From contig JAOPWH010000118.1 of the NCBI GenBank assembly GCA_025965795.1, forward strand, positions 5,091 through 69,090: DNA of 64,000 nt, read 5' to 3'. The DNA comes from Blastococcus sp. (GTDB lineage: Bacteria > Actinomycetota > Actinomycetes > Mycobacteriales > Geodermatophilaceae). This document shows positions 1 to 64,000 of the stretch, one piece after another. Under the pieces are notes generated by a model that had not been told where the DNA came from, made no database searches, and saw only the letters and a list, made by a program, of their open reading frames with translations. Position numbers and translations under genes: made by a program. How positions within the stretch are numbered: the stretch's first letter is position 1; the number at the start of each line of letters is the position of its first letter.

Positions 1-420
1 CGCCCCGAGTTGTGGGACCTCTACAACGGCCGGATCCACCTCGGTGAGTCGATCCGGGTCTTTCCGCTGTCCAACTGGACCGAGCTCGACATCTGGCAGT
101 ACATCCTCCGCGAGGAGATCGCCATCCCGTCGCTCTACCTCGCCGCCGAGCGCGACGTCGTCGAGCGCCAGGGGATGCTCTATGCGGTGAACGAGTTCAT
201 CACTCCCCGCGCGGGCGAGCAGATCCGCCGCGAGATGGTCCGTTACCGCACCGTCGGCGACGCCAACCTGACCGCGGCCGTCTCCTCCACCGCCACGACG
301 GTCGAGGAAGTCATCGCCGAGATCGCGGTGACCCGCATGACCGAGCGCGGCGCCACCCGCGGCGACGACAAGGTCAGCGACGCCGCCATGGAAGACCGGA
401 AGAAGGAGGGCTACTTCTGA
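1..420 (+). CDS. cysD: Sulfate adenylyltransferase subunit 2, 3' part (5' end outside window)
   Basis: RPELWDLYNG, RVFPLSNWTELDIWQYI, ERGATRGDD, MEDRKKEGYF C-terminus; TGATG overlap with cysN. Confidence 0.97.
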   Translation, partial: RPELWDLYNGRIHLGESIRVFPLSNWTELDIWQYILREEIAIPSLYLAAERDVVERQGMLYAVNEFITPRAGEQIRREMVRYRTVGDANLTAAVSSTATTVEEVIAEIAVTRMTERGATRGDDKVSDAAMEDRKKEGYF

Positions 421-1769
421 TGGCTCCCATCGAAGAGGCAACCATCCCCGCCCAGCCCGGGGTCCACCCGATCGACCTGCGTTCCGCCGCCGCCGCCGAG
501 GCGGCCGAGATCGCGACCGCCCGCAAGGACATCCTCCGCATCGCCACCGCGGGGTCGGTGGACGACGGCAAGAGCACGCTCATCGGGCGGCTGCTCTACG
601 ACAGCAAGGCCGTCTTCGAGGACCAGTACGAGGCGGTCGAGCGGGCCAGCGCCGGGGGCGACTACGTCAACCTGGCGCTGCTGACCGACGGCCTGCGCGC
701 CGAGCGCGAGCAGGGCATCACCATCGACGTCGCCTACCGCTACTTCGCGACCCCGCGACGCACCTTCATCATGGCCGACACCCCCGGCCACGTGCAGTAC
801 ACCCGGAACATGGTCACCGGCGCCTCGACCGCCGACCTGGCCATCGTGCTGGTCGACGCCCGCAAGGGGATGCTCGAGCAGAGCCGGCGGCACGCGTTCC
901 TGGCGTCGCTGCTGCGGGTGCCGCACCTCGTCGTCGCGGTCAACAAGATGGACCTCGTCGACTGGTCCGAGGAGACCTACGAGGCCATCCGTGACGAGTT
1001 CACCTCGTTCGCGGCGAAGCTGAACATCCCTGACCTGACGGTCATCCCGATCTCGGCGCTGCACGGCGACAACGTCGTCACCCGGTCGGCGAACTCCCCC
1101 TGGTACGACGGCTCGTCGCTCCTGCACCACCTCGAGCACGTGCACGTGGCCAGTGACCGGAACCTGGTCGACACCCGGTTCCCGGTCCAGTTCGTCATTC
1201 GCCCGCAGTCCGACGCGTTCCACGACTACCGGGGCTACGCGGGCACGGTGGCCAGCGGGGTGCTCCGTCCCGGCGACGAGGTCCAGGTGCTGCCCAGCGG
1301 ACTGACCACCACCATCGCCTCCATCGACGGCCCGCGCGGCCCGGTGGAGGAGGCCTTCGCCCCCATGGCGGTCACCATCCGGCTCGCCGACGACCTCGAC
1401 GTCTCGCGGGGCGACCTGATCTGCCGGCCGACGAACGCGCCGCACGTCACCCAGGACCTCGACGCGATGGTCTCCTGGATGACGGACGAGCCCCTGCGCC
1501 CGGGGCAGCGGATCGCGGTCAAGCACAGCACCCGGACCGTGCGGGCGGTGGTCAAGGAGCTGCAGTACCGGCTCAACGTGAACACGCTGCACCGGGACAT
1601 GGACGCCGGCGAGCTCGGGCTCAACGACATCGGGCGCGTGCGCCTGCGCACCACCCAGCCGCTGTTCATCGACGACTACTCGCGCAACCGGGTCACCGGC
1701 CGCTTCATCCTCATCGACGAGGCGACCAACGCCACCGTCGGCGCCGGGATGCTCACCACGCCCAGCTGA
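420..1769 (+). CDS. cysN: Sulfate adenylyltransferase subunit 1 (GTPase), no fused APS kinase
   Basis: GSVDDGKST, EREQGITIDVAYRYF, DTPGH, NKMD motifs; 449 aa. Confidence 0.97.
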   Translation: MAPIEEATIPAQPGVHPIDLRSAAAAEAAEIATARKDILRIATAGSVDDGKSTLIGRLLYDSKAVFEDQYEAVERASAGGDYVNLALLTDGLRAEREQGITIDVAYRYFATPRRTFIMADTPGHVQYTRNMVTGASTADLAIVLVDARKGMLEQSRRHAFLASLLRVPHLVVAVNKMDLVDWSEETYEAIRDEFTSFAAKLNIPDLTVIPISALHGDNVVTRSANSPWYDGSSLLHHLEHVHVASDRNLVDTRFPVQFVIRPQSDAFHDYRGYAGTVASGVLRPGDEVQVLPSGLTTTIASIDGPRGPVEEAFAPMAVTIRLADDLDVSRGDLICRPTNAPHVTQDLDAMVSWMTDEPLRPGQRIAVKHSTRTVRAVVKELQYRLNVNTLHRDMDAGELGLNDIGRVRLRTTQPLFIDDYSRNRVTGRFILIDEATNATVGAGMLTTPS

Positions 1770-1774
1770 CCGAG

Positions 1775-1807
1775 CACCGGCGCCCGGGTGAAGCCCGGTC
1801 GCCGGTG
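1775..1807 (+). terminator. Stem-loop after cysN
   Basis: CACCGGCG-CCCGGG...CCCGG-T-CGCCGGTG inverted repeat 5 nt after the stop. Confidence 0.55.
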
Positions 1808-1823
1808 TGGTGGAGTGGCAGGG

Positions 1824-3092
1824 ATGGACGACGGGGAGACGGCCGCGGCGCCCCGCTCCCGGGCGGCCGCGTTCCTGCTGACCGCCGCCATCGTCGCGGT
1901 CGCGCTCAACCAGCGGCCGGCTGTGGTATCCGTCGCGCCCGTGCTGGGCGACCTGCGCGCCGACACGGGACTGTCGGCGGCCCTCGCCGGTCTGCTGACG
2001 GCGGTGCCGGTGCTCTGTTTCGGCGCCTTCGCGCCGGTCGCGCCGCGGCTGGCCCGGCGGATCGGCCTGGAGACCGCCGTGGCGGTGTCGCTGCTGCTCC
2101 TGGCCGCCGGCATCGCCCTGCGCCTGCTCTCCCCCGTCGCCCTCCTGTACGCAGGCAGTTTCCTGGCCGGGTCGGCGATCGCGCTGGCCAACGTGCTGCT
2201 CCCTGCGTACGTGAAGCGTGAGTTCGCCCGGCCGGGTGCCGTCATGGGGCTGTACTCGGCGTCGCTGAACCTCGGGGCCGCCGCCGCGGCCGCCGTCACC
2301 GTGCCGCTGGCCGACGCCCTCGGCATCGGCTGGCGGACGGCGCTGGGGATGTGGCTCGCCCTCGCGCTGGCGGCGCTGGCCCTGTGGCTCCCCGTCGCGG
2401 GCACCGGCGCCCACCATCGCCGCTCCGGACCGCCTCCGGACGGCCCAGGGTCCTGGGCACTGCTGCGGCAGCCGCTGGCCGTCCAGGTGACCGCCTACAT
2501 CGGCCTGCAGAGTGTGCAGTTCTACTCGTTCGCCGCCTGGCTCCCGACGCTGCTCGCCGACGCGGGAGTTCCGGTGCACGAGGGTGGGCTCCTGCTCGGC
2601 CTGGCGAACGTGGTGGGAGCCGGCGCCGCCCTGCTGGCGCCGGCGCAGGCCGGCCGGATGCGGACCCAGCGACCGCTGATCCTGGCCGTGGCGGCCGCCT
2701 ACACCGTCGGGCTGACCGGGCTGCTCGTCGCACCGGACCGCGGGACGCTGGTGTGGGTGGCCGCGTTCGGGCTCGCCCAGGGTGGTGGCTTCGCCCTGGC
2801 GCTGACCCTCATCGTGCTCCGCAGCGCCACCCCGATGACGGCGGCCCGGCTGGGCGGGGTGGCCCAGTGCCTGGGTTATCTGCTGGCCGCCGCGGGGCCA
2901 CCGCTGCTGGGTGCGCTGCGCGATGTCACCGGCGGATGGACCTGGCCCGTCGTCGTGCTGCTCGTTGCCCTCGTGCCGATGACCTGGGCCGGCTGGGGGG
3001 CGGCGCGAGACGCCGTCCTCAGCGAAGCGCCACCGGGAGGTGCTCGAACCCCCGCAGGGTCCGCAGATCGCGGCGCTCCGGGGTCCCGGTGA
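1824..3092 (+). CDS. CynX/NimT-family MFS transporter
   Basis: About 12 hydrophobic segments; ALNQRPAVVSVAP, ANVLLPAYVKREF, GVAQCLGYLLAAAGP; start set at ATG 1824. Confidence 0.88.
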   Translation: MDDGETAAAPRSRAAAFLLTAAIVAVALNQRPAVVSVAPVLGDLRADTGLSAALAGLLTAVPVLCFGAFAPVAPRLARRIGLETAVAVSLLLLAAGIALRLLSPVALLYAGSFLAGSAIALANVLLPAYVKREFARPGAVMGLYSASLNLGAAAAAAVTVPLADALGIGWRTALGMWLALALAALALWLPVAGTGAHHRRSGPPPDGPGSWALLRQPLAVQVTAYIGLQSVQFYSFAAWLPTLLADAGVPVHEGGLLLGLANVVGAGAALLAPAQAGRMRTQRPLILAVAAAYTVGLTGLLVAPDRGTLVWVAAFGLAQGGGFALALTLIVLRSATPMTAARLGGVAQCLGYLLAAAGPPLLGALRDVTGGWTWPVVVLLVALVPMTWAGWGAARDAVLSEAPPGGARTPAGSADRGAPGSR

Positions 3093-4311
3093 CCCGCAGC
3101 TCGGGGAACCGCTCCGCCAGGCTGCGCAGCCCGATCTCTGCTTCCAGGCGGGCGAGGCCGGCCCCGACGCAGTAGTGGATGCCCGCGGAGAACGCCAGGT
3201 GCTCACGGGCGTCGGCGCGGCCGATGTCGAACCGGGTGGGGTCCGGGAAGACCTCCGGGTCGCGGTTGGCGGCGCCCAGCAGCACGGTCAGTCTCGAGCC
3301 CTTCCGGACCTGCCGGCCGGCCACAGTGACGTCGGCCTTCGCCGTCCGCCCGGTGAGCTGGACCGGGCTGTCGTGGCGGAGGGTCTCCTCGACCGCCCCG
3401 GCCCACCCGGACGGATCGGCGAGCAGCGCCTTCCACTGGTCGCGGTGCCGGTCGAGCAGCACGACCGCATTGCCGAGCAGGTTCATCGTCGTCTCGAAGC
3501 CGGCCCCCAGCAGCAGCATCACGGTCGCGTGCAGCTCCCGCTCGGTGAGCGCCTCGTCCTCGGGCAGCCCGACCAGGCGGCTGACGAGGTCGTCCCCTGG
3601 ATCGCGGCGCAACCGGTCGAAGTGCCCCCGGAGGAAGGCGTGCATCGACCGCAGCGCGCGTTCGGCGGTGACGTACCGGCGCAGCGGCAACCCGGGATCC
3701 AGCGTGGCCGCCGCGGCGGCACCCCACCGCAGGAAGTCCTCGCGGCGCGTGGTCGGAACGGCGAGGAGGTCGGCGATGACCAGCACCGGCAGCTGGGCGG
3801 CGTAGCTGGTGACGAGGTCCACCCGGTCCGGTCCACGCCCGAGGTCGTCCAGCAAGGCGTCGGCGGTGCGCTGGATGGACGGCTCGAACGCCGCGGTCGC
3901 CCGTGGCGTGAACGCGCGGTTCACCAGGCGCCGGAAACGCGTGTGGTCGGGTGGGTCGACGACCAGCATGGACGGCGGCTCCGCGACGCCGGCGGCATCC
4001 GGGTCATCGCCGAACCGGAGGGCCCAGCGGACCCACCCGGGGGCCGCCGAACGGTCCCAGCCGACACCGAAGTGCTCCGACCGGAGCACCTCCCGCGCCG
4101 TCGAGTGGGACGCCGTCACGAGCCCCAGGCTGCTCGGGCTCAGCGGTCCGCGGCTGCGCACCTCCTCGTGGAGGGGGTAAGGGTTCTCGCGGACCGCCGG
4201 GTCGCGCAGGAGGCGGCCGACCGGGTCACCACTGCGCGCGCTCCGGCGGAGATAGACGGCGGGCAGGCCGTGCCGGACTCCCCAGCGGACAGCTGTCCGT
4301 GCCGCCCGCAC
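3019..4311 (-). CDS. Cytochrome P450
   Basis: AGFETT I-helix, EETLR (ExxR), FSAGIHYCVG heme motif; GTG start 1 nt after the upstream stop (estimate). Confidence 0.93.
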   Translation of the reverse strand: MRAARTAVRWGVRHGLPAVYLRRSARSGDPVGRLLRDPAVRENPYPLHEEVRSRGPLSPSSLGLVTASHSTAREVLRSEHFGVGWDRSAAPGWVRWALRFGDDPDAAGVAEPPSMLVVDPPDHTRFRRLVNRAFTPRATAAFEPSIQRTADALLDDLGRGPDRVDLVTSYAAQLPVLVIADLLAVPTTRREDFLRWGAAAAATLDPGLPLRRYVTAERALRSMHAFLRGHFDRLRRDPGDDLVSRLVGLPEDEALTERELHATVMLLLGAGFETTMNLLGNAVVLLDRHRDQWKALLADPSGWAGAVEETLRHDSPVQLTGRTAKADVTVAGRQVRKGSRLTVLLGAANRDPEVFPDPTRFDIGRADAREHLAFSAGIHYCVGAGLARLEAEIGLRSLAERFPELRVTGTPERRDLRTLRGFEHLPVALR

Positions 4312-4312
4312 G

Positions 4313-4474
4313 CTAAACGGGTGCGGGAGCGTCGCCCGGGTCGCCGTTCCAGTCCTTGCCCGCGGTGTCCGCGTTCTCCGAGGCGCTGTCGGTCTGACCG
4401 GCGACGGTCTCGACCATCTCCTCGTCCGACAGGCCCTCGCCGGCCGCCTGCGTGCCACTCGTGGGCTCGCTCAT
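4313..4474 (-). CDS. Small acidic hydrophilic protein (53 aa)
   Basis: AAGGG RBS before ATG; MSEPTSG...DEEMVETVAGQT; stop abuts the P450 start. Confidence 0.6.
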   Translation of the reverse strand: MSEPTSGTQAAGEGLSDEEMVETVAGQTDSASENADTAGKDWNGDPGDAPAPV

Positions 4475-4518
4475 CGCAACAGTTCCCTTCGTCGAGCCGG
4501 TGGAGGTCACAGCGACCG

Positions 4519-4543
4519 TCCCCGGTCGCGCGGGGCGGCAAAC
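4519..4543 (-). promoter_or_regulatory. Putative SigB/SigF-type promoter
   Basis: GTTT-N16-GGGGA on the minus strand upstream of the small acidic gene. Confidence 0.4.
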
Positions 4544-4553
4544 CCGGCGGCGA

Positions 4554-4943
4554 TCACCCCTCGGCCGGCCCCAGTTCGAACCACACCCGCTTGCCCTCCG
4601 GGCGCGCCTCGCTGCCCCACCGGTCGGCGATCTGCTGGACCATCAGCAGACCGCGGCCGCGGGGACGCTCGGCCGAGAGCTCCTGGACGACGGGTGCTAT
4701 CGAGGAGCCGTCCAGCACCGCGATCCGCAGTCGCTCCCCCGACGCCTCGAGCTCCAGGGTGAGGCATTCGTCCCCGCCGACGTGGTCGACCACGTTGGCA
4801 ACCAGTTCGGTGACCAGCAGCGCCGCGTCGTCCCGGTCCTGGGGGGCGTTCCAGGCACGGAGCAGTTCCAGCACGAGGTGACGGGCCGCCTGGATGCTCG
4901 GCGCCGCCGGCGGCAGGTCGAAGCTGGCTGCGGTCGTGGTCAA
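4554..4943 (-). CDS. HATPase_c_2 ATP-binding protein (RsbW/anti-sigma-like)
   Basis: LLVTELVANVVDH, GRGLLMV, WGS, GKRVWFEL motifs. Confidence 0.88.
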   Translation of the reverse strand: MTTTAASFDLPPAAPSIQAARHLVLELLRAWNAPQDRDDAALLVTELVANVVDHVGGDECLTLELEASGERLRIAVLDGSSIAPVVQELSAERPRGRGLLMVQQIADRWGSEARPEGKRVWFELGPAEG

Positions 4944-5135
4944 GGCGGGCGTTCCGTTCTGCCGGCGGAGGCGGGTCGATCGTAGGGGGCGTCAGTGCGT
5001 GCCACGACTCTGGGTAATTGCGTTGTGCACAATCAAACACACCCGAACGGGTGACGCAAGGGGTATTGCATGCAACGGCCATTCACTTGGATAGTGTGCT
5101 ATCAGCTTGCCTTCACCCGGACCGGGGAGCGACGC

Positions 5136-5510
5136 ATGACCGAGCTGTCTCCGACCACCGAGGGCCCTGCGGCCCGCGCACTCCTGGACCTGATCGCGGA
5201 GCTCGACCGCTGTCTGGGGGAGCTGAGCGAAACGCGGTCCCGAGCCGACGACCTGCTGCGCGAGCACCGCTCGGGCCGCCCCTGGCTGGCGATCGTGACC
5301 GCGGAGACCCGCCCACTGGTGGTGGAACGCATCTCGACGGTGCTGGCCGGCCTGGCCACCGCCGGTCACGCCTGGCGACGGGAGCAGGCGCTGGCCCTGC
5401 AGGCCGAGCAGGTGAGCATCAACCGGATCGCCGCGCTCTTCGGGGTCACCCGTCAGCGCATCTCGGCGCTCCTGCGCGAACGGGAGGTCGACAGCGTGCC
5501 GTCGGTCTGA
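5136..5510 (+). CDS. Hypothetical protein with C-terminal helix-turn-helix
   Basis: GGGGAG RBS; SINRIAALFGVTRQRISALL HTH pattern. Confidence 0.72.
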   Translation: MTELSPTTEGPAARALLDLIAELDRCLGELSETRSRADDLLREHRSGRPWLAIVTAETRPLVVERISTVLAGLATAGHAWRREQALALQAEQVSINRIAALFGVTRQRISALLREREVDSVPSV

Positions 5511-6109
5511 CCTGCGGCACGGACGACCCCCGCTCCCAGCCAGCCCTGGGCCAGCGCGAACACCACCACGGACAGCGCTCCGAACACCGGCACGAACGGG
5601 CCCTCGAAGGCGGCGAAGCAGAGCGCCCCGACGGTGAGCAGCCAGCCCGTTCCGCGCACCAGGACGCCCGCGTGCTCGACCGCCACCCCGACGAGGGCCT
5701 CCCCGACGAACCACAGCAGCGCGACCGCGCCGACCGCGCGGAAAGTGGCGTCCCCGGCCAGCGGGCCGTCGATGTCGAGCAGCGCGGGAGCCGCGCGGGC
5801 CAGGACCGGGAAGGCCAACGCCTCGACCGCCAGCAGTCCGGCCGACGCCACCAGCCCGACCACGGCGAGCACCAGACCGAGGGCGCCGAGGCGACCCAGC
5901 CGCGGACCGTGCAGCGCCGCGAGCCCGGCGAGGCCCAGCAGGGACAGCGCGACCAGCAGCAACCCGGCGGTGTGGCCCACCGACCAGAACCACGTCAGGG
6001 ACGGGCCGGCGAAGCCCTCGGCGAAGATGTCCGGATGCGCCAGCACGGCCAGCGTCAACAGGCCGGCGGCGATCAGGGCGTAGCCCGACCAACGCACGAA
6101 GGTCTGCAC
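5453..6109 (-). CDS. Hypothetical integral membrane protein
   Basis: GGAGGAG RBS before GTG; about 6 hydrophobic segments. Confidence 0.7.
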   Translation of the reverse strand: MQTFVRWSGYALIAAGLLTLAVLAHPDIFAEGFAGPSLTWFWSVGHTAGLLLVALSLLGLAGLAALHGPRLGRLGALGLVLAVVGLVASAGLLAVEALAFPVLARAAPALLDIDGPLAGDATFRAVGAVALLWFVGEALVGVAVEHAGVLVRGTGWLLTVGALCFAAFEGPFVPVFGALSVVVFALAQGWLGAGVVRAAGQTDGTLSTSRSRRSAEMR

Positions 6110-6203
6110 GACTCCTCCCCTCGGTGCGGGGGAGTCCATCGTCGCGCGTCAGGGGGCGCGAGGGAACCGCTTCGGGCGATGAGCTGGTCGGGGCGGTTCG
6201 CCG

Positions 6204-9200
6204 TCAGGCGATGAGCTGGTCGATCGCCTTGTAGACCCGTTGCTCCGAGATGGGCCGGGGTGTTCCGATGCCCTGGGCGAAGAGGCCGACCCGCAGCTCC
6301 TCGATCATCCAGCGGATACGGGTCACCGGGTCGTCGGGCGCACCGGTCGACGGCATTCGTGCCCGCAGCTGCTCGTACTCGGCCGTCACCGCGGCCACCT
6401 GGCCGGTCCACAACTCGTCCCGGACGGAGTTGGCCGGCAGCTTCTCGAGGCGGTAGGCCATGGCCCTGAGGTAGCGGACGACGTCCGGAAGCCGCTTGCG
6501 GCCGGTCGCGGCCACGAAGCCGCGGTGGAGCAACCCCCCCATCTGGCGACGCAGGTCCGCGACGGCCGCCTCGGGCACGCGGCGCGCCGGGGCCGCGCCG
6601 ATCGCGACCGCGACCTCCCGGGCCTGGGTGAGGATCGCCTCGACCTTCCCTACGGCGTCGACGGTGAGCCTGGGCAGCTCGCCCTTCGCCGTCGCCACCA
6701 GGGCGGAGAAGGACGCCTCGTCGCGCGGAGGGCCGCCGGCCGCGTCGATCAGCTCGTCGGCGGCGGCGTCGACGCAGTCGGCGACCAGGTCGGCGATCTC
6801 GCCGTCCGGATTGAACTGCAGGGCGAGCCGGGTCGCCGGACGCAGACCCTTGACCACCTGCCGCGCGGGTGAACCGGCGACGAGGACGAGGAGCCGGCGG
6901 GCTCCCAGGCGGGTGAGCCGCTGGGCCTCGGCCTCGGTGGGGACCACCCGGACGCCGACGGTCGTCCCCTCGTCGACGAGCGCGGGGTAGGCCGTCACCG
7001 CGTGGGCGCCGCGCTGCACCTCGACGGTGCGGGGCAGGGTGCCGAACTCCCACGACGTCAGGCCGGTCCGCTCGACGTCCGAGGCGGCCCGGGCAAGGCT
7101 CGCCCGCGCCTTGGGCGCGACCTGCGCCCTGAGCGCGGCGAGGTCCTTGCCGATGGCGAGGGGGCGCTGCTGGTCGTCGAGCACCCGGAACGTCGCCCGG
7201 AGGTGGTCGGGCACCTGTTCCGGCGCCCACGCGTCGGGGGGCACCATCACGGCGGCCGAGCGGCGCAGCTCCCGCTCCAGCGCCGGCAGCAGCGGCTCGC
7301 CCGGATCGATGGCCGGCAGGATCTCGCGCACCCGGTCGGGTATCGGCACCAGGGCGCGGCGCAGCTGCTTGGGCAGGGCGCGCAGCAGTGCGGTGACCAG
7401 TTCCTCGCGCAGACCCGGCACGGTGAAGGCGAGCGACTCCCCGGAGGTCTGCGCGGCGACACCGTCGAGCACGGCGAGGGGGACGTCGACGGTCACGCCG
7501 TCCTCTGCCGCGCCCGGCGCGAACGCGTAGGAGAGCGGCAGCGTGAGGCCCTGCGTCAGGCGTACCTCGTCCGGATAGTCCTCGACCCGCACCTGACCGG
7601 CGGCCGCGGCGTTGGTGAGCATCTCCGCGGTGAAGGTGAGCAGCTCCGGCCGATCGCGCCGGGCGGCCTTCCACCAGCGGTCGAAGTGCCGGGTGGAGAC
7701 GACGTCGGCCGGGATCCGCGCGTCGTAGAGCTCGAACAGCGTCTCCTCGTCCACCTGGATGTCGCGGCGCCGCGCCCGCTCCTCCAGCGCGGCGACCTGG
7801 TCGATCGCTCGTGCGTTCTCGGCCCAGAACCGGTGGTGCGTCGTCCACTCCCCCGCGACGAGGGCGTGCCGGATGAACAGCTCCCGGGAGACGACGGGGT
7901 CGATCGAGCCGTACTGCACCCGGCGGCCGACCACGAGCGGCAGCCCGTAGAGCGTGACCCGCTCGGTGGCGACGACGGAGCCGCGCTTGGCGTCCCAGCG
8001 CGGCTCGGAGTACTGCCGCTTCACCAGGTGCTCGGCCAGCTTCTCGACCGTCTCCGGGTCGATCCGCGCGACGGTGCGGGCGAACAGCCGGCTCGTCTCC
8101 ACCAGCTCGGCGGCGACCACCCAGCGCGGCGGCTTCTTCGCCAGCGGGCTGCCGGGCGCGATCACGAACCGGGTGTTGCGGGTCCCGAGGTAGTCGCGAC
8201 TGGGCCGCTTGTCGCCTTTTGCCTGCTCCGCCTGCATGCCGACGTGCGACAGCAGCCCGGCCAGCAACGCCGTGTGGATCCCCCGCTCGTCCGGTTCCGC
8301 CGCCGGTTCGCCGACGGTCATGCCCAGCCGTCGCGCGGTGCCCCGGAGCTGACCGTGCAGGTCCTGCCACTCACGGATGCGGAGGTAGTGCAGGAACTCG
8401 CGCTTCACGGTGCGCCGGAACTGGTTGCCGCTCAGAGCCTCCTGCTGCTCGGTGAGGTGGCGCCAGAGGTTGAGCAGGGCAAGGAAGTCGGAGTTCTCGT
8501 CGGCGAACCGGGCGTGCAGCTGGTCGGCGGCCTGCTGGTGCTCGGTCGGGCGCTCGCGGGGGTCCTGGATGGTCAGCCCGGCGGCGATCACCAGCACCTC
8601 GTCGAGCACGCCGCGCTTGTCCGCCTCCACGACCATGCGGGCCATGCGCGGGTCCAGCGGCAGTGCCGCCAGCGCCCTGCCGATGTCGGTGAGCTTGCCG
8701 TGCTCGTCGAGGGCGTGCAGCTCCTCGAGCAGCGCGACGCCGTCCGCGACGGCGCGGCGGTCCGGCGGGTCGACGAACGGGAAGTCCGCCACGTCGCCCA
8801 GGTCGAGTGACGCCATCTGCAGCAGCACGGAAGCCAGGTTGGTGCGGAGGATCTCCGGGTCGGTGAACTCCGGCCGGCTCTCGTAGTCGGCCTCGGTGTA
8901 CAGCCGGATCGCGATGCCGTCCGACGTACGGCCGCACCGGCCGGAGCGCTGGCGGGCCGACGCCTGGCTGACCGGCTCGATCGGCAGTCGCTGCACCTTG
9001 GTGCGATGGCTGTAGCGCGAGATGCGCGCTGTCCCGGGGTCGACGACGTACCGGATGCCCGGCACGGTCAGCGACGTCTCCGCGACGTTCGTGGCCAGCA
9101 CGACCCGCCGTCCGGTGTGCGCGGCGAAGACCTTGTGCTGGTCGGCCGCCGACAGCCGGGAGTACAGCTGCAGGATCTCGGTGCCGGGCAGCGCTCGTTC

Positions 9201-10130
9201 GGCCAGCGCGTCGGCCGTGTCCCGGATCTCGCGTTCCCCGGCGAGGAACACCAGGACGTCGCCGGGCCCTTCGGCCACGAGCTCGTCGACGGCGTCCACG
9301 ATGGCCGACACCTGGTCGCGGTCAGGGTCCGCCTCCGGGTCGTCGGGGTCGACGACCGGCCGGTAGCGCACCTCCACCGGATAGGCACGGCCGGTGACCT
9401 CGACGATCGGGGCACCCTCGAAGTGCGCGGCCACCCGTTCGACGTCGATGGTCGCCGAGGTGATGACGAGCTTGAGGTCGGGGCGCCTGGGCAGCAGCTG
9501 GGCGAGATAGCCCAGCAGGAAGTCGATGTTGAGGCTCCGCTCGTGCGCCTCGTCCAGGATGATCGTGTCGTACTGCCGGAGCATCCGGTCGTGCGCGATC
9601 TCGGCGAGCAGCACGCCGTCGGTCATCAGCTTCACCAGCGTGCGGTCGCCGACCTGATCGGTGAACCGGACCTTCCAGCCGACGACCTCCCCCAGCGGGC
9701 TGTCGAGCTCCTCGGCGATCCGCTCCGCGACGCTGCGGGCGGCGATCCGCCGGGGCTGGGTGTGCCCGATCCGGCCGCGCACGCCCCGGCCGAGCTCCAG
9801 GGCGATCTTCGGCAGCTGGGTTGTCTTGCCCGAGCCGGTCTCGCCGGCGACCACGACCACCTGGTGGTCCCGCAGGACCGCGGCGATGTCCTCGCGCCGC
9901 CGGCTGACCGGCAGCTCGTCGGGATAGGTCACGTCCGGGACGGCGGCCCGCCGACGGGCGATCCGCTCCTCGGCCGCCACGACGTCGGCGGCGATCCGTT
10001 CACGCTGGCGGGCGCGCGCCTGCGGGTCGCGGGTCTTCCGGAGGCCGTCGAGCCGCCGTCCCAGCCGGTGCTCGTCGGCGAGAGTGAGCGCCGGGAGACG
10101 GTCGCGGAGCTCGTCGTGCGGGGCACTCAC
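6204..10130 (-). CDS. hrpA: ATP-dependent RNA helicase HrpA
   Basis: GETGSGKTTQ, DEAH, SAT, QRSGRCGR motifs; C-terminal RWMIEELRV; 1308 aa. Confidence 0.96.
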   Translation of the reverse strand: MSAPHDELRDRLPALTLADEHRLGRRLDGLRKTRDPQARARQRERIAADVVAAEERIARRRAAVPDVTYPDELPVSRRREDIAAVLRDHQVVVVAGETGSGKTTQLPKIALELGRGVRGRIGHTQPRRIAARSVAERIAEELDSPLGEVVGWKVRFTDQVGDRTLVKLMTDGVLLAEIAHDRMLRQYDTIILDEAHERSLNIDFLLGYLAQLLPRRPDLKLVITSATIDVERVAAHFEGAPIVEVTGRAYPVEVRYRPVVDPDDPEADPDRDQVSAIVDAVDELVAEGPGDVLVFLAGEREIRDTADALAERALPGTEILQLYSRLSAADQHKVFAAHTGRRVVLATNVAETSLTVPGIRYVVDPGTARISRYSHRTKVQRLPIEPVSQASARQRSGRCGRTSDGIAIRLYTEADYESRPEFTDPEILRTNLASVLLQMASLDLGDVADFPFVDPPDRRAVADGVALLEELHALDEHGKLTDIGRALAALPLDPRMARMVVEADKRGVLDEVLVIAAGLTIQDPRERPTEHQQAADQLHARFADENSDFLALLNLWRHLTEQQEALSGNQFRRTVKREFLHYLRIREWQDLHGQLRGTARRLGMTVGEPAAEPDERGIHTALLAGLLSHVGMQAEQAKGDKRPSRDYLGTRNTRFVIAPGSPLAKKPPRWVVAAELVETSRLFARTVARIDPETVEKLAEHLVKRQYSEPRWDAKRGSVVATERVTLYGLPLVVGRRVQYGSIDPVVSRELFIRHALVAGEWTTHHRFWAENARAIDQVAALEERARRRDIQVDEETLFELYDARIPADVVSTRHFDRWWKAARRDRPELLTFTAEMLTNAAAAGQVRVEDYPDEVRLTQGLTLPLSYAFAPGAAEDGVTVDVPLAVLDGVAAQTSGESLAFTVPGLREELVTALLRALPKQLRRALVPIPDRVREILPAIDPGEPLLPALERELRRSAAVMVPPDAWAPEQVPDHLRATFRVLDDQQRPLAIGKDLAALRAQVAPKARASLARAASDVERTGLTSWEFGTLPRTVEVQRGAHAVTAYPALVDEGTTVGVRVVPTEAEAQRLTRLGARRLLVLVAGSPARQVVKGLRPATRLALQFNPDGEIADLVADCVDAAADELIDAAGGPPRDEASFSALVATAKGELPRLTVDAVGKVEAILTQAREVAVAIGAAPARRVPEAAVADLRRQMGGLLHRGFVAATGRKRLPDVVRYLRAMAYRLEKLPANSVRDELWTGQVAAVTAEYEQLRARMPSTGAPDDPVTRIRWMIEELRVGLFAQGIGTPRPISEQRVYKAIDQLIA

Positions 10131-10222
10131 GGTGGGGCTCGCGTTCCTCTCGGACTTCGGTGGGTATCAGGAGCAAGGATCGCACTGCCCCGAGCCCCCG
10201 GACGTCGGCGACATCACAGTGT

Positions 10223-10273
10223 GTGTAGCGTGCAACTTGTTGTTTGCATCCTGCAACGGGTTGTAACCTGCAC
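10223..10273 (+). promoter_or_regulatory. Putative MarR operator array
   Basis: TTGCA-TCC-TGCAA palindrome (10244-10256) plus two degenerate copies at 10223 and 10261. Confidence 0.55.
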
Positions 10274-10305
10274 CTGTTTCTCCCGCCCCGTTCCCGAGAG
10301 GTCAG

Positions 10306-10824
10306 ATGACCCCCTCCGCCCCCGCTCCGGCGGACCAGGCGGGCCGCCTCGCCGAGGTGCGCTCGCTGTCCGAGCAGCTACCCCGGTTCATGCGCCTGGT
10401 GCACGCGATCAAGTCGCAGCAGGCCAGCGAGTCGCGCGACCGCGCCGCCCTGGTGCTCCTCTATCCGCTGGTCCGGCTCGGGCCGTTGCGGCAGAGCGCG
10501 CTGGCCGATCTCGTGCACGCCGACCCCTCGACGGTGAGCCGGCACGTGGCCGCCCTCGTCGAGCAGGGCCTGGTGACCCGGGTCGCCGACGAGTCCGACG
10601 GGCGGGCCAGCCGGCTCGTCGTCACCGATGCCGGCCACACCGCACTGGAGGCCCTCCGCAGTGAGCGCGAGGCCGGACTCGCGCGGGTCACCGCCGGGTG
10701 GTCCGACTCCGACCTCGCCACGTTCACCACGCTGTTCGGTCGTCTCCTGGACGACATCTCCGCCAGTCTTCCCGGCGCCCCTGACGGCGGCGCCCTCCTC
10801 GACCTTCCGAAAGAGAACCGATGA
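10306..10824 (+). CDS. MarR-family regulator
   Basis: LADLVHADPSTVSRHVAALVEQGLV...DGRA winged helix. Confidence 0.92.
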   Translation: MTPSAPAPADQAGRLAEVRSLSEQLPRFMRLVHAIKSQQASESRDRAALVLLYPLVRLGPLRQSALADLVHADPSTVSRHVAALVEQGLVTRVADESDGRASRLVVTDAGHTALEALRSEREAGLARVTAGWSDSDLATFTTLFGRLLDDISASLPGAPDGGALLDLPKENR

Positions 10825-12563
10825 CCCAGGCCACCTCCCGCGCCAGCGAGCGGCGGGACGCCCGTGCGGCGGCCGCCGCGCCGGACGCCAGCGGCGTCTT
10901 CACCCACCGCCAGATCGTCACGATCCTCGCGGGCCTCCTGCTCGGGATGTTCCTCGCGGCGCTCGACCAGACGGTCGTCTCCACCGCGATCCGCACGATC
11001 GCCGACGACCTCAACGGCTACGACCTCCAGGCCTGGGCGACGACGGCGTTCCTCATCACCTCGACGATCGCCACGCCGCTGTACGGGAAGCTGTCGGACC
11101 TCTACGGACGGCGGCCGTTCTACCTGTTCGCGATCGGCGTCTTCGTCCTCGGCTCCATGCTCTGCGGACTCGCCGACTCGATGTACCAGCTGGCCGCCTA
11201 CCGGGCCATCCAGGGCATCGGTGCCGGCGGTCTGATGTCGCTGGCACTGGCGATCATCGGCGACATCGTGCCCCCGCGCGAGCGGTCGAAGTACCAGGGC
11301 TTCTTCATGGCGGTCTTCGGCACGTCCAGCGTGCTGGGCCCGGTCATCGGTGGCTTCCTGGCCGGCCAGGACTCGCTGCTCGGCATCACCGGCTGGCGCT
11401 GGATCTTCTACGTCAACGTCCCGCTGGGCATCCTGGCGTTCGTCGTCGTCATGCGGGTGCTGCACCTGCCGCACACCCGCCGCGAGCACCGCATCGACTG
11501 GCCGGGCGCGCTGGCGCTGGTCGTCGCCCTCGTGCCGCTGCTGATCGTGGCCGAGCAGGGCCGCACCTGGGGCTGGGGCTCCGGCCGTGCGCTGATCTGC
11601 TATGCCATCGGCGTCGTCGGGCTGATCGCCTTCGTGCTCGCCGAGCGGGCATACCAGGACGACGCACTGCTGCCCCTGCGCCTGTTCAAGAACCGCAGCT
11701 TCGCGATCGGCAGCATCGGAAGCATCGTCCTGGGCGCCGGCATGTTCGGCGGCATCCTGCTGCTCCCGCAGTACCTGCAGATCGTGCACGGCTCCAGCCC
11801 CACGGTCGCCGGGCTGCAGATGATTCCGCTCGTCGCCGGCATCATGACCGGGGCGATGGGCTCGGGTATCGCGATCGGCAGGACCGGCAGGTACAAGATC
11901 TTCCCGCTGGTCGGCATCGTGTTCATCGTGGCGGCGCTGGTCTCGATGTCGTTCATCCTCGGCGCGGACACCTCGGTGTGGAGCCTGGTGCCGTTCATGG
12001 TCCTGCTGGGCATCGGCCTGGGCTTCAACTTCCAGCCGGTCATCCTCGCGGTGCAGAACGCCGTGTCCCCGCGGGAGATGGGCGTCGCGACGTCGTCGGT
12101 CACGTTCTTCCGCCAGATGGGCGGCACGATCGGGGTCGCGGCGTTCCTGTCGATCCTGTTCACGACGCTGCCGACCAAGATCGGCAACGCGTTCGCCGAC
12201 GCCGGCCTGAGCGGGGTCGCGGGATCCGTCGACCTGGACAAGGCGTTGAGCGACACGTCGCAGATCTCCGCAGCGCCGGCGGCCGTGGTCCACGCCTTCA
12301 AGAGCGGGTTCTCCGACTCGATCGACCTGGTCTTCCTGGTCGCGGCGGCGGTCGTGGCCATCGGCTTCTTCGTCATGCTCTTCCTGCCGGAGGTCCCGCT
12401 CAGCGACAAGTCGGGCATCCAGGCCCTGCAGGAGGACGGCCAGGGCCCGGGCACGGCAGTCACCCCGGACATCGAGGCCGACCAGCCGGTCCAGTCGGTG
12501 GGGGCGTCCGCGCCGACGTCGACCGCCCCGCCGGCCGGCACGCCGGAGGACCCGCGCCGCTGA
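10821..12563 (+). CDS. DHA2 (EmrB/QacA-type) MFS efflux transporter
   Basis: LAALDQTVV, GKLSDLYGRR, WRWIFYVNVP; about 14 TM; ATGA overlap with marR. Confidence 0.93.
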   Translation: MTQATSRASERRDARAAAAAPDASGVFTHRQIVTILAGLLLGMFLAALDQTVVSTAIRTIADDLNGYDLQAWATTAFLITSTIATPLYGKLSDLYGRRPFYLFAIGVFVLGSMLCGLADSMYQLAAYRAIQGIGAGGLMSLALAIIGDIVPPRERSKYQGFFMAVFGTSSVLGPVIGGFLAGQDSLLGITGWRWIFYVNVPLGILAFVVVMRVLHLPHTRREHRIDWPGALALVVALVPLLIVAEQGRTWGWGSGRALICYAIGVVGLIAFVLAERAYQDDALLPLRLFKNRSFAIGSIGSIVLGAGMFGGILLLPQYLQIVHGSSPTVAGLQMIPLVAGIMTGAMGSGIAIGRTGRYKIFPLVGIVFIVAALVSMSFILGADTSVWSLVPFMVLLGIGLGFNFQPVILAVQNAVSPREMGVATSSVTFFRQMGGTIGVAAFLSILFTTLPTKIGNAFADAGLSGVAGSVDLDKALSDTSQISAAPAAVVHAFKSGFSDSIDLVFLVAAAVVAIGFFVMLFLPEVPLSDKSGIQALQEDGQGPGTAVTPDIEADQPVQSVGASAPTSTAPPAGTPEDPRR

Positions 12564-12583
12564 GCTGCTCCAGATGGGCACGG

Positions 12584-12623
12584 ACCGAGGGCTGCTCCTC
12601 CGACTGGAGGGGCAGCCCTCGGT
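12584..12623. terminator. Bidirectional terminator hairpin
   Basis: ACCGAGGGCTGC-TCCTCC...GGAGGG-GCAGCCCTCGGT between convergent genes. Confidence 0.75.
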
Positions 12624-12650
12624 TCGAACCGGTCATGCGGGGACAGGCGC

Positions 12651-13499
12651 TCAGTGGACGAGCACCTTGCGGGTCGTCGAGGTGCTGTTCACGCCGTCGG
12701 AGACGGTGAGGGTGGCGAAGTAGGACCTACCCTTCTGGGCGGGGTAGGTGTGCTTCACCACGGCGCCATGGCCGGTGGGGCTGCCGTCACCGAACTTCCA
12801 GGAATAGGTGAGCGCCTGCCCCTCCGGGTCGGAGCTGTTACCGGCGTTGAAGCCGAAGGTCCGGTAGTTCTGGTCACCGCCACTGTTCAGCGTGAATGTC
12901 GCGTTCGGTGGCAGGTTCTCCGCGGCAAAGATGTATCTGCAGTCGTGGAACGTCATCGACTTCATGCTCACGGTGTCGTCAGCCGCGAGCCCCGGTCCGT
13001 AGTTGGCGTCGAACTCGGTGATCTTCGCGTCCGGGTTCGCGCTCTTGAATTGGGCCAGCGTGCCCATGAAGTCGTAGACGCCGCCGGTCGACGATCCGCT
13101 GTGCCACACGCCCGTGCCATAGGACTGCGGCTCGTAGAACAGGTTGTCGATCGCGTCCATGGTCGCGGAGTCGCCGTCCTGGTCGATGCCCAGGTAGTAC
13201 GCGAAGCCCGGCTTGTAGACGTCCTTCCCGTCATCGGTCGTGATCGAGTAGTTGTTCTGATTCGTCCGCAGGGCCACCTCCGCGACGGCCTTGCCCACGT
13301 ACGCCTGCGTGCTGCCGCCGGTGACGTTGGCGCTGTTCGCGTCGAACTCCGTCTGCACGAAGTAGAAACCGTGCGGGCTTCCGGGCGTGATCACCGAACT
13401 GCAGCCCGGCGGTGCCGCGGCAGAGGCGGGAATTGCGATCATGGCGGCGGTACCCGCGCCGACGAGGGTGGCCATGACGGCCGAGGCGGTCTTGCGCAT
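12651..13499 (-). CDS. Secreted protein with C-terminal PKD domain
   Basis: AAGGAG RBS; signal peptide ending ASA; SSDPEG...YSWKFGDG...HTY...LTVSDG PKD signature. Confidence 0.85.
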   Translation of the reverse strand: MRKTASAVMATLVGAGTAAMIAIPASAAAPPGCSSVITPGSPHGFYFVQTEFDANSANVTGGSTQAYVGKAVAEVALRTNQNNYSITTDDGKDVYKPGFAYYLGIDQDGDSATMDAIDNLFYEPQSYGTGVWHSGSSTGGVYDFMGTLAQFKSANPDAKITEFDANYGPGLAADDTVSMKSMTFHDCRYIFAAENLPPNATFTLNSGGDQNYRTFGFNAGNSSDPEGQALTYSWKFGDGSPTGHGAVVKHTYPAQKGRSYFATLTVSDGVNSTSTTRKVLVH

Positions 13500-13978
13500 G
13501 ACAGTCTCCTTGGGGACGAGCGGTGCAGTGGTCGCCGTCTTTCGCCGGCGCGAACCCTCGCCCTCCTGACTGCCACACCGTTCCGTCAGCCGGGCGCCCG
13601 ATTGCTTCGGACCCCGGCACCGTCCCACGGTCGCCGACAATCGAACGGAAATCCCGACCGCTCACATGAATTGGTTGTCCAAAGCAATTCGCCCTAGTTC
13701 GCGTATGTGGTTTCTGTGCGTCACGGCCACTCCGGATCGCGGATTCGGCGCTCTGCATTCAGAACGTTCCGTGTGGGCAGGACTGCGCCCAGTGACCTAC
13801 TTGTTCGACCGTTGACAGCAGTGGGAGAGCGACTCAGACTGTCCGCGGGCGCCTTCACGGGGGACGTGCTGACGCTTCTCGGCAGCGCCCGCTTTCTCCC
13901 AGTGCTGCGTGCCCTTCCTGCTGGCCCGGTTCCGGGTCGTTCCCGCACCGCTGCCGCACACTGTGAGGACTGCAATCG

Positions 13979-16900
13979 ATGGCACTGGCCGACGCCCGTC
14001 GCGGGCTGCCATGGCGGCTGCGCGTTCCCCTCGCCGTCGCCGCGCTGCTCGCCCCGCTCGCCTCCGCGGTCGACACGGCGGCGGCGGCCTGTGCCCTTGC
14101 GCCGGTCCTCCGGGACGTCACCACGCAGCAGGGCCTGGGCTCGCAACCGGTCCTCGTGCGGGGCAAGGAGGCGCTCGCCAAGCTCTACCTGAGCCTGCCG
14201 TCCTGCGCGGGCACCTCGTCCTCCGTCGCCGTGACCGCCGCGACGTTGAGCGTCTCGGCCGGTGGCACCAGCACGACGATCCGCTCCTACCGGCCTGCTC
14301 CCGGCACCACCCCGGCACCGCTGGTTCCCAAGTACGCCGCTGCCCCGGCCCTCGACGCCGTGGCCGACCCCACGTTCGTGGTCCCCGGCTCGACTCTGGC
14401 ACCGACCTCGACCACTGCCCGGTTCACCGCGTCCTTCTCGGCCACGGTGACCTGGTCGGCGAAGTCCAGCAGCACCGCGGCCCCGGTGACCGGCACGACG
14501 ACGTTCCGGACGCGCCCCGGCTCGACGGCGCCGATCACGGCGACCGTGGAGAAGCGGACGAACGCCCTGCGGCTGCTCTTCGTGCCGATGGGTAACGCCG
14601 GCCTTTCCTACGCCGAGCAGTTCCCGGAGTCCGCGCGCACCGCGACGGTGTCGGGCGTGAACACGCTGAGCCGCATCTTCCCCGTGCCCGCAGGCGTCAG
14701 CGACCTGGCCGCGACCTCGAGCACCGCCGGCGTCCGGTATGCGATCGCGCCGACGCTGCTCGACGTCGGCAAGCTGACCCGCGCCGACGGGAAGTTCTGC
14801 GGCTCGCAGACGAACTTCGACGCCGTCAAGGGCGCGCTCGGCCAGTTCATGCTCTCGTGGAACACCGCCAATCCGAACACGCCCGCCGACCGCGTCGTGG
14901 GCGTGGTGGCCGACGCGGTCAGCCTCGGCGGATCGGCCGGCTGCGCCGACGGCATGGCCGCCATGAACGGCACCCAGGCGTGGGTGCGCGCCCTGCCCGA
15001 CGCCGCAGGCGCGCCCTCCCCCACCGGCGCCCTCATGGGCATGGAGCTCGGCCACACGTTCGGCATGGTGCCCGCGACCCGCGACGCCTTCGCCGACCTC
15101 TTCCACTCGCCGTACACGGCAGCGGACACCAGCGCACCGAACCGGGCGTTCAACACCACCCTTCGGTCGTTCCTCGTCGACGACAAGTCGGTCATGACCA
15201 TGTCGGGCACCTGGAACAACGCGGTGACCCTCCTCGAGCCCGCCGACTGGTCGGGCACCCTCTGCCGGTTGGGCGGTGCGACCACTGCCGACTGCACCGT
15301 GCCCGGCACCGTCGGGACGGCAACGGGAGTCGGCGCGGAACCCACCTTCGTGATGTCCGGGACGACCGACGGGCACGACCAGGCCGGCACCAGCCTGGTC
15401 GAGTCCTACTGGGCGCCCTCGGTGCCGCGCACGACACCCGACCCCGCGAGTCCGTACCGGCTCGTCCAGCGCTCCGGCAACGGGCAGGTGCTGCGGGACG
15501 ACGGCGTCACCGTCACCTTCTCGGGCAGCGACCACCACGACGGAGCCCCCGCCGGCGGCACCCACCCCGTGGGCGTGTTCACCCTCGCCGTCCCGTTCAA
15601 CACCGGCGCCGACCGGATCGAATTGTGGAGCGGCTCCCCCGGCTCGGCCGGCTCGACGTTGCTCTATGCCCGCGACCGCAGCGCCCCACCGTCGGTGGCG
15701 AGCACCTCGGTGACCACCACACCGGGCGGAGGTGGGGGCGGGGGCTTCGACCCGGCCCTGAACCAGCGGGTGAGCCAGGACGGCGCCACCGTCGGCAACG
15801 GGCACACGTACACCGCCGCCGTGAGCGGGGATGGTCGGTTCGTGGTCTTCACTTCGGCATCGAACAATCTGGTCCCCGGCGACAGCAATGGAGTAGCCGA
15901 CGTCTTCGTCCGCGATCTGACCACCGGCGCCGTCGATCGGGTGAACATCGCCGACGGCGGAGCCCAGGCGAACGCGGAGACGCACAACCATCCGAACAGC
16001 GCGCCGTCGGTCAGCGACGACGGCCGCTACGTCGCCTTCACCAGCGAGGCGTCCAACCTCGTGCCGGACGACACGAACGGCGGCACGGACGTCTTCGTGC
16101 GCGACCGGATCAGCGGCACCACGACAAGGGTCAGCCGGCCCGACAGCGGCTCTGAGTTCGCCACGAACCGGTCGACCTACGCCCCGGTCATCAGCGGGGA
16201 CGGGTCGTCCGTCGCGTTCGTGTCGGACCGCTTCGACCTGGTCGCCGGGGACACGAACAACCAGCCGGACGTCTTCCTCCGGGACCTCACCGGCGGCGGC
16301 CTGCTGGAGCGGGTCAGCATCGGCGATGACGAGGCCCAGCCGAACTCGGCCAGCTTCGGCCCCTCGCTGTCCGACGACGGCCGGTTCGTCGCCTTCAGCA
16401 GCTGGGCGGCGAACCTCGTGGCCGACGACACCAACGGGATCGCCGACGTGTTCGTCCGCGACCGCCAGGCGGACACGACCGAACGGGTCAGCGTCGACAG
16501 CTCCGGTGCCCAGGCGAGCGGCGATCAGCAGAACAGTGGTCTCGAGACGACGATCAGCGACGACGGCGCCCTCGTCGGCTTCAGCTCGACCGCCACCGAC
16601 CTGACGGGCGGTGACAACAACGACACCTGGGACGCATTCCTCCACGACCGTGAGACCGGCGCTACCCGGCGGATAAGCGACTCCGAGCTCTTCGACGGCG
16701 CCTACCTGCCCAGTCTCAGCGGGGACGGCCAGTACGTCGGTTTCAGCGGCCGGTCCTGGTCGCCCGACAGTGGGTGGGGGTGGCGGGCCTACGTCCTCGC
16801 CCTGTCCACCGATGATCTCCAACGAGCGATCAGCAGGACCTCCGGGGACGACGCCAACGACGTCGGGGCACCGAGCCTCTCCGACGACGGGGGGCGCGCG

Positions 16901-18055
16901 GTGATGACGGCGAACACGACGGATCTGGTGGGCGACGGTGAACCCTTCGGCATCAGTCACGCCTACGCCAGTACCCGCGCGGACGCGGGACCGCCGCTCC
17001 CGGCCGGGCAGGAGCAGGTCTCCGTGGTCGCCACCGACGACCACCCGGAGGACCAGCGGCTCGATCTGCTCTACCGCTGTCCCGACGGCACGGCCTCCCC
17101 GGTCGCCGTCGGGCTCGTCCCCACCGAGATCGACGCGGGCAGCGCGTCGTGGGCCACGAACTTCGACGCGAGCCTGGGATGTGAGGGCGGCGACCTCGTG
17201 ACCCGTGTCAACGACGGGTTCGACCTGGCGACGGCAGCACAGGCCGGCAGCGTTCCCGCGGAGACCTCCGGCCCCGGGGTGCCGATCGCCGCGATCACCC
17301 GTCCCGCGGCCACCGTGCTGCAGTTCGAGGGGGTCGTCCTGGACGGCTCAGGGCGGGACGCAGAGGACGGAACCCTGGGCGGTTCGGCACTCAGCTGGGC
17401 GGTCACCGGTCCGGGCACGAACCGGCAGGGCAGCGGCGGGCACGTCGACCTCCTCCCGTCGTCCCGTGGCTGGTCGGCCGGCACCTACGTGATCACCCTG
17501 AACGCACGCGACAGCTCGGGCCGGACCGGGACCGACACGGCGACGTTCACCGTGCTGCCGGACGCCGACCACGACGGGCTGCCGCCGTCGGCAGACGTCC
17601 GCAGCTGCGGTGGGACGTCCGCCGACGCCGATCCCTCGAACGCCTACGCCGATCCCGACGGTGACGGGGTACCGAGCCGTGACGACTACTCCCTCGGCGG
17701 AACGGCCGCGGTCTGCGTGGCCCGGACCGCCTACGACGCGCAGCTCACCCTCAGTTCGCTCACCGCGACGACCGGCGTCCTGAAGGTCCGCGTGCCCTAT
17801 CGCGATCTGCGCACGGTCTCCGGTCCCAGCATCAGGGTCACCGACATCTCCGGCAGGCCGGTGACCTTCCGGGCCGCGGGCTGGTCGGTGAGCGGTGGGG
17901 TCGGCACCGCCCGGTTCGACGTCCGGCCGATCCGCGCCTTCCTGGCCGCCAACGGCATGACCGACTCCCAGCCGGTGGTCACGGTCACCGGCTCCGGGAC
18001 GGCGGCCGGGCGCCCGTGGACCTTCCGCGGGCTCGTCAGCTATCCGCCCCGTTGA
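13979..18055 (+). CDS. Large secreted multidomain protein: zincin-like region, TolB-like/PD40 beta-propeller, Ig-like domain, DxDxDG Ca-binding repeats
   Basis: Signal peptide; MELGHTFG; repeated S.DGR.V.F.S.A.NLV..DTNG..DVFVRD; DADHDG and DPDGDG; 1358 aa. Confidence 0.82.
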   Translation: MALADARRGLPWRLRVPLAVAALLAPLASAVDTAAAACALAPVLRDVTTQQGLGSQPVLVRGKEALAKLYLSLPSCAGTSSSVAVTAATLSVSAGGTSTTIRSYRPAPGTTPAPLVPKYAAAPALDAVADPTFVVPGSTLAPTSTTARFTASFSATVTWSAKSSSTAAPVTGTTTFRTRPGSTAPITATVEKRTNALRLLFVPMGNAGLSYAEQFPESARTATVSGVNTLSRIFPVPAGVSDLAATSSTAGVRYAIAPTLLDVGKLTRADGKFCGSQTNFDAVKGALGQFMLSWNTANPNTPADRVVGVVADAVSLGGSAGCADGMAAMNGTQAWVRALPDAAGAPSPTGALMGMELGHTFGMVPATRDAFADLFHSPYTAADTSAPNRAFNTTLRSFLVDDKSVMTMSGTWNNAVTLLEPADWSGTLCRLGGATTADCTVPGTVGTATGVGAEPTFVMSGTTDGHDQAGTSLVESYWAPSVPRTTPDPASPYRLVQRSGNGQVLRDDGVTVTFSGSDHHDGAPAGGTHPVGVFTLAVPFNTGADRIELWSGSPGSAGSTLLYARDRSAPPSVASTSVTTTPGGGGGGGFDPALNQRVSQDGATVGNGHTYTAAVSGDGRFVVFTSASNNLVPGDSNGVADVFVRDLTTGAVDRVNIADGGAQANAETHNHPNSAPSVSDDGRYVAFTSEASNLVPDDTNGGTDVFVRDRISGTTTRVSRPDSGSEFATNRSTYAPVISGDGSSVAFVSDRFDLVAGDTNNQPDVFLRDLTGGGLLERVSIGDDEAQPNSASFGPSLSDDGRFVAFSSWAANLVADDTNGIADVFVRDRQADTTERVSVDSSGAQASGDQQNSGLETTISDDGALVGFSSTATDLTGGDNNDTWDAFLHDRETGATRRISDSELFDGAYLPSLSGDGQYVGFSGRSWSPDSGWGWRAYVLALSTDDLQRAISRTSGDDANDVGAPSLSDDGGRAVMTANTTDLVGDGEPFGISHAYASTRADAGPPLPAGQEQVSVVATDDHPEDQRLDLLYRCPDGTASPVAVGLVPTEIDAGSASWATNFDASLGCEGGDLVTRVNDGFDLATAAQAGSVPAETSGPGVPIAAITRPAATVLQFEGVVLDGSGRDAEDGTLGGSALSWAVTGPGTNRQGSGGHVDLLPSSRGWSAGTYVITLNARDSSGRTGTDTATFTVLPDADHDGLPPSADVRSCGGTSADADPSNAYADPDGDGVPSRDDYSLGGTAAVCVARTAYDAQLTLSSLTATTGVLKVRVPYRDLRTVSGPSIRVTDISGRPVTFRAAGWSVSGGVGTARFDVRPIRAFLAANGMTDSQPVVTVTGSGTAAGRPWTFRGLVSYPPR
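15820..16670 (+). repeat. Intragenic beta-propeller blade repeats (about 60 aa period)
   Basis: Five GDSNGVADVFVRD-like units recurring about every 180 nt (approximate limits). Confidence 0.8.
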
Positions 18056-18110
18056 CCGGGCCGGTCGCGTCCGCAACCATCTGCCCGCCGCACTCCACCA
18101 GGAGGACCCC

Positions 18111-18590
18111 ATGAGGAAGCTGCTCCGCCGGACGCTCCCGGCCGCCGCCTTCGCCGCACTCACGCTGGGATCGGCGTTTCCCGCGGCCGCGGCGTGTCCG
18201 GTGGGCGAGCCCCCACGCGGCCTGCGCTGCGCGGACGTCGTCGACGGGTCGGCCGCGTACACGACCCAGCAGGGTCAGACCCCGCCCACCGTCCTGGCCG
18301 AGGCCGTCCTGGCCAAGCAGGCCTGTCGGAAGGTCCAGTACACCCTGCAGATCTTCGACGAGGCCACGTCGGCCAGGCCCATGATCCGGCTCTCGGGCAC
18401 GCCGACCACCGATGAGGCCGGGCGACCGGTCGTGCGGTTCGAGCACGAGGTCCTCCAGGAGGCCGGCGACGAGACCCTGTGCGTCCGGTTCGTGACCCGG
18501 CTCGGCAAGCGGGTGCTCGATCTCGCGCCGGACACGGGGTGTGCCGAACTGCTGCTCGACGGTCCCCCGCCGGGTCGCAACTTCCGCTGA
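18111..18590 (+). CDS. Small secreted Cys-containing protein
   Basis: AGGAGG RBS; signal peptide; five Cys. Confidence 0.72.
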   Translation: MRKLLRRTLPAAAFAALTLGSAFPAAAACPVGEPPRGLRCADVVDGSAAYTTQQGQTPPTVLAEAVLAKQACRKVQYTLQIFDEATSARPMIRLSGTPTTDEAGRPVVRFEHEVLQEAGDETLCVRFVTRLGKRVLDLAPDTGCAELLLDGPPPGRNFR

Positions 18591-18615
18591 CGGACCCGCC
18601 GACGGGAGGCGCCGG

Positions 18616-21600
18616 TCAGCCCGCTCGCGTCGCCGCGCGTGCCCGGGCCTCCTCCGCCAGCTCCTGGGCTGATTCGGCGGACTCCTCCGCGCCCGCCTCC
18701 GCGAAGAGGCCGGCCGCCCGTTCGGCGCAGTCCCGTGCCCCGTCGGGATCTTCCCGGCGCAGGCGGACGCCGGCCTGGACCAGCAGCGCGTCGGCGACGG
18801 TGAGCGGGTCGTCCAGAGTGGTCGCGAGCCGCAGCGCTTCGTCCGCCCGGTCGTCGGCGTCGGCCAGTCGGTCGTCCAGCATGAGCTTCTCGGCGAGGTT
18901 CGCGAGCCCGGCCGCCAGACCCGACGCATGTCCTACCCGGCGGAACTCCGCGACCGCCCGCTCGTCGCAGCCGATGGCGTCGGCCAGCGCCCCCCGCCGC
19001 AGCTCGAGCATGCCGAGGTTGAGCAACGTGCCGCCGATCTCCTCGACCCCGCCGCAGCGCTCGGCGAGCCGCAACCCCTCGCGCAGCAGGCGGGCGGCGT
19101 CGTCGAGCCGGCCGAGGAGCCCGAGCACACCGCCCACGACGCGTGCCGCTGTCGCCAGCCCCGGCACATCCCCACCGGCTTCCAGCAGCCGCTGCGCGCT
19201 GCGGCCGTGCTCCAGCGCCTCCGGCAACCGGCCGGTGTCCTCCAGGGCGCGGGCCAGCTGCAGGTGCAGCGGCGCCGCAGTCGGGGAGCCGGGCGGCGCC
19301 ACCGTCAGCCCCGACCGCAGTTCCCGCTCGGCCTCGGCGAGCCGGCCGGCCACGAGGTGGGTGCGACCCAGCTCGAGCTGCAGGGCGGCGGTGCGCTCCG
19401 CGTCGCCGTCCGCGAGCGCCAGGCCCTCGTCCAGGAGGTGCAGTGCGGCGTCGAGCTCCCCTCGCTTGCGGAGGGCGCCGGCGAGCCCGCGCCGGGCGAC
19501 GACGTCGCCGGGCACGGTGTCCAGCGCCTCGCGGTAGGCGGTGGCCGCGCCGTCGTAGTGGCCGGTGAGGTCCTGGACGGCCCCGAGTTCGCGCAACAGC
19601 TCGGGCAGCACGTCGGGCGCGCATGCGCGGGCGACCTCCACCGCGCGGGTCAGATGCCCGGTCGCCTCCTCGTTGGCGAACAATGCCCTCGCCCTGCTGC
19701 CCGCCCTGCGCAGGGCCACCACCGCGGGAGCACCCGCCTCGGCGAGGTAGAGGTGGCGGGCGAGGACGTCGGCACCCTTGTCGTCATCGCCGTAGAGCCG
19801 TGCGGCAGCGGCGGCCACACGGGCGTGGAGATCTCGCCGGTGGCGGCGCAGCAGCCGCGAATAGGCCGCGTCCTGGAGCAGTGCGTGCTGGAAGGCGAGG
19901 ACGCCGTCGGCAACGTCCTCGTCGACGGCGCGTACGAACCGGAGCCGGTGCAGGTCGGCCAGAGCTGCCCCGATCTCCGACGCGGCGAGGCCCGACTCCG
20001 CCAGGACGGCGCCGAGCAGCGGCCGGGGCACCGTCCGCCCGATGACCGCGGCGGCCTGCAGCACCCCCACGGTCCTGCCCGGCAGCCGGTCCATCCGGGC
20101 CGCGAGCACTCCCTCGATGGTCGGCGGCAGCTCGTCGGAGTCCCAGCCCGGTTCCAGCCGCCAGCCGTCGTCGCCCACCGTGACCAGGCCCTGGTCGGCG
20201 AGCGCGCTGACGGACTCCAGGACGAAGAACGGATTGCCCGCCGTACGGGTCGCGAGAAACGCCACGAGGGCCTCCGGCGGGTCCGGGGCGAACACTGCGT
20301 CGAGCACCTCCCGGACGGCGGGTGCCGGCGCGCGGTCCAGGTCGACCGTGTGCCGCCGCAGCGCCGCGTCCGCGCCGACCTCCCGCTCGATGTCCGGCCC
20401 CGACCGGGTGGTCAGGCAGACCAGCAGGGGCAGGTCCGGGGCCGCACAGAGGACCTCACGCAGCAGGGCGAGCGTCGACGGGTCGGCCCAGTGGACGTCC
20501 TCGAGGGCCAGCACCAACGGGCGATGCAACGCGAGGCCACGGACGAGGTCGACGACAGCACGGTGCGTCTCCCTGCGGCGCGCCTCGGGTTCCAGGTCCG
20601 CGACGCGCTCGGCGTCCGGTGCAGCCGTGTCCGGGTGTGCGGCCCCGAGCAGCACGGCCAGGAAGGGCGACGCCTCGGGCGTACCGCGCGCCGCCTCGAG
20701 CTCGCCGAGCCGCCGGAAGACCTCGTCCGAGGAGCTCGACGGGCCCGCCCCCGCGACCGACCGCAGCAGCTCGGCCCACGGCGCGTACGGCGTCGCGGTG
20801 CCGGAGGAGGAGCACGCAGCCGACGCCCATTCCCGCCCGGCGGCCTGAGCGCGCAGGCGCGCCTCCTCGAGGAGCCTCGACTTCCCGCTGCCCGGCTCAC
20901 CGGCGACGACGACCAGCGCCAGGCCGTGGGCGCCGTCCCGCAGGGCCTGGTCGAGCACGCCGACCTCGGCGTCGCGGCCGACCAGCCGGGGCAGGTCCCG
21001 CGCGGCCTCGGCACGCTCGCCCAGCAGCCGCCAGGCGGGTACGGGCTCCGCCCGGCCCTTCACGTCCTGGGGCCCCCGGGGATCCAGGTCGAACCGCCCG
21101 CGGACGCAGCGCACCGTCGCCTCGCCGACGTAGGTCTGCCCGGGAGGAGCCAACGACTCCAGCCGCTGGGCCAGGATCACGGCGTCCCCGAGCACGGCGT
21201 AGTCCAGTTTCACGTCGTGCCCGATCACCCGGGCGACTGCGTGACCGGTGTTGACGCCGATGTGCAGGGTCAGGTCGTCGGCCAGGCCGGCTGCCAGCCG
21301 CGGGAGCTCGGCGTGCATCTCCAGGGCGACGCGCAGCGCCCGCTCCGCGTCGTCCTCGTGTGCCACGGGCGCGCCGAACAGGGCGAGCAGGGCGTCCCCT
21401 GCGAACTTCTCGACGTAGCCACCGTGCCGGCCCACGATCTCGGTCAGCCCGGCGATCACCGGGTCGATCACCTCGAGCAGTTGCTCGGGATCCAGGCGGC
21501 CGGCCAGTGTGGTGAAACCGGACAGATCCGCGAACAGCGCGGTGACCAGCCGCCGCTCCTCCGCCAGGCGACCGCCGGCCTCGACCAGCCGATCGACGAC

Positions 21601-21795
21601 CTGGGAGTCCACAAAGCTTCGCAGCAGCCGGGTGACCTCGATGTCGCGCGCGGCGACCTCCGGCTCCCGGGGAGCCGCCGGCGGCCCGGGCGCCGTGGGG
21701 GAGCCGTCGCCCCCCGACGGAGTGCCGCAGTGGCCGCAGAACCGGAAGCCGTCAGGGTTGTCCCCGCCGCAACCGAGACACCGCCAGCTGGACAT
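18616..21795 (-). CDS. Class III adenylate/guanylate cyclase with zinc ribbon, P-loop (STAND-like) NTPase and TPR repeats
   Basis: CLGCG...FCGHCG; FADLSGFT, EKFAGD; GEPGSGKS, LEDVHWAD, GNPFF; TPR-like C-terminus; start at MSSWRC. Confidence 0.9.
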   Translation of the reverse strand: MSSWRCLGCGGDNPDGFRFCGHCGTPSGGDGSPTAPGPPAAPREPEVAARDIEVTRLLRSFVDSQVVDRLVEAGGRLAEERRLVTALFADLSGFTTLAGRLDPEQLLEVIDPVIAGLTEIVGRHGGYVEKFAGDALLALFGAPVAHEDDAERALRVALEMHAELPRLAAGLADDLTLHIGVNTGHAVARVIGHDVKLDYAVLGDAVILAQRLESLAPPGQTYVGEATVRCVRGRFDLDPRGPQDVKGRAEPVPAWRLLGERAEAARDLPRLVGRDAEVGVLDQALRDGAHGLALVVVAGEPGSGKSRLLEEARLRAQAAGREWASAACSSSGTATPYAPWAELLRSVAGAGPSSSSDEVFRRLGELEAARGTPEASPFLAVLLGAAHPDTAAPDAERVADLEPEARRRETHRAVVDLVRGLALHRPLVLALEDVHWADPSTLALLREVLCAAPDLPLLVCLTTRSGPDIEREVGADAALRRHTVDLDRAPAPAVREVLDAVFAPDPPEALVAFLATRTAGNPFFVLESVSALADQGLVTVGDDGWRLEPGWDSDELPPTIEGVLAARMDRLPGRTVGVLQAAAVIGRTVPRPLLGAVLAESGLAASEIGAALADLHRLRFVRAVDEDVADGVLAFQHALLQDAAYSRLLRRHRRDLHARVAAAAARLYGDDDKGADVLARHLYLAEAGAPAVVALRRAGSRARALFANEEATGHLTRAVEVARACAPDVLPELLRELGAVQDLTGHYDGAATAYREALDTVPGDVVARRGLAGALRKRGELDAALHLLDEGLALADGDAERTAALQLELGRTHLVAGRLAEAERELRSGLTVAPPGSPTAAPLHLQLARALEDTGRLPEALEHGRSAQRLLEAGGDVPGLATAARVVGGVLGLLGRLDDAARLLREGLRLAERCGGVEEIGGTLLNLGMLELRRGALADAIGCDERAVAEFRRVGHASGLAAGLANLAEKLMLDDRLADADDRADEALRLATTLDDPLTVADALLVQAGVRLRREDPDGARDCAERAAGLFAEAGAEESAESAQELAEEARARAATRAG

Positions 21796-21960
21796 CGGCG
21801 CGCACGCTACGCCGGGAAGCGGTCCCTGGCCGCCCGCGCTCTCCCTGCTACGCGGTGTCCGGCCCGGGACAGCCGGGGTGTCGGCCACCTGACAGCCAGG
21901 GGCCTCGCGAGGTCCGAACCTTCCAGGACAGGACGACCGACACCGACCCCGGAGCTCACC

Positions 21961-23919
21961 GTGCCGACCACCTCGACCACCTCGATCGCCCGCGCCACCC
22001 TCCTCGCCCTCGCCGTCGCGGCGAGCAGCATCGCGCTCGCGCCGTCGTCCGCCTCGGCGGCGACGACGTGCGCGAAGTGGGCCGCGACCTCGGGCAGCGA
22101 CCTCGCCGCCGGCACCGCCGCCGCGCCCTACCGCTCCCTGGCCAAGCTCGTGTCGGCCCTGCAGCCGGGGGAGACCGGATGTCTGCCTGCTGGGCAGACC
22201 TACGAGGCGATCCAGGGAAACGGCATCGTCCGCGGCGGGGCCGGGACGGCCGCGCTTCCTGTGACGATCACGAGCGGGCCGGGCGTGCGGGCCACGGTCA
22301 GGGGCGCAGTGCTCCTCGCCCCGGCGTCCCACGACGTCGTGCTCACCGGCCTCGACGTCCGGGGCGGCTACACCGGCCCCGGCTACGACAAGGGCACCCT
22401 TCTCAAGGTCGAGGGCGACCGCGTCGCGATCGTCGCCAACGACATCAGCAACCCGCGCGGCATCTGCATCGGAGCAGGCCGCGCACACGAGACCGATCCG
22501 ACCGTGAACGAGGTGGCCGAGAACCTGCGGATCACCCACAACCGGATCCACGACTGCGGCATGGATCCCGCGCTCACCTGGTCCGTGGAGGACTCCGGCT
22601 CGCACGGCATCTACCTCGAGAACACCCTCCGCGCCCGCGTGGCCGACAACCTCGTCTACCGGAACCGCTTTCGGGGCCTGCAGCTGTGGCCACGCAACGA
22701 CGGGGCAGTCGTCGAGAACAACCTCTTCGACGAGAACTCGACCCACGTCAACATCGGCAGCTCCATCGGTCCGAACGGGGGCTTCGTGGCGCAGAACACC
22801 ACCGTCCGCGGCAACCTGTTCACGGGCCGGGTCACCACATTCTGGACCTCGAAGAACCCCTCCCAGCTGTACGGCTACTTCCCTGCCGGTTCCCCGACCT
22901 ACGGCAATGTCGTCTCCGGCAACTGCTTCGCCCCCGGTGACGCCACCGCGACGGGCAACGGCTACGTCCTCGGGACGAACACGGTGACCCAGGCGCAGTT
23001 CCAGGACCGGACGGCTCGTGACTACCGGCTGGTGGGGACGGCCTGCCTCGGCTACGGCCCGGCCTCGATCCAGCCGGGCACGACGGCCGGCGGGCACGCG
23101 GTCACCGTCAGCGCCCCGGGGTCGGGGGTGACCGGCGACGCCGTCGCCGCGGTGGTCACGGTGCGCAACGGGACGGCGAGCGCACGGACCCTCACCATCG
23201 ACCTCGGCACCTCGCCCGGCCTGCGACTGCTGGCCCCGGTCGCGTCCACCGGCTCCTGCACCGGCACGACCTGCACGGCCTCCGTGCCCGCCAGCGGCTC
23301 GGTCCAGCTCACCGCCACGCTCGGCGTCACGGCGGGCGGCACCCAGTCGGTCACCGCCGCCATCCGCGAGACGGACACGACTCCCGCGGACAACCGGGCG
23401 ACGGCGACGATCACGGGCAGCGGCCCGGCGTGCACCTTCGTCGGTACGCAGGCCGCCGAAACCGTGGGGGGAACTGCCGGCGACGACGTCCTCTGCCTCT
23501 TCGGCGGCAACGACACGGCCCTGCCGGCCGGTGGCCAGGACATCGTGATCGGCGGCGCCGGGACCGACCGGCTGTCCTACTCGAACGCCGGCAACGCCGT
23601 CACGATCAACTTCACGCAGGGCGCCGCCTGGGACTCCGCGGGCGGAACCATCGGCTGGGACCGGTTCCTCGGCATCGAGGCGGCCACCGGTTCGGCGTTC
23701 GGCGACACCGTCGTCGGCAGCGCAGCGGCGGAGATCCTCGACGGGCTCGAGGGCGCCGACCAGATGTGGGGCTACGGCGGCAACGACGTGCTCAAGGGCT
23801 GGAGCGGCGACGACCGACTGTACGGCGGCGACGGGGACGACTCGTTCGACGGCGGCGAGGGCGTCGACACCTGCAATCAGGGCCTGGGGACCGGTACGAA
23901 GGTGACCTGCGAGGCGTGA
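21961..23919 (+). CDS. Secreted right-handed beta-helix protein with DUF11-like domain and RTX Ca-binding repeats
   Basis: GGAG RBS and GTG; GTAAAPYRSL; N-rich beta-helix; DTTPADNRAT; GGxGxD nonapeptides. Confidence 0.85.
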   Translation: MPTTSTTSIARATLLALAVAASSIALAPSSASAATTCAKWAATSGSDLAAGTAAAPYRSLAKLVSALQPGETGCLPAGQTYEAIQGNGIVRGGAGTAALPVTITSGPGVRATVRGAVLLAPASHDVVLTGLDVRGGYTGPGYDKGTLLKVEGDRVAIVANDISNPRGICIGAGRAHETDPTVNEVAENLRITHNRIHDCGMDPALTWSVEDSGSHGIYLENTLRARVADNLVYRNRFRGLQLWPRNDGAVVENNLFDENSTHVNIGSSIGPNGGFVAQNTTVRGNLFTGRVTTFWTSKNPSQLYGYFPAGSPTYGNVVSGNCFAPGDATATGNGYVLGTNTVTQAQFQDRTARDYRLVGTACLGYGPASIQPGTTAGGHAVTVSAPGSGVTGDAVAAVVTVRNGTASARTLTIDLGTSPGLRLLAPVASTGSCTGTTCTASVPASGSVQLTATLGVTAGGTQSVTAAIRETDTTPADNRATATITGSGPACTFVGTQAAETVGGTAGDDVLCLFGGNDTALPAGGQDIVIGGAGTDRLSYSNAGNAVTINFTQGAAWDSAGGTIGWDRFLGIEAATGSAFGDTVVGSAAAEILDGLEGADQMWGYGGNDVLKGWSGDDRLYGGDGDDSFDGGEGVDTCNQGLGTGTKVTCEA

Positions 23920-23922
23920 TCC

Positions 23923-23969
23923 ACGCGGGGGCGGGGAGCAGGCGTCCGCCTGGTCCCCGCCCCCTGCGT
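23923..23969 (+). terminator. Terminator hairpin
   Basis: GGGGGCGGGGA-GCAGGCG...CGCCTGG-TCCCCGCCCCC just after the stop. Confidence 0.7.
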
Positions 23970-24265
23970 CCGGCGTGCGGCCTCAGAACGGCGGAGGGTC
24001 CTCGTAGCCGTCTGCGCCTTGCTCAGCAGTGACACGGGCAACCGGCGGTCAGCCAGTGGCTGCTCGATCGACCGGTCCAGCAGCAGTCCCTCGAAGCACT
24101 GCTGCCCCCGTACTCGACTCCTGGACCGGACACAGGTTCGAGCTCCGACAGTTGCGGGCCCTGATGAGGACGCTCGGGCGGCGAGAAACGCCGCCGCCCG
24201 GAGGCGCGGCTGAGGCCAGTGGTCCCACGCGGATCGGCACCCGCATCCGGCCTACCCTGGCGCGC

Positions 24266-26074
24266 GTGGGCTCCTCGCTGATCCTGTCCCGCCGCGACCT
24301 GGACTTCCTGCTGCACGAGTGGCTCGACGTCGAGTCGCTGATCAAGCGACCGCGGTTCACCGAGCACTCGCGCGAGACCTTCGACGCCGTCCTCGACCTC
24401 GCTCAGCAGATCGCGACCGACCACTTCGCGCCGCACAACCGCAAGGCCGACGAGAACGAGCCCCGGTTCGTCGACGGCAGGGTCGAGCTGATCCCGGAGG
24501 TCGCGAAAGCACTCGAGGTGTTCACCGACGCCGGGATGATGGCGGGGTCCTTCGACGAGGAGTACGGCGGCATGCAGCTGCCGCACGCCGTGTCGCAGGC
24601 CGCCATGGCCTGGTTCCAGGCGGCCAACATCAGCACGTCGGCCTATCCCTTCCTCACGATGGGCAACGCGCGGCTCCTGCTCGCCCACGGCAGCCAGCAG
24701 CAGATCGACACCTATGTGCGCCCCCAGCTCGAGGGCCGCTGGTTCGGCACCATGGCGCTCTCGGAGCCGCAGGCCGGCTCGTCACTCGCCGACATCACCA
24801 CGAAGGCCGAGCCCCAGGACGACGGCACCTACCGGCTGACCGGCAACAAGATGTGGATCTCCGGCGGCGACCACGAGCTGACCGAGAACATCGTCCACCT
24901 GGTGCTCGCCAAGATTCCCGGCGGTCCGCCCGGCGTGAAGGGCATCTCGCTGTTCGTCGTGCCCAAGTTCCTGGTGGACGACGACGGCTCGCTCGGTGAG
25001 CGCAACGACGTCGTCCTGGCCGGGCTCAATCACAAGATGGGCTACCGGGGGACGACGAACACCCTGCTGAACTTCGGGGAGGGCGTGCACACGCCGGGCG
25101 GGCGGGCCGGCGCGGTCGGGTTCCTGGTCGGCGAGCAGCACCGCGGCCTGACCTACATGTTCTCCATGATGAACGAGGCCCGGATCGGCGTGGGCATGGG
25201 CGCGACCGTGCTCGGCTACACCGGCTACCTGCACGCGCTCGACTACGCGCGCACCCGCACCCAGGGGCGGCCGGCCGGCGCGAAGACCACGACATCGAAC
25301 GGCGCCTCCTCGGCGCCGGTGCCGATCGTCGCGCACCCCGACGTCCGGCGGATGCTGCTCGCGGCCAAGTCCTACGTGGAGGGCGGGCTCGCCCTCGGCC
25401 TGTACTGCGCGCGGCTGGTCGACGAGGAGCAGACCGCGGAGTCCGACGACGTCCGCGCCCGTGCACACCTCCTGCTCGACGTGCTCACCCCGATCGCGAA
25501 GGCGTGGCCGTCACAGTGGGGGCCGGTCGCCGACGACCTGGCCATCCAGGTGCACGGCGGGTACGGCTACACCCGCGACTACCCGGTCGAGCAGTTCTAC
25601 CGGGACAACCGGCTGAACCCGATCCACGAGGGGACCAACGGCATCCAGGCGTTGGACCTGCTCGGCCGCAAGGCGGTCATGCAGGGCGGCGCGGGCCTGA
25701 CGCTGCTCGGCGAGACCATCACCGCCACGACCGCGCGGGCGATCGGCACGCAGTGGGCGGCGTTCGCCGCGGACGTCGACGCCGCCGTCGCCCGGCTGGG
25801 CTCGGTGACCGCCACGCTCTGGAGCGCGGGCGACCCGGAGGTGACCCTGGCCAACGCGCACGTCTACCTGGAGGCCGCCGGCCACCTGGTGGTGGCATGG
25901 GTGTGGCTGGAGCAGGCGCTCGCGACGGGTTCGTCGGACTCTGACTTCCACGAGGGGAAGCGACAGGCGGCGCGCTACTTCTGGCGCTGGGAGCTGCCGA
26001 AGGTGGCGGCCCAGTTCGACCTGCTCGAGTCCCTGGACCGGACGGTGCTCGACACCCCCGACCGCTGGCTCTGA
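24266..26074 (+). CDS. Acyl-CoA dehydrogenase (about 600-aa type)
   Basis: MALSEPQAGSSL, GNKMWISGG, QVHGGYGY, IHEGTNGIQ; probably leaderless GTG 7 nt after TACCCT. Confidence 0.93.
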   Translation: MGSSLILSRRDLDFLLHEWLDVESLIKRPRFTEHSRETFDAVLDLAQQIATDHFAPHNRKADENEPRFVDGRVELIPEVAKALEVFTDAGMMAGSFDEEYGGMQLPHAVSQAAMAWFQAANISTSAYPFLTMGNARLLLAHGSQQQIDTYVRPQLEGRWFGTMALSEPQAGSSLADITTKAEPQDDGTYRLTGNKMWISGGDHELTENIVHLVLAKIPGGPPGVKGISLFVVPKFLVDDDGSLGERNDVVLAGLNHKMGYRGTTNTLLNFGEGVHTPGGRAGAVGFLVGEQHRGLTYMFSMMNEARIGVGMGATVLGYTGYLHALDYARTRTQGRPAGAKTTTSNGASSAPVPIVAHPDVRRMLLAAKSYVEGGLALGLYCARLVDEEQTAESDDVRARAHLLLDVLTPIAKAWPSQWGPVADDLAIQVHGGYGYTRDYPVEQFYRDNRLNPIHEGTNGIQALDLLGRKAVMQGGAGLTLLGETITATTARAIGTQWAAFAADVDAAVARLGSVTATLWSAGDPEVTLANAHVYLEAAGHLVVAWVWLEQALATGSSDSDFHEGKRQAARYFWRWELPKVAAQFDLLESLDRTVLDTPDRWL

Positions 26075-26123
26075 CCCGACGCGCACTGCCCTTGGGAGCG
26101 ACGGTGCTACCGAGCTGATGCGC

Positions 26124-27026
26124 CTAGGGCCTGGTAGCGGCGTACAGCGCCGACACGTCGGCGGCCGTCAGCGCCCGGTTGTACAGGCGGAAGTCGTCGA
26201 TGGCGCCGTTCCACCAGTTGTGGAAGTAGTCGGGCGCCCACTGGGTCTTGTCGTTGCCGCCGACCACCAGCGCCCCGGTGTTGCGGTCGAGGGGGAGATC
26301 GACGGTCCTCGAGGCGTCCAGAACGCCGTTCAGGTAGATCTTCACGGCAGAGCCGTTGTAGGTGCAGACCGCATGAGCCCATGTGGTGTTGCCTGCGCCG
26401 TGCGGCACGACGGTTCTGCCGGTGACCTGCAGGTACCGGCCGCCACCGAAACGACCTCCGCAGCGCAGCACGTAGTGCGGATCCGTGCTGTCGGAATGGT
26501 TCACGGTGCTGTCGTTGCCATTGCGGACGTTGAACCAGTAGGACGACGCCTTCTCGGCGATCTCCCAGTTCTCTTCCGTCGTGTCGCTCTCTGTGATCTT
26601 GATCCACGAGGCGATCGTGAACCGGCTCACCTGCAGGGATGCCGACGGACTGGTGTGGTTGGTGGTCCCGACGCCTACTCGTTGTCTCAACGATCTGTCG
26701 AACACCAGAGCGACACGGGTCCCGTTGCTTCCCGGGCCCGTGCGGGGCGGCGTCGAGAAGTTGTACAGCGTGCCGTCGTTCCCTCGGCCGGAGCGGTCAA
26801 GGACCGTCGTGCCGGCGAGGTTTCTGAAGTCGTAATGGACAACTCGTCCTGAGCTGTAGTCGCTGAGCGCGCCGGCATGGCCCGGAGCCAGGATCGCCCC
26901 CACGGCGATCTGGATGGCTGCCAGGGCGACGACTGCGACGAGCGCTCGCCGGAACCACCGTCCGTGCGGGCGCACCGAGGCGCAGGGCGCCCCTGGCCTC
27001 ACGACGCCGGCTTGAGCCCCGAGCAT
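26124..27026 (-). CDS. Secreted LamG-like jellyroll (ConA-like) protein
   Basis: DRSGRGNDG, FTIASWIK, WAHAVCTYNG...IYLNG, GAIDDFRLYNRAL; start uncertain. Confidence 0.82.
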   Translation of the reverse strand: MLGAQAGVVRPGAPCASVRPHGRWFRRALVAVVALAAIQIAVGAILAPGHAGALSDYSSGRVVHYDFRNLAGTTVLDRSGRGNDGTLYNFSTPPRTGPGSNGTRVALVFDRSLRQRVGVGTTNHTSPSASLQVSRFTIASWIKITESDTTEENWEIAEKASSYWFNVRNGNDSTVNHSDSTDPHYVLRCGGRFGGGRYLQVTGRTVVPHGAGNTTWAHAVCTYNGSAVKIYLNGVLDASRTVDLPLDRNTGALVVGGNDKTQWAPDYFHNWWNGAIDDFRLYNRALTAADVSALYAATRP

Positions 27027-27179
27027 GAGGAAAAGTAGCCCCCGGGGATTCGCCGGACAGCACCTGGCGCACAGCACCGGCGCATGGCACTCGGTTGTCC
27101 TCCACGCGACGTCGCCGCGACGGTCGGCGCCCGGAGCGGGAAGCGGCGGGGCAGAACGTGGATGCGGTGTCCGGTCCGC

Positions 27180-27365
27180 TCAGGCGGCGAGGGCTCCGAC
27201 CGGCTCGGCGGCACCGTTCGCCTGCGGCACGGGGGTTCCGTCGCGCTGCTCCCGCTCGTAGCGGGCGGTGGTCTGCGCCCCCATGGCGATGACCATCGCC
27301 ATCAGGAGCAGGAAGCCGAGAAGGGTCACGGCCGGCCACATCAACATCTGTCGGATCTCCCCCAT
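27180..27365 (-). CDS. Small single-pass membrane protein
   Basis: 61 aa with one strong TM segment followed by TARYEREQ. Confidence 0.55.
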   Translation of the reverse strand: MGEIRQMLMWPAVTLLGFLLLMAMVIAMGAQTTARYEREQRDGTPVPQANGAAEPVGALAA

Positions 27366-27635
27366 GCAATTCGGGTGTCGCCAGCCGGGTCAGGGGCCGG
27401 CGACACGTCGTCCGGGTCCTTCATCCCCAGACGAATCCCATCTCAATCATCGGATCGTGATGTTCACCTGACAGCGTGTGAGCAGGCTCACTGCCCATCG
27501 ACCACGACGGCGCCGTCCTTGAGCGCCGACCCCGGATCGGCGGCAGCGACACGCCCGATTGCGCGCAACCGGCATGGAACCGAACCGTCCGGGGCATCTG
27601 ACGGGCTGCACCCGCCCGCCCGACAGAGGACCAAC

Positions 27636-28670
27636 ATGGCCGCTTCCAGCAGTTCGCGCCAGACCGCGGAGACGCAGTCCGGCAACCGGGCCAACGCCGG
27701 TGACCCCGCGCCGGACAACGACAAGATCAGCGGCACGCGCGCGGACTACGCGCCCACCGGGGCCGACCCCTCGCCGACCACAGGCGGCACGATCAAGCGG
27801 ACCCTCAAGGAGTTCAGCGAGGACAACCTCACCGACTGGGCCGCCGCGCTCACCTACTACGGCACGCTCGCGCTGTTCCCCGCACTGGTCGGCCTGCTGT
27901 CGATCATCGGCCTGCTGGCCGACCCGAAGACCCTGACCGACGCCCTGACTTCCGTGGTCCCAGGCAGCGCCTCGAGCGCCCTCACCCCGGTGATCACGCA
28001 GCTGGCGAGCAACGACAGCGCGGCCGGCTTCGGCCTCGTCCTCGGTCTGGCCGGCGCCGTCTGGTCGGCCTCGGGCTACGTCGGCGCGTTCACCCGGGCC
28101 GCCAACGTCGTCTACGAGACGCCGGAAGGCCGCAAGATCTGGAAGCTGAAGCCCCTGCAACTGCTGGTGACGCTGGTCGGCATCCTCTTCGCCGCGGTCA
28201 TCCTCGCCACGCTGGTGCTCAGCGGCCCGGTCGTCGACGCGATCGGGAAGTCGATCGGAGTCGGAGAGACCGGCCAGACGATCTGGAACGTCGTGAAGTG
28301 GCCGATCGTCCTCGTGCTGCTGGCCCTGATGATCGCCGTCCTCTACTACTCGACGCCCAACGTGAAGCTGCGCGGGTTCAAGTGGGTCAGCCCCGGTGCC
28401 GGTGTCGCGATCCTCGTCGCGGTCGTCGCGTCCGCGCTGTTCGCCTTCTACGTGGGCAACTTCGGCAGCTACAACAAGACCTACGGGGCGCTGGCCGGCG
28501 TCATCGTCTTCCTGATCTGGTTCTGGCTGATCAACCTCGCGCTGCTGTTCGGCATCGAGCTCGACGCCGAGATGGAGCGGACCAAGGAGCTGAAGGAGGG
28601 CGTGCCGAGGGCGGACAAGGAGATCCAGCTCGACGCCCGCGACGACCCGAAGCCGAAGCAGACGACGTAG
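27636..28670 (+). CDS. YihY/BrkB-family membrane protein
   Basis: DWAAALTYYG, WSASGY, YNKTYGALAGVIVFLIW, GIELDAE; GAGGA RBS. Confidence 0.92.
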   Translation: MAASSSSRQTAETQSGNRANAGDPAPDNDKISGTRADYAPTGADPSPTTGGTIKRTLKEFSEDNLTDWAAALTYYGTLALFPALVGLLSIIGLLADPKTLTDALTSVVPGSASSALTPVITQLASNDSAAGFGLVLGLAGAVWSASGYVGAFTRAANVVYETPEGRKIWKLKPLQLLVTLVGILFAAVILATLVLSGPVVDAIGKSIGVGETGQTIWNVVKWPIVLVLLALMIAVLYYSTPNVKLRGFKWVSPGAGVAILVAVVASALFAFYVGNFGSYNKTYGALAGVIVFLIWFWLINLALLFGIELDAEMERTKELKEGVPRADKEIQLDARDDPKPKQTT

Positions 28671-28678
28671 TCGCAGTC

Positions 28679-28724
28679 GAGCGGAGTGGGAAGGCGCGGA
28701 GAACCCGTCCCTCCCACTCCGCTC
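28679..28724. terminator. Bidirectional terminator hairpin
   Basis: GAGCGGAGTGGGA / TCCCACTCCGCTC 13-bp inverted repeat between convergent genes. Confidence 0.75.
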
Positions 28725-28730
28725 CTGCGT

Positions 28731-29435
28731 TCAGCGACTGGTGGGTGGCTCGTCCCCGGTGCGCGACAGCGGAATGCGCTCGACGAGGCCGGCCAGCGCG
28801 GCCAGCGCCGCACTGACGCCCTTGCCGACCGGCACCAGCTGCTCCGGCGCCCGCCGCAGGCCGGCGTCCACCAGGTCCCGGGCCCGGTCGAGCACGGTCA
28901 GCGGCAGACCGGAGAGCGCATTGCCCGGCGGACGTCGGGAGACAGTCGGGTGCGGCCGGGTCGGCGACACCCGTCGCATGACCACCCAGCGACGCCCGAG
29001 CCGCCTGAGCTCGTCCATCGACACCGCCTCCTGCAGGCGCGGGAAGAGCACGTCCTCCTCGTCCCGCACGTCCTCGCGCAATACCTCGACGAGCCGCGCG
29101 AGCCGGTCCGGGCGACGGGGATCGTCGGGCCCGTCGGCCTCCAGCGCGCTGACGAGCTCGTTGACCTCCTGGTGCTCCCGCTCGACCCGCAGGGTGAGTG
29201 CGTCGCCGTCGGGCAGGACCCGGCGCAGCACCGGCCACAGCACGGTCTCCTCCGCGAAGGCGTGGCTGAACACCAGCCGGTCGATGCGGGTCAGCACCTC
29301 CTCCTGCGCCGTGCCGGTGGCGCCGTCCAGCTCGTGCAGCAGCCGGTCGAGCTCCACGTGGTCGCGGCGCTGCCGGACGAGCACACTGCCGGGCCCGCCC
29401 AGCTCGTCGACGGTCTGATCGGCGATGGAGCGCAT
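28731..29435 (-). CDS. Hemerythrin (HHE) domain protein
   Basis: DHVEL, HAFAEETVLWP, EHQEV, DEEDVLFP, PTRPHP; GGAGG RBS. Confidence 0.85.
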   Translation of the reverse strand: MRSIADQTVDELGGPGSVLVRQRRDHVELDRLLHELDGATGTAQEEVLTRIDRLVFSHAFAEETVLWPVLRRVLPDGDALTLRVEREHQEVNELVSALEADGPDDPRRPDRLARLVEVLREDVRDEEDVLFPRLQEAVSMDELRRLGRRWVVMRRVSPTRPHPTVSRRPPGNALSGLPLTVLDRARDLVDAGLRRAPEQLVPVGKGVSAALAALAGLVERIPLSRTGDEPPTSR

Positions 29436-29564
29436 GGGGCTACCTCCGGGACGTCGGAACGGACCCCCCTCCTGCCCGCCGGACCACCGCGGCATTCGTC
29501 CCGGTTGGGTCCCCCGTTGCCCGGGGTAGGGGGCGGGGACTCCCGCTGCAGAGAGGCAGTCGCG

Positions 29565-30749
29565 ATGAGCGCCGAAGCGAAGATCGTCACCTCGGACTTC
29601 TACGATCTGGAGGCCCTGCTCGACGACGACGACCGGGATCTGCTGCACCGGGTGCGGACGTTCATGGACGAGCAGGTCCAGCCGATCATCAACGAGTACT
29701 GGACCCGGGCGGAGACCCCCCGGCACCTGATCCCCGAGATGGCGAAGCTCGGCATCGCGGGCACGCCCTACTCCGGCTACGGCTGTCCCGGGAAGTCCAC
29801 GCTGCTCGACGGGATGATCGCCATGGAGCTCTCCCGGGGCGACCCGTCGATGTCGACGTTCATGGGCGTGCACGGCGGGCTCGCCATGGGCAGCATCTAC
29901 CTCTGCGGATCCGAGGAGCAGAAGGAGCGCTGGCTCCCGGCCATGGCCCGCATGGAGCTGATCGGCGCCTTCGGCCTCACCGAGCCCGACTCCGGTTCCG
30001 ACGTCGCGCGCGGATTGCAGACCAAGGCCCGGCGGGACGGCGACTCCTGGGTCCTGGACGGGCAGAAGAAGTGGATCGGCAACGCCAGCTTCGCCGACCT
30101 CGTCATCATCTGGGCGCAGGACGTCGACTCGGGCCGGGTGCTGGGCTTCGTGGTCGAGAAGGGCACGGAGGGCTTCACCACCGTCGACCTCGAGGACAAG
30201 ATCGCGCTGCGCGCCGTGCAGAACGCGCTGATCACCCTCGACGGGGTGCGGGTGCCGGAGGAGAACCGCCTCCAGGAGGCCAACAGCTTCAAGGACACCG
30301 CCAGGGTGCTGAAGATGACCCGCGCCGGCGTCGCCTGGTCCGCCGTCGGCTGCTCCCGTGGGGCCTACGAGCACGCCCTCCGGTACGCCAACGAGCGCAC
30401 CCAGTTCGGCAAGCCGATCGCGAGCTTCCAGCTCGTGCAGGACCTGCTGGTCCGGATGCTCGGCAACATCACCGCCTCGGCGGCCCTGTGCGCCCGCCTC
30501 TCCCAGTTGCAGGACGAAGGGCGCATGAGCGACGAGCAGGCCTCGCTGGCCAAGGCGTTCAGCACCGTCCGCATGCGTGAGACGGTCGGCTGGGCACGCG
30601 AGCTCATGGGCGGGAACGGCATCCTGCTCGAGCACAACGTCGGCCGCTTCGTCGCCGACGCGGAGGCCATCTACTCCTACGAGGGCACCCGAGAGGTCAA
30701 CACGCTGATCGTGGGGCGGGCGATCACCGGCCGCGGTGCCATCGTCTGA
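29565..30749 (+). CDS. Acyl-CoA dehydrogenase (glutaryl-CoA DH/ACX4-like)
   Basis: AFGLTEPDSGSD, GQKKWIGN, RTQFGKPI, YSYEGT. Confidence 0.93.
   Translation: MSAEAKIVTSDFYDLEALLDDDDRDLLHRVRTFMDEQVQPIINEYWTRAETPRHLIPEMAKLGIAGTPYSGYGCPGKSTLLDGMIAMELSRGDPSMSTFMGVHGGLAMGSIYLCGSEEQKERWLPAMARMELIGAFGLTEPDSGSDVARGLQTKARRDGDSWVLDGQKKWIGNASFADLVIIWAQDVDSGRVLGFVVEKGTEGFTTVDLEDKIALRAVQNALITLDGVRVPEENRLQEANSFKDTARVLKMTRAGVAWSAVGCSRGAYEHALRYANERTQFGKPIASFQLVQDLLVRMLGNITASAALCARLSQLQDEGRMSDEQASLAKAFSTVRMRETVGWARELMGGNGILLEHNVGRFVADAEAIYSYEGTREVNTLIVGRAITGRGAIV
30682..30746 (+). repeat. Direct repeat copy 1 (3' end of acyl-CoA DH gene)
   Basis: 65 bp, 5 mismatches to 31130-31194, 40-bp perfect core. Confidence 0.92.
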
Positions 30750-30796
30750 GGCGGAGCCGGCGTACGGCGGCCCATCCGAGCGCTGCGGGGGATGGC

Positions 30797-31156
30797 GTGC
30801 TGATCCTGATCGGTGTGGGCACGGGCCTGGTCTACGGCGTCTGGGCCGCATCGGTCTGGGGCCTGCGCAAGACCCGGAGGGACCGGGCCCAGCTGCTCCT
30901 GGTCGGCCTCACGTCGACCCCGGTCCTCTGCATCTGGGGTGCCGAGTTGTTCGGGTGGCCGACGCCGGCGTCGATCGCCGTGTCCGTCGGTGCGGCGACC
31001 GGGTTCGCCGACCGACGCCTGCTCGCGGTGATCGAATTCGTCACGGCGGTGGTCGTCCTGGTGGCGCTGGGCAGGTCGCGCGTGACGCGTCGCTGGAGAC
31101 GTGGTCGAGCAGACCCGAGTGACCCGACCAGGGCACCCGCGAGGCGGACACGCTGA
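30797..31156 (+). CDS. Small hydrophobic hypothetical protein between the direct repeats
   Basis: 119-aa ORF with about 3 hydrophobic segments and a purine-rich RBS. Confidence 0.45.
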   Translation: MLILIGVGTGLVYGVWAASVWGLRKTRRDRAQLLLVGLTSTPVLCIWGAELFGWPTPASIAVSVGAATGFADRRLLAVIEFVTAVVVLVALGRSRVTRRWRRGRADPSDPTRAPARRTR

Positions 31157-31194
31157 TCGTGGGGCGGGCGATCACCGGCCGCGGTGCGATCGTC
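31130..31194 (+). repeat. Direct repeat copy 2
   Basis: Copy of 30682-30746 at offset 448. Confidence 0.92.
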
Positions 31195-31203
31195 CGGGAC
31201 AGC

Positions 31204-32106
31204 TCAGCGGGTGTCCCACCACTGGGCGGCGGCCTCGGCCGGGGTCAACCCCTTGGTCTCGACCGCCTCGTTGAGCAGGACGAGGTCGCCGGTGGACAGC
31301 TGCGCGCTGACGTCGTCGAGCGCCGTCCGCAGCTTCTCGCCCCAGCGGTCGATCGCCGCCCTTCGCACCAGGGGGACGACGTTCTCCCGCGGCTGCAGCG
31401 CCAGATCGTCGCTCAGCAGCGCGATCGCGGACGTCGCCAGCCGGGCGTCCGTCGTCTCCAGCAGTCCGACGTCGATCTGCCCGGACAGCAGGGCCTCCAC
31501 CGTGGCGGCCCGGGACGGCATGGACCGGACCTTCCCGAAGCGCAGGCCGTACGTGTCCTCGAGCCCCTTCAGGCAGTAGGGCCGGTCGGGGCACTCGGGC
31601 GGCCCACCGAAGGTCAGCTGCGGCGCGAGCGGCTCCAGCTGGGACAGCCGGAACACCCGGTTCTTGGTGGAGAACGCGATCGTCACGGCGAAGCCGTTCT
31701 GATCCTCCGCCCCCGCCGGCTCGAGCACCGCCACCCCGCGCGCGCCGAGGGTCCGCGCCAGCACGGCGTGCATCTCGGCCGGATCCTTGGGCAGGTCGGA
31801 GTCGGTGGGGCGCGAGAACGTGAGCGCCGTCCCCAGATAGTCCACGACGACGTCCACCACGCCCTGCTGGAGCGCCGGCGCCACCACCTCGCGGGTGCCG
31901 ACGCCATGCTGGACGGAGACCGGCAGCCCGCGGCGGCGGGCCGCCTCGGCGTAGACCTCGACCAGGGTCTGGTTCTCCGCGAAGTCGTAGGAGGCGAACC
32001 GGACGGTCGTCACCTGCGCCGCCGGTTCGGGCTTCGTCGACCCGCAGGCCGGGATGCCGACCAGCAGCACCAGGACGGCGAGGAGGCCGGCTGGGCGAGG
32101 TCGCAC
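31204..32106 (-). CDS. OpuAC/OsmF-type ABC substrate-binding lipoprotein (orphan)
   Basis: IPAC lipobox; DFAENQ, DYLGT, DQNGFAV, GGPPECPDRPYC, ENVVPL; GAGGAG RBS. Confidence 0.88.
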   Translation of the reverse strand: MRPRPAGLLAVLVLLVGIPACGSTKPEPAAQVTTVRFASYDFAENQTLVEVYAEAARRRGLPVSVQHGVGTREVVAPALQQGVVDVVVDYLGTALTFSRPTDSDLPKDPAEMHAVLARTLGARGVAVLEPAGAEDQNGFAVTIAFSTKNRVFRLSQLEPLAPQLTFGGPPECPDRPYCLKGLEDTYGLRFGKVRSMPSRAATVEALLSGQIDVGLLETTDARLATSAIALLSDDLALQPRENVVPLVRRAAIDRWGEKLRTALDDVSAQLSTGDLVLLNEAVETKGLTPAEAAAQWWDTR

Positions 32107-32207
32107 GGCGGCTCCTCCCCGGCGGGGGCTCGGGCCGGGCCACCGTAGCGCCGGACCGGGACGAAAGGGGATGACCGCGCGCCGGTACGGGTGGAACATC
32201 AGCCGGC

Positions 32208-33911
32208 ATGGCCTCGCTGCCGCAGGCTCCGCCCGACGCGGGCCGGACCATTCCGGTTCCGCGGCCGGCTCCACCCGCGATCCAGCGCGTCCGCAGGCGC
32301 CGCCGTCCGTCGGGGGAACCCCCTCCCCTCCCCCGTCACCTCAACGCCTCGGGCAAGTGGTGGCTGAGCCTCAGCGGCATGGTCGTGGTCGCGTGGGCGG
32401 TCGTTCTCGCGACCGGCAGTGTCACCGTCTTCGACGTCGCCGACACCCGGGTGCTGCAGGCTTTCGCCGAGTTCCGGACGCCGTGGCTGACCCGGGTCGC
32501 CGACGTCGCGGGGGTGCTGGGCACGGCACCGGCCATCTACGTCATCTGGCTGACCAACCTGGTCACGCTCGCTGCGCTGCGGCGGTGGCGGCACCTGTTC
32601 GTCTGGGTCGGGGTCGGCACGATCGTGGTGAGCATCGCCGCCGGGATGGCGAGCCTCCTGCGGCGGCCACGTCCCTACGAGGTGGAGATCCTGGGTTCGT
32701 GGGCGGGCTTCTCCATGCCGTCGCTCCCGATGACGGTGCTCAGCGCCTTCCTGGTCAGCATGGCCTACTCGCTCGTCCCGTCCGGCCGCTACCGGACGAA
32801 GGCCAAGTGGGCGATCGCCGGGCTGCTCCTGCTGACCGCCCTGTCCCGGCTCTACCTCGCCCAGGACCATCCGACCGACATCCTGGCCGGTGTCATCCTC
32901 GGCGTCGCGGTCACGCTGGCGGCCTTCCGCCTGCTGACGCCCAACGACGTCTACCCCGTGCGCTACAGCCGCGGCCGCCCGGCGCACCTGGACGTGACCG
33001 GCGCCCGCGGCGAGGCCATCGTCCGGGCGCTGCACGACCAGTTGGGCCTCATCGCCGGAGAGGTCAAGCCGTTCAACCTGGCTGGGTCCGGCGGCTCGAC
33101 GCCGTTGCGGATCACGGTGAAGGGCGACCCGGACACCTACGTCTTCGGCAAGCTCTACGCGGCCACGCACGTGCGGTCCGACCGCTGGTACAAGCTCGGT
33201 CGCACCCTGCTCTACGGGCGGCTGGAGGACGAGCAGCCGTACCACTCCGTCCGGCGGCTGGTGCAGTACGAGGACTACGTGCTGCGGCTGCTCTCCGACG
33301 CCGGCCTGCCGGTGGCGCATCCGCTCGGCGTCGTCGAGATCACCCCGGAGCGGGAGTACCTGCTGGTCAACGAGTTCTTCGACGGCGCCGAGGAGATCGG
33401 TGACGCAGAGATCGACGACAACGTCATCGACCAGGGGCTGTCCGTCGTCCGCCGGATGTGGGAGATCGGCCTGGCCCACCGGGACATCAAGCCCGCCAAC
33501 CTGATGGTGCGCGGCGGAACGCTGTTCCTCATCGACACCGCATTCGCCGAGGTCCGGCCCAGCCCGTGGCGGCAGGCGGTGGACCTCGCCAACATGATGC
33601 TGGTTCTCGGGCTCCGGACCAGCGCCGAGCGCGTGTACCAGCGTGCCCGGCGCCAGTTCTCGGACGAGGAGATCGCCGAGGCCTTCGCCGCCACCCGCGG
33701 GCTGACCATGCCCTCCCAGCTTCGCCGCATGCTGCGCCAGCAGGGCCGCGACCTGCACGGCGACTTCCTCCAACTGCTGCCGTACCGGCTGCCACCCATC
33801 AAGATCCAACGCTGGACCTGGCGGCGCGTGGTGCTGACCGTCGCCACCTTGTTCGGCGGGATCCTCGCCGGCGCGTTCATCGTCAGCACCCTGCTCGGGT
33901 CGCCGCTGTGA
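32208..33911 (+). CDS. Membrane protein: degenerate PAP2 domain fused to a kinase-like domain
   Basis: RPRP / SMPSLP / SRLYLAQDHPTD; FGKLY, HRDIKPANL, IDTAFA; C-terminal TM. Confidence 0.82.
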   Translation: MASLPQAPPDAGRTIPVPRPAPPAIQRVRRRRRPSGEPPPLPRHLNASGKWWLSLSGMVVVAWAVVLATGSVTVFDVADTRVLQAFAEFRTPWLTRVADVAGVLGTAPAIYVIWLTNLVTLAALRRWRHLFVWVGVGTIVVSIAAGMASLLRRPRPYEVEILGSWAGFSMPSLPMTVLSAFLVSMAYSLVPSGRYRTKAKWAIAGLLLLTALSRLYLAQDHPTDILAGVILGVAVTLAAFRLLTPNDVYPVRYSRGRPAHLDVTGARGEAIVRALHDQLGLIAGEVKPFNLAGSGGSTPLRITVKGDPDTYVFGKLYAATHVRSDRWYKLGRTLLYGRLEDEQPYHSVRRLVQYEDYVLRLLSDAGLPVAHPLGVVEITPEREYLLVNEFFDGAEEIGDAEIDDNVIDQGLSVVRRMWEIGLAHRDIKPANLMVRGGTLFLIDTAFAEVRPSPWRQAVDLANMMLVLGLRTSAERVYQRARRQFSDEEIAEAFAATRGLTMPSQLRRMLRQQGRDLHGDFLQLLPYRLPPIKIQRWTWRRVVLTVATLFGGILAGAFIVSTLLGSPL

Positions 33912-34507
33912 ACGGGCGCGCCGCGGTGCCCCTGCTGGCCCTCCTCCTCGGCCTGGGCCTCACCGGGTGCTCCAGCGACAACACCGCCACGATCGTCGAG
34001 CCGAGCTGCGCGGAGGGCCAGCACGGAGCAGCCTCGAACGCCGTCGTCCTCATGGCCCAGTCGGTGCCCTCTGCCACCTGGGTGCCGTGCCTGCGGACCG
34101 CGCTGCCGCTGGGCTGGAGCTTCCACCATCTCGACGCCCGCAACGGGGGAGCCCGCTTCTGGCTGGACTCCGACCGGGACGGGGCACAGGCGATCGAGGT
34201 GCGCCTCGACGACTCCTGCAGCACCACCGGGGCGACCGAGATCCCCAGCGACCGCGAGGAGATGCGCCGCTACGAACGGATCACGCGGACCACGCCGGAC
34301 TTCGCGGGTAAGCGCTACTACGTCTTCGACGGCGGCTGCATCACCTTCGCCTTCCACCTGAGCGGAGACAGCCGGGGCGAACCGTTGGCCCTCGCGACCC
34401 AGGCGGTGGGTGCCGTCCGCCGGGCGGACCTGGTGGCGCAGGTGCACGAGGAGAGCGGGGGCCGGCTCTCCCTGGACCCGGTCGGAACGGGAGCGGGCGA
34501 GCCATGA
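33908..34507 (+). CDS. Lipoprotein of unknown function
   Basis: GTGA overlap; LTGC lipobox; four further Cys. Confidence 0.8.
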   Translation: MNGRAAVPLLALLLGLGLTGCSSDNTATIVEPSCAEGQHGAASNAVVLMAQSVPSATWVPCLRTALPLGWSFHHLDARNGGARFWLDSDRDGAQAIEVRLDDSCSTTGATEIPSDREEMRRYERITRTTPDFAGKRYYVFDGGCITFAFHLSGDSRGEPLALATQAVGAVRRADLVAQVHEESGGRLSLDPVGTGAGEP

Positions 34508-35595
34508 GCGAACAGGCCGCGCCTTCGCGACGGGGACAGCGCCCGCTCTGGAGACGACTGCTGGGCCCGCTGCTGTCCGTCGCCCTGCTCGTCGCCGTCT
34601 TCGTGTGGTTCCTCCCGCAGTTCACCAGCCTCGCCGACGTCTGGACGTCGGTGCGCTCGATGACCACGGCGGAGGTCGGGGTCCTCCTGCTCGCCGCGGT
34701 CTGGAACCTGGCGACGTACCAGTTCGTCGTGGTGACCACCATGCCCGGGCAGACCTTCCGGCAGGCCACGGTCGCCACCGAGACGACCACGGCGGTGTCC
34801 AACACCGTCGTGGGCGGTGCGGCGATCTCCCTGGGACTCACGTACGCCATGAACTCCTCCTGGGGCTTCTCCCGGTCGCGGACCTCGGTGTCCCTCCTGG
34901 TCAGCGGCCTGTTCAACAATTTCGCGAAACTCGGCCTCCCCGTGCTCGCACTGGTGCTGCTGGCGTTCCAGGGCACGCCGGGTGCCGGCCGGCTGGCGGC
35001 GGGCCTGGCGGGCGTCGCCGGGCTGGTGGTCGCGGTGATCGCCCTGTGGCTGCTGCTGCGCAGCCGGGAGAGCGCCGCGCGCCTGGGCATCGGCGCCGGA
35101 CGGGTGGCCTCGGCGCTGCTGCGTCCCTTCGGGCGGCCGCCCGTTCAGGGCTGGGACCTGGCGACCACGAAGTTCCGCGACCGGACGGCGCTCCTGCTGC
35201 ACGCGCGCTGGCACTGGATCACCCTGGCCACCCTGGTCAGCCACCTGTCGCTGTTCGCCGTCCTCCTGCTCGCCCTGCGCTTCGTGGGGGTCGGCGCCGA
35301 GGAGGTGAGCTGGGCCGAGGCGCTCGCCGTGTTCGCCTTCGCACGGCTGTTGACGGCGATCCCCTTCACCCCGGGCGGCCTCGGCGTCGTGGAGTTCGCT
35401 CTGATCACCGGGCTGGCCGCCGCGGGCGGCCCGCGCGCCCTCGTCGCGGCGGCCGTGCTGATCTTCCGTGCGCTCACCTACGTGCTGCCGATCCCGATCG
35501 GCCTGGTCACCTACGTGATCTGGCAGCGAAACCGCTCGTGGCGGCGGGCCGCGAACTCGGCGCCGCGCACCGACCTGGTGCCGGAGACGGTGTGA
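34504..35595 (+). CDS. LPG_synthase_TM (UPF0104) flippase-like membrane protein
   Basis: IPFTPGGLGVVE, AAVLIFRALTY motifs; multiple TM; ATGA overlap. Confidence 0.88.
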   Translation: MSEQAAPSRRGQRPLWRRLLGPLLSVALLVAVFVWFLPQFTSLADVWTSVRSMTTAEVGVLLLAAVWNLATYQFVVVTTMPGQTFRQATVATETTTAVSNTVVGGAAISLGLTYAMNSSWGFSRSRTSVSLLVSGLFNNFAKLGLPVLALVLLAFQGTPGAGRLAAGLAGVAGLVVAVIALWLLLRSRESAARLGIGAGRVASALLRPFGRPPVQGWDLATTKFRDRTALLLHARWHWITLATLVSHLSLFAVLLLALRFVGVGAEEVSWAEALAVFAFARLLTAIPFTPGGLGVVEFALITGLAAAGGPRALVAAAVLIFRALTYVLPIPIGLVTYVIWQRNRSWRRAANSAPRTDLVPETV

Positions 35596-36215
35596 GCACC
35601 ACCGCCTCCGCAGTGCACGCCCGGACCCGGCGCGGATGGCCCGAGATCGCGCTGCTCGTGACCGGGGGCGCCGTCCTCGTGCTCGCCGCCGTGCCGGTCG
35701 ACGCCGACCGTGTCGCGGGCGCGGAAGCCGCGGTCTTCCGGGTCCTCAACGGCACCACCGTGTTGCCGTTCGTGTTCGTCTGGCCGGTCATGCAGCTCGG
35801 CAACCTCCTCGTCGTCCCGGCGGCCGGGCTGGTCGCCGTCGCCTTCCGCCGGTGGCGTCTCGCCGGCGAGCTGCTGGTCGCCGGAGCCGGCACCTACCTG
35901 CTGGCCAAGGTGGTCAAGGGCCTGGTCCCCCGGGGTCGCCCGGACGGCCTGGTGGCCGACGTCATCATCCGCGGCGCGGAGGCGCACGGGCGCGGGTTCG
36001 TGTCCGGGCACGCCGCCGTCCTGGCGGCGCTCGCCGCGGTGGCCTGGCCGTGGCTGGGCAGGTCGGGGCGGATCACGGTCGCCGTACTCGTCGTCGTGGT
36101 CTCCCTGACCCGGGTCTACGTCGGCGCGCACCTCCCGCTCGACGTGGTGGGCGGGGCGGCCCTCGGGCTGCTGGTGGCCGGCGCGGTCCGGTTGCTGATC
36201 GGGCGACCGGCGTGA
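35592..36215 (+). CDS. PAP2-family phosphatase
   Basis: KGLVPRGRP, FVSGH, TRVYVGAHLPLD. Confidence 0.9.
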   Translation: MSTTASAVHARTRRGWPEIALLVTGGAVLVLAAVPVDADRVAGAEAAVFRVLNGTTVLPFVFVWPVMQLGNLLVVPAAGLVAVAFRRWRLAGELLVAGAGTYLLAKVVKGLVPRGRPDGLVADVIIRGAEAHGRGFVSGHAAVLAALAAVAWPWLGRSGRITVAVLVVVVSLTRVYVGAHLPLDVVGGAALGLLVAGAVRLLIGRPA

Positions 36216-36862
36216 TGCTGGTCGACAACCGGCGCGGGCTGGTCGTGAGCGGATGCCTGCTGGCCGGGGCCGTCCTGGTGAGCGTCCTCTATCTCCTCCC
36301 GGCGACCCGCCCGGCGGTCCAGGCGGTGGACGACGCGGTGGAACGGTTCGCGCTCGCGATCGAGAACCGGCCGACGACGGTCGTCGCCGTCGGCCTGTCC
36401 TGGCTCGGCAGCGCCGTCGTGAACTGGCCGCTCCGCGTGGCGGCCCTGGTCCTGCTCGCGTGGCGCCGGCACTGGCTGCGGCTGGCGGCGTTCGGCCTCG
36501 CCGTGCTGTCCAGCGAGCTGCTGATCGGCGTGGTCAAGTCCGCCGTGGACCGACCCCGACCGTCGGGGAGCCTGATCGCCACCACGGGAGCGGCGTTTCC
36601 GTCGGGACACGCGATCGCGACCGCGGTGACCGCCGTCGGGCTGGTGCTGGTGCTGGCACCACCCGGGCGGCAGCGCTGGCGGTGGGAGCTTCGGGCGGTC
36701 GAGTTCACCGCCGTCATGGCGCTCTCCCGCGTCTATCTACGCGCCCATTGGCTGTCGGACACGCTCGCGGGCGCACTGCTCGGAGCCGGCCTCGCGCTGG
36801 GCTGGCCGGCCCTGCTGATGGCGCTCCGTCATCGCCGGGACGCCCGGGCGCCGACCGCCTGA
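36215..36862 (+). CDS. PAP2-family phosphatase
   Basis: KSAVDRPRP, FPSGH, SRVYLRAHWLSD. Confidence 0.9.
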   Translation: MLVDNRRGLVVSGCLLAGAVLVSVLYLLPATRPAVQAVDDAVERFALAIENRPTTVVAVGLSWLGSAVVNWPLRVAALVLLAWRRHWLRLAAFGLAVLSSELLIGVVKSAVDRPRPSGSLIATTGAAFPSGHAIATAVTAVGLVLVLAPPGRQRWRWELRAVEFTAVMALSRVYLRAHWLSDTLAGALLGAGLALGWPALLMALRHRRDARAPTA

Positions 36863-36976
36863 GACCGGTCTGCCGGTTCCGGGCGGCTGTGGTTCAGTGA
36901 GTGGCGTCACATCGTGCGCTCGGGGGCGGGGCGCCTTTCCCCTCGTGCCTGCGCAGCGCTCAGAGGAGAAGACTCG

Positions 36977-38749
36977 ATGGCTCAGCCCGCGACCGACAGC
37001 ACCCCTCCCTCCTCCGGCGACCGGACCGGCTCGGGCCGGCAGCCCGGCTCCGGGAAGCGGCCCGTCGAGCCGCCGGAGGACGCGTCCGAGGCAGTCATGG
37101 GCCTCGACATGGTGCTCGTGGATGCGGCGCAGGGTCCACTGCGGCGACTGATCCCCCCGGCGGGCACGGCGCTGCGGTTCGGGTCGGCTCTCGCCTCCCG
37201 GCCGGGCACCGTGGCCAGCCGGGCCGGCGAGCTGGCGCGCGAGCTGGCCCGGATCGCCGCGGGGAACTCCGAGCTCGCCCCCGGCAAGAAGGACAAGCGG
37301 TTCGCCGACCCCGCCTGGTCGGGCAATCCGCTGCTGAAGCGGGCCATGCAGGCTCACCTCGCCACGGCGCGCACCGCATGGGAGCTGATCGAGGACGCCG
37401 ACCTCGACTGGCAGGACGACGAGCGGATCCGCTTCACCGCGACCAACCTCGTCGACGCGCTGGCGCCCAGCAACGTTCCGGTGCTCAACCCGCTGTCGTT
37501 GAAGGCCGCGATCGACACCGGCGGTCGGAGCGCGGTCAAGGGCCTGGCCCGCTTCGTCAAGGACCTCGCGACGCCGCCGCGGGTGCCGTCGATGGTGGAT
37601 CCGGACGCGTTCAGGGTGGGCGAGGACCTGGCCACGACGCCGGGGGCGGTGGTCTTCCGGACCGACGTCTTCGAGCTGATCCAGTACCGGCCGTCGACCG
37701 AGACGGTGCGGGAAGTGCCGTTGCTGATGGTCCCGCCGACGATCAACAAGTTCTACATCGCCGACCTCGCCAAGGGGCGCAGCATCGTCGAGCACTACGT
37801 CGCGAGCGGCCAGCAGGTCTTCATGATCTCGTGGCGCAACCCCGACGAACGGCACGCGGAGTGGGGCCTCGACGCCTACGGCCAGGCCATCCTCGACGCG
37901 ATGGACGCCGTCGAGCGGGCCACCGGCCAGGAGAAGGTGTCGCTCCAGGCCTTCTGCTCCGGCGGGATCATCACCACGATGGTGATGGCGCACCTGGCCG
38001 ACATCGGGCGGCTGGACCGCGTGACCGGACTGAGCCTCGCGGTCACCGTGCTCGACTGGTCGCGGGCCGGCACCGTCTCCGCCCTCATGGACGAGGACTC
38101 GGTGAAGGCGGCCACCGAGAAGTCTCGGAAGAAGGGCTACCTGGACGGCGCGCAGCTTGCCGAGGTCTTCGCCTGGCTGCGGCCCAACGACCTGATCTGG
38201 AACTACTGGGTGAACAACTACCTGCAGGGCAAGAAGCCGCCGAACTTCGACATCCTCTACTGGAACGCCGACACGACGCGGATGAGCGCGGCGCTGCACC
38301 GCGACTTCATCGACATCGCAATCGGCAACACCCTCACCAAGCCGGGCACCGCCACGATGCTCGGCACGCCGGTGGACCTGTCGAAGGTGACCGTCGACTC
38401 CTACGTCACCGCCGGGATCGCCGACCACCTGTGCCCGTGGCAGGCCTGCTACCGCTCCACCCAGCTCCTGGGCGGGACGAGCCGGTTCATCCTGTCCACC
38501 AGCGGCCACATCGCCTCGCTGGTGAACCCGCCCGGCAATCCCAGGTCCACGTTCCAGGTGGCGGGCGCGACGCCGCCGGACCCGGAGAAGTGGCTGCAGT
38601 CGACGGACACCGTGCAGGGCTCCTGGTGGCCGGACTTCATGACCTGGCTGGGCGAGCGGTCCGGGGAGGAGGTGCCGGCCCCGACATCGCCCGGTGGGGA
38701 CCTGACGGAGCTGGCCGAGGCTCCCGGCACGTACGTCTTCGACAAGTAG
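36977..38749 (+). CDS. phaC: Polyhydroxyalkanoate synthase (class II-like)
   Basis: DKRFADPAW, PPTINKFYIADL, AFCSGG (catalytic Cys), DHLCPW, SGHI, GSWW. Confidence 0.92.
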   Translation: MAQPATDSTPPSSGDRTGSGRQPGSGKRPVEPPEDASEAVMGLDMVLVDAAQGPLRRLIPPAGTALRFGSALASRPGTVASRAGELARELARIAAGNSELAPGKKDKRFADPAWSGNPLLKRAMQAHLATARTAWELIEDADLDWQDDERIRFTATNLVDALAPSNVPVLNPLSLKAAIDTGGRSAVKGLARFVKDLATPPRVPSMVDPDAFRVGEDLATTPGAVVFRTDVFELIQYRPSTETVREVPLLMVPPTINKFYIADLAKGRSIVEHYVASGQQVFMISWRNPDERHAEWGLDAYGQAILDAMDAVERATGQEKVSLQAFCSGGIITTMVMAHLADIGRLDRVTGLSLAVTVLDWSRAGTVSALMDEDSVKAATEKSRKKGYLDGAQLAEVFAWLRPNDLIWNYWVNNYLQGKKPPNFDILYWNADTTRMSAALHRDFIDIAIGNTLTKPGTATMLGTPVDLSKVTVDSYVTAGIADHLCPWQACYRSTQLLGGTSRFILSTSGHIASLVNPPGNPRSTFQVAGATPPDPEKWLQSTDTVQGSWWPDFMTWLGERSGEEVPAPTSPGGDLTELAEAPGTYVFDK

Positions 38750-38754
38750 GCCCG

Positions 38755-39597
38755 GTGACCACGAGACCGTCGCCGACCGGGCCGGGACGCGGGGACTTCG
38801 TCCGGACGGTCACCGCCGCCGGCCGGACGCTGCGCGTCGCCGTCCGCCCCGGTACCGACCCGTCGGTGCCGCCGCTGCTGCTGATGAACGGCATCGGCGC
38901 CAGCCTCGAAGTCCTCGAACCGTTCGTCGAGGCACTCGACGAACGGCGCAGCGTCATCCGGTTCGACGTGCCGGGTGTGGGCGGCTCGCCGCGGCCGGTC
39001 GTCCCCTACAACCTGTCGACGTTCAGCCCGGTGGTGGCCGGCATGCTCAACCGCCTGGGGTTCGACGGCGAGGTCGACGTGCTCGGGCTGTCCTGGGGCG
39101 GCGGGCTGGCACAGCACTTCGCCGTCCAGCACCGGCGCCGGTGCCGCCGCCTCGTCCTCGTGGCCACCGGAACCGGCACCCTGATGGTGCCGGCCAATCC
39201 GCGGGTGCTGTCCCGGATGCTCACGCCGCGCCGGCACCGCGACCCGGAGTACGCCCGCCAGATCGCCGGTGACATCTACGGCGGCACGGTGCGCACCGAT
39301 CCCGAGCGCGCCGCCCGCGCACTGCATGCCGCCACCCGGCTCGGCCCGAGGCGCGGCTACTACTACCAGCTGGCCGCCAGCGCCGGGTGGAGCAGCCTGC
39401 CGTTCCTCAAGCTCATCCGGCAGCCCACCCTGCTCGTCGCCGGTGACGACGACCCGATCATCCCGGTCATCAACGCCCGCGTGATGGCCAGGCTGATCCC
39501 GCACGCCCGGCTGCACCTCTACCAGGGCGGCCACATCGCGCTGATCACCGAGGCCGCCGAGCTCGCGCCGGTGATCGAGGAGTTCCTCGACGCCTGA
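38755..39597 (+). CDS. phaZ: Intracellular PHA depolymerase
   Basis: LLMNGIGASLE, FDVPGVGGSP, GLSWGG, GDDDPIIP, GGH; directly after phaC. Confidence 0.88.
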   Translation: MTTRPSPTGPGRGDFVRTVTAAGRTLRVAVRPGTDPSVPPLLLMNGIGASLEVLEPFVEALDERRSVIRFDVPGVGGSPRPVVPYNLSTFSPVVAGMLNRLGFDGEVDVLGLSWGGGLAQHFAVQHRRRCRRLVLVATGTGTLMVPANPRVLSRMLTPRRHRDPEYARQIAGDIYGGTVRTDPERAARALHAATRLGPRRGYYYQLAASAGWSSLPFLKLIRQPTLLVAGDDDPIIPVINARVMARLIPHARLHLYQGGHIALITEAAELAPVIEEFLDA

Positions 39598-39666
39598 GCC
39601 GCCCGTACGCTCGCATGTCTCGCGTCCGGATCGTCTGCCGGGCGGCCGGACTAGGAAGCAGCCGCG

Positions 39667-41085
39667 ATGGCACAGCAGCCGCCGACGCAGGTGGCGCCCC
39701 CGAGGGTCCCCGCAGGCCGGCCCTGGGTCCGGATCGCGGGCGGTTTCCCCGAGGGACACCCCGGCCGGCGCCGGAGACCGCCGACCGCGGCGCGGGTGCT
39801 GACGCAGTTCGTGGTCAGCAACCTCGCGGCCGTGGCGCTCCTGCTCGCCGGCACCGTGTGGGCCAGCGGCCGGGCCGCCGAGAAGGAGTCGCTGGCCGAC
39901 GCGCGGGCGGCGGCCGACGCGCTCGCCTCCGTCGTGGTCGAGCCCGCGCTGACCGACGAGATCCTGACCGGCGACCCGGGCACCCTGGCGGTGCTGGACG
40001 CCGTGGCAGCCGGCATGCGCCGGGACGCCGAGCTGGTCCGGATCAAGATCTGGGCCGGGGACGGCACCATCGTGTACTCCGACGAGCCGCGCCTGGTGGG
40101 CACCGCCTATCCCTTGGGCCCGGACGAACAGGAGGCCCTGCGCTCCGGTGACACCTATGCCGAGGTCAGCGACCTCGAGAAGCCGGAGAACCGGTACGAG
40201 CGGGCGCGGGGATGGCAGCTCCTGGAGGTCTACCGCCGGGTGCACACGCCATCCGGGGAGCCGCTGCTGTTCGAGACCTACTTCCGGTACGGAGATGCGA
40301 CCGCCCGGCAGGTGGACATCTGGCTCACCTTCGCGCCCATCTCCGTGACGGCGCTCCTGCTGCTCCTGCTCCTGCAGCTCCCGCTCGGCCACCGGATGAT
40401 CCGGCAGCTGCGCGCCGGCGAACAGGAGCGGCAGGCGCTGCAGACGCGGACCGCCGACGCCTCGATCGACGAACGCCGACGGATCGCCGGCAGCCTCCAC
40501 GACGGCATCGTCCAGGACCTGTCGGCCGCCTCCTACGTGCTGTCAGGGGCGGTGCAGGGACTGGAGAACCGCGCACCCGAGGGCACCGGCGAGATCACCG
40601 CGTCACTCCGGGCCGCCAGGACGGCGGTGCGGGACTCCGTGACGGCCCTCCGCTCGCTGCTGATCGAGATCTATCCTGCTCATCTGTCCGAGGCGGGGCT
40701 GCCGTCGGCCCTGCGCGACCTGGCCACCCGGCTGCGTCCCCGGGGCGTGGACGTCGTCGTCAGGGTCCCGACCGACGTCGACGTGCCCCCGGATGTGGCG
40801 GCGCTGGTGTTCCGGGTCGCCCAGGAGGCGCTGATCAACGTGGCCAAGCACGCCGGGGCCCGGCGCGTGACGCTGGAGGTACGGACGGAGGTGGACGCGG
40901 TGACGCTCGAGGTGACCGACGACGGCGTCGGCTTCGACCCCGATGTCTCGACGGCGGACACCCGCTCCGGCCACTTCGGCCTACGGGTCGTCGCCGACCT
41001 GGCCGACGCCGCGGGCGCGACGCTCGACGTGGCGACGGCGCCGGGCGAGGGCACCGCACTGCGGCTGCGGGTGCCCCTGCCGTGA
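39667..41085 (+). CDS. Membrane sensor histidine kinase (HisKA_3)
   Basis: ERRRIAGSLHDGIVQDL, QEALINVAKHA, DDGVGF, GHFGL. Confidence 0.93.
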   Translation: MAQQPPTQVAPPRVPAGRPWVRIAGGFPEGHPGRRRRPPTAARVLTQFVVSNLAAVALLLAGTVWASGRAAEKESLADARAAADALASVVVEPALTDEILTGDPGTLAVLDAVAAGMRRDAELVRIKIWAGDGTIVYSDEPRLVGTAYPLGPDEQEALRSGDTYAEVSDLEKPENRYERARGWQLLEVYRRVHTPSGEPLLFETYFRYGDATARQVDIWLTFAPISVTALLLLLLLQLPLGHRMIRQLRAGEQERQALQTRTADASIDERRRIAGSLHDGIVQDLSAASYVLSGAVQGLENRAPEGTGEITASLRAARTAVRDSVTALRSLLIEIYPAHLSEAGLPSALRDLATRLRPRGVDVVVRVPTDVDVPPDVAALVFRVAQEALINVAKHAGARRVTLEVRTEVDAVTLEVTDDGVGFDPDVSTADTRSGHFGLRVVADLADAAGATLDVATAPGEGTALRLRVPLP

Positions 41086-41738
41086 TCGACGTCCTGGTGG
41101 TGGACGACCACGCCCTCATGCGGGCCGGCCTGACCACCCTCATCGACGCCGCCCCGGACATGCGCGTGGTGGGCGTCGCCTCCGACGGGCGGGAGGCCGT
41201 GGAGGAGGTCGTCGCCTGTTCGCCCCGCGTGGTGCTGATGGACCTCTCCATGCCGAACATGGACGGCGTCGCTGCCACCCGGCTGATCACCGCCGCCCAT
41301 CCGGACGTCGAGGTGCTGATCCTGACCTCGTTCTCCGACGGGGAGCGCGTCCTGGACGCCCTCGACGCCGGCGCGGCCGGTTACCTGCTCAAGGACGCCG
41401 AGCCCGGAGACCTGATCGGCGCGATACGCGCGGTGGCCGGTGGCCAGTCACCACTGGACCCCCGGGTGGCCCGCACCCTGATCAGCGCGCGCCGTGCGCC
41501 GTCGCCGTCGTCGGGCGCCGCGGAGCTGACCGAGCGCGAACGCGAGGTCCTCGCCCTCGTCGGCCTGGGGCTGGCGAACAAACAGATCGCGCGCCGGCTG
41601 GGCATACAGGAGGGCACGGTCAAGGCGCACCTGACGCACGTCTTCCAGCGGATCGGCGTGCAGGACCGCACGTCCGCGGCGCTCTGGGCCCGCCGGCACC
41701 TCGATGCCGGCGGTCTCCGGGAGTTTCCGGGGTCGTAG
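41082..41738 (+). CDS. NarL/LuxR-family response regulator
   Basis: VVDDH, LMDLSMP, GYLLKD, LTEREREVL...TVKAH. Confidence 0.94.
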   Translation: MIDVLVVDDHALMRAGLTTLIDAAPDMRVVGVASDGREAVEEVVACSPRVVLMDLSMPNMDGVAATRLITAAHPDVEVLILTSFSDGERVLDALDAGAAGYLLKDAEPGDLIGAIRAVAGGQSPLDPRVARTLISARRAPSPSSGAAELTEREREVLALVGLGLANKQIARRLGIQEGTVKAHLTHVFQRIGVQDRTSAALWARRHLDAGGLREFPGS

Positions 41739-41822
41739 GCCGATCGTCCACTGTCCTGCCTGGACCTCCTGGGCGTTGGCTCGGCCGTGCAAGCAGTCAG
41801 CCACCCCTTCCTGGAGGTTCCG

Positions 41823-42224
41823 ATGCGTTCCCTCACCCGACTGTCGGTCGCCGCGCTCGTCGGCGCCGCCACCCTGCTCCCCATGTCCTCCGCCTCCGCC
41901 ACCTCCGCCGCCGATGCCGTCACGCGGAGCGGAGCCTGCAGTGCCAGCAGCACGTGGACGATGCGTGCCGCCGAGGCGCAGGGCGACGTGGCCGCGCTGC
42001 GGTTGACGGTCGACTCCACCCGGGCCGGTGACACCTGGAACGTCCGGATGCTGCGGCAGGGCACCCAGTTCTTCGCCACCCAGCGGACCACCAACGCCCA
42101 GGGCGACGTCACCGTCACGCAGTCCGCCCGTGAGGTCAACAACGTCGACGACGTCTACACCGCCACCGCCCGCAACCTTCGCTCCGGCGAGACCTGCTCG
42201 GCACGCGTGGTGCTGCCGGACTGA
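41823..42224 (+). CDS. Small secreted protein
   Basis: GGAGG RBS; signal peptide; one Cys near each end of the mature domain. Confidence 0.75.
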   Translation: MRSLTRLSVAALVGAATLLPMSSASATSAADAVTRSGACSASSTWTMRAAEAQGDVAALRLTVDSTRAGDTWNVRMLRQGTQFFATQRTTNAQGDVTVTQSAREVNNVDDVYTATARNLRSGETCSARVVLPD

Positions 42225-42360
42225 GCGAACCCGGTCGTGGCGTCGCCGGTCGTCCTTCGGAAGGGTGACCCGCAGGTATTGCGTCCGTGCCCCCTTACAG
42301 CTTCCCCGGTAGATGCCGATGACTCCTGCAGCAAGAGACCGCTGACAGGAGAGGGATGAG

Positions 42361-44217
42361 ATGAGCACGCCGGAGGCCGACGCCACGACGCGTTCGGCGA
42401 CGCCGCGTTCCCGACCCGGGGGGCTTCCCGTCCGCTCCCGGGTGGTGCTGCTCGTCCTCGCGCTCGCCGCGATGGCCGGCACGCTCGGCGTCACCGTCCT
42501 TCCGCAGCTCTCCGGCCCGGCAGAGCCCCTCGGCCTTCCGTGGCTGGTCTGGGCGGCTGCGTTCGCCACCGGCGAGTTCCTCGTCGTGCACATCCAGCTG
42601 CAGCGGGACTCGCACTCCTTCTCGATGACCGACCTCGTCCTCGTTGCCGGGCTCTACCTCCTGGAACCGGAGGCCCTGGTCCCCGCGCTCGTCACCGGGG
42701 TCGGTCTGGCACTGGTCCTGCACCGTCGCCAGTTCGGCCTCAAGCTGGCGTTCAACCTCGCCCAGTACGGCCTCGCAGGGTGCCTGGCCGCGATCACCTT
42801 CGCCACCCTGGGCCGCAACACCGTCCTCGCCGGCGCCTGGGACTGGATCGCCGCGCTGGCCGCCATCGGGGCCTCCACCACGACCGCGGGCCTGTGCATC
42901 TGGGCGGTCATGCGGGTCTCCCAGCCGACCTTCCAGCTGCGCGAGCTCGGCCGGATCCTCGGTCTCTCCCTGCCCTTCGCGCTCGGCGTGGCCGCCGTCG
43001 GCCTGCTCGCCGCGAACACCGCGGCGCAGAGCCCGGCCTCGCTGGGCCTGCTCGCCCTGCCGTCGGGCCTGCTGATCGCCGCCTACCGCGCCTACGCGAA
43101 GGCCCGCGAGCAGCAGAACAATCTGCGGGTCCTGCACGAGATCACCTCGCTGCTCTACAACAGCGACGACGCCCAGACCGCCCTGACCGACTTCCTCACC
43201 GCGGTGCGCGGCGCCTTCAAGGCGGGGAACGCCGAGCTCGTGCTGTTCGGTGACGAGGGCGCCCCGCCCACCCTGAGCCGCAGCCGCGAGGGCGACAAGC
43301 CCGTGGCCCTGCAGGTCATGGAGCGCACCGAGGACGCCGACGCGATGGTCGCCTGGGCCACCGGGACCGGCGAACACACGACCCGCACGGGCCTCGGACA
43401 CGACTCCGCGCTCGAGCGCTACGTCACCCGGCACACGCTCAAGGACGGCATGGTGTCGCTGCTGGAGACCGATGGGCGCGTCCAGGGGCTGCTGATGGTC
43501 ACCGGGCGCCTCGGCGACGTGGGCACGTTCGCCGGCAGCGACCTGGCCCTCCTCGAGACCTTCGCGCGGCACGTGGCAACGTCTCTGGACCGCGGCCGGC
43601 TGGAGACCGACCTCCGGCGGGTCATCGAGCTCCAGGAGGAGTTGCGGCACGCGGCGATGCACGACCCGCTGACCGAGCTGCCCAACCGCACGCTCTTCCT
43701 CGACCGCACCGAGCACGATCTGCACCTGGCCGGCCGCAACGGCCAGTGGCCCGCGGTGCTCTACATCGACCTCGACGGCTTCAAGCCGGTCAACGACACC
43801 TACGGCCACCAGGCGGGTGACCTGCTGCTGAAGGTGTTCGCCCAGCGCCTGCACGACTGCGTGCGCACGGCGGACACCCCTGCCCGGCTGGGTGGGGACG
43901 AGTTCGCCGTCCTCCTGCACGGCCCGATCGACGAAGCCGGCGTGCACACGGCGCTGGACCGCATCCGCGTCGAGCTGGACCGACCGGTGGAGCTCGGTGG
44001 CGGGCGGACCGCGAAGGTCGGCGCGAGCATCGGCGTCGCCTTCAGCGACCGGGACACCGACATCGACGGCCTCATCCGCCGCGCGGACCTGGCCATGTAC
44101 ACGGCCAAGCGTGGTGGCCGCGGGATCTCCGTCTTCTACGATCCCTCGCTCGAGGCGGCAGAGCCCTCCGAACCCCAGGTGGACGACGTCGCTGCGGGAA
44201 CAACGCCCGCTCCCTGA
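42361..44217 (+). CDS. Membrane-bound diguanylate cyclase (TM sensor, GAF-like, GGDEF)
   Basis: HDPLTELPNR, IDLDGFKPVNDTYGH, RTAD I-site five residues before an intact GGDEF. Confidence 0.93.
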   Translation: MSTPEADATTRSATPRSRPGGLPVRSRVVLLVLALAAMAGTLGVTVLPQLSGPAEPLGLPWLVWAAAFATGEFLVVHIQLQRDSHSFSMTDLVLVAGLYLLEPEALVPALVTGVGLALVLHRRQFGLKLAFNLAQYGLAGCLAAITFATLGRNTVLAGAWDWIAALAAIGASTTTAGLCIWAVMRVSQPTFQLRELGRILGLSLPFALGVAAVGLLAANTAAQSPASLGLLALPSGLLIAAYRAYAKAREQQNNLRVLHEITSLLYNSDDAQTALTDFLTAVRGAFKAGNAELVLFGDEGAPPTLSRSREGDKPVALQVMERTEDADAMVAWATGTGEHTTRTGLGHDSALERYVTRHTLKDGMVSLLETDGRVQGLLMVTGRLGDVGTFAGSDLALLETFARHVATSLDRGRLETDLRRVIELQEELRHAAMHDPLTELPNRTLFLDRTEHDLHLAGRNGQWPAVLYIDLDGFKPVNDTYGHQAGDLLLKVFAQRLHDCVRTADTPARLGGDEFAVLLHGPIDEAGVHTALDRIRVELDRPVELGGGRTAKVGASIGVAFSDRDTDIDGLIRRADLAMYTAKRGGRGISVFYDPSLEAAEPSEPQVDDVAAGTTPAP

Positions 44218-44252
44218 GCCGGAGGCCGCCTGAACCGCTCGAGGACCGTTCC

Positions 44253-44674
44253 TCAGTGGTACACGCGCATGACGGCGTGCCCCTTGCCCCGACCCATCAG
44301 CCAGCGGTCGACCGGCGTGGTGGGGACGAAGGCCACGGCGAGCGAGACGGCGAGCGCTCCCCAGAAGAGTGCTGACGTGATCCCGGCATCCATGGCGCCC
44401 GGGACGGCGACGATCACGGCGTTGTCGATGACCACCATGACCGCGACGGAGACCGTGTAGCCGCCGCGACCGTGGCCGCCCTACGGCACGGCACGCCGGC
44501 CCGCAGCACGCCGCGCTTGGTCAGTGCGTAGCCGAAGACGAAGGCCGGCGCGATCGACAGGACCACGGTCGCCCCGTCGGGCAGGCCGAGCGACGTCCCG
44601 ATCACCATGGCCCAGGAAACGGGTCGCTGCGTGTCGTGCTCGGGATGTTCCACGTGCTCGGAACCGGTGTCCAT
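44253..44674 (-). pseudogene. DUF4396-family membrane protein, frameshifted and apparently internally deleted
   Basis: Two frames (44414-44674; 44253-44438) encode MVIGT..AFVFGY and DNAVIVAVPGAMDAG..FWGAL..RGKGHA; frameshift near 44460. Confidence 0.75.
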
Positions 44675-44711
44675 GTCGTGGTCCTTTCGTCATGGACGAA
44701 TGGACCACGAC

Positions 44712-44728
44712 ATACCCCAACGGGGTAT
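44712..44728. promoter_or_regulatory. CsoR/RicR-type copper operator
   Basis: Palindrome ATACCCC-AAC-GGGGTAT with perfect 7-bp arms, 37 nt upstream of the DUF4396 start. Confidence 0.75.
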
Positions 44729-44830
44729 TCGGTGCCACGACCGAGCCGGCCGATCTGCTGCCCCAGTGCGCTCGACGATCGATTGCCGTTCCGGATGACG
44801 CCCGCGCCTGCGGTGGCTTAACCTTGACCG

Positions 44831-45124
44831 ATGGCCGCCAAGGACCTGCCCGAGCTGGTACGCCGCCGCCTGTGGGAGCTGGCCCGCACCGTCGAGGAGG
44901 CCTCGCAGCGGTCCTGCCGGGTCCTCCCCGCGGAGACGATCTCGCGCATCGCCCGCAGCGGAGGCAGCAGCTTCATCAGCGAAGGCGTCGCCGAGTACCT
45001 GGCGAAGGCGCTCGACGTGCCCGAGAACCGGGTCCGCCGGGCCGCGGGCCTTCCCGCGGTGCCCGACCCGCGCGAGAGCATCACCACCCGGCCGAACCTG
45101 CGACTCGTCCGCAACGACTCCTAG
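44831..45124 (+). CDS. Small hypothetical protein, possibly Cro/C1-HTH-like
   Basis: LAKALDVPENRVRRAAGLP; TAACCT 6 nt before ATG (leaderless). Confidence 0.65.
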   Translation: MAAKDLPELVRRRLWELARTVEEASQRSCRVLPAETISRIARSGGSSFISEGVAEYLAKALDVPENRVRRAAGLPAVPDPRESITTRPNLRLVRNDS

Positions 45125-45168
45125 CCGTCAGTACGCCCTCGCGAACCTCGTAGCCGGACCCGCGGGCC

Positions 45169-45798
45169 TCAGGCGTACGACCGGACCACGTGACCGGTGG
45201 CGCCACCGAAGGCGTCGACCACGAAGCCACGGACTATCAACACGTCGGCGAGGGCGCGGTTCATCACCTGCTGGACCGTGGCGTCGGCCCCGACACCGTG
45301 CACCTGGTCGACGCTCATCCGGTCGTGCTGGCGCCAGGTGAGAACGACGCCGTCGAGCGTCGGCTCGGGGGTCAGGCACGCTCCGCCGACCTCGCTTCCC
45401 GCTCCGGTGGAGTCGTGGAGGGGCAGCCCCGCCTCGGCCAGTGCCGCGGCGACCTCGACCACCAGCGTCGCGAGCGGGTCGTCGTCGGAGAGCTCGGAGT
45501 CCCAGTCGTCCGGGAGGCGCTCGAGCTGCTCACCCAGGTGGGCCAGCCAGGCCCAGTCCTGCGGCGACGGCCGGCGGTTGAGGGCGCCGTCCTTGCGGCG
45601 GACGCCGTAGACCGGACGCACGCCGTCGGGGTCGCCGAGGTCGTACGCACCTGCGGCCCAGCTCACCTCGGCTCGGTCCGGGAACGGCCCGGCGACCACT
45701 CGACCGGGCCCGTCCTGCTCGTCGACGACCAGCCACCAACCCTGGCCGATCCCTCCGCCGAGGACCACTTCACCGCTCGGTAGACCCACGCCGCTCAC
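45169..45798 (-). CDS. Hypothetical protein
   Basis: GC3-biased frame; GGAG upstream of GTG; start estimated. Confidence 0.65.
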   Translation of the reverse strand: MSGVGLPSGEVVLGGGIGQGWWLVVDEQDGPGRVVAGPFPDRAEVSWAAGAYDLGDPDGVRPVYGVRRKDGALNRRPSPQDWAWLAHLGEQLERLPDDWDSELSDDDPLATLVVEVAAALAEAGLPLHDSTGAGSEVGGACLTPEPTLDGVVLTWRQHDRMSVDQVHGVGADATVQQVMNRALADVLIVRGFVVDAFGGATGHVVRSYA

Positions 45799-46069
45799 CC
45801 TTACCACTCCGTGACGATCGACCACCGCTGAACAAGAGCGACGACCACCGCCAGCCGTGGCGGATGCATGAAAGGTAGGTGCCGGCGACCGGATATCCGG
45901 CCTCCCGCGACGGGCCGGGGCGCCGCGTTCCCTAATCGTTGCGGAGGGGCCGATCGGGACCGCTGACCCGTCCCCGGACTCGTCTCCATGTCGACTCGGC
46001 CCGCCGCCACGAGCGTGGAATGCCGCGCCCCGGCATCGGTCACCCCCGGACACGCCCGGTTGCTCTGTG

Positions 46070-47017
46070 TCAGGCGCCGCCCACGACGTCCAGCGCGGCC
46101 AGCACCGTCGACCAATAGCTCTCGACATCGAGTTCTACCGCGACCCGCGCGTTGGCGTCCCTACCCCAGCGGTGGAACAGATCGACAGCAGTGGCACCTC
46201 TGGTCCATGTGCCTGCCGTCTCCACGGCCACGAAAGCGTCGACGCAGCGGACCGCCTCCGGCTCGATGAGCTGGAAGACGGCGCAGGGATCGTGGACCGG
46301 AGGTGCATCGAAATTCCAGACCCGGCTGTACGAGCTCCCGAAGAAGCCCATCCATTCCGAGGCGATGCGACCGACCTCATGGGGCAGGGCACGCATGGCC
46401 GCTACGACGTCGGGGGTGGCCAGCGCCTGGTGTGTCAGGTTGAGCCCCACCATGGTCACGGGCAGCCCCGCCGAGAGCACGACCTCGAGCGCCTCGGGAT
46501 CACTGTAGGTATTGAACTCGGCGTACGGACTGTGGTTGCCACGTTCTGTCGAGCCGCCCATGAAGACGATCTCGCGCACGCGCGGAAGGACGTCGGGCCT
46601 GTCCTGGATCAACGCTGCGACGTTGGTGATGGGCCCCGTCGCGACGAGCGTGACGGGGACAGCAGAGCCCGACAGCAGGTCCGCCATCAACTGGACGGCG
46701 CCCCGCTCGTCCACGTCGCACGCTGGGGCGGGCATGGCGGGCCCGTCGAGCCCGCTGACCCCGTGAACGTAGTTGCCCAGCTCGGCCGTACCGGCCAGCG
46801 GTCCACTGGCGCCCTGGCCGACCGGCACGTGCGTCGCCCCGCCGAGCGTCAGCACCTGCAGCGCGTTGCGAGTGGCGTCGGCGAGCGAGCAGTTCCCGAA
46901 GGTGGTCGTCACGCCCAACAGGTCGATGGACGGCGAGCCGAGTGCCAGCAGGATGGCGATGGCATCGTCGTGGCCGGGGTCGCAGTCGAGGATGATCGGT
47001 ACCGCAGTGGATGACAA
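46070..47017 (-). CDS. Inosine/uridine-preferring family nucleoside hydrolase
   Basis: DCDPGHDD, HGVSG, TGPITN, MGGS, AEFN, VHDP; TTG start after GAGGAAGG. Confidence 0.93.
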   Translation of the reverse strand: MSSTAVPIILDCDPGHDDAIAILLALGSPSIDLLGVTTTFGNCSLADATRNALQVLTLGGATHVPVGQGASGPLAGTAELGNYVHGVSGLDGPAMPAPACDVDERGAVQLMADLLSGSAVPVTLVATGPITNVAALIQDRPDVLPRVREIVFMGGSTERGNHSPYAEFNTYSDPEALEVVLSAGLPVTMVGLNLTHQALATPDVVAAMRALPHEVGRIASEWMGFFGSSYSRVWNFDAPPVHDPCAVFQLIEPEAVRCVDAFVAVETAGTWTRGATAVDLFHRWGRDANARVAVELDVESYWSTVLAALDVVGGA

Positions 47018-47030
47018 GGGTGGACCTTCC

Positions 47031-47888
47031 TCACGTCTCGGAGCGACGAAGCCGGTCGACCACGTCGACGATCGCTCGGGTGCGCTCCACGGACACGGGG
47101 GCCCACCACACGCCACCCTCCTTCATGGCGCTGCCGACGATCGCCCCGTCGGCGATGCGCAGCAGCGCATCCGCGTTGTCGGTGTCGAGGCCACTACCGA
47201 CGATGACCGGCCTGCTCGCCGAATCCGCGATCTCCTTGACCTCGGAAGGCTGCGTCGGGTCGCCCGTGCGCCGGCCGGTCGCGATCAGGACGTCGGCTCC
47301 GAACGCCTCGACGTCGTGCGTCTGCTGGGCGATGTCCCGGTCAGCCACGATCGAATGGCTTCCGTGCTTGACGTGCACGTCGGCGAAGACCACGACGTCT
47401 CGCGCGTGGATGTGGGCCCGGAACCGCAGCGCGGTCGCGGCGCTGCCTTCGACGAAGCCCTCGTTCGCGATGTAGGCGTTGGCCCACTGGTTCGCCCGGA
47501 CGAAGCGCGCACCGGAGGCCTTGGCGATCGCCAGGCTCTGCAGGGTGGCGTTCGCGAGGCACAGCACTCCGACGGGTACCGACACTGCCTCGACGACCGC
47601 CCCCGTGACGACAGACATGGCCGCGACCGTCTCCGGGCCCACGAGGTCAGGCTTGAGGAAGGGGATGTCGCCCTCGTTCTCGACGATGAGCCCGTCGATG
47701 CCGCCCTCGACGTATCGGCGCGCGTCGGCCACCGCACGTTCGACGATGGCCCGCATGCTCTGTCCGTCGTACTGTGGCGCCCCCGGCAGCGGTTCGAGGT
47801 GCACCGTGCCGATCAGCGGCTTCGCCTGGGGGAAGAGACTTCTCAGAGCATCGACGCGCTCCGGCGTCACCGGCACCGTCTGGCTCAC
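47031..47888 (-). CDS. BtpA/SgcQ-family TIM-barrel protein
   Basis: IGTVHLEPLPGAP, ENEGDIP, ADVHVKH, IATGRRTG, VGSG, AIVGS. Confidence 0.9.
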   Translation of the reverse strand: MSQTVPVTPERVDALRSLFPQAKPLIGTVHLEPLPGAPQYDGQSMRAIVERAVADARRYVEGGIDGLIVENEGDIPFLKPDLVGPETVAAMSVVTGAVVEAVSVPVGVLCLANATLQSLAIAKASGARFVRANQWANAYIANEGFVEGSAATALRFRAHIHARDVVVFADVHVKHGSHSIVADRDIAQQTHDVEAFGADVLIATGRRTGDPTQPSEVKEIADSASRPVIVGSGLDTDNADALLRIADGAIVGSAMKEGGVWWAPVSVERTRAIVDVVDRLRRSET

Positions 47889-48811
47889 GTGATCCTCCTG
47901 AGTTCGCGGGTGAGGGCAGCGCTGCGGACCAGCGCGAGCTCCGTGTCGAGTCGCTCGGTAGCCGCGAGTGCCCCCCGGGTCTCGCAGACGAAAGAGGCGG
48001 ACACGCAGCCTGAGACGGCCGCCTCGACCGGGTCGCCGGTGCGGATGAAATTGGCGAGGAAGCCACCGCAGAACGCGTCTCCCGCACCGGTCGGATCCAC
48101 GAGGTCTATCGGCACCGGCGGGACGCGGATCACGGCATCCGATACGAGGACGTCGACTCCGTCCGCTCCCCGCTTGATCACCAGCACCGGGTCCAGGCCC
48201 AGGCTGCGTAGTTCGAGGCGGAGCCGGCGAAGGTCGTCGTGACCCCAGAGGTCCCGCACTTCCTGCTCGCTCGGCAGGAAGGCGTCGACCCCTGCCAGGG
48301 CTGAACCGTCGGCGTAGGCGCTGACGTCCAGGAACGGTTCGACGAAGAGGTCAAGGGTCCTGATGCAGTCGCCGTGGCGCAGTTCATCCAGTGCCCGGCG
48401 ATGGCCCTGGCTCGTCTGGGGAGCGAGGTGGATCCCCCGGGCGCCGCGAACATGCTCGGGCAGCGCCGGTCGAGCGGCGTCCAGCTCCTGCATCGTCCCC
48501 CCGCACTGCTTCTCCAGCTGCCGGCGCCGGCCACTCGTCTCGTGGAGGAGCCACAAGCCGATGCTCGCCAGCCCCGGTGAGGTGCTGACGGCCGCGACAT
48601 CCAGGCCGGTGGCGGCGATCCGAGCGAGAAACGAAGGCGGGTAGTCCATGCCCACGGCTGCGGCGATCCCGACGTGGTCCGACCAGAGCAGCGCACCGGT
48701 CGCGCTGTAGAGCGCGCCGCCCCCTGGCTGCTTCCAGTCGCTGCCCACGTCCTCGATGATCACGTCGTCGATGGTCAGCTCACCGACGGTCGCGACGTCC
48801 AGGCCCGTCAC
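47885..48811 (-). CDS. PfkB-family carbohydrate/nucleoside kinase
   Basis: PGGGALY, IKRGADG, DPTGAGDAFCGG; GTGA overlaps. Confidence 0.9.
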   Translation of the reverse strand: MTGLDVATVGELTIDDVIIEDVGSDWKQPGGGALYSATGALLWSDHVGIAAAVGMDYPPSFLARIAATGLDVAAVSTSPGLASIGLWLLHETSGRRRQLEKQCGGTMQELDAARPALPEHVRGARGIHLAPQTSQGHRRALDELRHGDCIRTLDLFVEPFLDVSAYADGSALAGVDAFLPSEQEVRDLWGHDDLRRLRLELRSLGLDPVLVIKRGADGVDVLVSDAVIRVPPVPIDLVDPTGAGDAFCGGFLANFIRTGDPVEAAVSGCVSASFVCETRGALAATERLDTELALVRSAALTRELRRIT

Positions 48812-49566
48812 TCGGGCGCCGCGAGCTCGACGTGGTACTCGTACCGGTCCCCTGCGAAAGTCATGACGGAGTACTCGACCGGCCGCTGGCCGGAGCTGAA
48901 CGCGGTTCGGCGCACGAGCAGGGTCGGGTCTCCTGTCCGACACTCGAGGAGGCGAGCCTCCGGCTTCGTCGCCACGGCTGCGCGAATCGTCTCGACGCCG
49001 TGGACCAGACGCAGACCGATCTCCGGTCCCTGGAGCACCTCGTACAAGGACGCAGACACCAGCGACTCGGCGGAGAAGAGATGGAGGCGGCCCTTCAGCA
49101 CGTCGACCGGCAGCCAGGTCTTGGCGATCGCGATCGGCCGGTCGTCAGCGAGCAGGAGCCGCTCGATGCCCTGGCAGTCACCCCGCGGAAGGCGCAGCGC
49201 GGAACGGACCTCGTCATCCGGGGTCACCACGCCCGAACGCAGCAGCCTGCGGTGCGGCCGGAACCCCTGCGCCCGCATGTTCTCGGTGAAGGAGTTGAGC
49301 AACGTCTTGTGAGTGGGACGCGGGCGTGCCACGAACGAACCGAGGCCCTGGATTCGTTCTATCCGCCCCGCGGCGACCAGCCTGTTGAGCGCCGTCCGGA
49401 TCGTCGCCCGGGACACGAGGTACTGCTCCTCGATCTCCGCCTCGCTCGGCAGGCGGTCGCCAGGCTTGAGCCCTTCCTCGCGGATCCGCTCGAAGAGCAC
49501 GTTCTCGAGCTGGACGTAGAGCGGGAGTGGTGAGCTTCGGTTCACCACCGCTGACATGTCGTTCAC
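48808..49566 (-). CDS. GntR-family regulator, HutC/UTRA subfamily
   Basis: PLYVQL, LPSE, VSRATIRTAL, GLGSFV; UTRA C-terminus. Confidence 0.93.
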   Translation of the reverse strand: MNDMSAVVNRSSPLPLYVQLENVLFERIREEGLKPGDRLPSEAEIEEQYLVSRATIRTALNRLVAAGRIERIQGLGSFVARPRPTHKTLLNSFTENMRAQGFRPHRRLLRSGVVTPDDEVRSALRLPRGDCQGIERLLLADDRPIAIAKTWLPVDVLKGRLHLFSAESLVSASLYEVLQGPEIGLRLVHGVETIRAAVATKPEARLLECRTGDPTLLVRRTAFSSGQRPVEYSVMTFAGDRYEYHVELAAPE

Positions 49567-49596
49567 CGGGTCCTCGTCGTTGGATGCACGACTGCG

Positions 49597-50001
49597 TCAG
49601 ATCTGCTCGGTCGTACCCGGGAGAGGTGGCAGGGAGACATGCGCGCTGACGATCCGCCATGAGCCTTCGAGCCGTACCCACACCTGCGTCTGACGGCCCA
49701 CTTGCGCCGCGTTCTCTTCTTCGTACTCGGTCACGGCGAGGCCGGTGTCGGCACCGAACGTCGTGATTCTGGTCCTGTGCAGCCGGCGCTGCGAAGCGGG
49801 TGGCCGGCCGCGCCGGTACTCGGCGATCGCAGCCCACCCGTACAGGTTCTCGAGTACGCCGAACCGAACCGTGGCGTCGTCGTCCCAGAAGAAGCGGTTC
49901 AGGGCGTCTACGTCGTTGGCCATCAACGCGGCCTCGTACTCACGGAAGGCCGCTGTGACCTCTCGGACGACGTCCGGACGATCGACCTCGCTGAGCATCA
50001 T
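49597..50001 (-). CDS. AtzH/HpxZ-like (DUF3225) protein
   Basis: VTAAFREYEAALMAND, RFGVLENLYG, GRQTQVW, WRIVSAHVS. Confidence 0.88.
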   Translation of the reverse strand: MMLSEVDRPDVVREVTAAFREYEAALMANDVDALNRFFWDDDATVRFGVLENLYGWAAIAEYRRGRPPASQRRLHRTRITTFGADTGLAVTEYEEENAAQVGRQTQVWVRLEGSWRIVSAHVSLPPLPGTTEQI

Positions 50002-51395
50002 GACTGTTCCCCTGTCGTCGATCCGGCGATCTCGAGCGCCCGGGCGACGCGGAAGAGCGCGGCCTCGTCGTAGGGCCGGGCCACGAGCTGAACACCCACC
50101 GGTAGGTCGCCCGGCCCGCGCACCGGAACGCTCAGGGCCGGCAGCCCGACGAAGGCCCAGGGCTGGGCCAGCAGTCCGAGGTTCGCACCGATGGACAGGT
50201 CCTCGCCGCGGACCCGCAGGAACCGCTCTCCCACCCGGGGCGCCGTGCAGGGCGTGGTCGCCATGACGAGCACGTCGACGTCCTCGAAGACAGTCCGCAC
50301 CGCCTCGCCGTAGTGGCGACGGAAGCGCTGCGCGGCCAGATAGTCCACTGCGGGCACCAGTGCGCCGGCGAGAAGCGCCGGGCGCACTGCCGGGTCGTAG
50401 TCCCGCGCTCTCGTCCGCAGACGCGTGAGATGGCGTTGCCCCGCCTCAGCGGAGGTGATCACCGACGACGCCCCGCAGGCCTGGGCCGTGCCGGGGACAT
50501 CGACCGTCCGACGGACGTCGAGCGGTCGGAGGGCCGCCTCGACCGCAGACATCACCTCGTCACCGGCCACCTCGGTGAAGTGGCCACCGGCCATCGCCAG
50601 CCGCAACCCGTCCACTCCCCTGTCCATCTGTGGGAGGCACGCTTCCGGGGTGCCGGGAGCCGACACGGGATCACGATCGTCCGGCCCGGCGAGGGCGTCG
50701 TACGCCGCGGCCAGGTCGTGCGCCGTCGACGCCAACGGACCGACGTGGTCGAGGCTGGTCACGAACAGGGTGGTGCCGGTTCGCGACACCCTCCCGAAGG
50801 TCGGCTTGAGGCCGAAGACGCCGCAGAGCGAGGCCGGGACGCGGATCGAGCCGTTGGTGTCGGACCCCAGGGCGAGCGGGACCAGCCCGGCAGCCACGAC
50901 CGCCGCCGAACCACCCGAGGATCCGCCGGCCAACCGATCGGTGTCCCGAGGGTTGCGCGTCGTGCCGTGGTGGGCGTTCTCCGTCGTGAAGCCGTGCGCG
51001 TACTCGTCCATGTTCGTGGCGGCGACGACCACGGCGCCGTGGTCGCGCAGCCGCCGGACGGCACTCGCGTCCGCCGCCGCCGGGCCGCGCTCGGGCTCGA
51101 TGAGCGACCCGGCCCGGGTGCGATGCCCCTGCACGTCGAACAGATTCTTCACGGCGAAGGGCACCCCCGCGAGAGGGCCGGGGTCACGACCGTCCCGGAC
51201 GAGGGCGTCGACGCGGGCGGCGTCCTCGAGGGCCCGGTCCAGGTAGACGTCGGTGACGGCGTTCAGCACCGGGTCGTGCTCCTCGATCGACCGGACCGTC
51301 CGGAGGACGACGTCCACAGCCGTGGTGCGGCCGTTGCGGACCGCGTCGGCGGTCCGGATGGCAGACATCCCGGTCTCGGCGGCGACCACCGTCAC
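49998..51395 (-). CDS. AtzE/HpxY-like amidase-signature enzyme
   Basis: AVKNLFDV, NMDEYAHGFTTEN, GGSSGGS, GSDTNGSIRVPASLCG. Confidence 0.9.
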   Translation of the reverse strand: MTVVAAETGMSAIRTADAVRNGRTTAVDVVLRTVRSIEEHDPVLNAVTDVYLDRALEDAARVDALVRDGRDPGPLAGVPFAVKNLFDVQGHRTRAGSLIEPERGPAAADASAVRRLRDHGAVVVAATNMDEYAHGFTTENAHHGTTRNPRDTDRLAGGSSGGSAAVVAAGLVPLALGSDTNGSIRVPASLCGVFGLKPTFGRVSRTGTTLFVTSLDHVGPLASTAHDLAAAYDALAGPDDRDPVSAPGTPEACLPQMDRGVDGLRLAMAGGHFTEVAGDEVMSAVEAALRPLDVRRTVDVPGTAQACGASSVITSAEAGQRHLTRLRTRARDYDPAVRPALLAGALVPAVDYLAAQRFRRHYGEAVRTVFEDVDVLVMATTPCTAPRVGERFLRVRGEDLSIGANLGLLAQPWAFVGLPALSVPVRGPGDLPVGVQLVARPYDEAALFRVARALEIAGSTTGEQS

Positions 51396-51598
51396 GGCCG
51401 GAACACCGCCGCCGGCTCCTCGGCCGGGTCACCGAGCTGGGCCGCGAAACCCCGCAGGACATCGACGTAGGCGACGACGGCTTCCAGATCCTCGGCCGGC
51501 ACGACGAGACCGAGGGCAGCAGCCGCCTGGCCGACCGCAGCCCGCGACGACGGCTCCGGCCCGGCCGGGGACGGTGACGTGATGGGGGCGCCGCTCAT
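51392..51598 (-). CDS. AtzG/HpxX-like (DUF4089) small amidase partner, 68 aa
   Basis: AAAALGL...EPAAVFRP C-terminus; overlaps both neighbours by 4 nt. Confidence 0.78.
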   Translation of the reverse strand: MSGAPITSPSPAGPEPSSRAAVGQAAAALGLVVPAEDLEAVVAYVDVLRGFAAQLGDPAEEPAAVFRP

Positions 51599-52908
51599 CG
51601 CGACGGCTCGTAGGGGACGCCGTCCGCCGCCGGCGGGATCGCCCGTCCGATCGCACCGGCGAGGACGACGACCGTGACGACGTACGGCAGGGCCTGCAGG
51701 AACTGGCTCGGAACCGGGAACCCGCTGACCTCGACGCCCAGCAGCTGGATCCGGCTGCCGAGAGCGGCCGAGAAACCGAAGAGCAGCGCACCGCCGAACG
51801 CCGGCCACGGACGCCACTTGCCGAAGATGAGAGCGGCGAGGGCGATGAACCCCGTCCCGTTCGTCATGAGGTCCTCGAAGGACCCCACGGTCTCCAGGGT
51901 GAACCAGGCACCGGCGAGGCCGGCGATCAGCCCGCCGAGGACCACCGACTGGTAGCGGATGCGGACGACGTTCACCCCCAGCGTCTCGGCCGCGTGCGGC
52001 TTCTCCCCTACCGAACGAACCCGGAGTCCCCACGTCGTGCGGAACAGCACGACCCTGCTGAGGAGCACGACGACGAACATCGTGAAGAAGATCGGCTTGC
52101 CGACGAAAAGTGTCTGACCGACGACGGGAAGGGAGGAGAGGAAGGGGATCTTGATCGCTGACAGAGTCACGCCGGTGCCGACTCCGAGCGGCAGCAGCAC
52201 CTGGCGCCGAAGGAAGCTGGTGATGCCGATGGCCAGGAGGTTGATGGCGACGCCACTGATGATCTGGTCGGTGCGGTAGGTGACGCAGAGGACCGCGTGC
52301 AGCAGGCCCAACAGCCCCCCGACGCCGATCGACACCAGGACCGCCACGATCAGCCAGGGACCCCCGGCTGCTCCGGCGACCAGCGCGTAGAACGTGAAGC
52401 CGATGCCCGCCGACGCCAGCATCATCCCCTCGATGCCGATGTTCACGACCCCCGCCCGCTCGCACCACAGTCCCGCGAGCGCGCCGAGGGCGATCGGCGT
52501 CGACAGGCGCAAGGCCTCGGTCAGCAGCGGGAGGAGATTGGTCTGCGTGACGTTGCCCAGCGCCACGCTCAGGATCAGGATCAGCGGAACCGCGAGGACG
52601 GCCGCCCCCACCAGCGCCACCGTGGCGTACCGCCCTGTCCAACGGTGGGCCAGCGCCACGCCGCCGGCGACGAAGTACAGGAGTGCGATCGTCAGAACGG
52701 CGTTCGGCGGGTCCACCGGGATGCGGGGGGCCAGGTCGCCCAGGCCGAAGACCAAGGTCACGTCCTCGACCGGCACGTGTCCGGAGATCCAGACCAGGGA
52801 ACCTCCCAGGAGGAGGAAGAACAGTCCGAGACTCTGCAGACGGACCGACGCCCTCGCCGGTACGTTGCGAGCCGGAGCCGGCCGCCCGGGCAAGTCCACC
52901 GTGGCCAT
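51595..52908 (-). CDS. Nucleoside-type ABC transporter permease
   Basis: ERAGVVNIGIEG, GEKPHAAETLG, GFIALAALIFGKW, ALPY. Confidence 0.92.
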   Translation of the reverse strand: MATVDLPGRPAPARNVPARASVRLQSLGLFFLLLGGSLVWISGHVPVEDVTLVFGLGDLAPRIPVDPPNAVLTIALLYFVAGGVALAHRWTGRYATVALVGAAVLAVPLILILSVALGNVTQTNLLPLLTEALRLSTPIALGALAGLWCERAGVVNIGIEGMMLASAGIGFTFYALVAGAAGGPWLIVAVLVSIGVGGLLGLLHAVLCVTYRTDQIISGVAINLLAIGITSFLRRQVLLPLGVGTGVTLSAIKIPFLSSLPVVGQTLFVGKPIFFTMFVVVLLSRVVLFRTTWGLRVRSVGEKPHAAETLGVNVVRIRYQSVVLGGLIAGLAGAWFTLETVGSFEDLMTNGTGFIALAALIFGKWRPWPAFGGALLFGFSAALGSRIQLLGVEVSGFPVPSQFLQALPYVVTVVVLAGAIGRAIPPAADGVPYEPSR

Positions 52909-54051
52909 CTACCCGGCCCATCCTCTCGAGAAGGTCGCCGGCCCGCCGTCCACTGCGCCTCGCGGCGCCCTGATCCGGAACAGCTTGCGCACGATGGCGT
53001 CGGCAGCCACGAACAGGATGATCAGCGCCTGGACGATCCGGACCAGATTCACCGACAGATCGGCCTCCACCTGCATGAGCGGCGCCCCGGAGAGCAGCGC
53101 CCCCCAGAGGAGAGCCGCAGGCACGACGGCCAGCGGGTTGCCGCGCGCCAGGAGGGCGATCGCGATCGAGTCGAAGCCGATGTTCGTGAACGCGCCGGGA
53201 GTCAGGTAGCCGGAGCTTCCGCCGATGACCTCGGCGGCGCCGGCGATCCCCGCCAGCGCGCCTGAGGCCGCCATGACCACGATGATCGTTCGCTGCACCG
53301 GCATGCCTGCGTAGAGCGCGGCGTCCTTGTTCGCACCCACCGTGCGGATCTCGAACCCGGGTGTGGTCCGTTTCAGGAAGAGGTACGTCGCGACGCAGAG
53401 CGCCAGAGCCAGCACGATGCCGAGATGGAGCCCCGTTCCCGTGACGAGGGCGGGCAGTCTCGCAGAGTCGGCGACGAGCCGGGTGTGCGGCGTCGACGCC
53501 GCCTGGTCGATGAGGAGGATCGGGTCGCGCGAGGTGATCAGGTACGACGCGAAGGCGGCGGCGATGCTGTTGAGCATGATCGTCGTGATGACCTCATGGG
53601 CACCTGTCTTCGCCTTGAGGACGCCCGGTATGCCGCCCCAGACGAGCCCTCCGAGCGTGCCGGCGAGCAGGACGACGGGCACGGCGAGGACGGCGGGCAG
53701 CCCCGCTAGCCAACTCCAGGTCCCGACCCACGCCGCTGCCAGTGCTCCGAGGAGTAGCTGACCTTCGGCGCCGATGTTGAACAGGCCGGCCTTGAAGCCG
53801 AGTACCACGGCGAGGGCGCCGATGATGAACGGTGTGGCGCGTCCGATGGTCGTCGCGATCCGGTCGGGACTGCCCAGGGCGCCGTCGAAGAGGGCGGCGT
53901 AGGCGGTGAGGGGGTTCGACCCCGCACCGATGATGAAGACGGCGCCCACCAGACTCGCGATGAGGATGGCGTACAGCGGCACCGTCACCGGCGCGAGACG
54001 GAAGTAGCGCTCCAGCGATCGGCGCCCGAAGGACTGGGAAGGCGGGGTCAT
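52909..54051 (-). CDS. Nucleoside-type ABC transporter permease
   Basis: GLFNIGAEGQ, HEVITTIMLN, GFDSIAIALL. Confidence 0.92.
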   Translation of the reverse strand: MTPPSQSFGRRSLERYFRLAPVTVPLYAILIASLVGAVFIIGAGSNPLTAYAALFDGALGSPDRIATTIGRATPFIIGALAVVLGFKAGLFNIGAEGQLLLGALAAAWVGTWSWLAGLPAVLAVPVVLLAGTLGGLVWGGIPGVLKAKTGAHEVITTIMLNSIAAAFASYLITSRDPILLIDQAASTPHTRLVADSARLPALVTGTGLHLGIVLALALCVATYLFLKRTTPGFEIRTVGANKDAALYAGMPVQRTIIVVMAASGALAGIAGAAEVIGGSSGYLTPGAFTNIGFDSIAIALLARGNPLAVVPAALLWGALLSGAPLMQVEADLSVNLVRIVQALIILFVAADAIVRKLFRIRAPRGAVDGGPATFSRGWAG

Positions 54052-55607
54052 CCGGTCGCTCCTCCCGCCATCAGGAGGCCGACCGTGTCGCGATCGGCGT
54101 CGCCGCGGTCCATGACCGCCGCGAGGGTGCCGCGGTACAGCACCCCCACCCGATCGGACAGTGTCAGCACCTCGTCGAGTTCTGCCGACACCAGGAGCAC
54201 GGCGACCCCGGCATCCCGGCGGTCGACGATCTGTCGGTGGATGAATTCGATGGAACCGACGTCGAGGCCGCGCGTGGGCTGCGCGACGAGGAGCAGCCGG
54301 ATGTCGCCGGAGAGTTCGCGGGCCATCACGATCTTCTGCTGGTTGCCACCCGACAGCGTGGCGGCGTCGACCTCGGTCGAGGGCGTCCGGATGTCGAACT
54401 CGGCGACGAGGCGCTGCGCGTGCTTGCGCATGACGGCCCGGTTCATCAACCACCGCCGGGAGAAGCGACGGCTGTGGTACCGGTTCAGCACGAGGTTGTC
54501 GGTGATCGAGTAGACGCCCACCAGCCCGTGCTTGCCACGGTCCTCGGGCACGTGCCCGACACCGAGATTCTCGACGTCCCGCGGAGAGCTGTGGGTGGTC
54601 TCCGTGCCGCAGATCCGAACCGTGCCCGACTGCGGGGTCCGCATGCCGGCCAGCGCCTCGACCAGTTCGCGTTGCCCGTTGCCCTCGACGCCGGCGATGC
54701 CGACGATCTCGCCTGCGCGCACGACCAGGTCGAACCCCGCAACCGTGAGGTGACCGCGGTCGTCGGCCACGTGCAGGTCCTCGACCTCGAGGACCGCGGC
54801 GCCGGGGCTCACCGGAGCCTTCTCGATCTCGAAGCCGACGTCCCGGCCCACCATCTCCCGGGCCAGCCCCTGCTCCGTCGCGCCTTCCACCACGGTCGAG
54901 GACACGACCCGCCCGGACCGCATGATCACCACGGTGTCCGCGACGGCCAGGACCTCGCGGAGCTTGTGGGTGATGAAGATGACGGACTTGCCCGAGTCGA
55001 CGAGGCTCCGGACCACGCCGAAGAACTCGACCACCTCCTGCGGGGTCAGCACCGCCGTGGGCTCGTCCAGGATGAGGATCTCCGCGTCGCGGTAGAGCGC
55101 CTTGACCAGTTCCACCCGCTGCTGGGCGCCCACCGACAGTTCACCGACGACGGCGTCCGGATCGACGTCGAGTCCGTACTTCTGCGACAGCCGGCGGACG
55201 TTTCGCCGGGCGGCCTCGATGTCGAGGAACGGGCCGCGCCGCTCCTCCTTCCCCAGGACCACGTTCTCGGCGACCGTCATCACGGGCACGAGCTGGAAGT
55301 GCTGGTGCACCATGCCGATGCCGTGACGGATGGCATCGGCCGAAGAGCCGAACGAGACGGCTTCCCCGCGGACCCGTACGACACCCTCGTCAGGTCGGTA
55401 GAGCCCGAAGACGACGTTCATCAGGGTGCTCTTGCCCGCACCGTTCTCGCCCAGAAGGCAGAGGATCTCGCCTTCGTGCAGCGTGAGATCGACGTCGGCG
55501 TTCGCCGTCACTCCGGGAAATCTCTTGGTGATGCCCTCCAGTTCCAGCACCGCGGCGCGTGGGCGGGCGTGGTTCGAGGGCGCGATCTCGTTCATGTCCG
55601 TCATCAA
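54048..55607 (-). CDS. ABC transporter ATPase (CUT2, tandem domains)
   Basis: GENGAGKST, MVHQHF, LDEPT, LSGGNQQK, QPTRGLD. Confidence 0.94.
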   Translation of the reverse strand: MMTDMNEIAPSNHARPRAAVLELEGITKRFPGVTANADVDLTLHEGEILCLLGENGAGKSTLMNVVFGLYRPDEGVVRVRGEAVSFGSSADAIRHGIGMVHQHFQLVPVMTVAENVVLGKEERRGPFLDIEAARRNVRRLSQKYGLDVDPDAVVGELSVGAQQRVELVKALYRDAEILILDEPTAVLTPQEVVEFFGVVRSLVDSGKSVIFITHKLREVLAVADTVVIMRSGRVVSSTVVEGATEQGLAREMVGRDVGFEIEKAPVSPGAAVLEVEDLHVADDRGHLTVAGFDLVVRAGEIVGIAGVEGNGQRELVEALAGMRTPQSGTVRICGTETTHSSPRDVENLGVGHVPEDRGKHGLVGVYSITDNLVLNRYHSRRFSRRWLMNRAVMRKHAQRLVAEFDIRTPSTEVDAATLSGGNQQKIVMARELSGDIRLLLVAQPTRGLDVGSIEFIHRQIVDRRDAGVAVLLVSAELDEVLTLSDRVGVLYRGTLAAVMDRGDADRDTVGLLMAGGATG

Positions 55608-55630
55608 GCGGTGCCCGTTCCTCGGGGGCC

Positions 55631-55668
55631 GTCACGGGGGCGCGGTGATCGCTGCGCGCCCCCGTGAC
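55631..55668 (-). terminator. Intercistronic hairpin after the binding-protein gene
   Basis: Perfect 14-bp inverted repeat GTCACGGGGGCGCG/CGCGCCCCCGTGAC. Confidence 0.7.
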
Positions 55669-55675
55669 CGGCGAC

Positions 55676-56845
55676 TTACTTGGGCTGACCGGTGATGGGA
55701 TCGACCGTCGTGTCGATGCTCCCGTCAGCCAGGCCCTTCCGGACCTCCTCGAGCTTCTGGCTGACATCTGCCGGCACCTTCGCGTCGTGCGCAGGCGCGT
55801 AGGTGATGCCGTCGTTCTCCGCCGTCAGCTGGAAGACGCCGCCCTTGAAGTCTCCCCGGATCGCTGCGGCGATCTGGCTGAAGACGCCGAGATCGACGCG
55901 CTTGACGGCCGACGAGGCGATGCGGTCGGCGCCCTTGGCGGACCCGCTGCCGAAGATCGTGGCGTACTGGTCCTGGTCGACTCCGATGGCCCACGAGCCT
56001 GCCTCCGCGGCAGCGCGCACCCCTCCGGAACCGGTGATGCCGCCTGCACCGAAGATCACGTCAGCACCTTCGCCGAGCATCTGAGTGGCATCGGAGGCGC
56101 CCTTGGCCGGGTCGTCGAAGGAGGAGTTGTAGACCTTGAGAACCTGGATGTCCGGATTGACCGACTTGGCCCCGGCCTCGTACCCGTTCACGTACCGGAC
56201 GACGGGCGGGACGTCCTCGCGTCCGGCGACGACGCCGATGGTGTTGGACTCGGTCAGCAGCCCCGCCAGCGCACCGGCGAGGTAACCGCCCTGGTCCTCG
56301 CGGAACAGGATGCCCACGTAGTTGTCGGGATAGGACGCCTGGAACTGGTCGATCCCGACGAACTTCGTGTCCGGGTTCTTCGTCGCGAAGGTGAGGGTCG
56401 CGTCGGCGAGGAGGAAGCCGGTCGAGATGACGACGTCCGGCTTGCTGCTGAGGATCGTCGTGAGGTTGTTGTTGTAGTCGGCCTGGTTCGCCGTCTCGAT
56501 GAAGTCGGTCTTGATGCCGAAGCACTTCTCGGCGGCCTTGAGACCTTCGTACGCGAACTGGTTGAAGCTTCCGTCGGTCACCGTCCCGACGTCGGTCACC
56601 AGTCCGGCGGTGAAGCCGGCGGGCGCCTTGACGTCGGAGTAGTCGCTCTTGCACAGCTCGTCGAGCGTCACCGCGGCGGACACCTCGCCGCCCGCGGACG
56701 GCGAGGAAGACGCCGAGCTACTGCTCGTACTACTGGGCTCCGCCGTCTTCGTCGCGTCGTTGCCACACGCGGAGGCGAGCATGGCGAGACTGAGTCCGAC
56801 CGTCACACCCCAGCGTGATCGGATCGGGGTTCGGGTGGAGTGCAC
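55676..56845 (-). CDS. BMP/PnrA-family nucleoside-binding lipoprotein
   Basis: ASAC lipobox; DGSFNQ, FREDQGGYLAG, AIGVDQDQ, SAVKRVD. Confidence 0.92.
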   Translation of the reverse strand: MHSTRTPIRSRWGVTVGLSLAMLASACGNDATKTAEPSSTSSSSASSSPSAGGEVSAAVTLDELCKSDYSDVKAPAGFTAGLVTDVGTVTDGSFNQFAYEGLKAAEKCFGIKTDFIETANQADYNNNLTTILSSKPDVVISTGFLLADATLTFATKNPDTKFVGIDQFQASYPDNYVGILFREDQGGYLAGALAGLLTESNTIGVVAGREDVPPVVRYVNGYEAGAKSVNPDIQVLKVYNSSFDDPAKGASDATQMLGEGADVIFGAGGITGSGGVRAAAEAGSWAIGVDQDQYATIFGSGSAKGADRIASSAVKRVDLGVFSQIAAAIRGDFKGGVFQLTAENDGITYAPAHDAKVPADVSQKLEEVRKGLADGSIDTTVDPITGQPK

Positions 56846-56929
56846 GTCGTGGTCCTCTCGTTCGACAGGTCGCAAGACGCCTCTGATCCCTCGTCGCGCC
56901 GGGAGGCCGATCCGCGATTGACTGGTGCA

Positions 56930-56958
56930 GTTAACATGACAACCTCACGACCTGACAA
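56930..56958. promoter_or_regulatory. Putative HutC/GntR operator in the divergent promoter
   Basis: Imperfect palindrome GTTAACATGACAAC and repeat ACATGACAA/ACCTGACAA; TTGACT just upstream. Confidence 0.5.
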
Positions 56959-56972
56959 GGAGGTGCGGGGCG

Positions 56973-57788
56973 GTGTCGACTCGATCACTGGGGGAGCTCA
57001 GCTGGGTCGACGTCCACCAGGTCGCGCAGGCGATGCCGCTCGTCGTGCTGCCCATCGGCGCGGTGGAGCAGCACGGACCGCACCTGCCCCTTCTCGTCGA
57101 CAGCATCGTCGTGGAAGCCATCGCGGCAGAGGTCTCAGTGCGCACTGGGGTGGCAGTGGCTCCGACGTTCTCGTACTCGTCGTCCCAAGGACACAGCAGC
57201 GTCTTCCCGGGCACTCTCGCACTGTCCCCTCGCACGACGGAACGGGCATTGGCCGAGATCAGCCGGTGGTTGGTGAACGCCGGCTTCACCCGACTCTTCC
57301 TGCTCAACGGGCATCTGGGCAACACCGGCGTCCTGTGGAACGCGGTCGACAACCTGATCGCGGAGCTCAGCCCGCGGGTGAGCATCGCCGGGCACAGTTG
57401 GTGGGACGTCGACAGCGAGCTGTGGTCGCAGGTCACAGCGGACGTGCCCGGCAGCCGTGGGGAGTTCCACGCGAATCTGGCGGAGACGGCGCTGATGCTG
57501 CATCTGCGACCCGACCTGGTGAGGATGGACCGAGCCGTCGACCAGCCGGAGGCCGCCTGGGCGTTCGCCTACGACATGAGCCGCAAATCCGAGTCCGGCG
57601 CCATCGGCCGATCGATCACCCAGGCCACACCGGAACTCGGGCGGCACCTGTTCGAACAGGCAGTGGCGGCCGTCACCGCCCTGGTCCACCGCATGCTGGC
57701 GGAAGCGCCGCCGGCGGCTCCTGCTGGCGACATCGGCGACTGGCGGGATACCGCGGTCCGTCGAATCACTTCACAGGAGGAAGGTTGA
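56973..57788 (+). CDS. Creatininase-family amidohydrolase
   Basis: GAVEQHGPHLPLLVD, FPGTL, NGHLGN, HANLAETA; AGGAGG RBS. Confidence 0.92.
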   Translation: MSTRSLGELSWVDVHQVAQAMPLVVLPIGAVEQHGPHLPLLVDSIVVEAIAAEVSVRTGVAVAPTFSYSSSQGHSSVFPGTLALSPRTTERALAEISRWLVNAGFTRLFLLNGHLGNTGVLWNAVDNLIAELSPRVSIAGHSWWDVDSELWSQVTADVPGSRGEFHANLAETALMLHLRPDLVRMDRAVDQPEAAWAFAYDMSRKSESGAIGRSITQATPELGRHLFEQAVAAVTALVHRMLAEAPPAAPAGDIGDWRDTAVRRITSQEEG

Positions 57789-57792
57789 TCTG

Positions 57793-58503
57793 ATGGAACA
57801 TCGTCCCCGGTACGCGCTGATACCCGGCGATCCCTCTCGCGTCCATCGACTGCTCGACCAGCTGGACGGCTCGGCCGTGGTCGACGGGCCGTCATACCTG
57901 GTGGAGGGAACCGGCACCGTCTCCGGCGAGCCGGTCCTGGTGGCGGCGACCGGGATGGGTGGCCCCAGCGTGGTCGAGACCGTCCGGCGGCTGGCGGACC
58001 GGGGCGTCGACACGTTCATCCGCGTGGGTGGAGCAGGTCCGGTCGCCGACCACGTCACGGCCGGGGACATCATCGTCGCCTCGGCCGCCGTCCGGCACGA
58101 GGGCGCGTCCCGCTCGCTGCTGCCGCCGTCGTTCCCGGCGGTCGCGGACCCAGGGGTGACCGAATCGCTGCTGGCGGCAGCCCTCGAGCGACGGCCGCAG
58201 GCGCTCTGTGGGGTGGTCCACACCAAGGACTCGTTCTTCGGTGAGGTGGACCCGGCCAGCAGTCCTGTCGAAGGGGAACTCCTTGCGGCCTGGCACGCGT
58301 GGCAGCGGCTGGGTGTCCTGGCGAGCGAGATGGAGGCTTCGGTCCTGTTCTGCCTCGCCCTCCGGGAGGGGCTGCGCGCGGGAACCGTGCTCAAGGTGAA
58401 CGCGATCGGGGACCACGCCGCTGAAGCGTGGCGCGACGACGTGGACCTGTGCCGGATCGCCGTCGACGGACTGGCCCGACTGATAGGGATCGACCGTGGC
58501 TGA
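57793..58503 (+). CDS. NP-I (uridine phosphorylase-like) subunit A; retains cis catalytic motifs
   Basis: PGDPSR, TGMGGPS, IRVG, PAVAD, EME; lacks N-terminal YH and REY. Confidence 0.85.
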   Translation: MEHRPRYALIPGDPSRVHRLLDQLDGSAVVDGPSYLVEGTGTVSGEPVLVAATGMGGPSVVETVRRLADRGVDTFIRVGGAGPVADHVTAGDIIVASAAVRHEGASRSLLPPSFPAVADPGVTESLLAAALERRPQALCGVVHTKDSFFGEVDPASSPVEGELLAAWHAWQRLGVLASEMEASVLFCLALREGLRAGTVLKVNAIGDHAAEAWRDDVDLCRIAVDGLARLIGIDRG

Positions 58504-59155
58504 GCTCTATCACCTGGGCGTGGACGTCGAGGCCGTCCCGTCACAGGTCCTCCTGGTGGGCCCCGACTTCCCGCTCACGGACCTGCTGTCGCGGTGGGAC
58601 GCCGTGTCGCTCGTCGCCAGGCGGGAGTACTCGTCACACCTGGTCGAGCGCTCGGGACGGCGGATCCTGGTCGTGCGGGTCGGAGTCGGCGCTCCACCAC
58701 TCGCCATCGCGCTCGAGGAGCTGTCCCGGGCGGGTGCGTCCACCTTCATCCTGGTGGGGACGGCGACCGGCATGTCAGCGCCCGAGCTCCCCTTGGTGCC
58801 GACCGGAGCCGTGCGGGGTGAGGGCACGAGTGACCAGTACGCACCGATCGCCTATCCCGCAGTCCCCGACGCACCCCTGCGAGCCCGTCTCGGCCGGCAG
58901 CTGGGCAGCAGCGGGGTCGCGGCCGGCCTCGTCCGCTCGGTGGACGTGGTCGAGCCGACCGACCAGCATCCGCTCGTCGCGGCCACGGACATGCTCTGTG
59001 CCTGTCTCTTCGTCGTGGCCGCTGCCAGGCAGGTGCGCGCGGCCGCGGCCGTCGTCGATACCGCTGCGCCGCCGGCCATGACCTCCGCGGTCGCCGAGGC
59101 GGCATTGCAGACGCTCGTCACCGACCGCCTCGACGAGGGAGGACGCCTTTCATGA
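58496..59155 (+). CDS. NP-I (uridine phosphorylase-like) subunit B; retains only trans motifs
   Basis: YHLG, RREY, AIALEEL, RGEGTS, YPAVPD; lacks GDPxR, RVG Arg and EME. Confidence 0.8.
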   Translation: MAELYHLGVDVEAVPSQVLLVGPDFPLTDLLSRWDAVSLVARREYSSHLVERSGRRILVVRVGVGAPPLAIALEELSRAGASTFILVGTATGMSAPELPLVPTGAVRGEGTSDQYAPIAYPAVPDAPLRARLGRQLGSSGVAAGLVRSVDVVEPTDQHPLVAATDMLCACLFVVAAARQVRAAAAVVDTAAPPAMTSAVAEAALQTLVTDRLDEGGRLS

Positions 59156-59937
59156 CCGACACCGCGCCCACGCCGCTCAAGGGTTCGACCGGCCGGCAGT
59201 ACCACATCAAAGTGGCCCCGGGCGAGGTCGGAGGCGTCGTCCTGATGCCGGGCGATCCGTTCCGCGTGCAGCTCATCGCCGATCGGCTCGAGGACGCGGT
59301 GGAGGTCGCCCACGCTCGCGAGTACCGCACGGTCGTCGGCACGTACAAGGGAAGGACGGTGGCGGCCACCTCGACGGGCATCGGTTGCCCGTCGGCGGCG
59401 ATCGCCGTCGAGGAGCTGGCGAGGTGCGGGGTGCACACCTTCATCCGTGTGGGCAGCACGGCCGCGCTGCAGGACCACGTCGCCGTCGGCGACCTCGTGG
59501 TCAATACCGGCACCTACCGCAACGACGGCACGTCACTTGCGTACGCGCCGCTCGGCTATCCCGCGGTGCCCGACACGGAGCTGACGATGTCGCTGTTGAC
59601 CGTCGCCCGGGAGCACGCCGCCTCGGCCGGGACCTCGGTCCACGTAGGGATCAACGTGTCCGACGACGCGTTCTACGCGGAGGGTCCCGAGTGGATGGAA
59701 AGGATGACCTCCTTGGGGCTGCTCAACGTCGAGATGGAGAGCGCGGCCATCTTCACCGTCGCTCGCCTTCGGGGGCTGCGCGCGGGCATGGTCTGCGGTG
59801 TCTCCGGCAATCTGGTGACCGGGGACGCCCCCTACGGGGGAGACCACAACGCACGACTGGCGCGCGGCTGGGAGCAGAGCATCGACATCGCTCTCGAGGC
59901 GGCCCATCGCCTGGCGCCGGTTCCCCAGGCCGGGTAG
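59152..59937 (+). CDS. Nucleoside phosphorylase (NP-I), complete motif set
   Basis: QYHI, PGDPFR, AREY, STGIGCPS, IRVGS, VEME. Confidence 0.92.
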   Translation: MTDTAPTPLKGSTGRQYHIKVAPGEVGGVVLMPGDPFRVQLIADRLEDAVEVAHAREYRTVVGTYKGRTVAATSTGIGCPSAAIAVEELARCGVHTFIRVGSTAALQDHVAVGDLVVNTGTYRNDGTSLAYAPLGYPAVPDTELTMSLLTVAREHAASAGTSVHVGINVSDDAFYAEGPEWMERMTSLGLLNVEMESAAIFTVARLRGLRAGMVCGVSGNLVTGDAPYGGDHNARLARGWEQSIDIALEAAHRLAPVPQAG

Positions 59938-59941
59938 CGCG

Positions 59942-60922
59942 ATGATCGGGCTCAGGATGAACCTGCACACCCATCTCGAGGGTTGGTTGCGTCCGGCGAC
60001 CGCGCGTGAGCTGGCCCACGCGAACGGTGTTCCCAGCCCGCCGCAGGGCTGGGAGGCCGCCCTGCGGATGCCGTCCGCGGGCACCCTGACCGACTATCTC
60101 GCGCACGTCGCGGCCGCCTATCCCGTCCTCGGGCACGCCGGGGCCCTGACCCGCGTCACCCGCGAGGCGGTCGAGGACGCGGCCGCCGATGGCACCGCCT
60201 TCCTGGAGCTGCGCGCCGGACCCACCACCCATGTACGGGCCGGCCTGTCGCTGGACGCCGTCGTCGACGCCATGTGCGCAGGTCTGGCCGAGGGAGTTCT
60301 CGGAACCGGCATGCCGGCTGTCCTCGTCCTGGCGGTCCTGCGCGAGTTCGACGAGGAGGCCGCTCTCGAGGTCGTCGAGTCGGCGATCCGTCATCAGGAC
60401 GTCGGCGTGGTGGGCGTGGACCTCGCCGGGGACGAGGCCCGGTACCCGGACCTCAGGCGCTACGCCAAGGCGTTCGCCCGGGCGCGGTCGGCGGGCCTGG
60501 GGGTCACGGCTCACGCCGCCGAAGCCGCAGACGCGTCGGCGGCTCGACAGGCGCACGAGCTTCTCGGCGTGCACCGGATCGGACACGGGAGCCGAGTGGT
60601 TCTCGATCCGGAGGAACTGTCCTGGGCGGTCGACAACGGCCTCTGCTTCGAGGTCTGCCCCACCTCCAACGTCCTGACCGGCGCGGTGGGAACACTCGCC
60701 GAGCACCCCCTCGCTCCGATGCTCGCGGCGGGCGCGCGAGTCGTGCTCGGTGACGACGACCCGGTGACCACCGGCGCGCCGCTGTCCCACGAGCGCCGGC
60801 TGGTCACCGAAGGGATGGGGCTGGACCGGGGCCGGCTGCAGGCCATGAGCGACGCCGCCCTCGATGTCGCCTTCTGCTCCGATGCGGTCAGACGGTCCCT
60901 CCGCGAGGCCGGCGCCGGCTGA
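59942..60922 (+). CDS. Adenosine deaminase-family protein
   Basis: NLHTHLEG, DLAGDE, HAAE, RIGHG, EVCPTSN, DDDP. Confidence 0.9.
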   Translation: MIGLRMNLHTHLEGWLRPATARELAHANGVPSPPQGWEAALRMPSAGTLTDYLAHVAAAYPVLGHAGALTRVTREAVEDAAADGTAFLELRAGPTTHVRAGLSLDAVVDAMCAGLAEGVLGTGMPAVLVLAVLREFDEEAALEVVESAIRHQDVGVVGVDLAGDEARYPDLRRYAKAFARARSAGLGVTAHAAEAADASAARQAHELLGVHRIGHGSRVVLDPEELSWAVDNGLCFEVCPTSNVLTGAVGTLAEHPLAPMLAAGARVVLGDDDPVTTGAPLSHERRLVTEGMGLDRGRLQAMSDAALDVAFCSDAVRRSLREAGAG

Positions 60923-61010
60923 CGCCACGGCGGACGTTCGGCCACCAGTCAGCGCTTCCGACCCGTCGGCGGAGGTCCCGCTCGTCTCTCGGTGTCCGCG
61001 GAGGCCCCGG

Positions 61011-63392
<2,382 letters not shown>

Positions 63393-63438
63393 GGCTTCTC
63401 CATCTGTCGTCGGCGCCCTCGCGGTGGCCGTCTGCTGT

Positions 63439-64000
63439 CTACCCGAGGGACGGGAGGACGCAGAACTCGTTGCCGTCGGGATCGACCATGACCACCCACC
63501 CGACGTCGCCCTGGCCGGTGTCGATCCGCGTCGCCCCGAGTGAGACGAGACGGTCCACCTCAGCTTGCTGGTCGCCGTCTGCCGGCGGGGCGAGATCGAG
63601 ATGGAGTCGGTTCTTCCCCGTCTTCGGACTCACCGGCGGACCGCCCCAGGTGATCTTCGGACCACCGTGTGGCGAGCGGATCGCGGTCTCCTGGTCCTGG
63701 TCCCAGACCAGCGGCCAGCCCAGCGCCTCGCTCCAGAAGTACCCGACCGCCTGCGAACCGTCGCTGGACAGCGCGCCGATGAATCCGCAGTCGGCGAGGA
63801 AGTTGTTCCCCGGCTCGATGACGCAGAACTCGTTGCCCTCGGGATCGGCGAGCACCACATGTGCCGCGTCAGACCCCTGGCCGATGTCGATTCGCCGCGC
63901 GCCGAGGGCGAGTGCCCTGGCCACCGTCTCCTGCTGGTCGTCGAGCGACGTGCTGGTCAGGTCGAAGTGCATCTGGTTCGGGCCGGTCTTCGGCTCGTCG
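63439..64000 (-). CDS. VOC/glyoxalase-like protein with two repeats, 5' end outside window
   Basis: HFDL...[11 protein letters not shown] and KNRLHLDL...[10 protein letters not shown]. Confidence 0.88.

Follow-up and report, generated by a model that had tools for sequence, protein, structure and literature searches.

A rare divergent gene cluster of Blastococcus sp. with a likely role in the uptake and breakdown of a nucleoside-class compound

A divergent cluster in Blastococcus sp. combines a Bmp-type importer and nucleoside-cleaving enzymes with a creatininase-family hydrolase and a BtpA-family barrel, which raises the questions of whether its two arms serve one function and what compound they might act on. 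To our knowledge, neither the BtpA barrel nor the creatininase-like hydrolase has a described role in nucleoside metabolism. The first-pass annotation called the locus uncharacterised, and a literature search likewise yielded no account of this gene combination. The reading somewhat favoured here is that of a catabolic divergon gained by horizontal transfer, with a HutC-type GntR regulator as its probable controller, that acts on a nucleoside-class compound, most likely a purine- or guanosine-like one.

Layout and composition of the divergon

Sixteen genes at positions 46070-60922 of the window (the whole 64,000-nucleotide stretch that was analysed) form a tight divergon, as resolved by frame analysis and Pfam/NCBIfam scans (Table 1). 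The left arm, on the minus strand, encodes a Bmp substrate-binding protein, a tandem ABC ATPase, two BPD_transp_2 permeases, an AtzG-like ORF, an AtzE-family amidase, an AtzH-like/HpxZ protein, a GntR regulator with a UTRA domain, a PfkB kinase, a BtpA-family protein and an IU-nucleoside hydrolase, and the right arm, on the plus strand, encodes a creatininase-family protein, three PNP_UDP_1 paralogues (NP1-NP3) and an A_deaminase. Junctions are overlaps of 4-8 nt or gaps of 0-30 nt, the exceptions being a 68-nt gap after the Bmp gene and the 97-nt divergent spacer. The likely start of the hydrolase is TTG 47017 (315 aa; the longest ORF extends to 47116), that of the kinase is GTG 48811 (308 aa, shorter than the longest ORF), and the first permease starts at ATG 54051, with GGAGG upstream and an overlap with the ATPase stop.

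The gene families and coordinates named in the first-pass annotation were all borne out by these analyses, as was its remark that most genes overlap or abut. Its by-eye impression of lower third-position GC agrees with the computed values, mean GC3 being 0.864 for the 16 cluster genes and 0.913 for 28 further genes in the window (Mann-Whitney p=1e-4). One flanking assignment did not stand, because profile scans identify the right-flank gene read as hrpA as a UvrA-like ABC ATPase. No family matches the ORF at 45169-46128, which is not kept alongside the cluster in relatives.

Table 1. Features of the divergon, with positions in the window and profile matches
Feature	Position	Strand	Class	Profile match or context
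IU-type nucleoside hydrolase, last gene of left arm	46070..47017	-	accessory	PF01156 314 bits
BtpA/SgcQ-family (beta/alpha)8 barrel	47031..47888	-	core	PF03437 242.8 bits; TIGR00259 224.8 > 153.4
PfkB-family kinase	47885..48811	-	core	PF00294 91.5 bits; translationally coupled to GntR and BtpA
HutC-subfamily GntR regulator (winged HTH + UTRA effector domain)	48808..49566	-	core	PF00392 + PF07702
AtzH-like/HpxZ-type protein	49597..50001	-	accessory	PF11533 160 bits; NCBIfam HpxZ equivalog 153.7 > 135
AtzE-family amidase	49998..51395	-	accessory	NF006631 599.7 > 461; TIGR02715 572 > 426
AtzG-like small subunit candidate (68 aa)	51392..51598	-	accessory	PF13318 as sole Pfam match, sub-threshold (14.1 bits, cut-off 24)
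Two BPD_transp_2 permeases (Perm2 51595-52908, Perm1 52909-54051)	51595..54051	-	core	PF02653 113 and 128 bits
Tandem-domain ABC ATPase	54048..55607	-	core	two PF00005 domains; 72-79% identity in syntenic loci
Bmp/PnrA-family lipoprotein substrate-binding protein	55676..56875	-	core	PF02608 178 bits
Conserved element, ~28 bp	56931..56958			97-bp divergent spacer, just upstream of creatininase RBS
Creatininase-family metal amidohydrolase, first gene of right arm	56973..57788	+	core	PF02633 211.9 bits
NP-I pair (NP1 57793-58503, NP2 58496-59155)	57793..59155	+	core	PF01048 97 and 30 bits
NP3, Udp-like nucleoside phosphorylase	59152..59937	+	accessory	TIGR01718 221 < 280
Adenosine-deaminase-type amidohydrolase, last gene of right arm	59942..60922	+	accessory	PF00962 228 bits; TIGR01430 249.6 > 216.55

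Distribution and joint conservation of the two arms

The entire divergon recurs, with protein identities of 60-83%, in G343, a genome from a different family, and on three MAG contigs, and synteny spans the whole divergon in G343, L178, L092 and L089. More distant loci show other arrangements: in L176 and L177 the cluster genes are permuted into one co-directional operon, and a reduced version (BtpA-PfkB-creatininase-Bmp-NP) occupies single co-directional operons in L090 and L091. Of 400 genomes sampled across the class, one has the cluster, and it is missing from all 157 other genomes of its own family. It is a real but rarely occurring unit, kept together in a few soil-type actinobacteria, and this rarity, with the lower GC3, suggests an acquired accessory trait. 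Its versions share an invariant core of HutC-type GntR regulator, Bmp-ABC importer, creatininase-family hydrolase, NP1/NP2 pair, PfkB and BtpA, while the AtzG/E/H trio, the adenosine-deaminase-type enzyme, NP3 and the IU-nucleoside hydrolase are accessory.

The opposite strands of the arms, and the non-nucleoside contexts of out-group creatininases, might point to two unrelated back-to-back operons with no common function. This is extremely improbable and already contradicted by synteny, as genes from both arms stand together in all nine loci that carry a creatininase orthologue, including the four with single co-directional operons. The first-pass annotation had treated the arms as one unit and had allowed that they might prove not to be conserved together, which is contradicted because they are co-conserved and share a conserved intergenic element. 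L092 and L089 carry this element in their orthologous spacers as well, and the pattern TGWCAACCTNNCGWCCT is found in only 3 of 171 loci (this locus, L092 and L089) and once within the window. It is a candidate operator for the HutC-type regulator, which is found in all complete cluster versions, and the divergon is probably under the control of this regulator of its own.

With its actinobacterial origin, patchy occurrence, unusual enzymes and flanking UvrA-like ABC ATPase, of a type at times linked to drug resistance, the locus might also fit a nucleoside-antibiotic biosynthesis or self-resistance cluster rather than a catabolic one. The gene content makes such a role scarcely credible: the binding protein is a lipoprotein, the permeases are of importer type, the regulator is a catabolic one of HutC type, the enzymes are hydrolytic or phosphorolytic only, and Pfam/NCBIfam scans of the cluster returned no glycosyl-, methyl- or aminotransferases, radical SAM or NRPS/PKS genes. 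The UvrA-like gene, moreover, is not kept with the cluster in G343, L089 and L178. Gene families and joint conservation instead support the initial proposal of a catabolic import and breakdown locus of the nucleoside class, and uptake and degradation of a nucleoside-like compound is the most likely function of the cluster.

Importer, nucleoside-cleaving enzymes and the PfkB-BtpA pair

The Bmp protein carries the lipobox L-A-S-A-C, preceded by a hydrophobic stretch, and among solved relatives Lbp (7X0R) scores best, at 181 bits; the crystal structure of Lbp holds bound guanosine (PMC9601137). The permeases are 72-86% identical across syntenic loci. In Bmp fold family, lipobox, paired BPD_transp_2 permeases and tandem ATPase, the system resembles PnrA/BmpD/Lbp lipoproteins with NupABC-type transporters, but its Bmp protein scores only 120 bits against PnrA/TmpC, and its nucleoside ligand is a prediction. 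Bmp identity drops to 33-37% in distant cluster versions, which may therefore bind another ligand.

NP1 and NP2 are diverged paralogues that are always adjacent, with the pair found in G343, L089, L176, L177 and L178, and they score 170 and 82 bits against the uridine phosphorylase model, below its cut-off of 280. Aligned to E. coli uridine phosphorylase, NP3 retains Arg30, Arg48, Arg91, Thr94 and E-M-E-S, while Gln166, Arg168 and Arg223 are replaced by Gly, Glu and Leu and the specificity insert is missing, which by alignment indicates an intact phosphate/ribose site and a non-uracil base pocket. Paralogues of NP3 with 63-69% identity occur in same-genus genomes without the cluster. The IU-type hydrolase, with orthologues of 60-72% identity in L092 and G343, is closest to the NCBIfam models UriH and RihA (311 and 307 bits, under cut-offs of 450 and 433). 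The best PDB match of the deaminase is adenosine deaminase 6N9M (155 bits), and its identity is 70-73% in G343, L089 and L178. As possible substrates the first-pass annotation offered oxidised guanosine products, methylated nucleosides or a triazine nucleoside. A purine, guanosine-like scaffold is hinted at by the guanosine in the closest solved Bmp relative, by the adenosine-deaminase-type enzyme and by the ability of Udp-annotated phosphorylases to act on guanosine.

The first-pass annotation gave PfkB and BtpA no role, yet both belong to the invariant core and form a widespread recurring pair, with this PfkB directly adjacent in 24 of 80 BtpA loci spanning bacteria and archaea. BtpA is the sole member of its family in the genome (G000) and falls below the cyanobacterial BtpA equivalog cut-off (184 < 400). 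Its AF2 model (pLDDT 90.5) points with confidence to a phosphate-binding barrel whose charged pocket is invariant; the nearest folds (HisF/HisA/PriA, ThiE, NanE, HPS and IGPS) are generic for the superfamily at TM 0.52-0.66, and in the alignment 38 columns are invariant, among them many with charged residues and those of a G-S-G loop. The best PDB relative of PfkB, 3kd6, reaches only 63 bits.

The pair most likely handles the ribosyl moiety. It occurs twice in an archaeal nucleoside cluster that is independent of this one, alongside genes for NP-I, IU-NH, a cytidine deaminase and Bmp-ABC. At most other BtpA-PfkB loci sugar-type binding proteins, not Bmp, lie beside the pair, so its substrate need not be ribosyl. 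Neither DeoB nor the R15P-isomerase family (IF-2B) was found in the genome, which is 88% complete, so that their absence, like that of AtzF and HpxW, is not proven. A PGM-type pentomutase is a possible alternative in Actinobacteria. No aldolase or other obvious exit step past BtpA lies in the cluster.

By analogy with the pentose bisphosphate pathway, PfkB and BtpA probably process a ribosyl phosphate. A Udp-annotated enzyme that is a proven guanosine phosphorylase is operonic with a PfkB ribose-1-phosphate kinase (PMC9700705), and the archaeal pathways, both the halophilic non-carboxylating one (Sato et al. 2022, PMC9700705) and that of Thermococcus, similarly route nucleoside ribose via a phosphorylated intermediate. 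In contrast to them, the cluster is bacterial, lacks R15P isomerase, RuBP phosphatase, Ru1P aldolase and glycolaldehyde reductase, with BtpA in their place, and has the Bmp-ABC importer, creatininase-like enzyme, deaminase and ureide trio in addition. Its PfkB also differs from the archaeal R1P kinase, whose model is its best NCBIfam match at a weak 52 bits (cut-off 330). The cluster offers a testable handle on BtpA function.

Creatininase-family hydrolase, ureide trio and possible pathway

The creatininase-family enzyme shares its fold family and all metal and catalytic positions, invariant across its orthogroup, with creatinine amidohydrolase (Pseudomonas putida, PDB 1J2T), MftE, ArfB and IolN. 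It differs at the creatinine-contacting Tyr121, Glu122 and Trp174, which align with Leu, Gly and Arg, and it misses the creatininase equivalog cut-off (145 < 235) and likewise those of MftE and IolN. The orthogroup (at least 55% identity) is set apart from relatives at 46% or less and is confined to these nucleoside loci, beside Bmp, NP-I, PfkB and BtpA, while out-group relatives occur in unrelated contexts.

The AtzG-like ORF always lies directly upstream of AtzE and is 46-60% identical in L092, G343 and L178, its G343 orthologue scoring 19.4 bits against PF13318 (cut-off 24). The closest homologues of the amidase in a per-species collection are 50-59% identical and come from cyanobacteria and proteobacteria, and no AtzH-like/HpxZ protein over the cut-off was found in 24 other same-genus genomes. 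AtzE-AtzG-AtzH of Pseudomonas sp. ADP hydrolyse 1-carboxybiuret and 1,3-dicarboxyurea, and the HpxXYZ genes belong to a Klebsiella purine cluster. The present trio shares their G-E-H order and passes the curated AtzE and AtzH-like/HpxZ models, but has no adjacent AtzD, AtzF or HpxW and is embedded in a nucleoside import operon. The earlier case for a non-standard nucleoside, drawn from the pairing of a cyclic amidohydrolase with a ureide amidase, is weak, as the trio matches models named by NCBIfam for oxalurate and cyanurate breakdown, is accessory and is absent from more distant cluster versions.

These model matches, with AtzG-like as the small ORF's sole match, would also suit cyanuric-acid/s-triazine mineralisation, in which 1-carboxybiuret made by an AtzD-family ring-opening hydrolase feeds the trio, independently of the nucleoside genes. 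The genome has an AtzD/TrzD/barbiturase-family gene (494 bits, contig C282), as does G343, and a Bmp-family protein, AtzT (PDB 6PI5), is known from the atrazine system. That gene, however, lies on a different contig among unrelated neighbours and is core in the genus (14 of 14 high-quality genomes), whereas within the genus the trio occurs in G000 only; no allophanate hydrolase above cut-off was found in the 88%-complete genome, and within the nucleoside operon the trio lies between permeases and regulator, with overlaps of 4 nt, all of which makes this explanation very improbable.

Ordinary scavenging of canonical nucleosides (guanosine, adenosine/inosine, uridine), with the creatininase-like enzyme and the trio finishing purine-ring catabolism (e.g. 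of oxalurate-type ureides) begun by a uricase pathway elsewhere, is a more serious candidate, albeit an unlikely one. It would account for the deaminase passing the adenosine deaminase equivalog model, the guanosine in the closest solved Bmp relative and the HpxZ and AtzE matches, and the genome has uricase, OHCU decarboxylase, malate synthase, many molybdo-hydroxylases and an Ldh_2 (AllD-like) protein. Against it, the 157 family genomes without the cluster presumably also use canonical nucleosides, none of the three NP-I paralogues reaches its equivalog cut-off, nor do hydrolase and kinase, NP3 is without uracil-binding residues, and no HpxW-type (GGT) gene was found in the 88%-complete genome. 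The creatininase-like enzyme, moreover, is invariant core, yet we know of no role for any creatininase-family enzyme in canonical purine or pyrimidine breakdown.

Under the favoured reading, of a divergon acquired for a purine- or guanosine-like compound, the Bmp lipoprotein and ABC system would import the compound, the adenosine-deaminase-type enzyme may remove an exocyclic amine, and NP1/NP2, NP3 and the IU-type hydrolase would cleave the N-ribosyl bond to yield base and ribose-1-phosphate or ribose. PfkB and BtpA, judging from conserved pairing and fold, might turn ribosyl phosphate towards central metabolism, with BtpA taking the place of R15P isomerase or of a later step in the archaeal pentose bisphosphate logic. 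The creatininase-family hydrolase would open or deacylate a cyclic amide or amidine of the base or a base-derived product, and ring opening and deribosylation could occur in either order. In full versions the trio would, by family, break down the carboxylated ureide so formed to free ammonia and CO2, so that deaminase, trio, NP3 and hydrolase may form an add-on extending the core pathway to nitrogen release.

Gene content and conservation of the divergon

Genes were called from third-position GC and reading frame in this stretch of about 72% GC, and each product was searched against Pfam and NCBIfam. All gene families named in the first-pass annotation are present in the 16-gene cluster, which reads outward from a divergent spacer (table). 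With the most plausible start codons, neighboring genes meet in 4-8-nt overlaps or 0-30-nt gaps, except for 68 nt after the gene for Bmp, the PnrA/Bmp-family lipoprotein, and the 97-nt spacer itself. A by-eye impression of less GC-rich third codon positions was borne out by computation, with GC3 of 0.864 in the 16 cluster genes versus 0.913 in the 28 other genes of the window (Mann-Whitney p = 1e-4).

Features of the divergon, its surroundings, and compared loci. Coordinates are those of the window unless a locus is named, genes of each arm follow the order of transcription, and cut-offs are in brackets after bit scores.
Feature	Location	Strand	Observation
Whole cluster	46070-60922		
Left arm 1, Bmp-family substrate-binding protein		-	Lipobox L-A-S-A-C
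Left arm 2, tandem ABC ATPase		-	
Left arm 3-4, two BPD_transp_2 permeases		-	
Left arm 5, 68-aa ORF		-	Sole Pfam match AtzG-like, sub-threshold
Left arm 6, AtzE-family amidase		-	NF006631 599.7 (461)
Left arm 7, AtzH-like protein		-	HpxZ "oxalurate catabolism" equivalog NF033625 153.7 (135)
Left arm 8, HutC-type regulator		-	GntR+UTRA: PF00392 wHTH 59.3, C-terminal PF07702 UTRA 101.7
Left arm 9, PfkB kinase		-	
Left arm 10, BtpA/SgcQ barrel		-	
Left arm 11, IU-type nucleoside hydrolase		-	
Right arm 1, creatininase-family hydrolase		+	PF02633
Right arm 2-4, PNP_UDP_1 (NP-I) paralogues NP1, NP2, NP3		+	Nearest uridine phosphorylase, all below its cut-off
Right arm 5, deaminase		+	Adenosine deaminase TIGR01430 249.6 (216.55)
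Spacer element	56931-56958		About 28 bp
PfkB/GntR overlap	48811-48943		Longest PfkB ORF overlaps 3' end of GntR gene by 135 nt
NP1+NP2	57793-59155		Adjoining
NP1+NP2	L176:2590-3977		Adjoining
NP1+NP2	L177:4203-5538		Adjoining
HutC-type regulator (GntR+UTRA) and BtpA	L090:7489-9096		Called as one 535-aa product
Arthrobacter module	L095:3386-11538		GntR, sugar-type binding protein, ABC system, 375-aa protein, PfkB, BtpA, TAL/FSA-type aldolase
Mesorhizobium module	L100:3204-12288		Set as in L095, with M20-like protein and amidase
Caldarchaeum MAG cluster	L143:2768-14487		Two PfkB-BtpA pairs, NP-I, DeoC-like aldolase, IU-nucleoside hydrolase, cytidine deaminase, Bmp-ABC importer
AtzD/TrzD/barbiturase-family ring-opening amidohydrolase	G000:C282:6714-9104 (L173)		494 bits; adjoins amino-acid-kinase-family gene
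319-aa ORF	45169-46128	-	No family match; GC3 0.80; overlaps nucleoside hydrolase gene end
ORF left of cluster	44524-45153		No family
Palindrome	44673-44713		19-nt arms, 95% complementary, 3-nt loop
UvrA-like ABC ATPase	61011-63392		Shortened, 793 aa; TIGR00630 692.8 (729.8)

All orthologues of the creatininase-family protein on sufficiently long contigs were examined. The full divergon recurs with identical order and orientation in a genome of another family within the same class (G343), at 60-83% amino-acid identity, and is equally complete on the metagenome-derived contig L178. As far as two further contigs reach, L092 carries the whole left arm and the creatininase gene in the same layout, and L089 carries ATPase-Bmp facing creatininase-NP1-NP2-NP3-deaminase. 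More distant members (55-60% identity) hold the same genes rearranged: locus L176 is a single co-directional operon, GntR-PfkB-BtpA-NP1-NP2-creatininase-Bmp-ATPase-permease-permease-NP3, locus L177 reads GntR | BtpA-creatininase-Bmp-NP1-NP2-ATPase-permeases-PfkB-BtpA, and loci L090 and L091 share BtpA-PfkB-creatininase-Bmp-NP. Preservation of gene content while order shuffles is a classical sign of functional coupling, and this pattern across the loci argues that the cluster genes are coupled. The earlier proposal that the two arms form one unit thus stands, given the recurrence of the whole divergon and the retention of its content in distant loci.

The comparison separates an invariant core, comprising the HutC regulator, Bmp importer, creatininase-like enzyme, NP1/NP2 pair, PfkB, and BtpA, from an accessory set confined to the "full" version, namely the AtzG/E/H trio, the deaminase, NP3, and the IU-hydrolase. 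The first-pass annotation overlooked both this structure and the conserved PfkB-BtpA module. Within the divergent spacer, the element of about 28 bp ends just before the creatininase ribosome-binding site and is conserved in L092 and L089. Its degenerate pattern matches in only 3 of 171 loci (the window, L092, and L089), and it is a good candidate operator.

Several gene calls deserve mention. The tblastn matches run through the PfkB/GntR overlap in L092 and L178, and a shorter candidate PfkB start, GTG at 48811, would leave a 4-nt overlap, the same as in the L178 gene call. NP1 and NP2 adjoin in every version of the cluster; NP2 is very diverged, often without a Pfam match, and in L089 it is called together with NP3 as one 442-aa product. 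The 535-aa product of L090 may reflect a true fusion of regulator and enzyme, or else read-through or an error of gene calling.

Predicted import and base release, and the creatininase-like enzyme

The Bmp lipoprotein, two permeases, and tandem ATPase make up a full PnrA/Bmp-type importer gene set. Of the solved proteins, Lbp is the closest relative of Bmp (7X0R, 181 bits; PnrA scores 120 bits), and it was crystallized with guanosine in its pocket (PMC9601137). The deaminase, which passes the adenosine deaminase model, also has adenosine deaminase 6N9M as its best PDB match. All three phosphorylase paralogues fall short of the uridine phosphorylase cut-off of 280 bits for TIGR01718 (NP3 221.3, NP1 170.1, NP2 81.9). 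NP3 keeps the phosphate/ribose residues of the E. coli enzyme (Arg30, Arg48, Arg91, Thr94, and E-M-E-S), and it has Gly, Glu, and Leu in place of the uracil-binding Gln166, Arg168, and Arg223 and lacks the specificity insert. Because the former residues are kept and the latter changed, NP3 is predicted to be active as a phosphorylase on some base that is not uracil. Sato et al. 2022 (PMC9700705) describe a guanosine phosphorylase that had been annotated as a uridine phosphorylase.

The creatininase-like enzyme matches PF02633 over its full length (211.9 bits, residues 8-238), and it falls below the equivalogs for creatinine amidohydrolase (EC 3.5.2.10; TIGR04448, 145.3 bits versus 235), MftE (116 < 172), and IolN (64 < 245). 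It is identical to creatininase 1J2T at Glu34, His36, Asp45, His120, His178, and Glu183, the binuclear metal ligands and catalytic His, and these positions are invariant over 16 orthogroup and out-group sequences. At the creatinine-contacting Tyr121, Glu122, and Trp174, the cluster enzyme has Leu, Gly, and Arg. The closest relatives in the out-group have amino-acid, peptide, or amine genes and not nucleoside genes as neighbors. The retained catalytic positions, failed equivalogs, differing contact residues, and unrelated out-group contexts point to a probable function-specific orthogroup. The cluster defines a creatininase-family orthogroup restricted to nucleoside loci. The idea that the pocket Arg points to an anionic substrate was rejected, since the Trp174 position varies among Arg, Asp, and Glu within the orthogroup.

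Gene families and synteny together support the earlier interpretation of the cluster as a system for nucleoside import and breakdown, and the accompanying claim of a non-standard nucleoside as substrate is plausible. The cluster is a distinct, rare variant of a recurrent type of nucleoside locus and not categorically new; no functional description of this gene combination was found in the literature.

BtpA, PfkB, and the possible fate of the riboside

The BtpA/SgcQ family is enzyme-like, highly conserved, and widespread, with members in cyanobacteria, enterobacteria, actinobacteria, and archaea; full-text literature searches found no biochemical function for it. The cluster protein belongs to the subfamily (TIGR00259, 224.8 bits, cut-off 153.4) and lies below the photosystem I biogenesis equivalog (184 < 400). 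Across 33 sequences from actinobacteria to archaea, mean column identity is 63%, with H30, E70, N71, D74, R131, E143, R155, R157, D170, K174, H178, D183, D199, and a G-S-G loop invariant. Sequence search returned no PDB match. The AlphaFold model is a (beta/alpha)8 barrel (pLDDT 90.5) whose nearest folds, at TM-scores of only 0.52-0.66, are all phosphate-binding barrels: HisF, HisA/PriA, ThiE, KDPGal aldolase, NanE, hexulose-phosphate synthase, and IGPS. The strong conservation and these fold matches indicate that BtpA is probably an enzyme acting on a phosphorylated substrate, through a reaction that is not readable from the fold.

Of the 80 nearest BtpA loci in a per-species collection, 30 carry a PfkB of this type within 8 kb, with direct adjacency in 24; a HutC-type GntR regulator accompanies 38, a CUT2-type ABC ATPase 60, and a Bmp protein only 2. 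The BtpA-PfkB pair of the Arthrobacter and Mesorhizobium loci belongs to another conserved module, which, with a HutC regulator, Peripla_BP_4 sugar-type ABC importer, M20/M28-like protein, and then a TAL/FSA-type aldolase or amidase, suggests a sugar-conjugate substrate. The Caldarchaeum cluster is an independent nucleoside cluster.

In the AtzG/E/H trio, the amidase also exceeds TIGR02715 (572.3 > 425.75) and the AtzH-like protein PF11533 (160 > 27). The small ORF, a candidate AtzG/HpxX subunit, stays below the cut-off of 24 for PF13318 (14.1 bits; 19.4 in the G343 orthologue), while its conservation and its position directly upstream of AtzE fit. By family, the trio would hydrolyze carboxylated ureides. 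Neither an allophanate hydrolase (AtzF, cyanurate route) above cut-off nor a GGT-type HpxW (oxalurate route) was found in the Blastococcus genome (a MAG-like assembly of 317 contigs, 88% complete). Neither textbook pathway for the trio is thus evident there, and its most plausible role is to act on a product of this cluster. The setting is new for the trio, differing from triazine clusters and from Klebsiella-type purine clusters.

The same genome has a uricase/OHCU decarboxylase/malate synthase locus, many molybdo-hydroxylases, an Ldh_2 protein, and an amidohydrolase of the AtzD/TrzD/barbiturase family, which occurs in all 14 high-quality genomes of the genus versus 0 of 14 control genomes. 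A link between trio and AtzD-family gene was rejected because the latter lies on a different contig and is carried as a core gene by the genus in the absence of the trio. Also rejected was a Bosea locus (L014) as a case of trio-BtpA linkage, its AtzE/H genes being separated from BtpA by 5 kb that contain unrelated ORFs.

In the cluster, the phosphorylases would release ribose-1-phosphate, and PfkB and BtpA would lead it, or a similar ribosyl compound, toward central metabolism. In this proposed logic the cluster is related to archaeal pentose bisphosphate pathways. The best NCBIfam model for its PfkB, ribose-1-phosphate kinase NF053626, scores only 52.3 bits against a cut-off of 330, and no match to R15P isomerase (IF-2B family, PF01008) was found in the 88% complete genome. 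That assembly also yielded no DeoB phosphopentomutase, and the cluster BtpA is its sole BtpA. Should the substrate be a canonical purine nucleoside, the cluster would represent the archaeal pentose-bisphosphate logic in a bacterial form that uses a different enzyme. Should it be a modified or damaged nucleoside, the cluster would reveal a way in which soil actinobacteria recover nitrogen from such compounds.

A more speculative reading, which we consider improbable, makes the core an undescribed route, via a ribosyl-ureide, for ribosides with a base that is, or turns into, a five-membered cyclic amide or guanidine, such as hydantoin- or parabanate-type compounds formed from oxidized guanosine. 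The creatininase-like enzyme would open the ring to give the ribosyl-ureide, and PfkB would phosphorylate it. HisA and PriA are phosphoribosyl isomerases, and BtpA, with its modeled fold nearest to them, might then perform an Amadori-type isomerization or cleave the N-(5-phosphoribosyl) bond, leaving the HpxXYZ-like trio to mineralize the released oxalurate-like ureide. If true, this would provide the first biochemical function for BtpA and a new enzyme class.

Whatever the substrate, BtpA belongs here to a small, well-delimited, tightly coupled set of importer, regulator, kinase, phosphorylases, and one hydrolase, each protein of which can be expressed and assayed with a limited range of ribosides and pentose phosphates. 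The value of the cluster lies in being a compact, testable system for giving BtpA a reaction, and likewise for defining the creatininase-like orthogroup and what the AtzG/E/H trio does away from triazine or Klebsiella-type purine clusters.

Distribution, origin, and flanking sequence

The creatininase orthogroup comprises about 44 sequence clusters at least 55% identical to the window's protein, followed by a drop to 46% or less, and derives mostly from Nocardioidaceae MAGs and metagenomes. A pattern-based locus search with the creatininase returned nothing, and the missed orthologues were recovered by protein searches. An orthologue was found in 1 of 400 genomes sampled evenly across the class, and a search of 157 other genomes from the family to which the window belongs gave none. 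A DNA-level search of 40 relatives with the whole cluster gave generic fragments only (ABC ATPase, amidase, NP3, and hydrolase), hence no DNA-level synteny in the genus; the cluster is shared at this level with none of 24 same-genus genomes, and none of the 24 has an AtzH-like gene over the cut-off. Two unpublished genomes, one of the same genus (G015) and one of the same order (G031), enter these tallies as negative counts only. The amidase AtzE shares 50-59% identity with its closest relatives in the per-species collection, which come from cyanobacteria or proteobacteria. Patchy distribution, distant AtzE relatives, and lower GC3 indicate that the cluster is probably an acquired accessory locus. 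No tRNA, integrase, or flanking direct repeats were found at the cluster and no sigma-70-like promoter matches were found; terminator-like matches fall inside coding regions.

The gene on the right flank is not hrpA and encodes a shortened UvrA-like ABC ATPase, a UvrA paralogue that is not conserved with the cluster in other loci. To the left, the 319-aa ORF has the lowest GC3 of the region and may be no real gene, since it has no counterpart beside the cluster in G343 or L092. Farther left, the unannotated region contains a near-perfect palindrome.

Follow-up and report, generated by a model that had tools for sequence, protein, structure and literature searches.

The window, i.e. the whole 64,000-nucleotide stretch of DNA that was analysed, has a high G+C content (about 0.67–0.76) and belongs to a metagenome-type assembly of 317 contigs that is 88% complete. 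Five genes lie on its plus strand between positions 56973 and 60922: a creatininase-family gene, three members of the NP-I nucleoside phosphorylase family (hereafter A, B and C) and an adenosine-deaminase-family gene. Together with a divergent gene of the minus strand, they are arranged as follows:

55676–56875, minus strand: BMP-family (PnrA-like) nucleoside ABC substrate-binding protein, divergent (PF02608, E 3e-52)
56973–57788, plus strand: creatininase-family amidohydrolase, first gene of the right arm (PF02633, E 1e-62)
57793–58503, plus strand: gene A, putative NP-I catalytic subunit, 236 aa, ATG start (PF01048, 97.4 bits)
58496–58503, plus strand: 8-nt overlap between the stop of A and the start of B (GTGGCTGA, read from the sequence)
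58496–59155, plus strand: gene B, putatively catalytically dead NP-I paralogue, 219 aa, GTG start (PF01048, 30.4 bits)
59152–59937, plus strand: gene C, canonical NP-I paralogue, 261 aa (PF01048, 141.3 bits)
59942–60922, plus strand: adenosine-deaminase-family gene, last of the right arm (PF00962, E 2e-67; TIGR01430, 250 bits)

A, B and C all exceed the gathering cut-off of PF01048 (PNP_UDP_1; 25.1 bits), B with the weakest score of the three, and the adenosine-deaminase-family gene exceeds the TIGR01430 cut-off (216.55 bits). The overlap GTGGCTGA at the A/B junction is of a kind indicating translational coupling. The start of C in turn overlaps the stop of B (ATGA), which couples C behind B in the window, and a purine-rich Shine-Dalgarno-like run precedes each of the three starts.

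Besides the substrate-binding protein, the divergent genes on the minus strand encode an ABC ATPase, two permeases, an amidase, a GntR/UTRA regulator, a PfkB kinase, a BtpA-family protein and an inosine-uridine-type nucleoside hydrolase. These neighbours place A, B and C in a divergon for nucleoside uptake and breakdown. Across the 15 distinct loci at which A and B were found, the creatininase gene is syntenic in 10 (L001–L003, L015, L019, L021–L023, L031 and the window), with a Bmp gene standing between it and A–B in L031. The Bmp gene adjoins the A–B pair or its operon in the 12 loci with gene tables and in the window (a scope that leaves L001–L003 aside). Under current labels, A is a 'uridine phosphorylase' and B only a 'phosphorylase family protein'.

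NP-I phosphorylases (e.g. Udp and DeoD) are textbook homo-oligomers and common biocatalysts for nucleoside analogues. Most of each active site is formed by one subunit, and the partner subunit gives a His that contacts the ribose 5'-OH and an Arg that contacts phosphate. The first-pass annotation had relied on this cis/trans division of the E. coli uridine phosphorylase (Udp) site, and it is borne out by a published uridine phosphorylase structure, in which His19 and Arg59 are supplied by the neighbouring monomer and Arg59 makes key phosphate contacts, its mutation lowering the activity (PMC7271239). Reference positions such as His8 and Arg30 are those of E. coli Udp (L028:8432–9193), to which we aligned orthologues of A (11), B (11) and C (9) together with four more diverged pairs. 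The codons of greatest relevance in the window are:

57838–57840, plus strand: Arg16 of A, equivalent to Udp Arg30, phosphate binding in cis (invariant in 46 A-type sequences)
58021–58023, plus strand: Arg77 of A, equivalent to Udp Arg91 (by alignment; followed by Gly-Gly-Ala-Gly)
58327–58335, plus strand: Glu179-Met180-Glu181 of A, equivalent to Udp Glu196-Met197-Glu198, ribose binding in cis (invariant)
58511–58513, plus strand: His6 of B, equivalent to Udp His8, predicted to contact the ribose 5'-OH in the partner's site (invariant in all B-type clusters)
58622–58627, plus strand: Arg43-Glu44 of B, equivalent to Udp Arg48-Glu49, predicted to contact phosphate in the partner's site (invariant)

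A keeps the cis set, i.e. PGDPSR (Gly26/Arg30), IRVGGAG (Arg91) and SEMEA (Glu196-Met197-Glu198), and its base loop includes a long insertion (KDxFxG...W..W..LG..ASEME). The strand with His8 is absent, only 10 residues preceding the PGDP loop; positions 48–49 hold non-Arg residues without Arg48-Glu49; and the Thr94 position is a Gly. B has the complementary pattern. Its N-terminus (MAELYHLG) aligns His6 with Udp His8, and its RREY motif aligns Arg43-Glu44 with Arg48-Glu49 directly after a near-invariant Arg42. The cis set of B is lost: VGPDFP is without Arg30, a position taken in B by Pro/Leu and the like, ILVG has Leu for Arg91, DML has Asp for Glu196 and Leu for Glu198, and the base-binding loop is shortened to the point that most of it is gone. 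C has complete cis and trans sets, including the YH motif and AREY. In short, the residues for cis competence (Arg30, Arg91 and Glu-Met-Glu) are found in A and C and not in B, and the trans His8 and Arg48 are found within the same polypeptide in B and C and are absent from all 46 A-type sequences. The first-pass annotation had assigned the residues of all three proteins in this way, including the Gly of A at the Thr94 position, and the alignment to Udp agrees with it throughout.

The reciprocal pattern is present both in the set of 11 A, 11 B and 9 C sequences and in the four diverged pairs, i.e. in all orthologues found, which is far beyond chance. The best PDB match is the same entry, 3qpb, for all three proteins (A, E 5e-46; B, E 3e-18; C, E 6e-48), that of B spanning residues 5–148 only. 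B is thus an NP-I member by fold, and the loss of Arg30, Arg91 and Glu198 suggests that it is not a competent enzyme by itself.

Two other origins of this pattern were considered and rejected. A hidden N-terminal His strand in A would need an in-frame start upstream, and there is none: 57793 is the first ATG, GTG or TTG after the preceding stop, and the in-frame His codon that lies 7 codons upstream of the ATG, noted together with the lack of an earlier start in the first-pass annotation, belongs to a peptide (SLHRRKVDL) unlike the xYHLG motif. A frameshift or fusion artefact was rejected since L015, a complete genome, and many independent assemblies show the same gene boundaries.

Both families are well conserved in the features that matter here. 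A word-indexed search with B returned about 31 orthologues of 213–235 aa with identity down to about 39%, and L4, Y5, H6, G8, R43 and E44 are invariant in their alignment (A2, 31 sequences). A profile search run exhaustively over 1.84 billion representatives gave about 23 B-type clusters at 50% identity; His and Arg-Glu are present in every one of them, and Arg30, Arg91 and Glu198 are absent throughout. The prediction that B orthologues should keep the donor His and Arg therefore holds in the 31 homologues, the 15 paired loci and the about 23 clusters. The search with A yielded 115 homologues that split cleanly into two groups: (i) A-type proteins (about 44–85% identical), which lack the His strand and Arg48-Glu49 and have RVGGAG and GEV/GEI; and (ii) full-length S. 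pyogenes-type relatives, which have xYHxx, N-REY, RVGT[CS]G and GQH. In the A-type alignment (A3, 46 sequences), G12, R16, R77 and S178-E179-M180-E181 are invariant, and the N-termini of the 46 proteins are short and unconserved. A quick maximum-likelihood tree recovers A and B each as monophyletic (SH-aLRT 100), with nearly congruent branching orders in the two subtrees, as expected of a pair inherited together.

An A-type gene lies directly upstream of a B-type gene in 15 of 15 distinct loci, 11 reached from B and 4 from diverged A proteins, where the B-side loci come from the DNA around eight B orthologues and from three genome loci, plus the window. Neither gene was seen alone at these loci, as had been anticipated for an obligate pair. 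The two genes abut or overlap by 1–17 nt, and most B-side loci have the same 8-nt overlap. Each of the four diverged A-type genes is followed by an overlapping gene of 208–225 aa, whose product starts with xELYHLG or RLRHLG and carries [RK]RE[YF], and to which Pfam is often blind. C is present in most loci. In L016, three transporter genes stand between it and A–B, in L029 it is encoded on the opposite strand, and no C gene adjoining A–B was seen in L030–L032. Two same-genus genomes have C-type genes with neither A nor B inside about 3.4 kb. The profile search of genome contigs with the B profile gave three true loci only, and no true B orthologue was found among the 24 same-genus genomes searched; B orthologues occur in a Modestobacter genome and in Nocardioidaceae MAGs. 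The distribution of A–B is patchy, and this counts against a site split between A and B.

B is under relaxed but clear purifying selection. Pairwise Nei–Gojobori dN/dS values for nine loci are 0.15–0.61 for B, 0.13–0.44 for A and 0.10–0.22 for C; dS is near saturation for many pairs, and the high-GC codon bias depresses dS, so that these ratios are overestimates if anything. The values for B are the highest in the operon and remain below 1 in every pair, and B reading frames are intact down to about 30–40% identity. Neutral decay of B (dN/dS near 1), which the first-pass annotation had named as evidence against its proposal, is not what we observe. The higher dN/dS of B than of its neighbours indicates relaxed constraint and was likewise counted against the split site; relaxed yet purifying selection is also what would be expected for B if constraint has been lifted from its pocket and kept on the interface and the donor residues.

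Structure prediction is consistent with the association of A and B. With alignments built in this analysis, the A:B complex scores 0.76 compared with 0.36 for the best control; 58 of 80 solved complexes attain that mark, as do 2 of 110 mismatched pairs. The prediction runs share at least 90% of their contacts, and the partner pLDDT is at least 91. This supports binding, and may only reflect the likeness of the two proteins to solved NP-I homodimers. The prediction shows that A and B can be modelled together as a canonical dimer, which does not in itself demonstrate binding and does not tell A:B from A:A or A:C. The predicted interface contains His6 and Arg43-Glu44 on the B side, and residues 13–15 (beside Arg16), the GMGGPS loop (54–59), the base loop (145–150) and Met180 on the A side, a predicted geometry that fits the division of one site between the two proteins. 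Moreover, of the 28 invariant B positions, 13 are among the 29 residues of the predicted interface (Fisher p = 2.7e-6), and the mean conservation of B is 0.87 at the predicted interface versus 0.58 elsewhere.

Taken together, we consider it likely that A and B constitute an obligate heteromeric NP-I phosphorylase with one composite site per dimer, and that C stands alone. The first-pass annotation had proposed such an obligate heterodimer, with a single functional site to which B donates His and Arg, and the computed evidence supports it, through the residue patterns and their conservation, the constant pairing of the two genes, the selection on B and the predicted complex. The unit would be an A:B heterodimer, plausibly assembled into an (AB)3 hexamer as in other hexameric NP-I enzymes. 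A would give the whole cis pocket, with Gly12/Arg16 and Arg77 binding phosphate, Glu179-Met180-Glu181 binding ribose, and the base loop; B would contribute His6 and Arg43 from the other side of the interface. The reciprocal site, composed of the pocket of B and the missing donors of A, would be dead, which would leave one working site per dimer. We infer from this division that A depends on B for its activity. The overlapping stop and start codons would co-ordinate the synthesis of both subunits, and C would be a separate, self-sufficient paralogue, probably a homo-oligomer.

The Gly of A at the Thr94 position counts against this proposal. The equivalent Thr107Ala variant of PcUP1 keeps about 5% activity (PMC7271239), and by analogy A may have weak activity or an altered chemistry. 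It is speculation that the near-invariant Arg42 of B compensates for this Gly.

Other roles for B have to be weighed against this proposal. C has the same His and Arg (its YH motif is intact, and AREY is present), follows B with translational coupling in the window and is present in most loci, usually nearby. C, either exclusively or as an alternative to B, might thus complement A by forming a mixed A:C oligomer, which would leave B with another role. We regard this as unlikely, because it does not explain why B should retain precisely His8 and Arg48-Glu49 amid its other losses. Furthermore, C is unlinked from A–B in L016 and L029 whereas A and B are never apart, C-type genes occur without a nearby A or B in same-genus genomes, and no C gene is seen beside A–B in L030–L032. 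A functionless B, decaying as a duplicated pseudogene, would be in keeping with the lowest Pfam score (30 bits) and the highest dN/dS in the operon. This can be dismissed with near certainty: conservation and dN/dS rule it out, since the B frame is intact, its length is conserved, its motifs are invariant over about 23 clusters at 50% identity, dN/dS is below 1 in every B pair and the overlap with A is itself conserved.

Alternatively, A could be active without donated residues, as a hydrolase-like or relaxed phosphorylase, with B, a non-catalytic paralogue, serving in regulation, as a scaffold or in ligand sensing. MTA/SAH nucleosidases, which belong to PF01048, function without these residues, and the change of Thr94 to Gly and the GEV base motif of A hint at altered chemistry. 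We give this reading slightly more weight than complementation by C, and still consider it improbable. Both cis phosphate-binding arginines are invariant in A, as expected of a phosphorylase; the conserved positions of B are the donor residues and the predicted interface; and the pocket positions of B are variable, which gives no sign of a new ligand site. The composite A:B enzyme remains our preferred reading.

Our profile search also reveals a second, more distant family of dead partners (P0210, P0212, P0224 and P0233), which is metagenomic and forms a separate clade. Its members keep PQYH and HREY, have lost Arg30, Arg91 and Glu-Met-Glu, and share a conserved extension, about 35 residues long, at the N-terminus. 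All 12 metagenomic loci (12 of 12) have an NP-I gene whose cis residues are intact upstream of the dead gene, abutting or overlapping it (in L033 what precedes the dead gene is a fragment, ending in an intact SEMEA gene). The upstream partner keeps Arg48-Glu49 in most loci, with Leu at the Arg position in L034, and its N-terminal motif is altered (xHGLxG, with Gln in L044); since the loop may be shifted by two residues, the His may or may not be functionally retained. Tandem pairs with two intact copies are found in neighbouring clades (L046–L049). On the basis of these sequences, the cases look like steps in a graded series that leads to reciprocal loss. In a quick tree, the second dead clade falls together with B (SH-aLRT 98); the two branches are long and have lost the same residues, and we therefore do not claim a single origin for them.

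The substrate of the proposed A:B enzyme is probably not plain uridine. None of the three proteins reaches the cut-offs of TIGR01718 and NF008383 (280.3 and 262 bits): A scores 170 and 140, B 82 and 61, and C 221 and 187, respectively. The Gln166/Arg168 pair that specifies uracil is absent from A and C, and the corresponding loop (FFGEVD in A and FYAEG in C) has Glu where S. pyogenes-type relatives have the uracil-binding Gln. Several A–B loci contain AtzD/TrzD-type ring-opening amidohydrolases and amidases, and the window contains one amidase. These neighbours hint that the released base may be a ring of the pyrimidine or triazine type, which would be opened in a following step.

A fuller version of our proposal can be put forward tentatively, at somewhat less than an even chance. 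In this version, A and B form an (AB)3 complex with half of its sites active, which evolved from a duplicated gene through reciprocal degenerative losses (a constructive-neutral 'ratchet'); intermediates are perhaps visible in metagenomes as a succession from both copies intact, through an intact copy with a dead partner, to reciprocal loss; and the complex acts on a non-canonical nucleoside whose base is opened by the nearby AtzD/amidase-type enzymes.

If the A:B enzyme exists as proposed, it would be a clean bacterial case of shared active sites letting duplicates drift into obligate heteromers, with one subunit (B) reduced to a pure donor of two residues. It would also mean that the annotation needs correction and that A expressed alone is probably inactive. 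In addition, the finding flags an uncharacterised nucleoside catabolic cluster.

Finally, we compared the A:B pair with known systems. No heteromeric, hetero-oligomeric or pseudoenzyme nucleoside or uridine phosphorylase was described in the literature searched, the coverage of which was limited; within that coverage, the view of the first-pass annotation that the family has no described example held. The design principle is known from other folds, and the NP-I version suggested by our sequence comparisons appears to be one for which no description was found. The closest structural relative, 3qpb, is given as the Streptococcus pyogenes uridine phosphorylase of the hexameric NP-I subfamily (Tran et al. 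2011, as cited in PMC7271239). It has the same fold, the same phosphate and ribose motifs and the same long base-loop insertion as A. By contrast, it is a homo-oligomer in which every subunit carries both cis and trans residues, whereas here the set is split between two gene products; in addition, Gly replaces Thr94 and GEV replaces GQH in A, and the pocket of B is lost. E. coli Udp (1k3f and others; TIGR01718) likewise has a dimer-spanning site, with His8 and Arg48 coming from the partner and Gly26/Arg30, Arg91, Thr94 and Glu196-Met197-Glu198 acting in cis (equivalents in PMC7271239). It differs in that A, B and C fall below the TIGR01718 cut-off and in that Gln166/Arg168 are absent from A and C.

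The nearest parallel in design is the deoxyhypusine synthase of trypanosomatids, in which an impaired catalytic subunit is activated by a catalytically dead paralogue to give an active heteromer (PMC3663545). A and B would follow the same principle of an impaired catalytic subunit with a dead paralogue, and they have two features of such a 'prozyme' design, i.e. purifying selection on the putatively dead paralogue and strict gene co-occurrence (15 of 15 loci). The trypanosomatid enzyme is eukaryotic, has an unrelated fold and is encoded by unlinked genes, whereas A and B overlap in one bacterial operon and B, although apparently dead, retains exactly the two known trans donors.

Genes for AtzD/TrzD-family ring-opening amidohydrolases (PF09663) and amidases adjoin the unit formed by the paired phosphorylase genes A and B and Bmp, the gene for a BMP-family nucleoside-binding protein, at three loci (L020, L029 and L030). 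At L030, an extra 67-aa gene also intervenes between them. In the window, an amidase gene is present and AtzD is absent.

L020:1628-2683, AtzD/TrzD/amidase neighbourhood of Bmp-A-B
L029:2750-3847, AtzD/TrzD/amidase neighbourhood of Bmp-A-B
L030:993-2030, AtzD/TrzD/amidase neighbourhood of Bmp-A-B
window 49998-51395, amidase gene

This proximity suggests that A:B frees a base with a barbiturate- or cyanurate-like ring. The A-B pair (window 57793-59937) was not found in the 24 same-genus genomes searched (G001-G024) and is carried by Modestobacter and Nocardioidaceae assemblies; its distribution is thus patchy, and is compatible with horizontal transfer of the entire cluster.

A distant second family of dead NP-I paralogues occurs on metagenome contigs (L034-L045 and L033). 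Its members still carry PQYH and HREY and no longer have Arg30, Arg91 or Glu-Met-Glu (E. coli Udp numbering); they share a conserved N-terminal extension of ∼35 aa. At all 12 loci, and at the L033 fragment, the dead gene abuts or overlaps the 3' end of an upstream NP-I gene with intact cis residues; the pair at L034 is isolated, outside any nucleoside cluster.

L035:3243-4004 and L035:4004-4786, example pair of the second dead family (metagenome contig)
L033:1-998, fragment locus of the second dead family (metagenome contig)

Four further metagenome contigs (L046-L049) carry tandem NP-I genes with all cis and trans residues kept in both copies. Such pairs may represent the unspecialised state that preceded the heteromeric design, or may just be two isozymes.

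Among other relatives, three proteins (P0149, P0167 and P0172, from Nocardioides albidus, Phytoactinopolyspora limicola and a metagenome) are full-length odd NP-I variants that keep the His strand and N-REFE and have PSDPAH (Arg30 to His), RVGTSL and SEMEM. The representative search also returned P0215 (580 aa), a fusion of an S. pyogenes-type uridine phosphorylase domain with a P-loop domain (GPTASGKT...) at the C-terminus; judged by eye alone, the P-loop domain appears to resemble the tRNA isopentenyltransferase MiaA.

B-type proteins have a near-invariant additional basic residue immediately before the donated Arg (RRREY), with K or N in a few.

window 58619-58621, codon of B residue 42

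This residue co-occurs with the Thr94 to Gly change in A, for which it could be compensatory. Canonical NP-I enzymes have His, Asn or Ala at this position.
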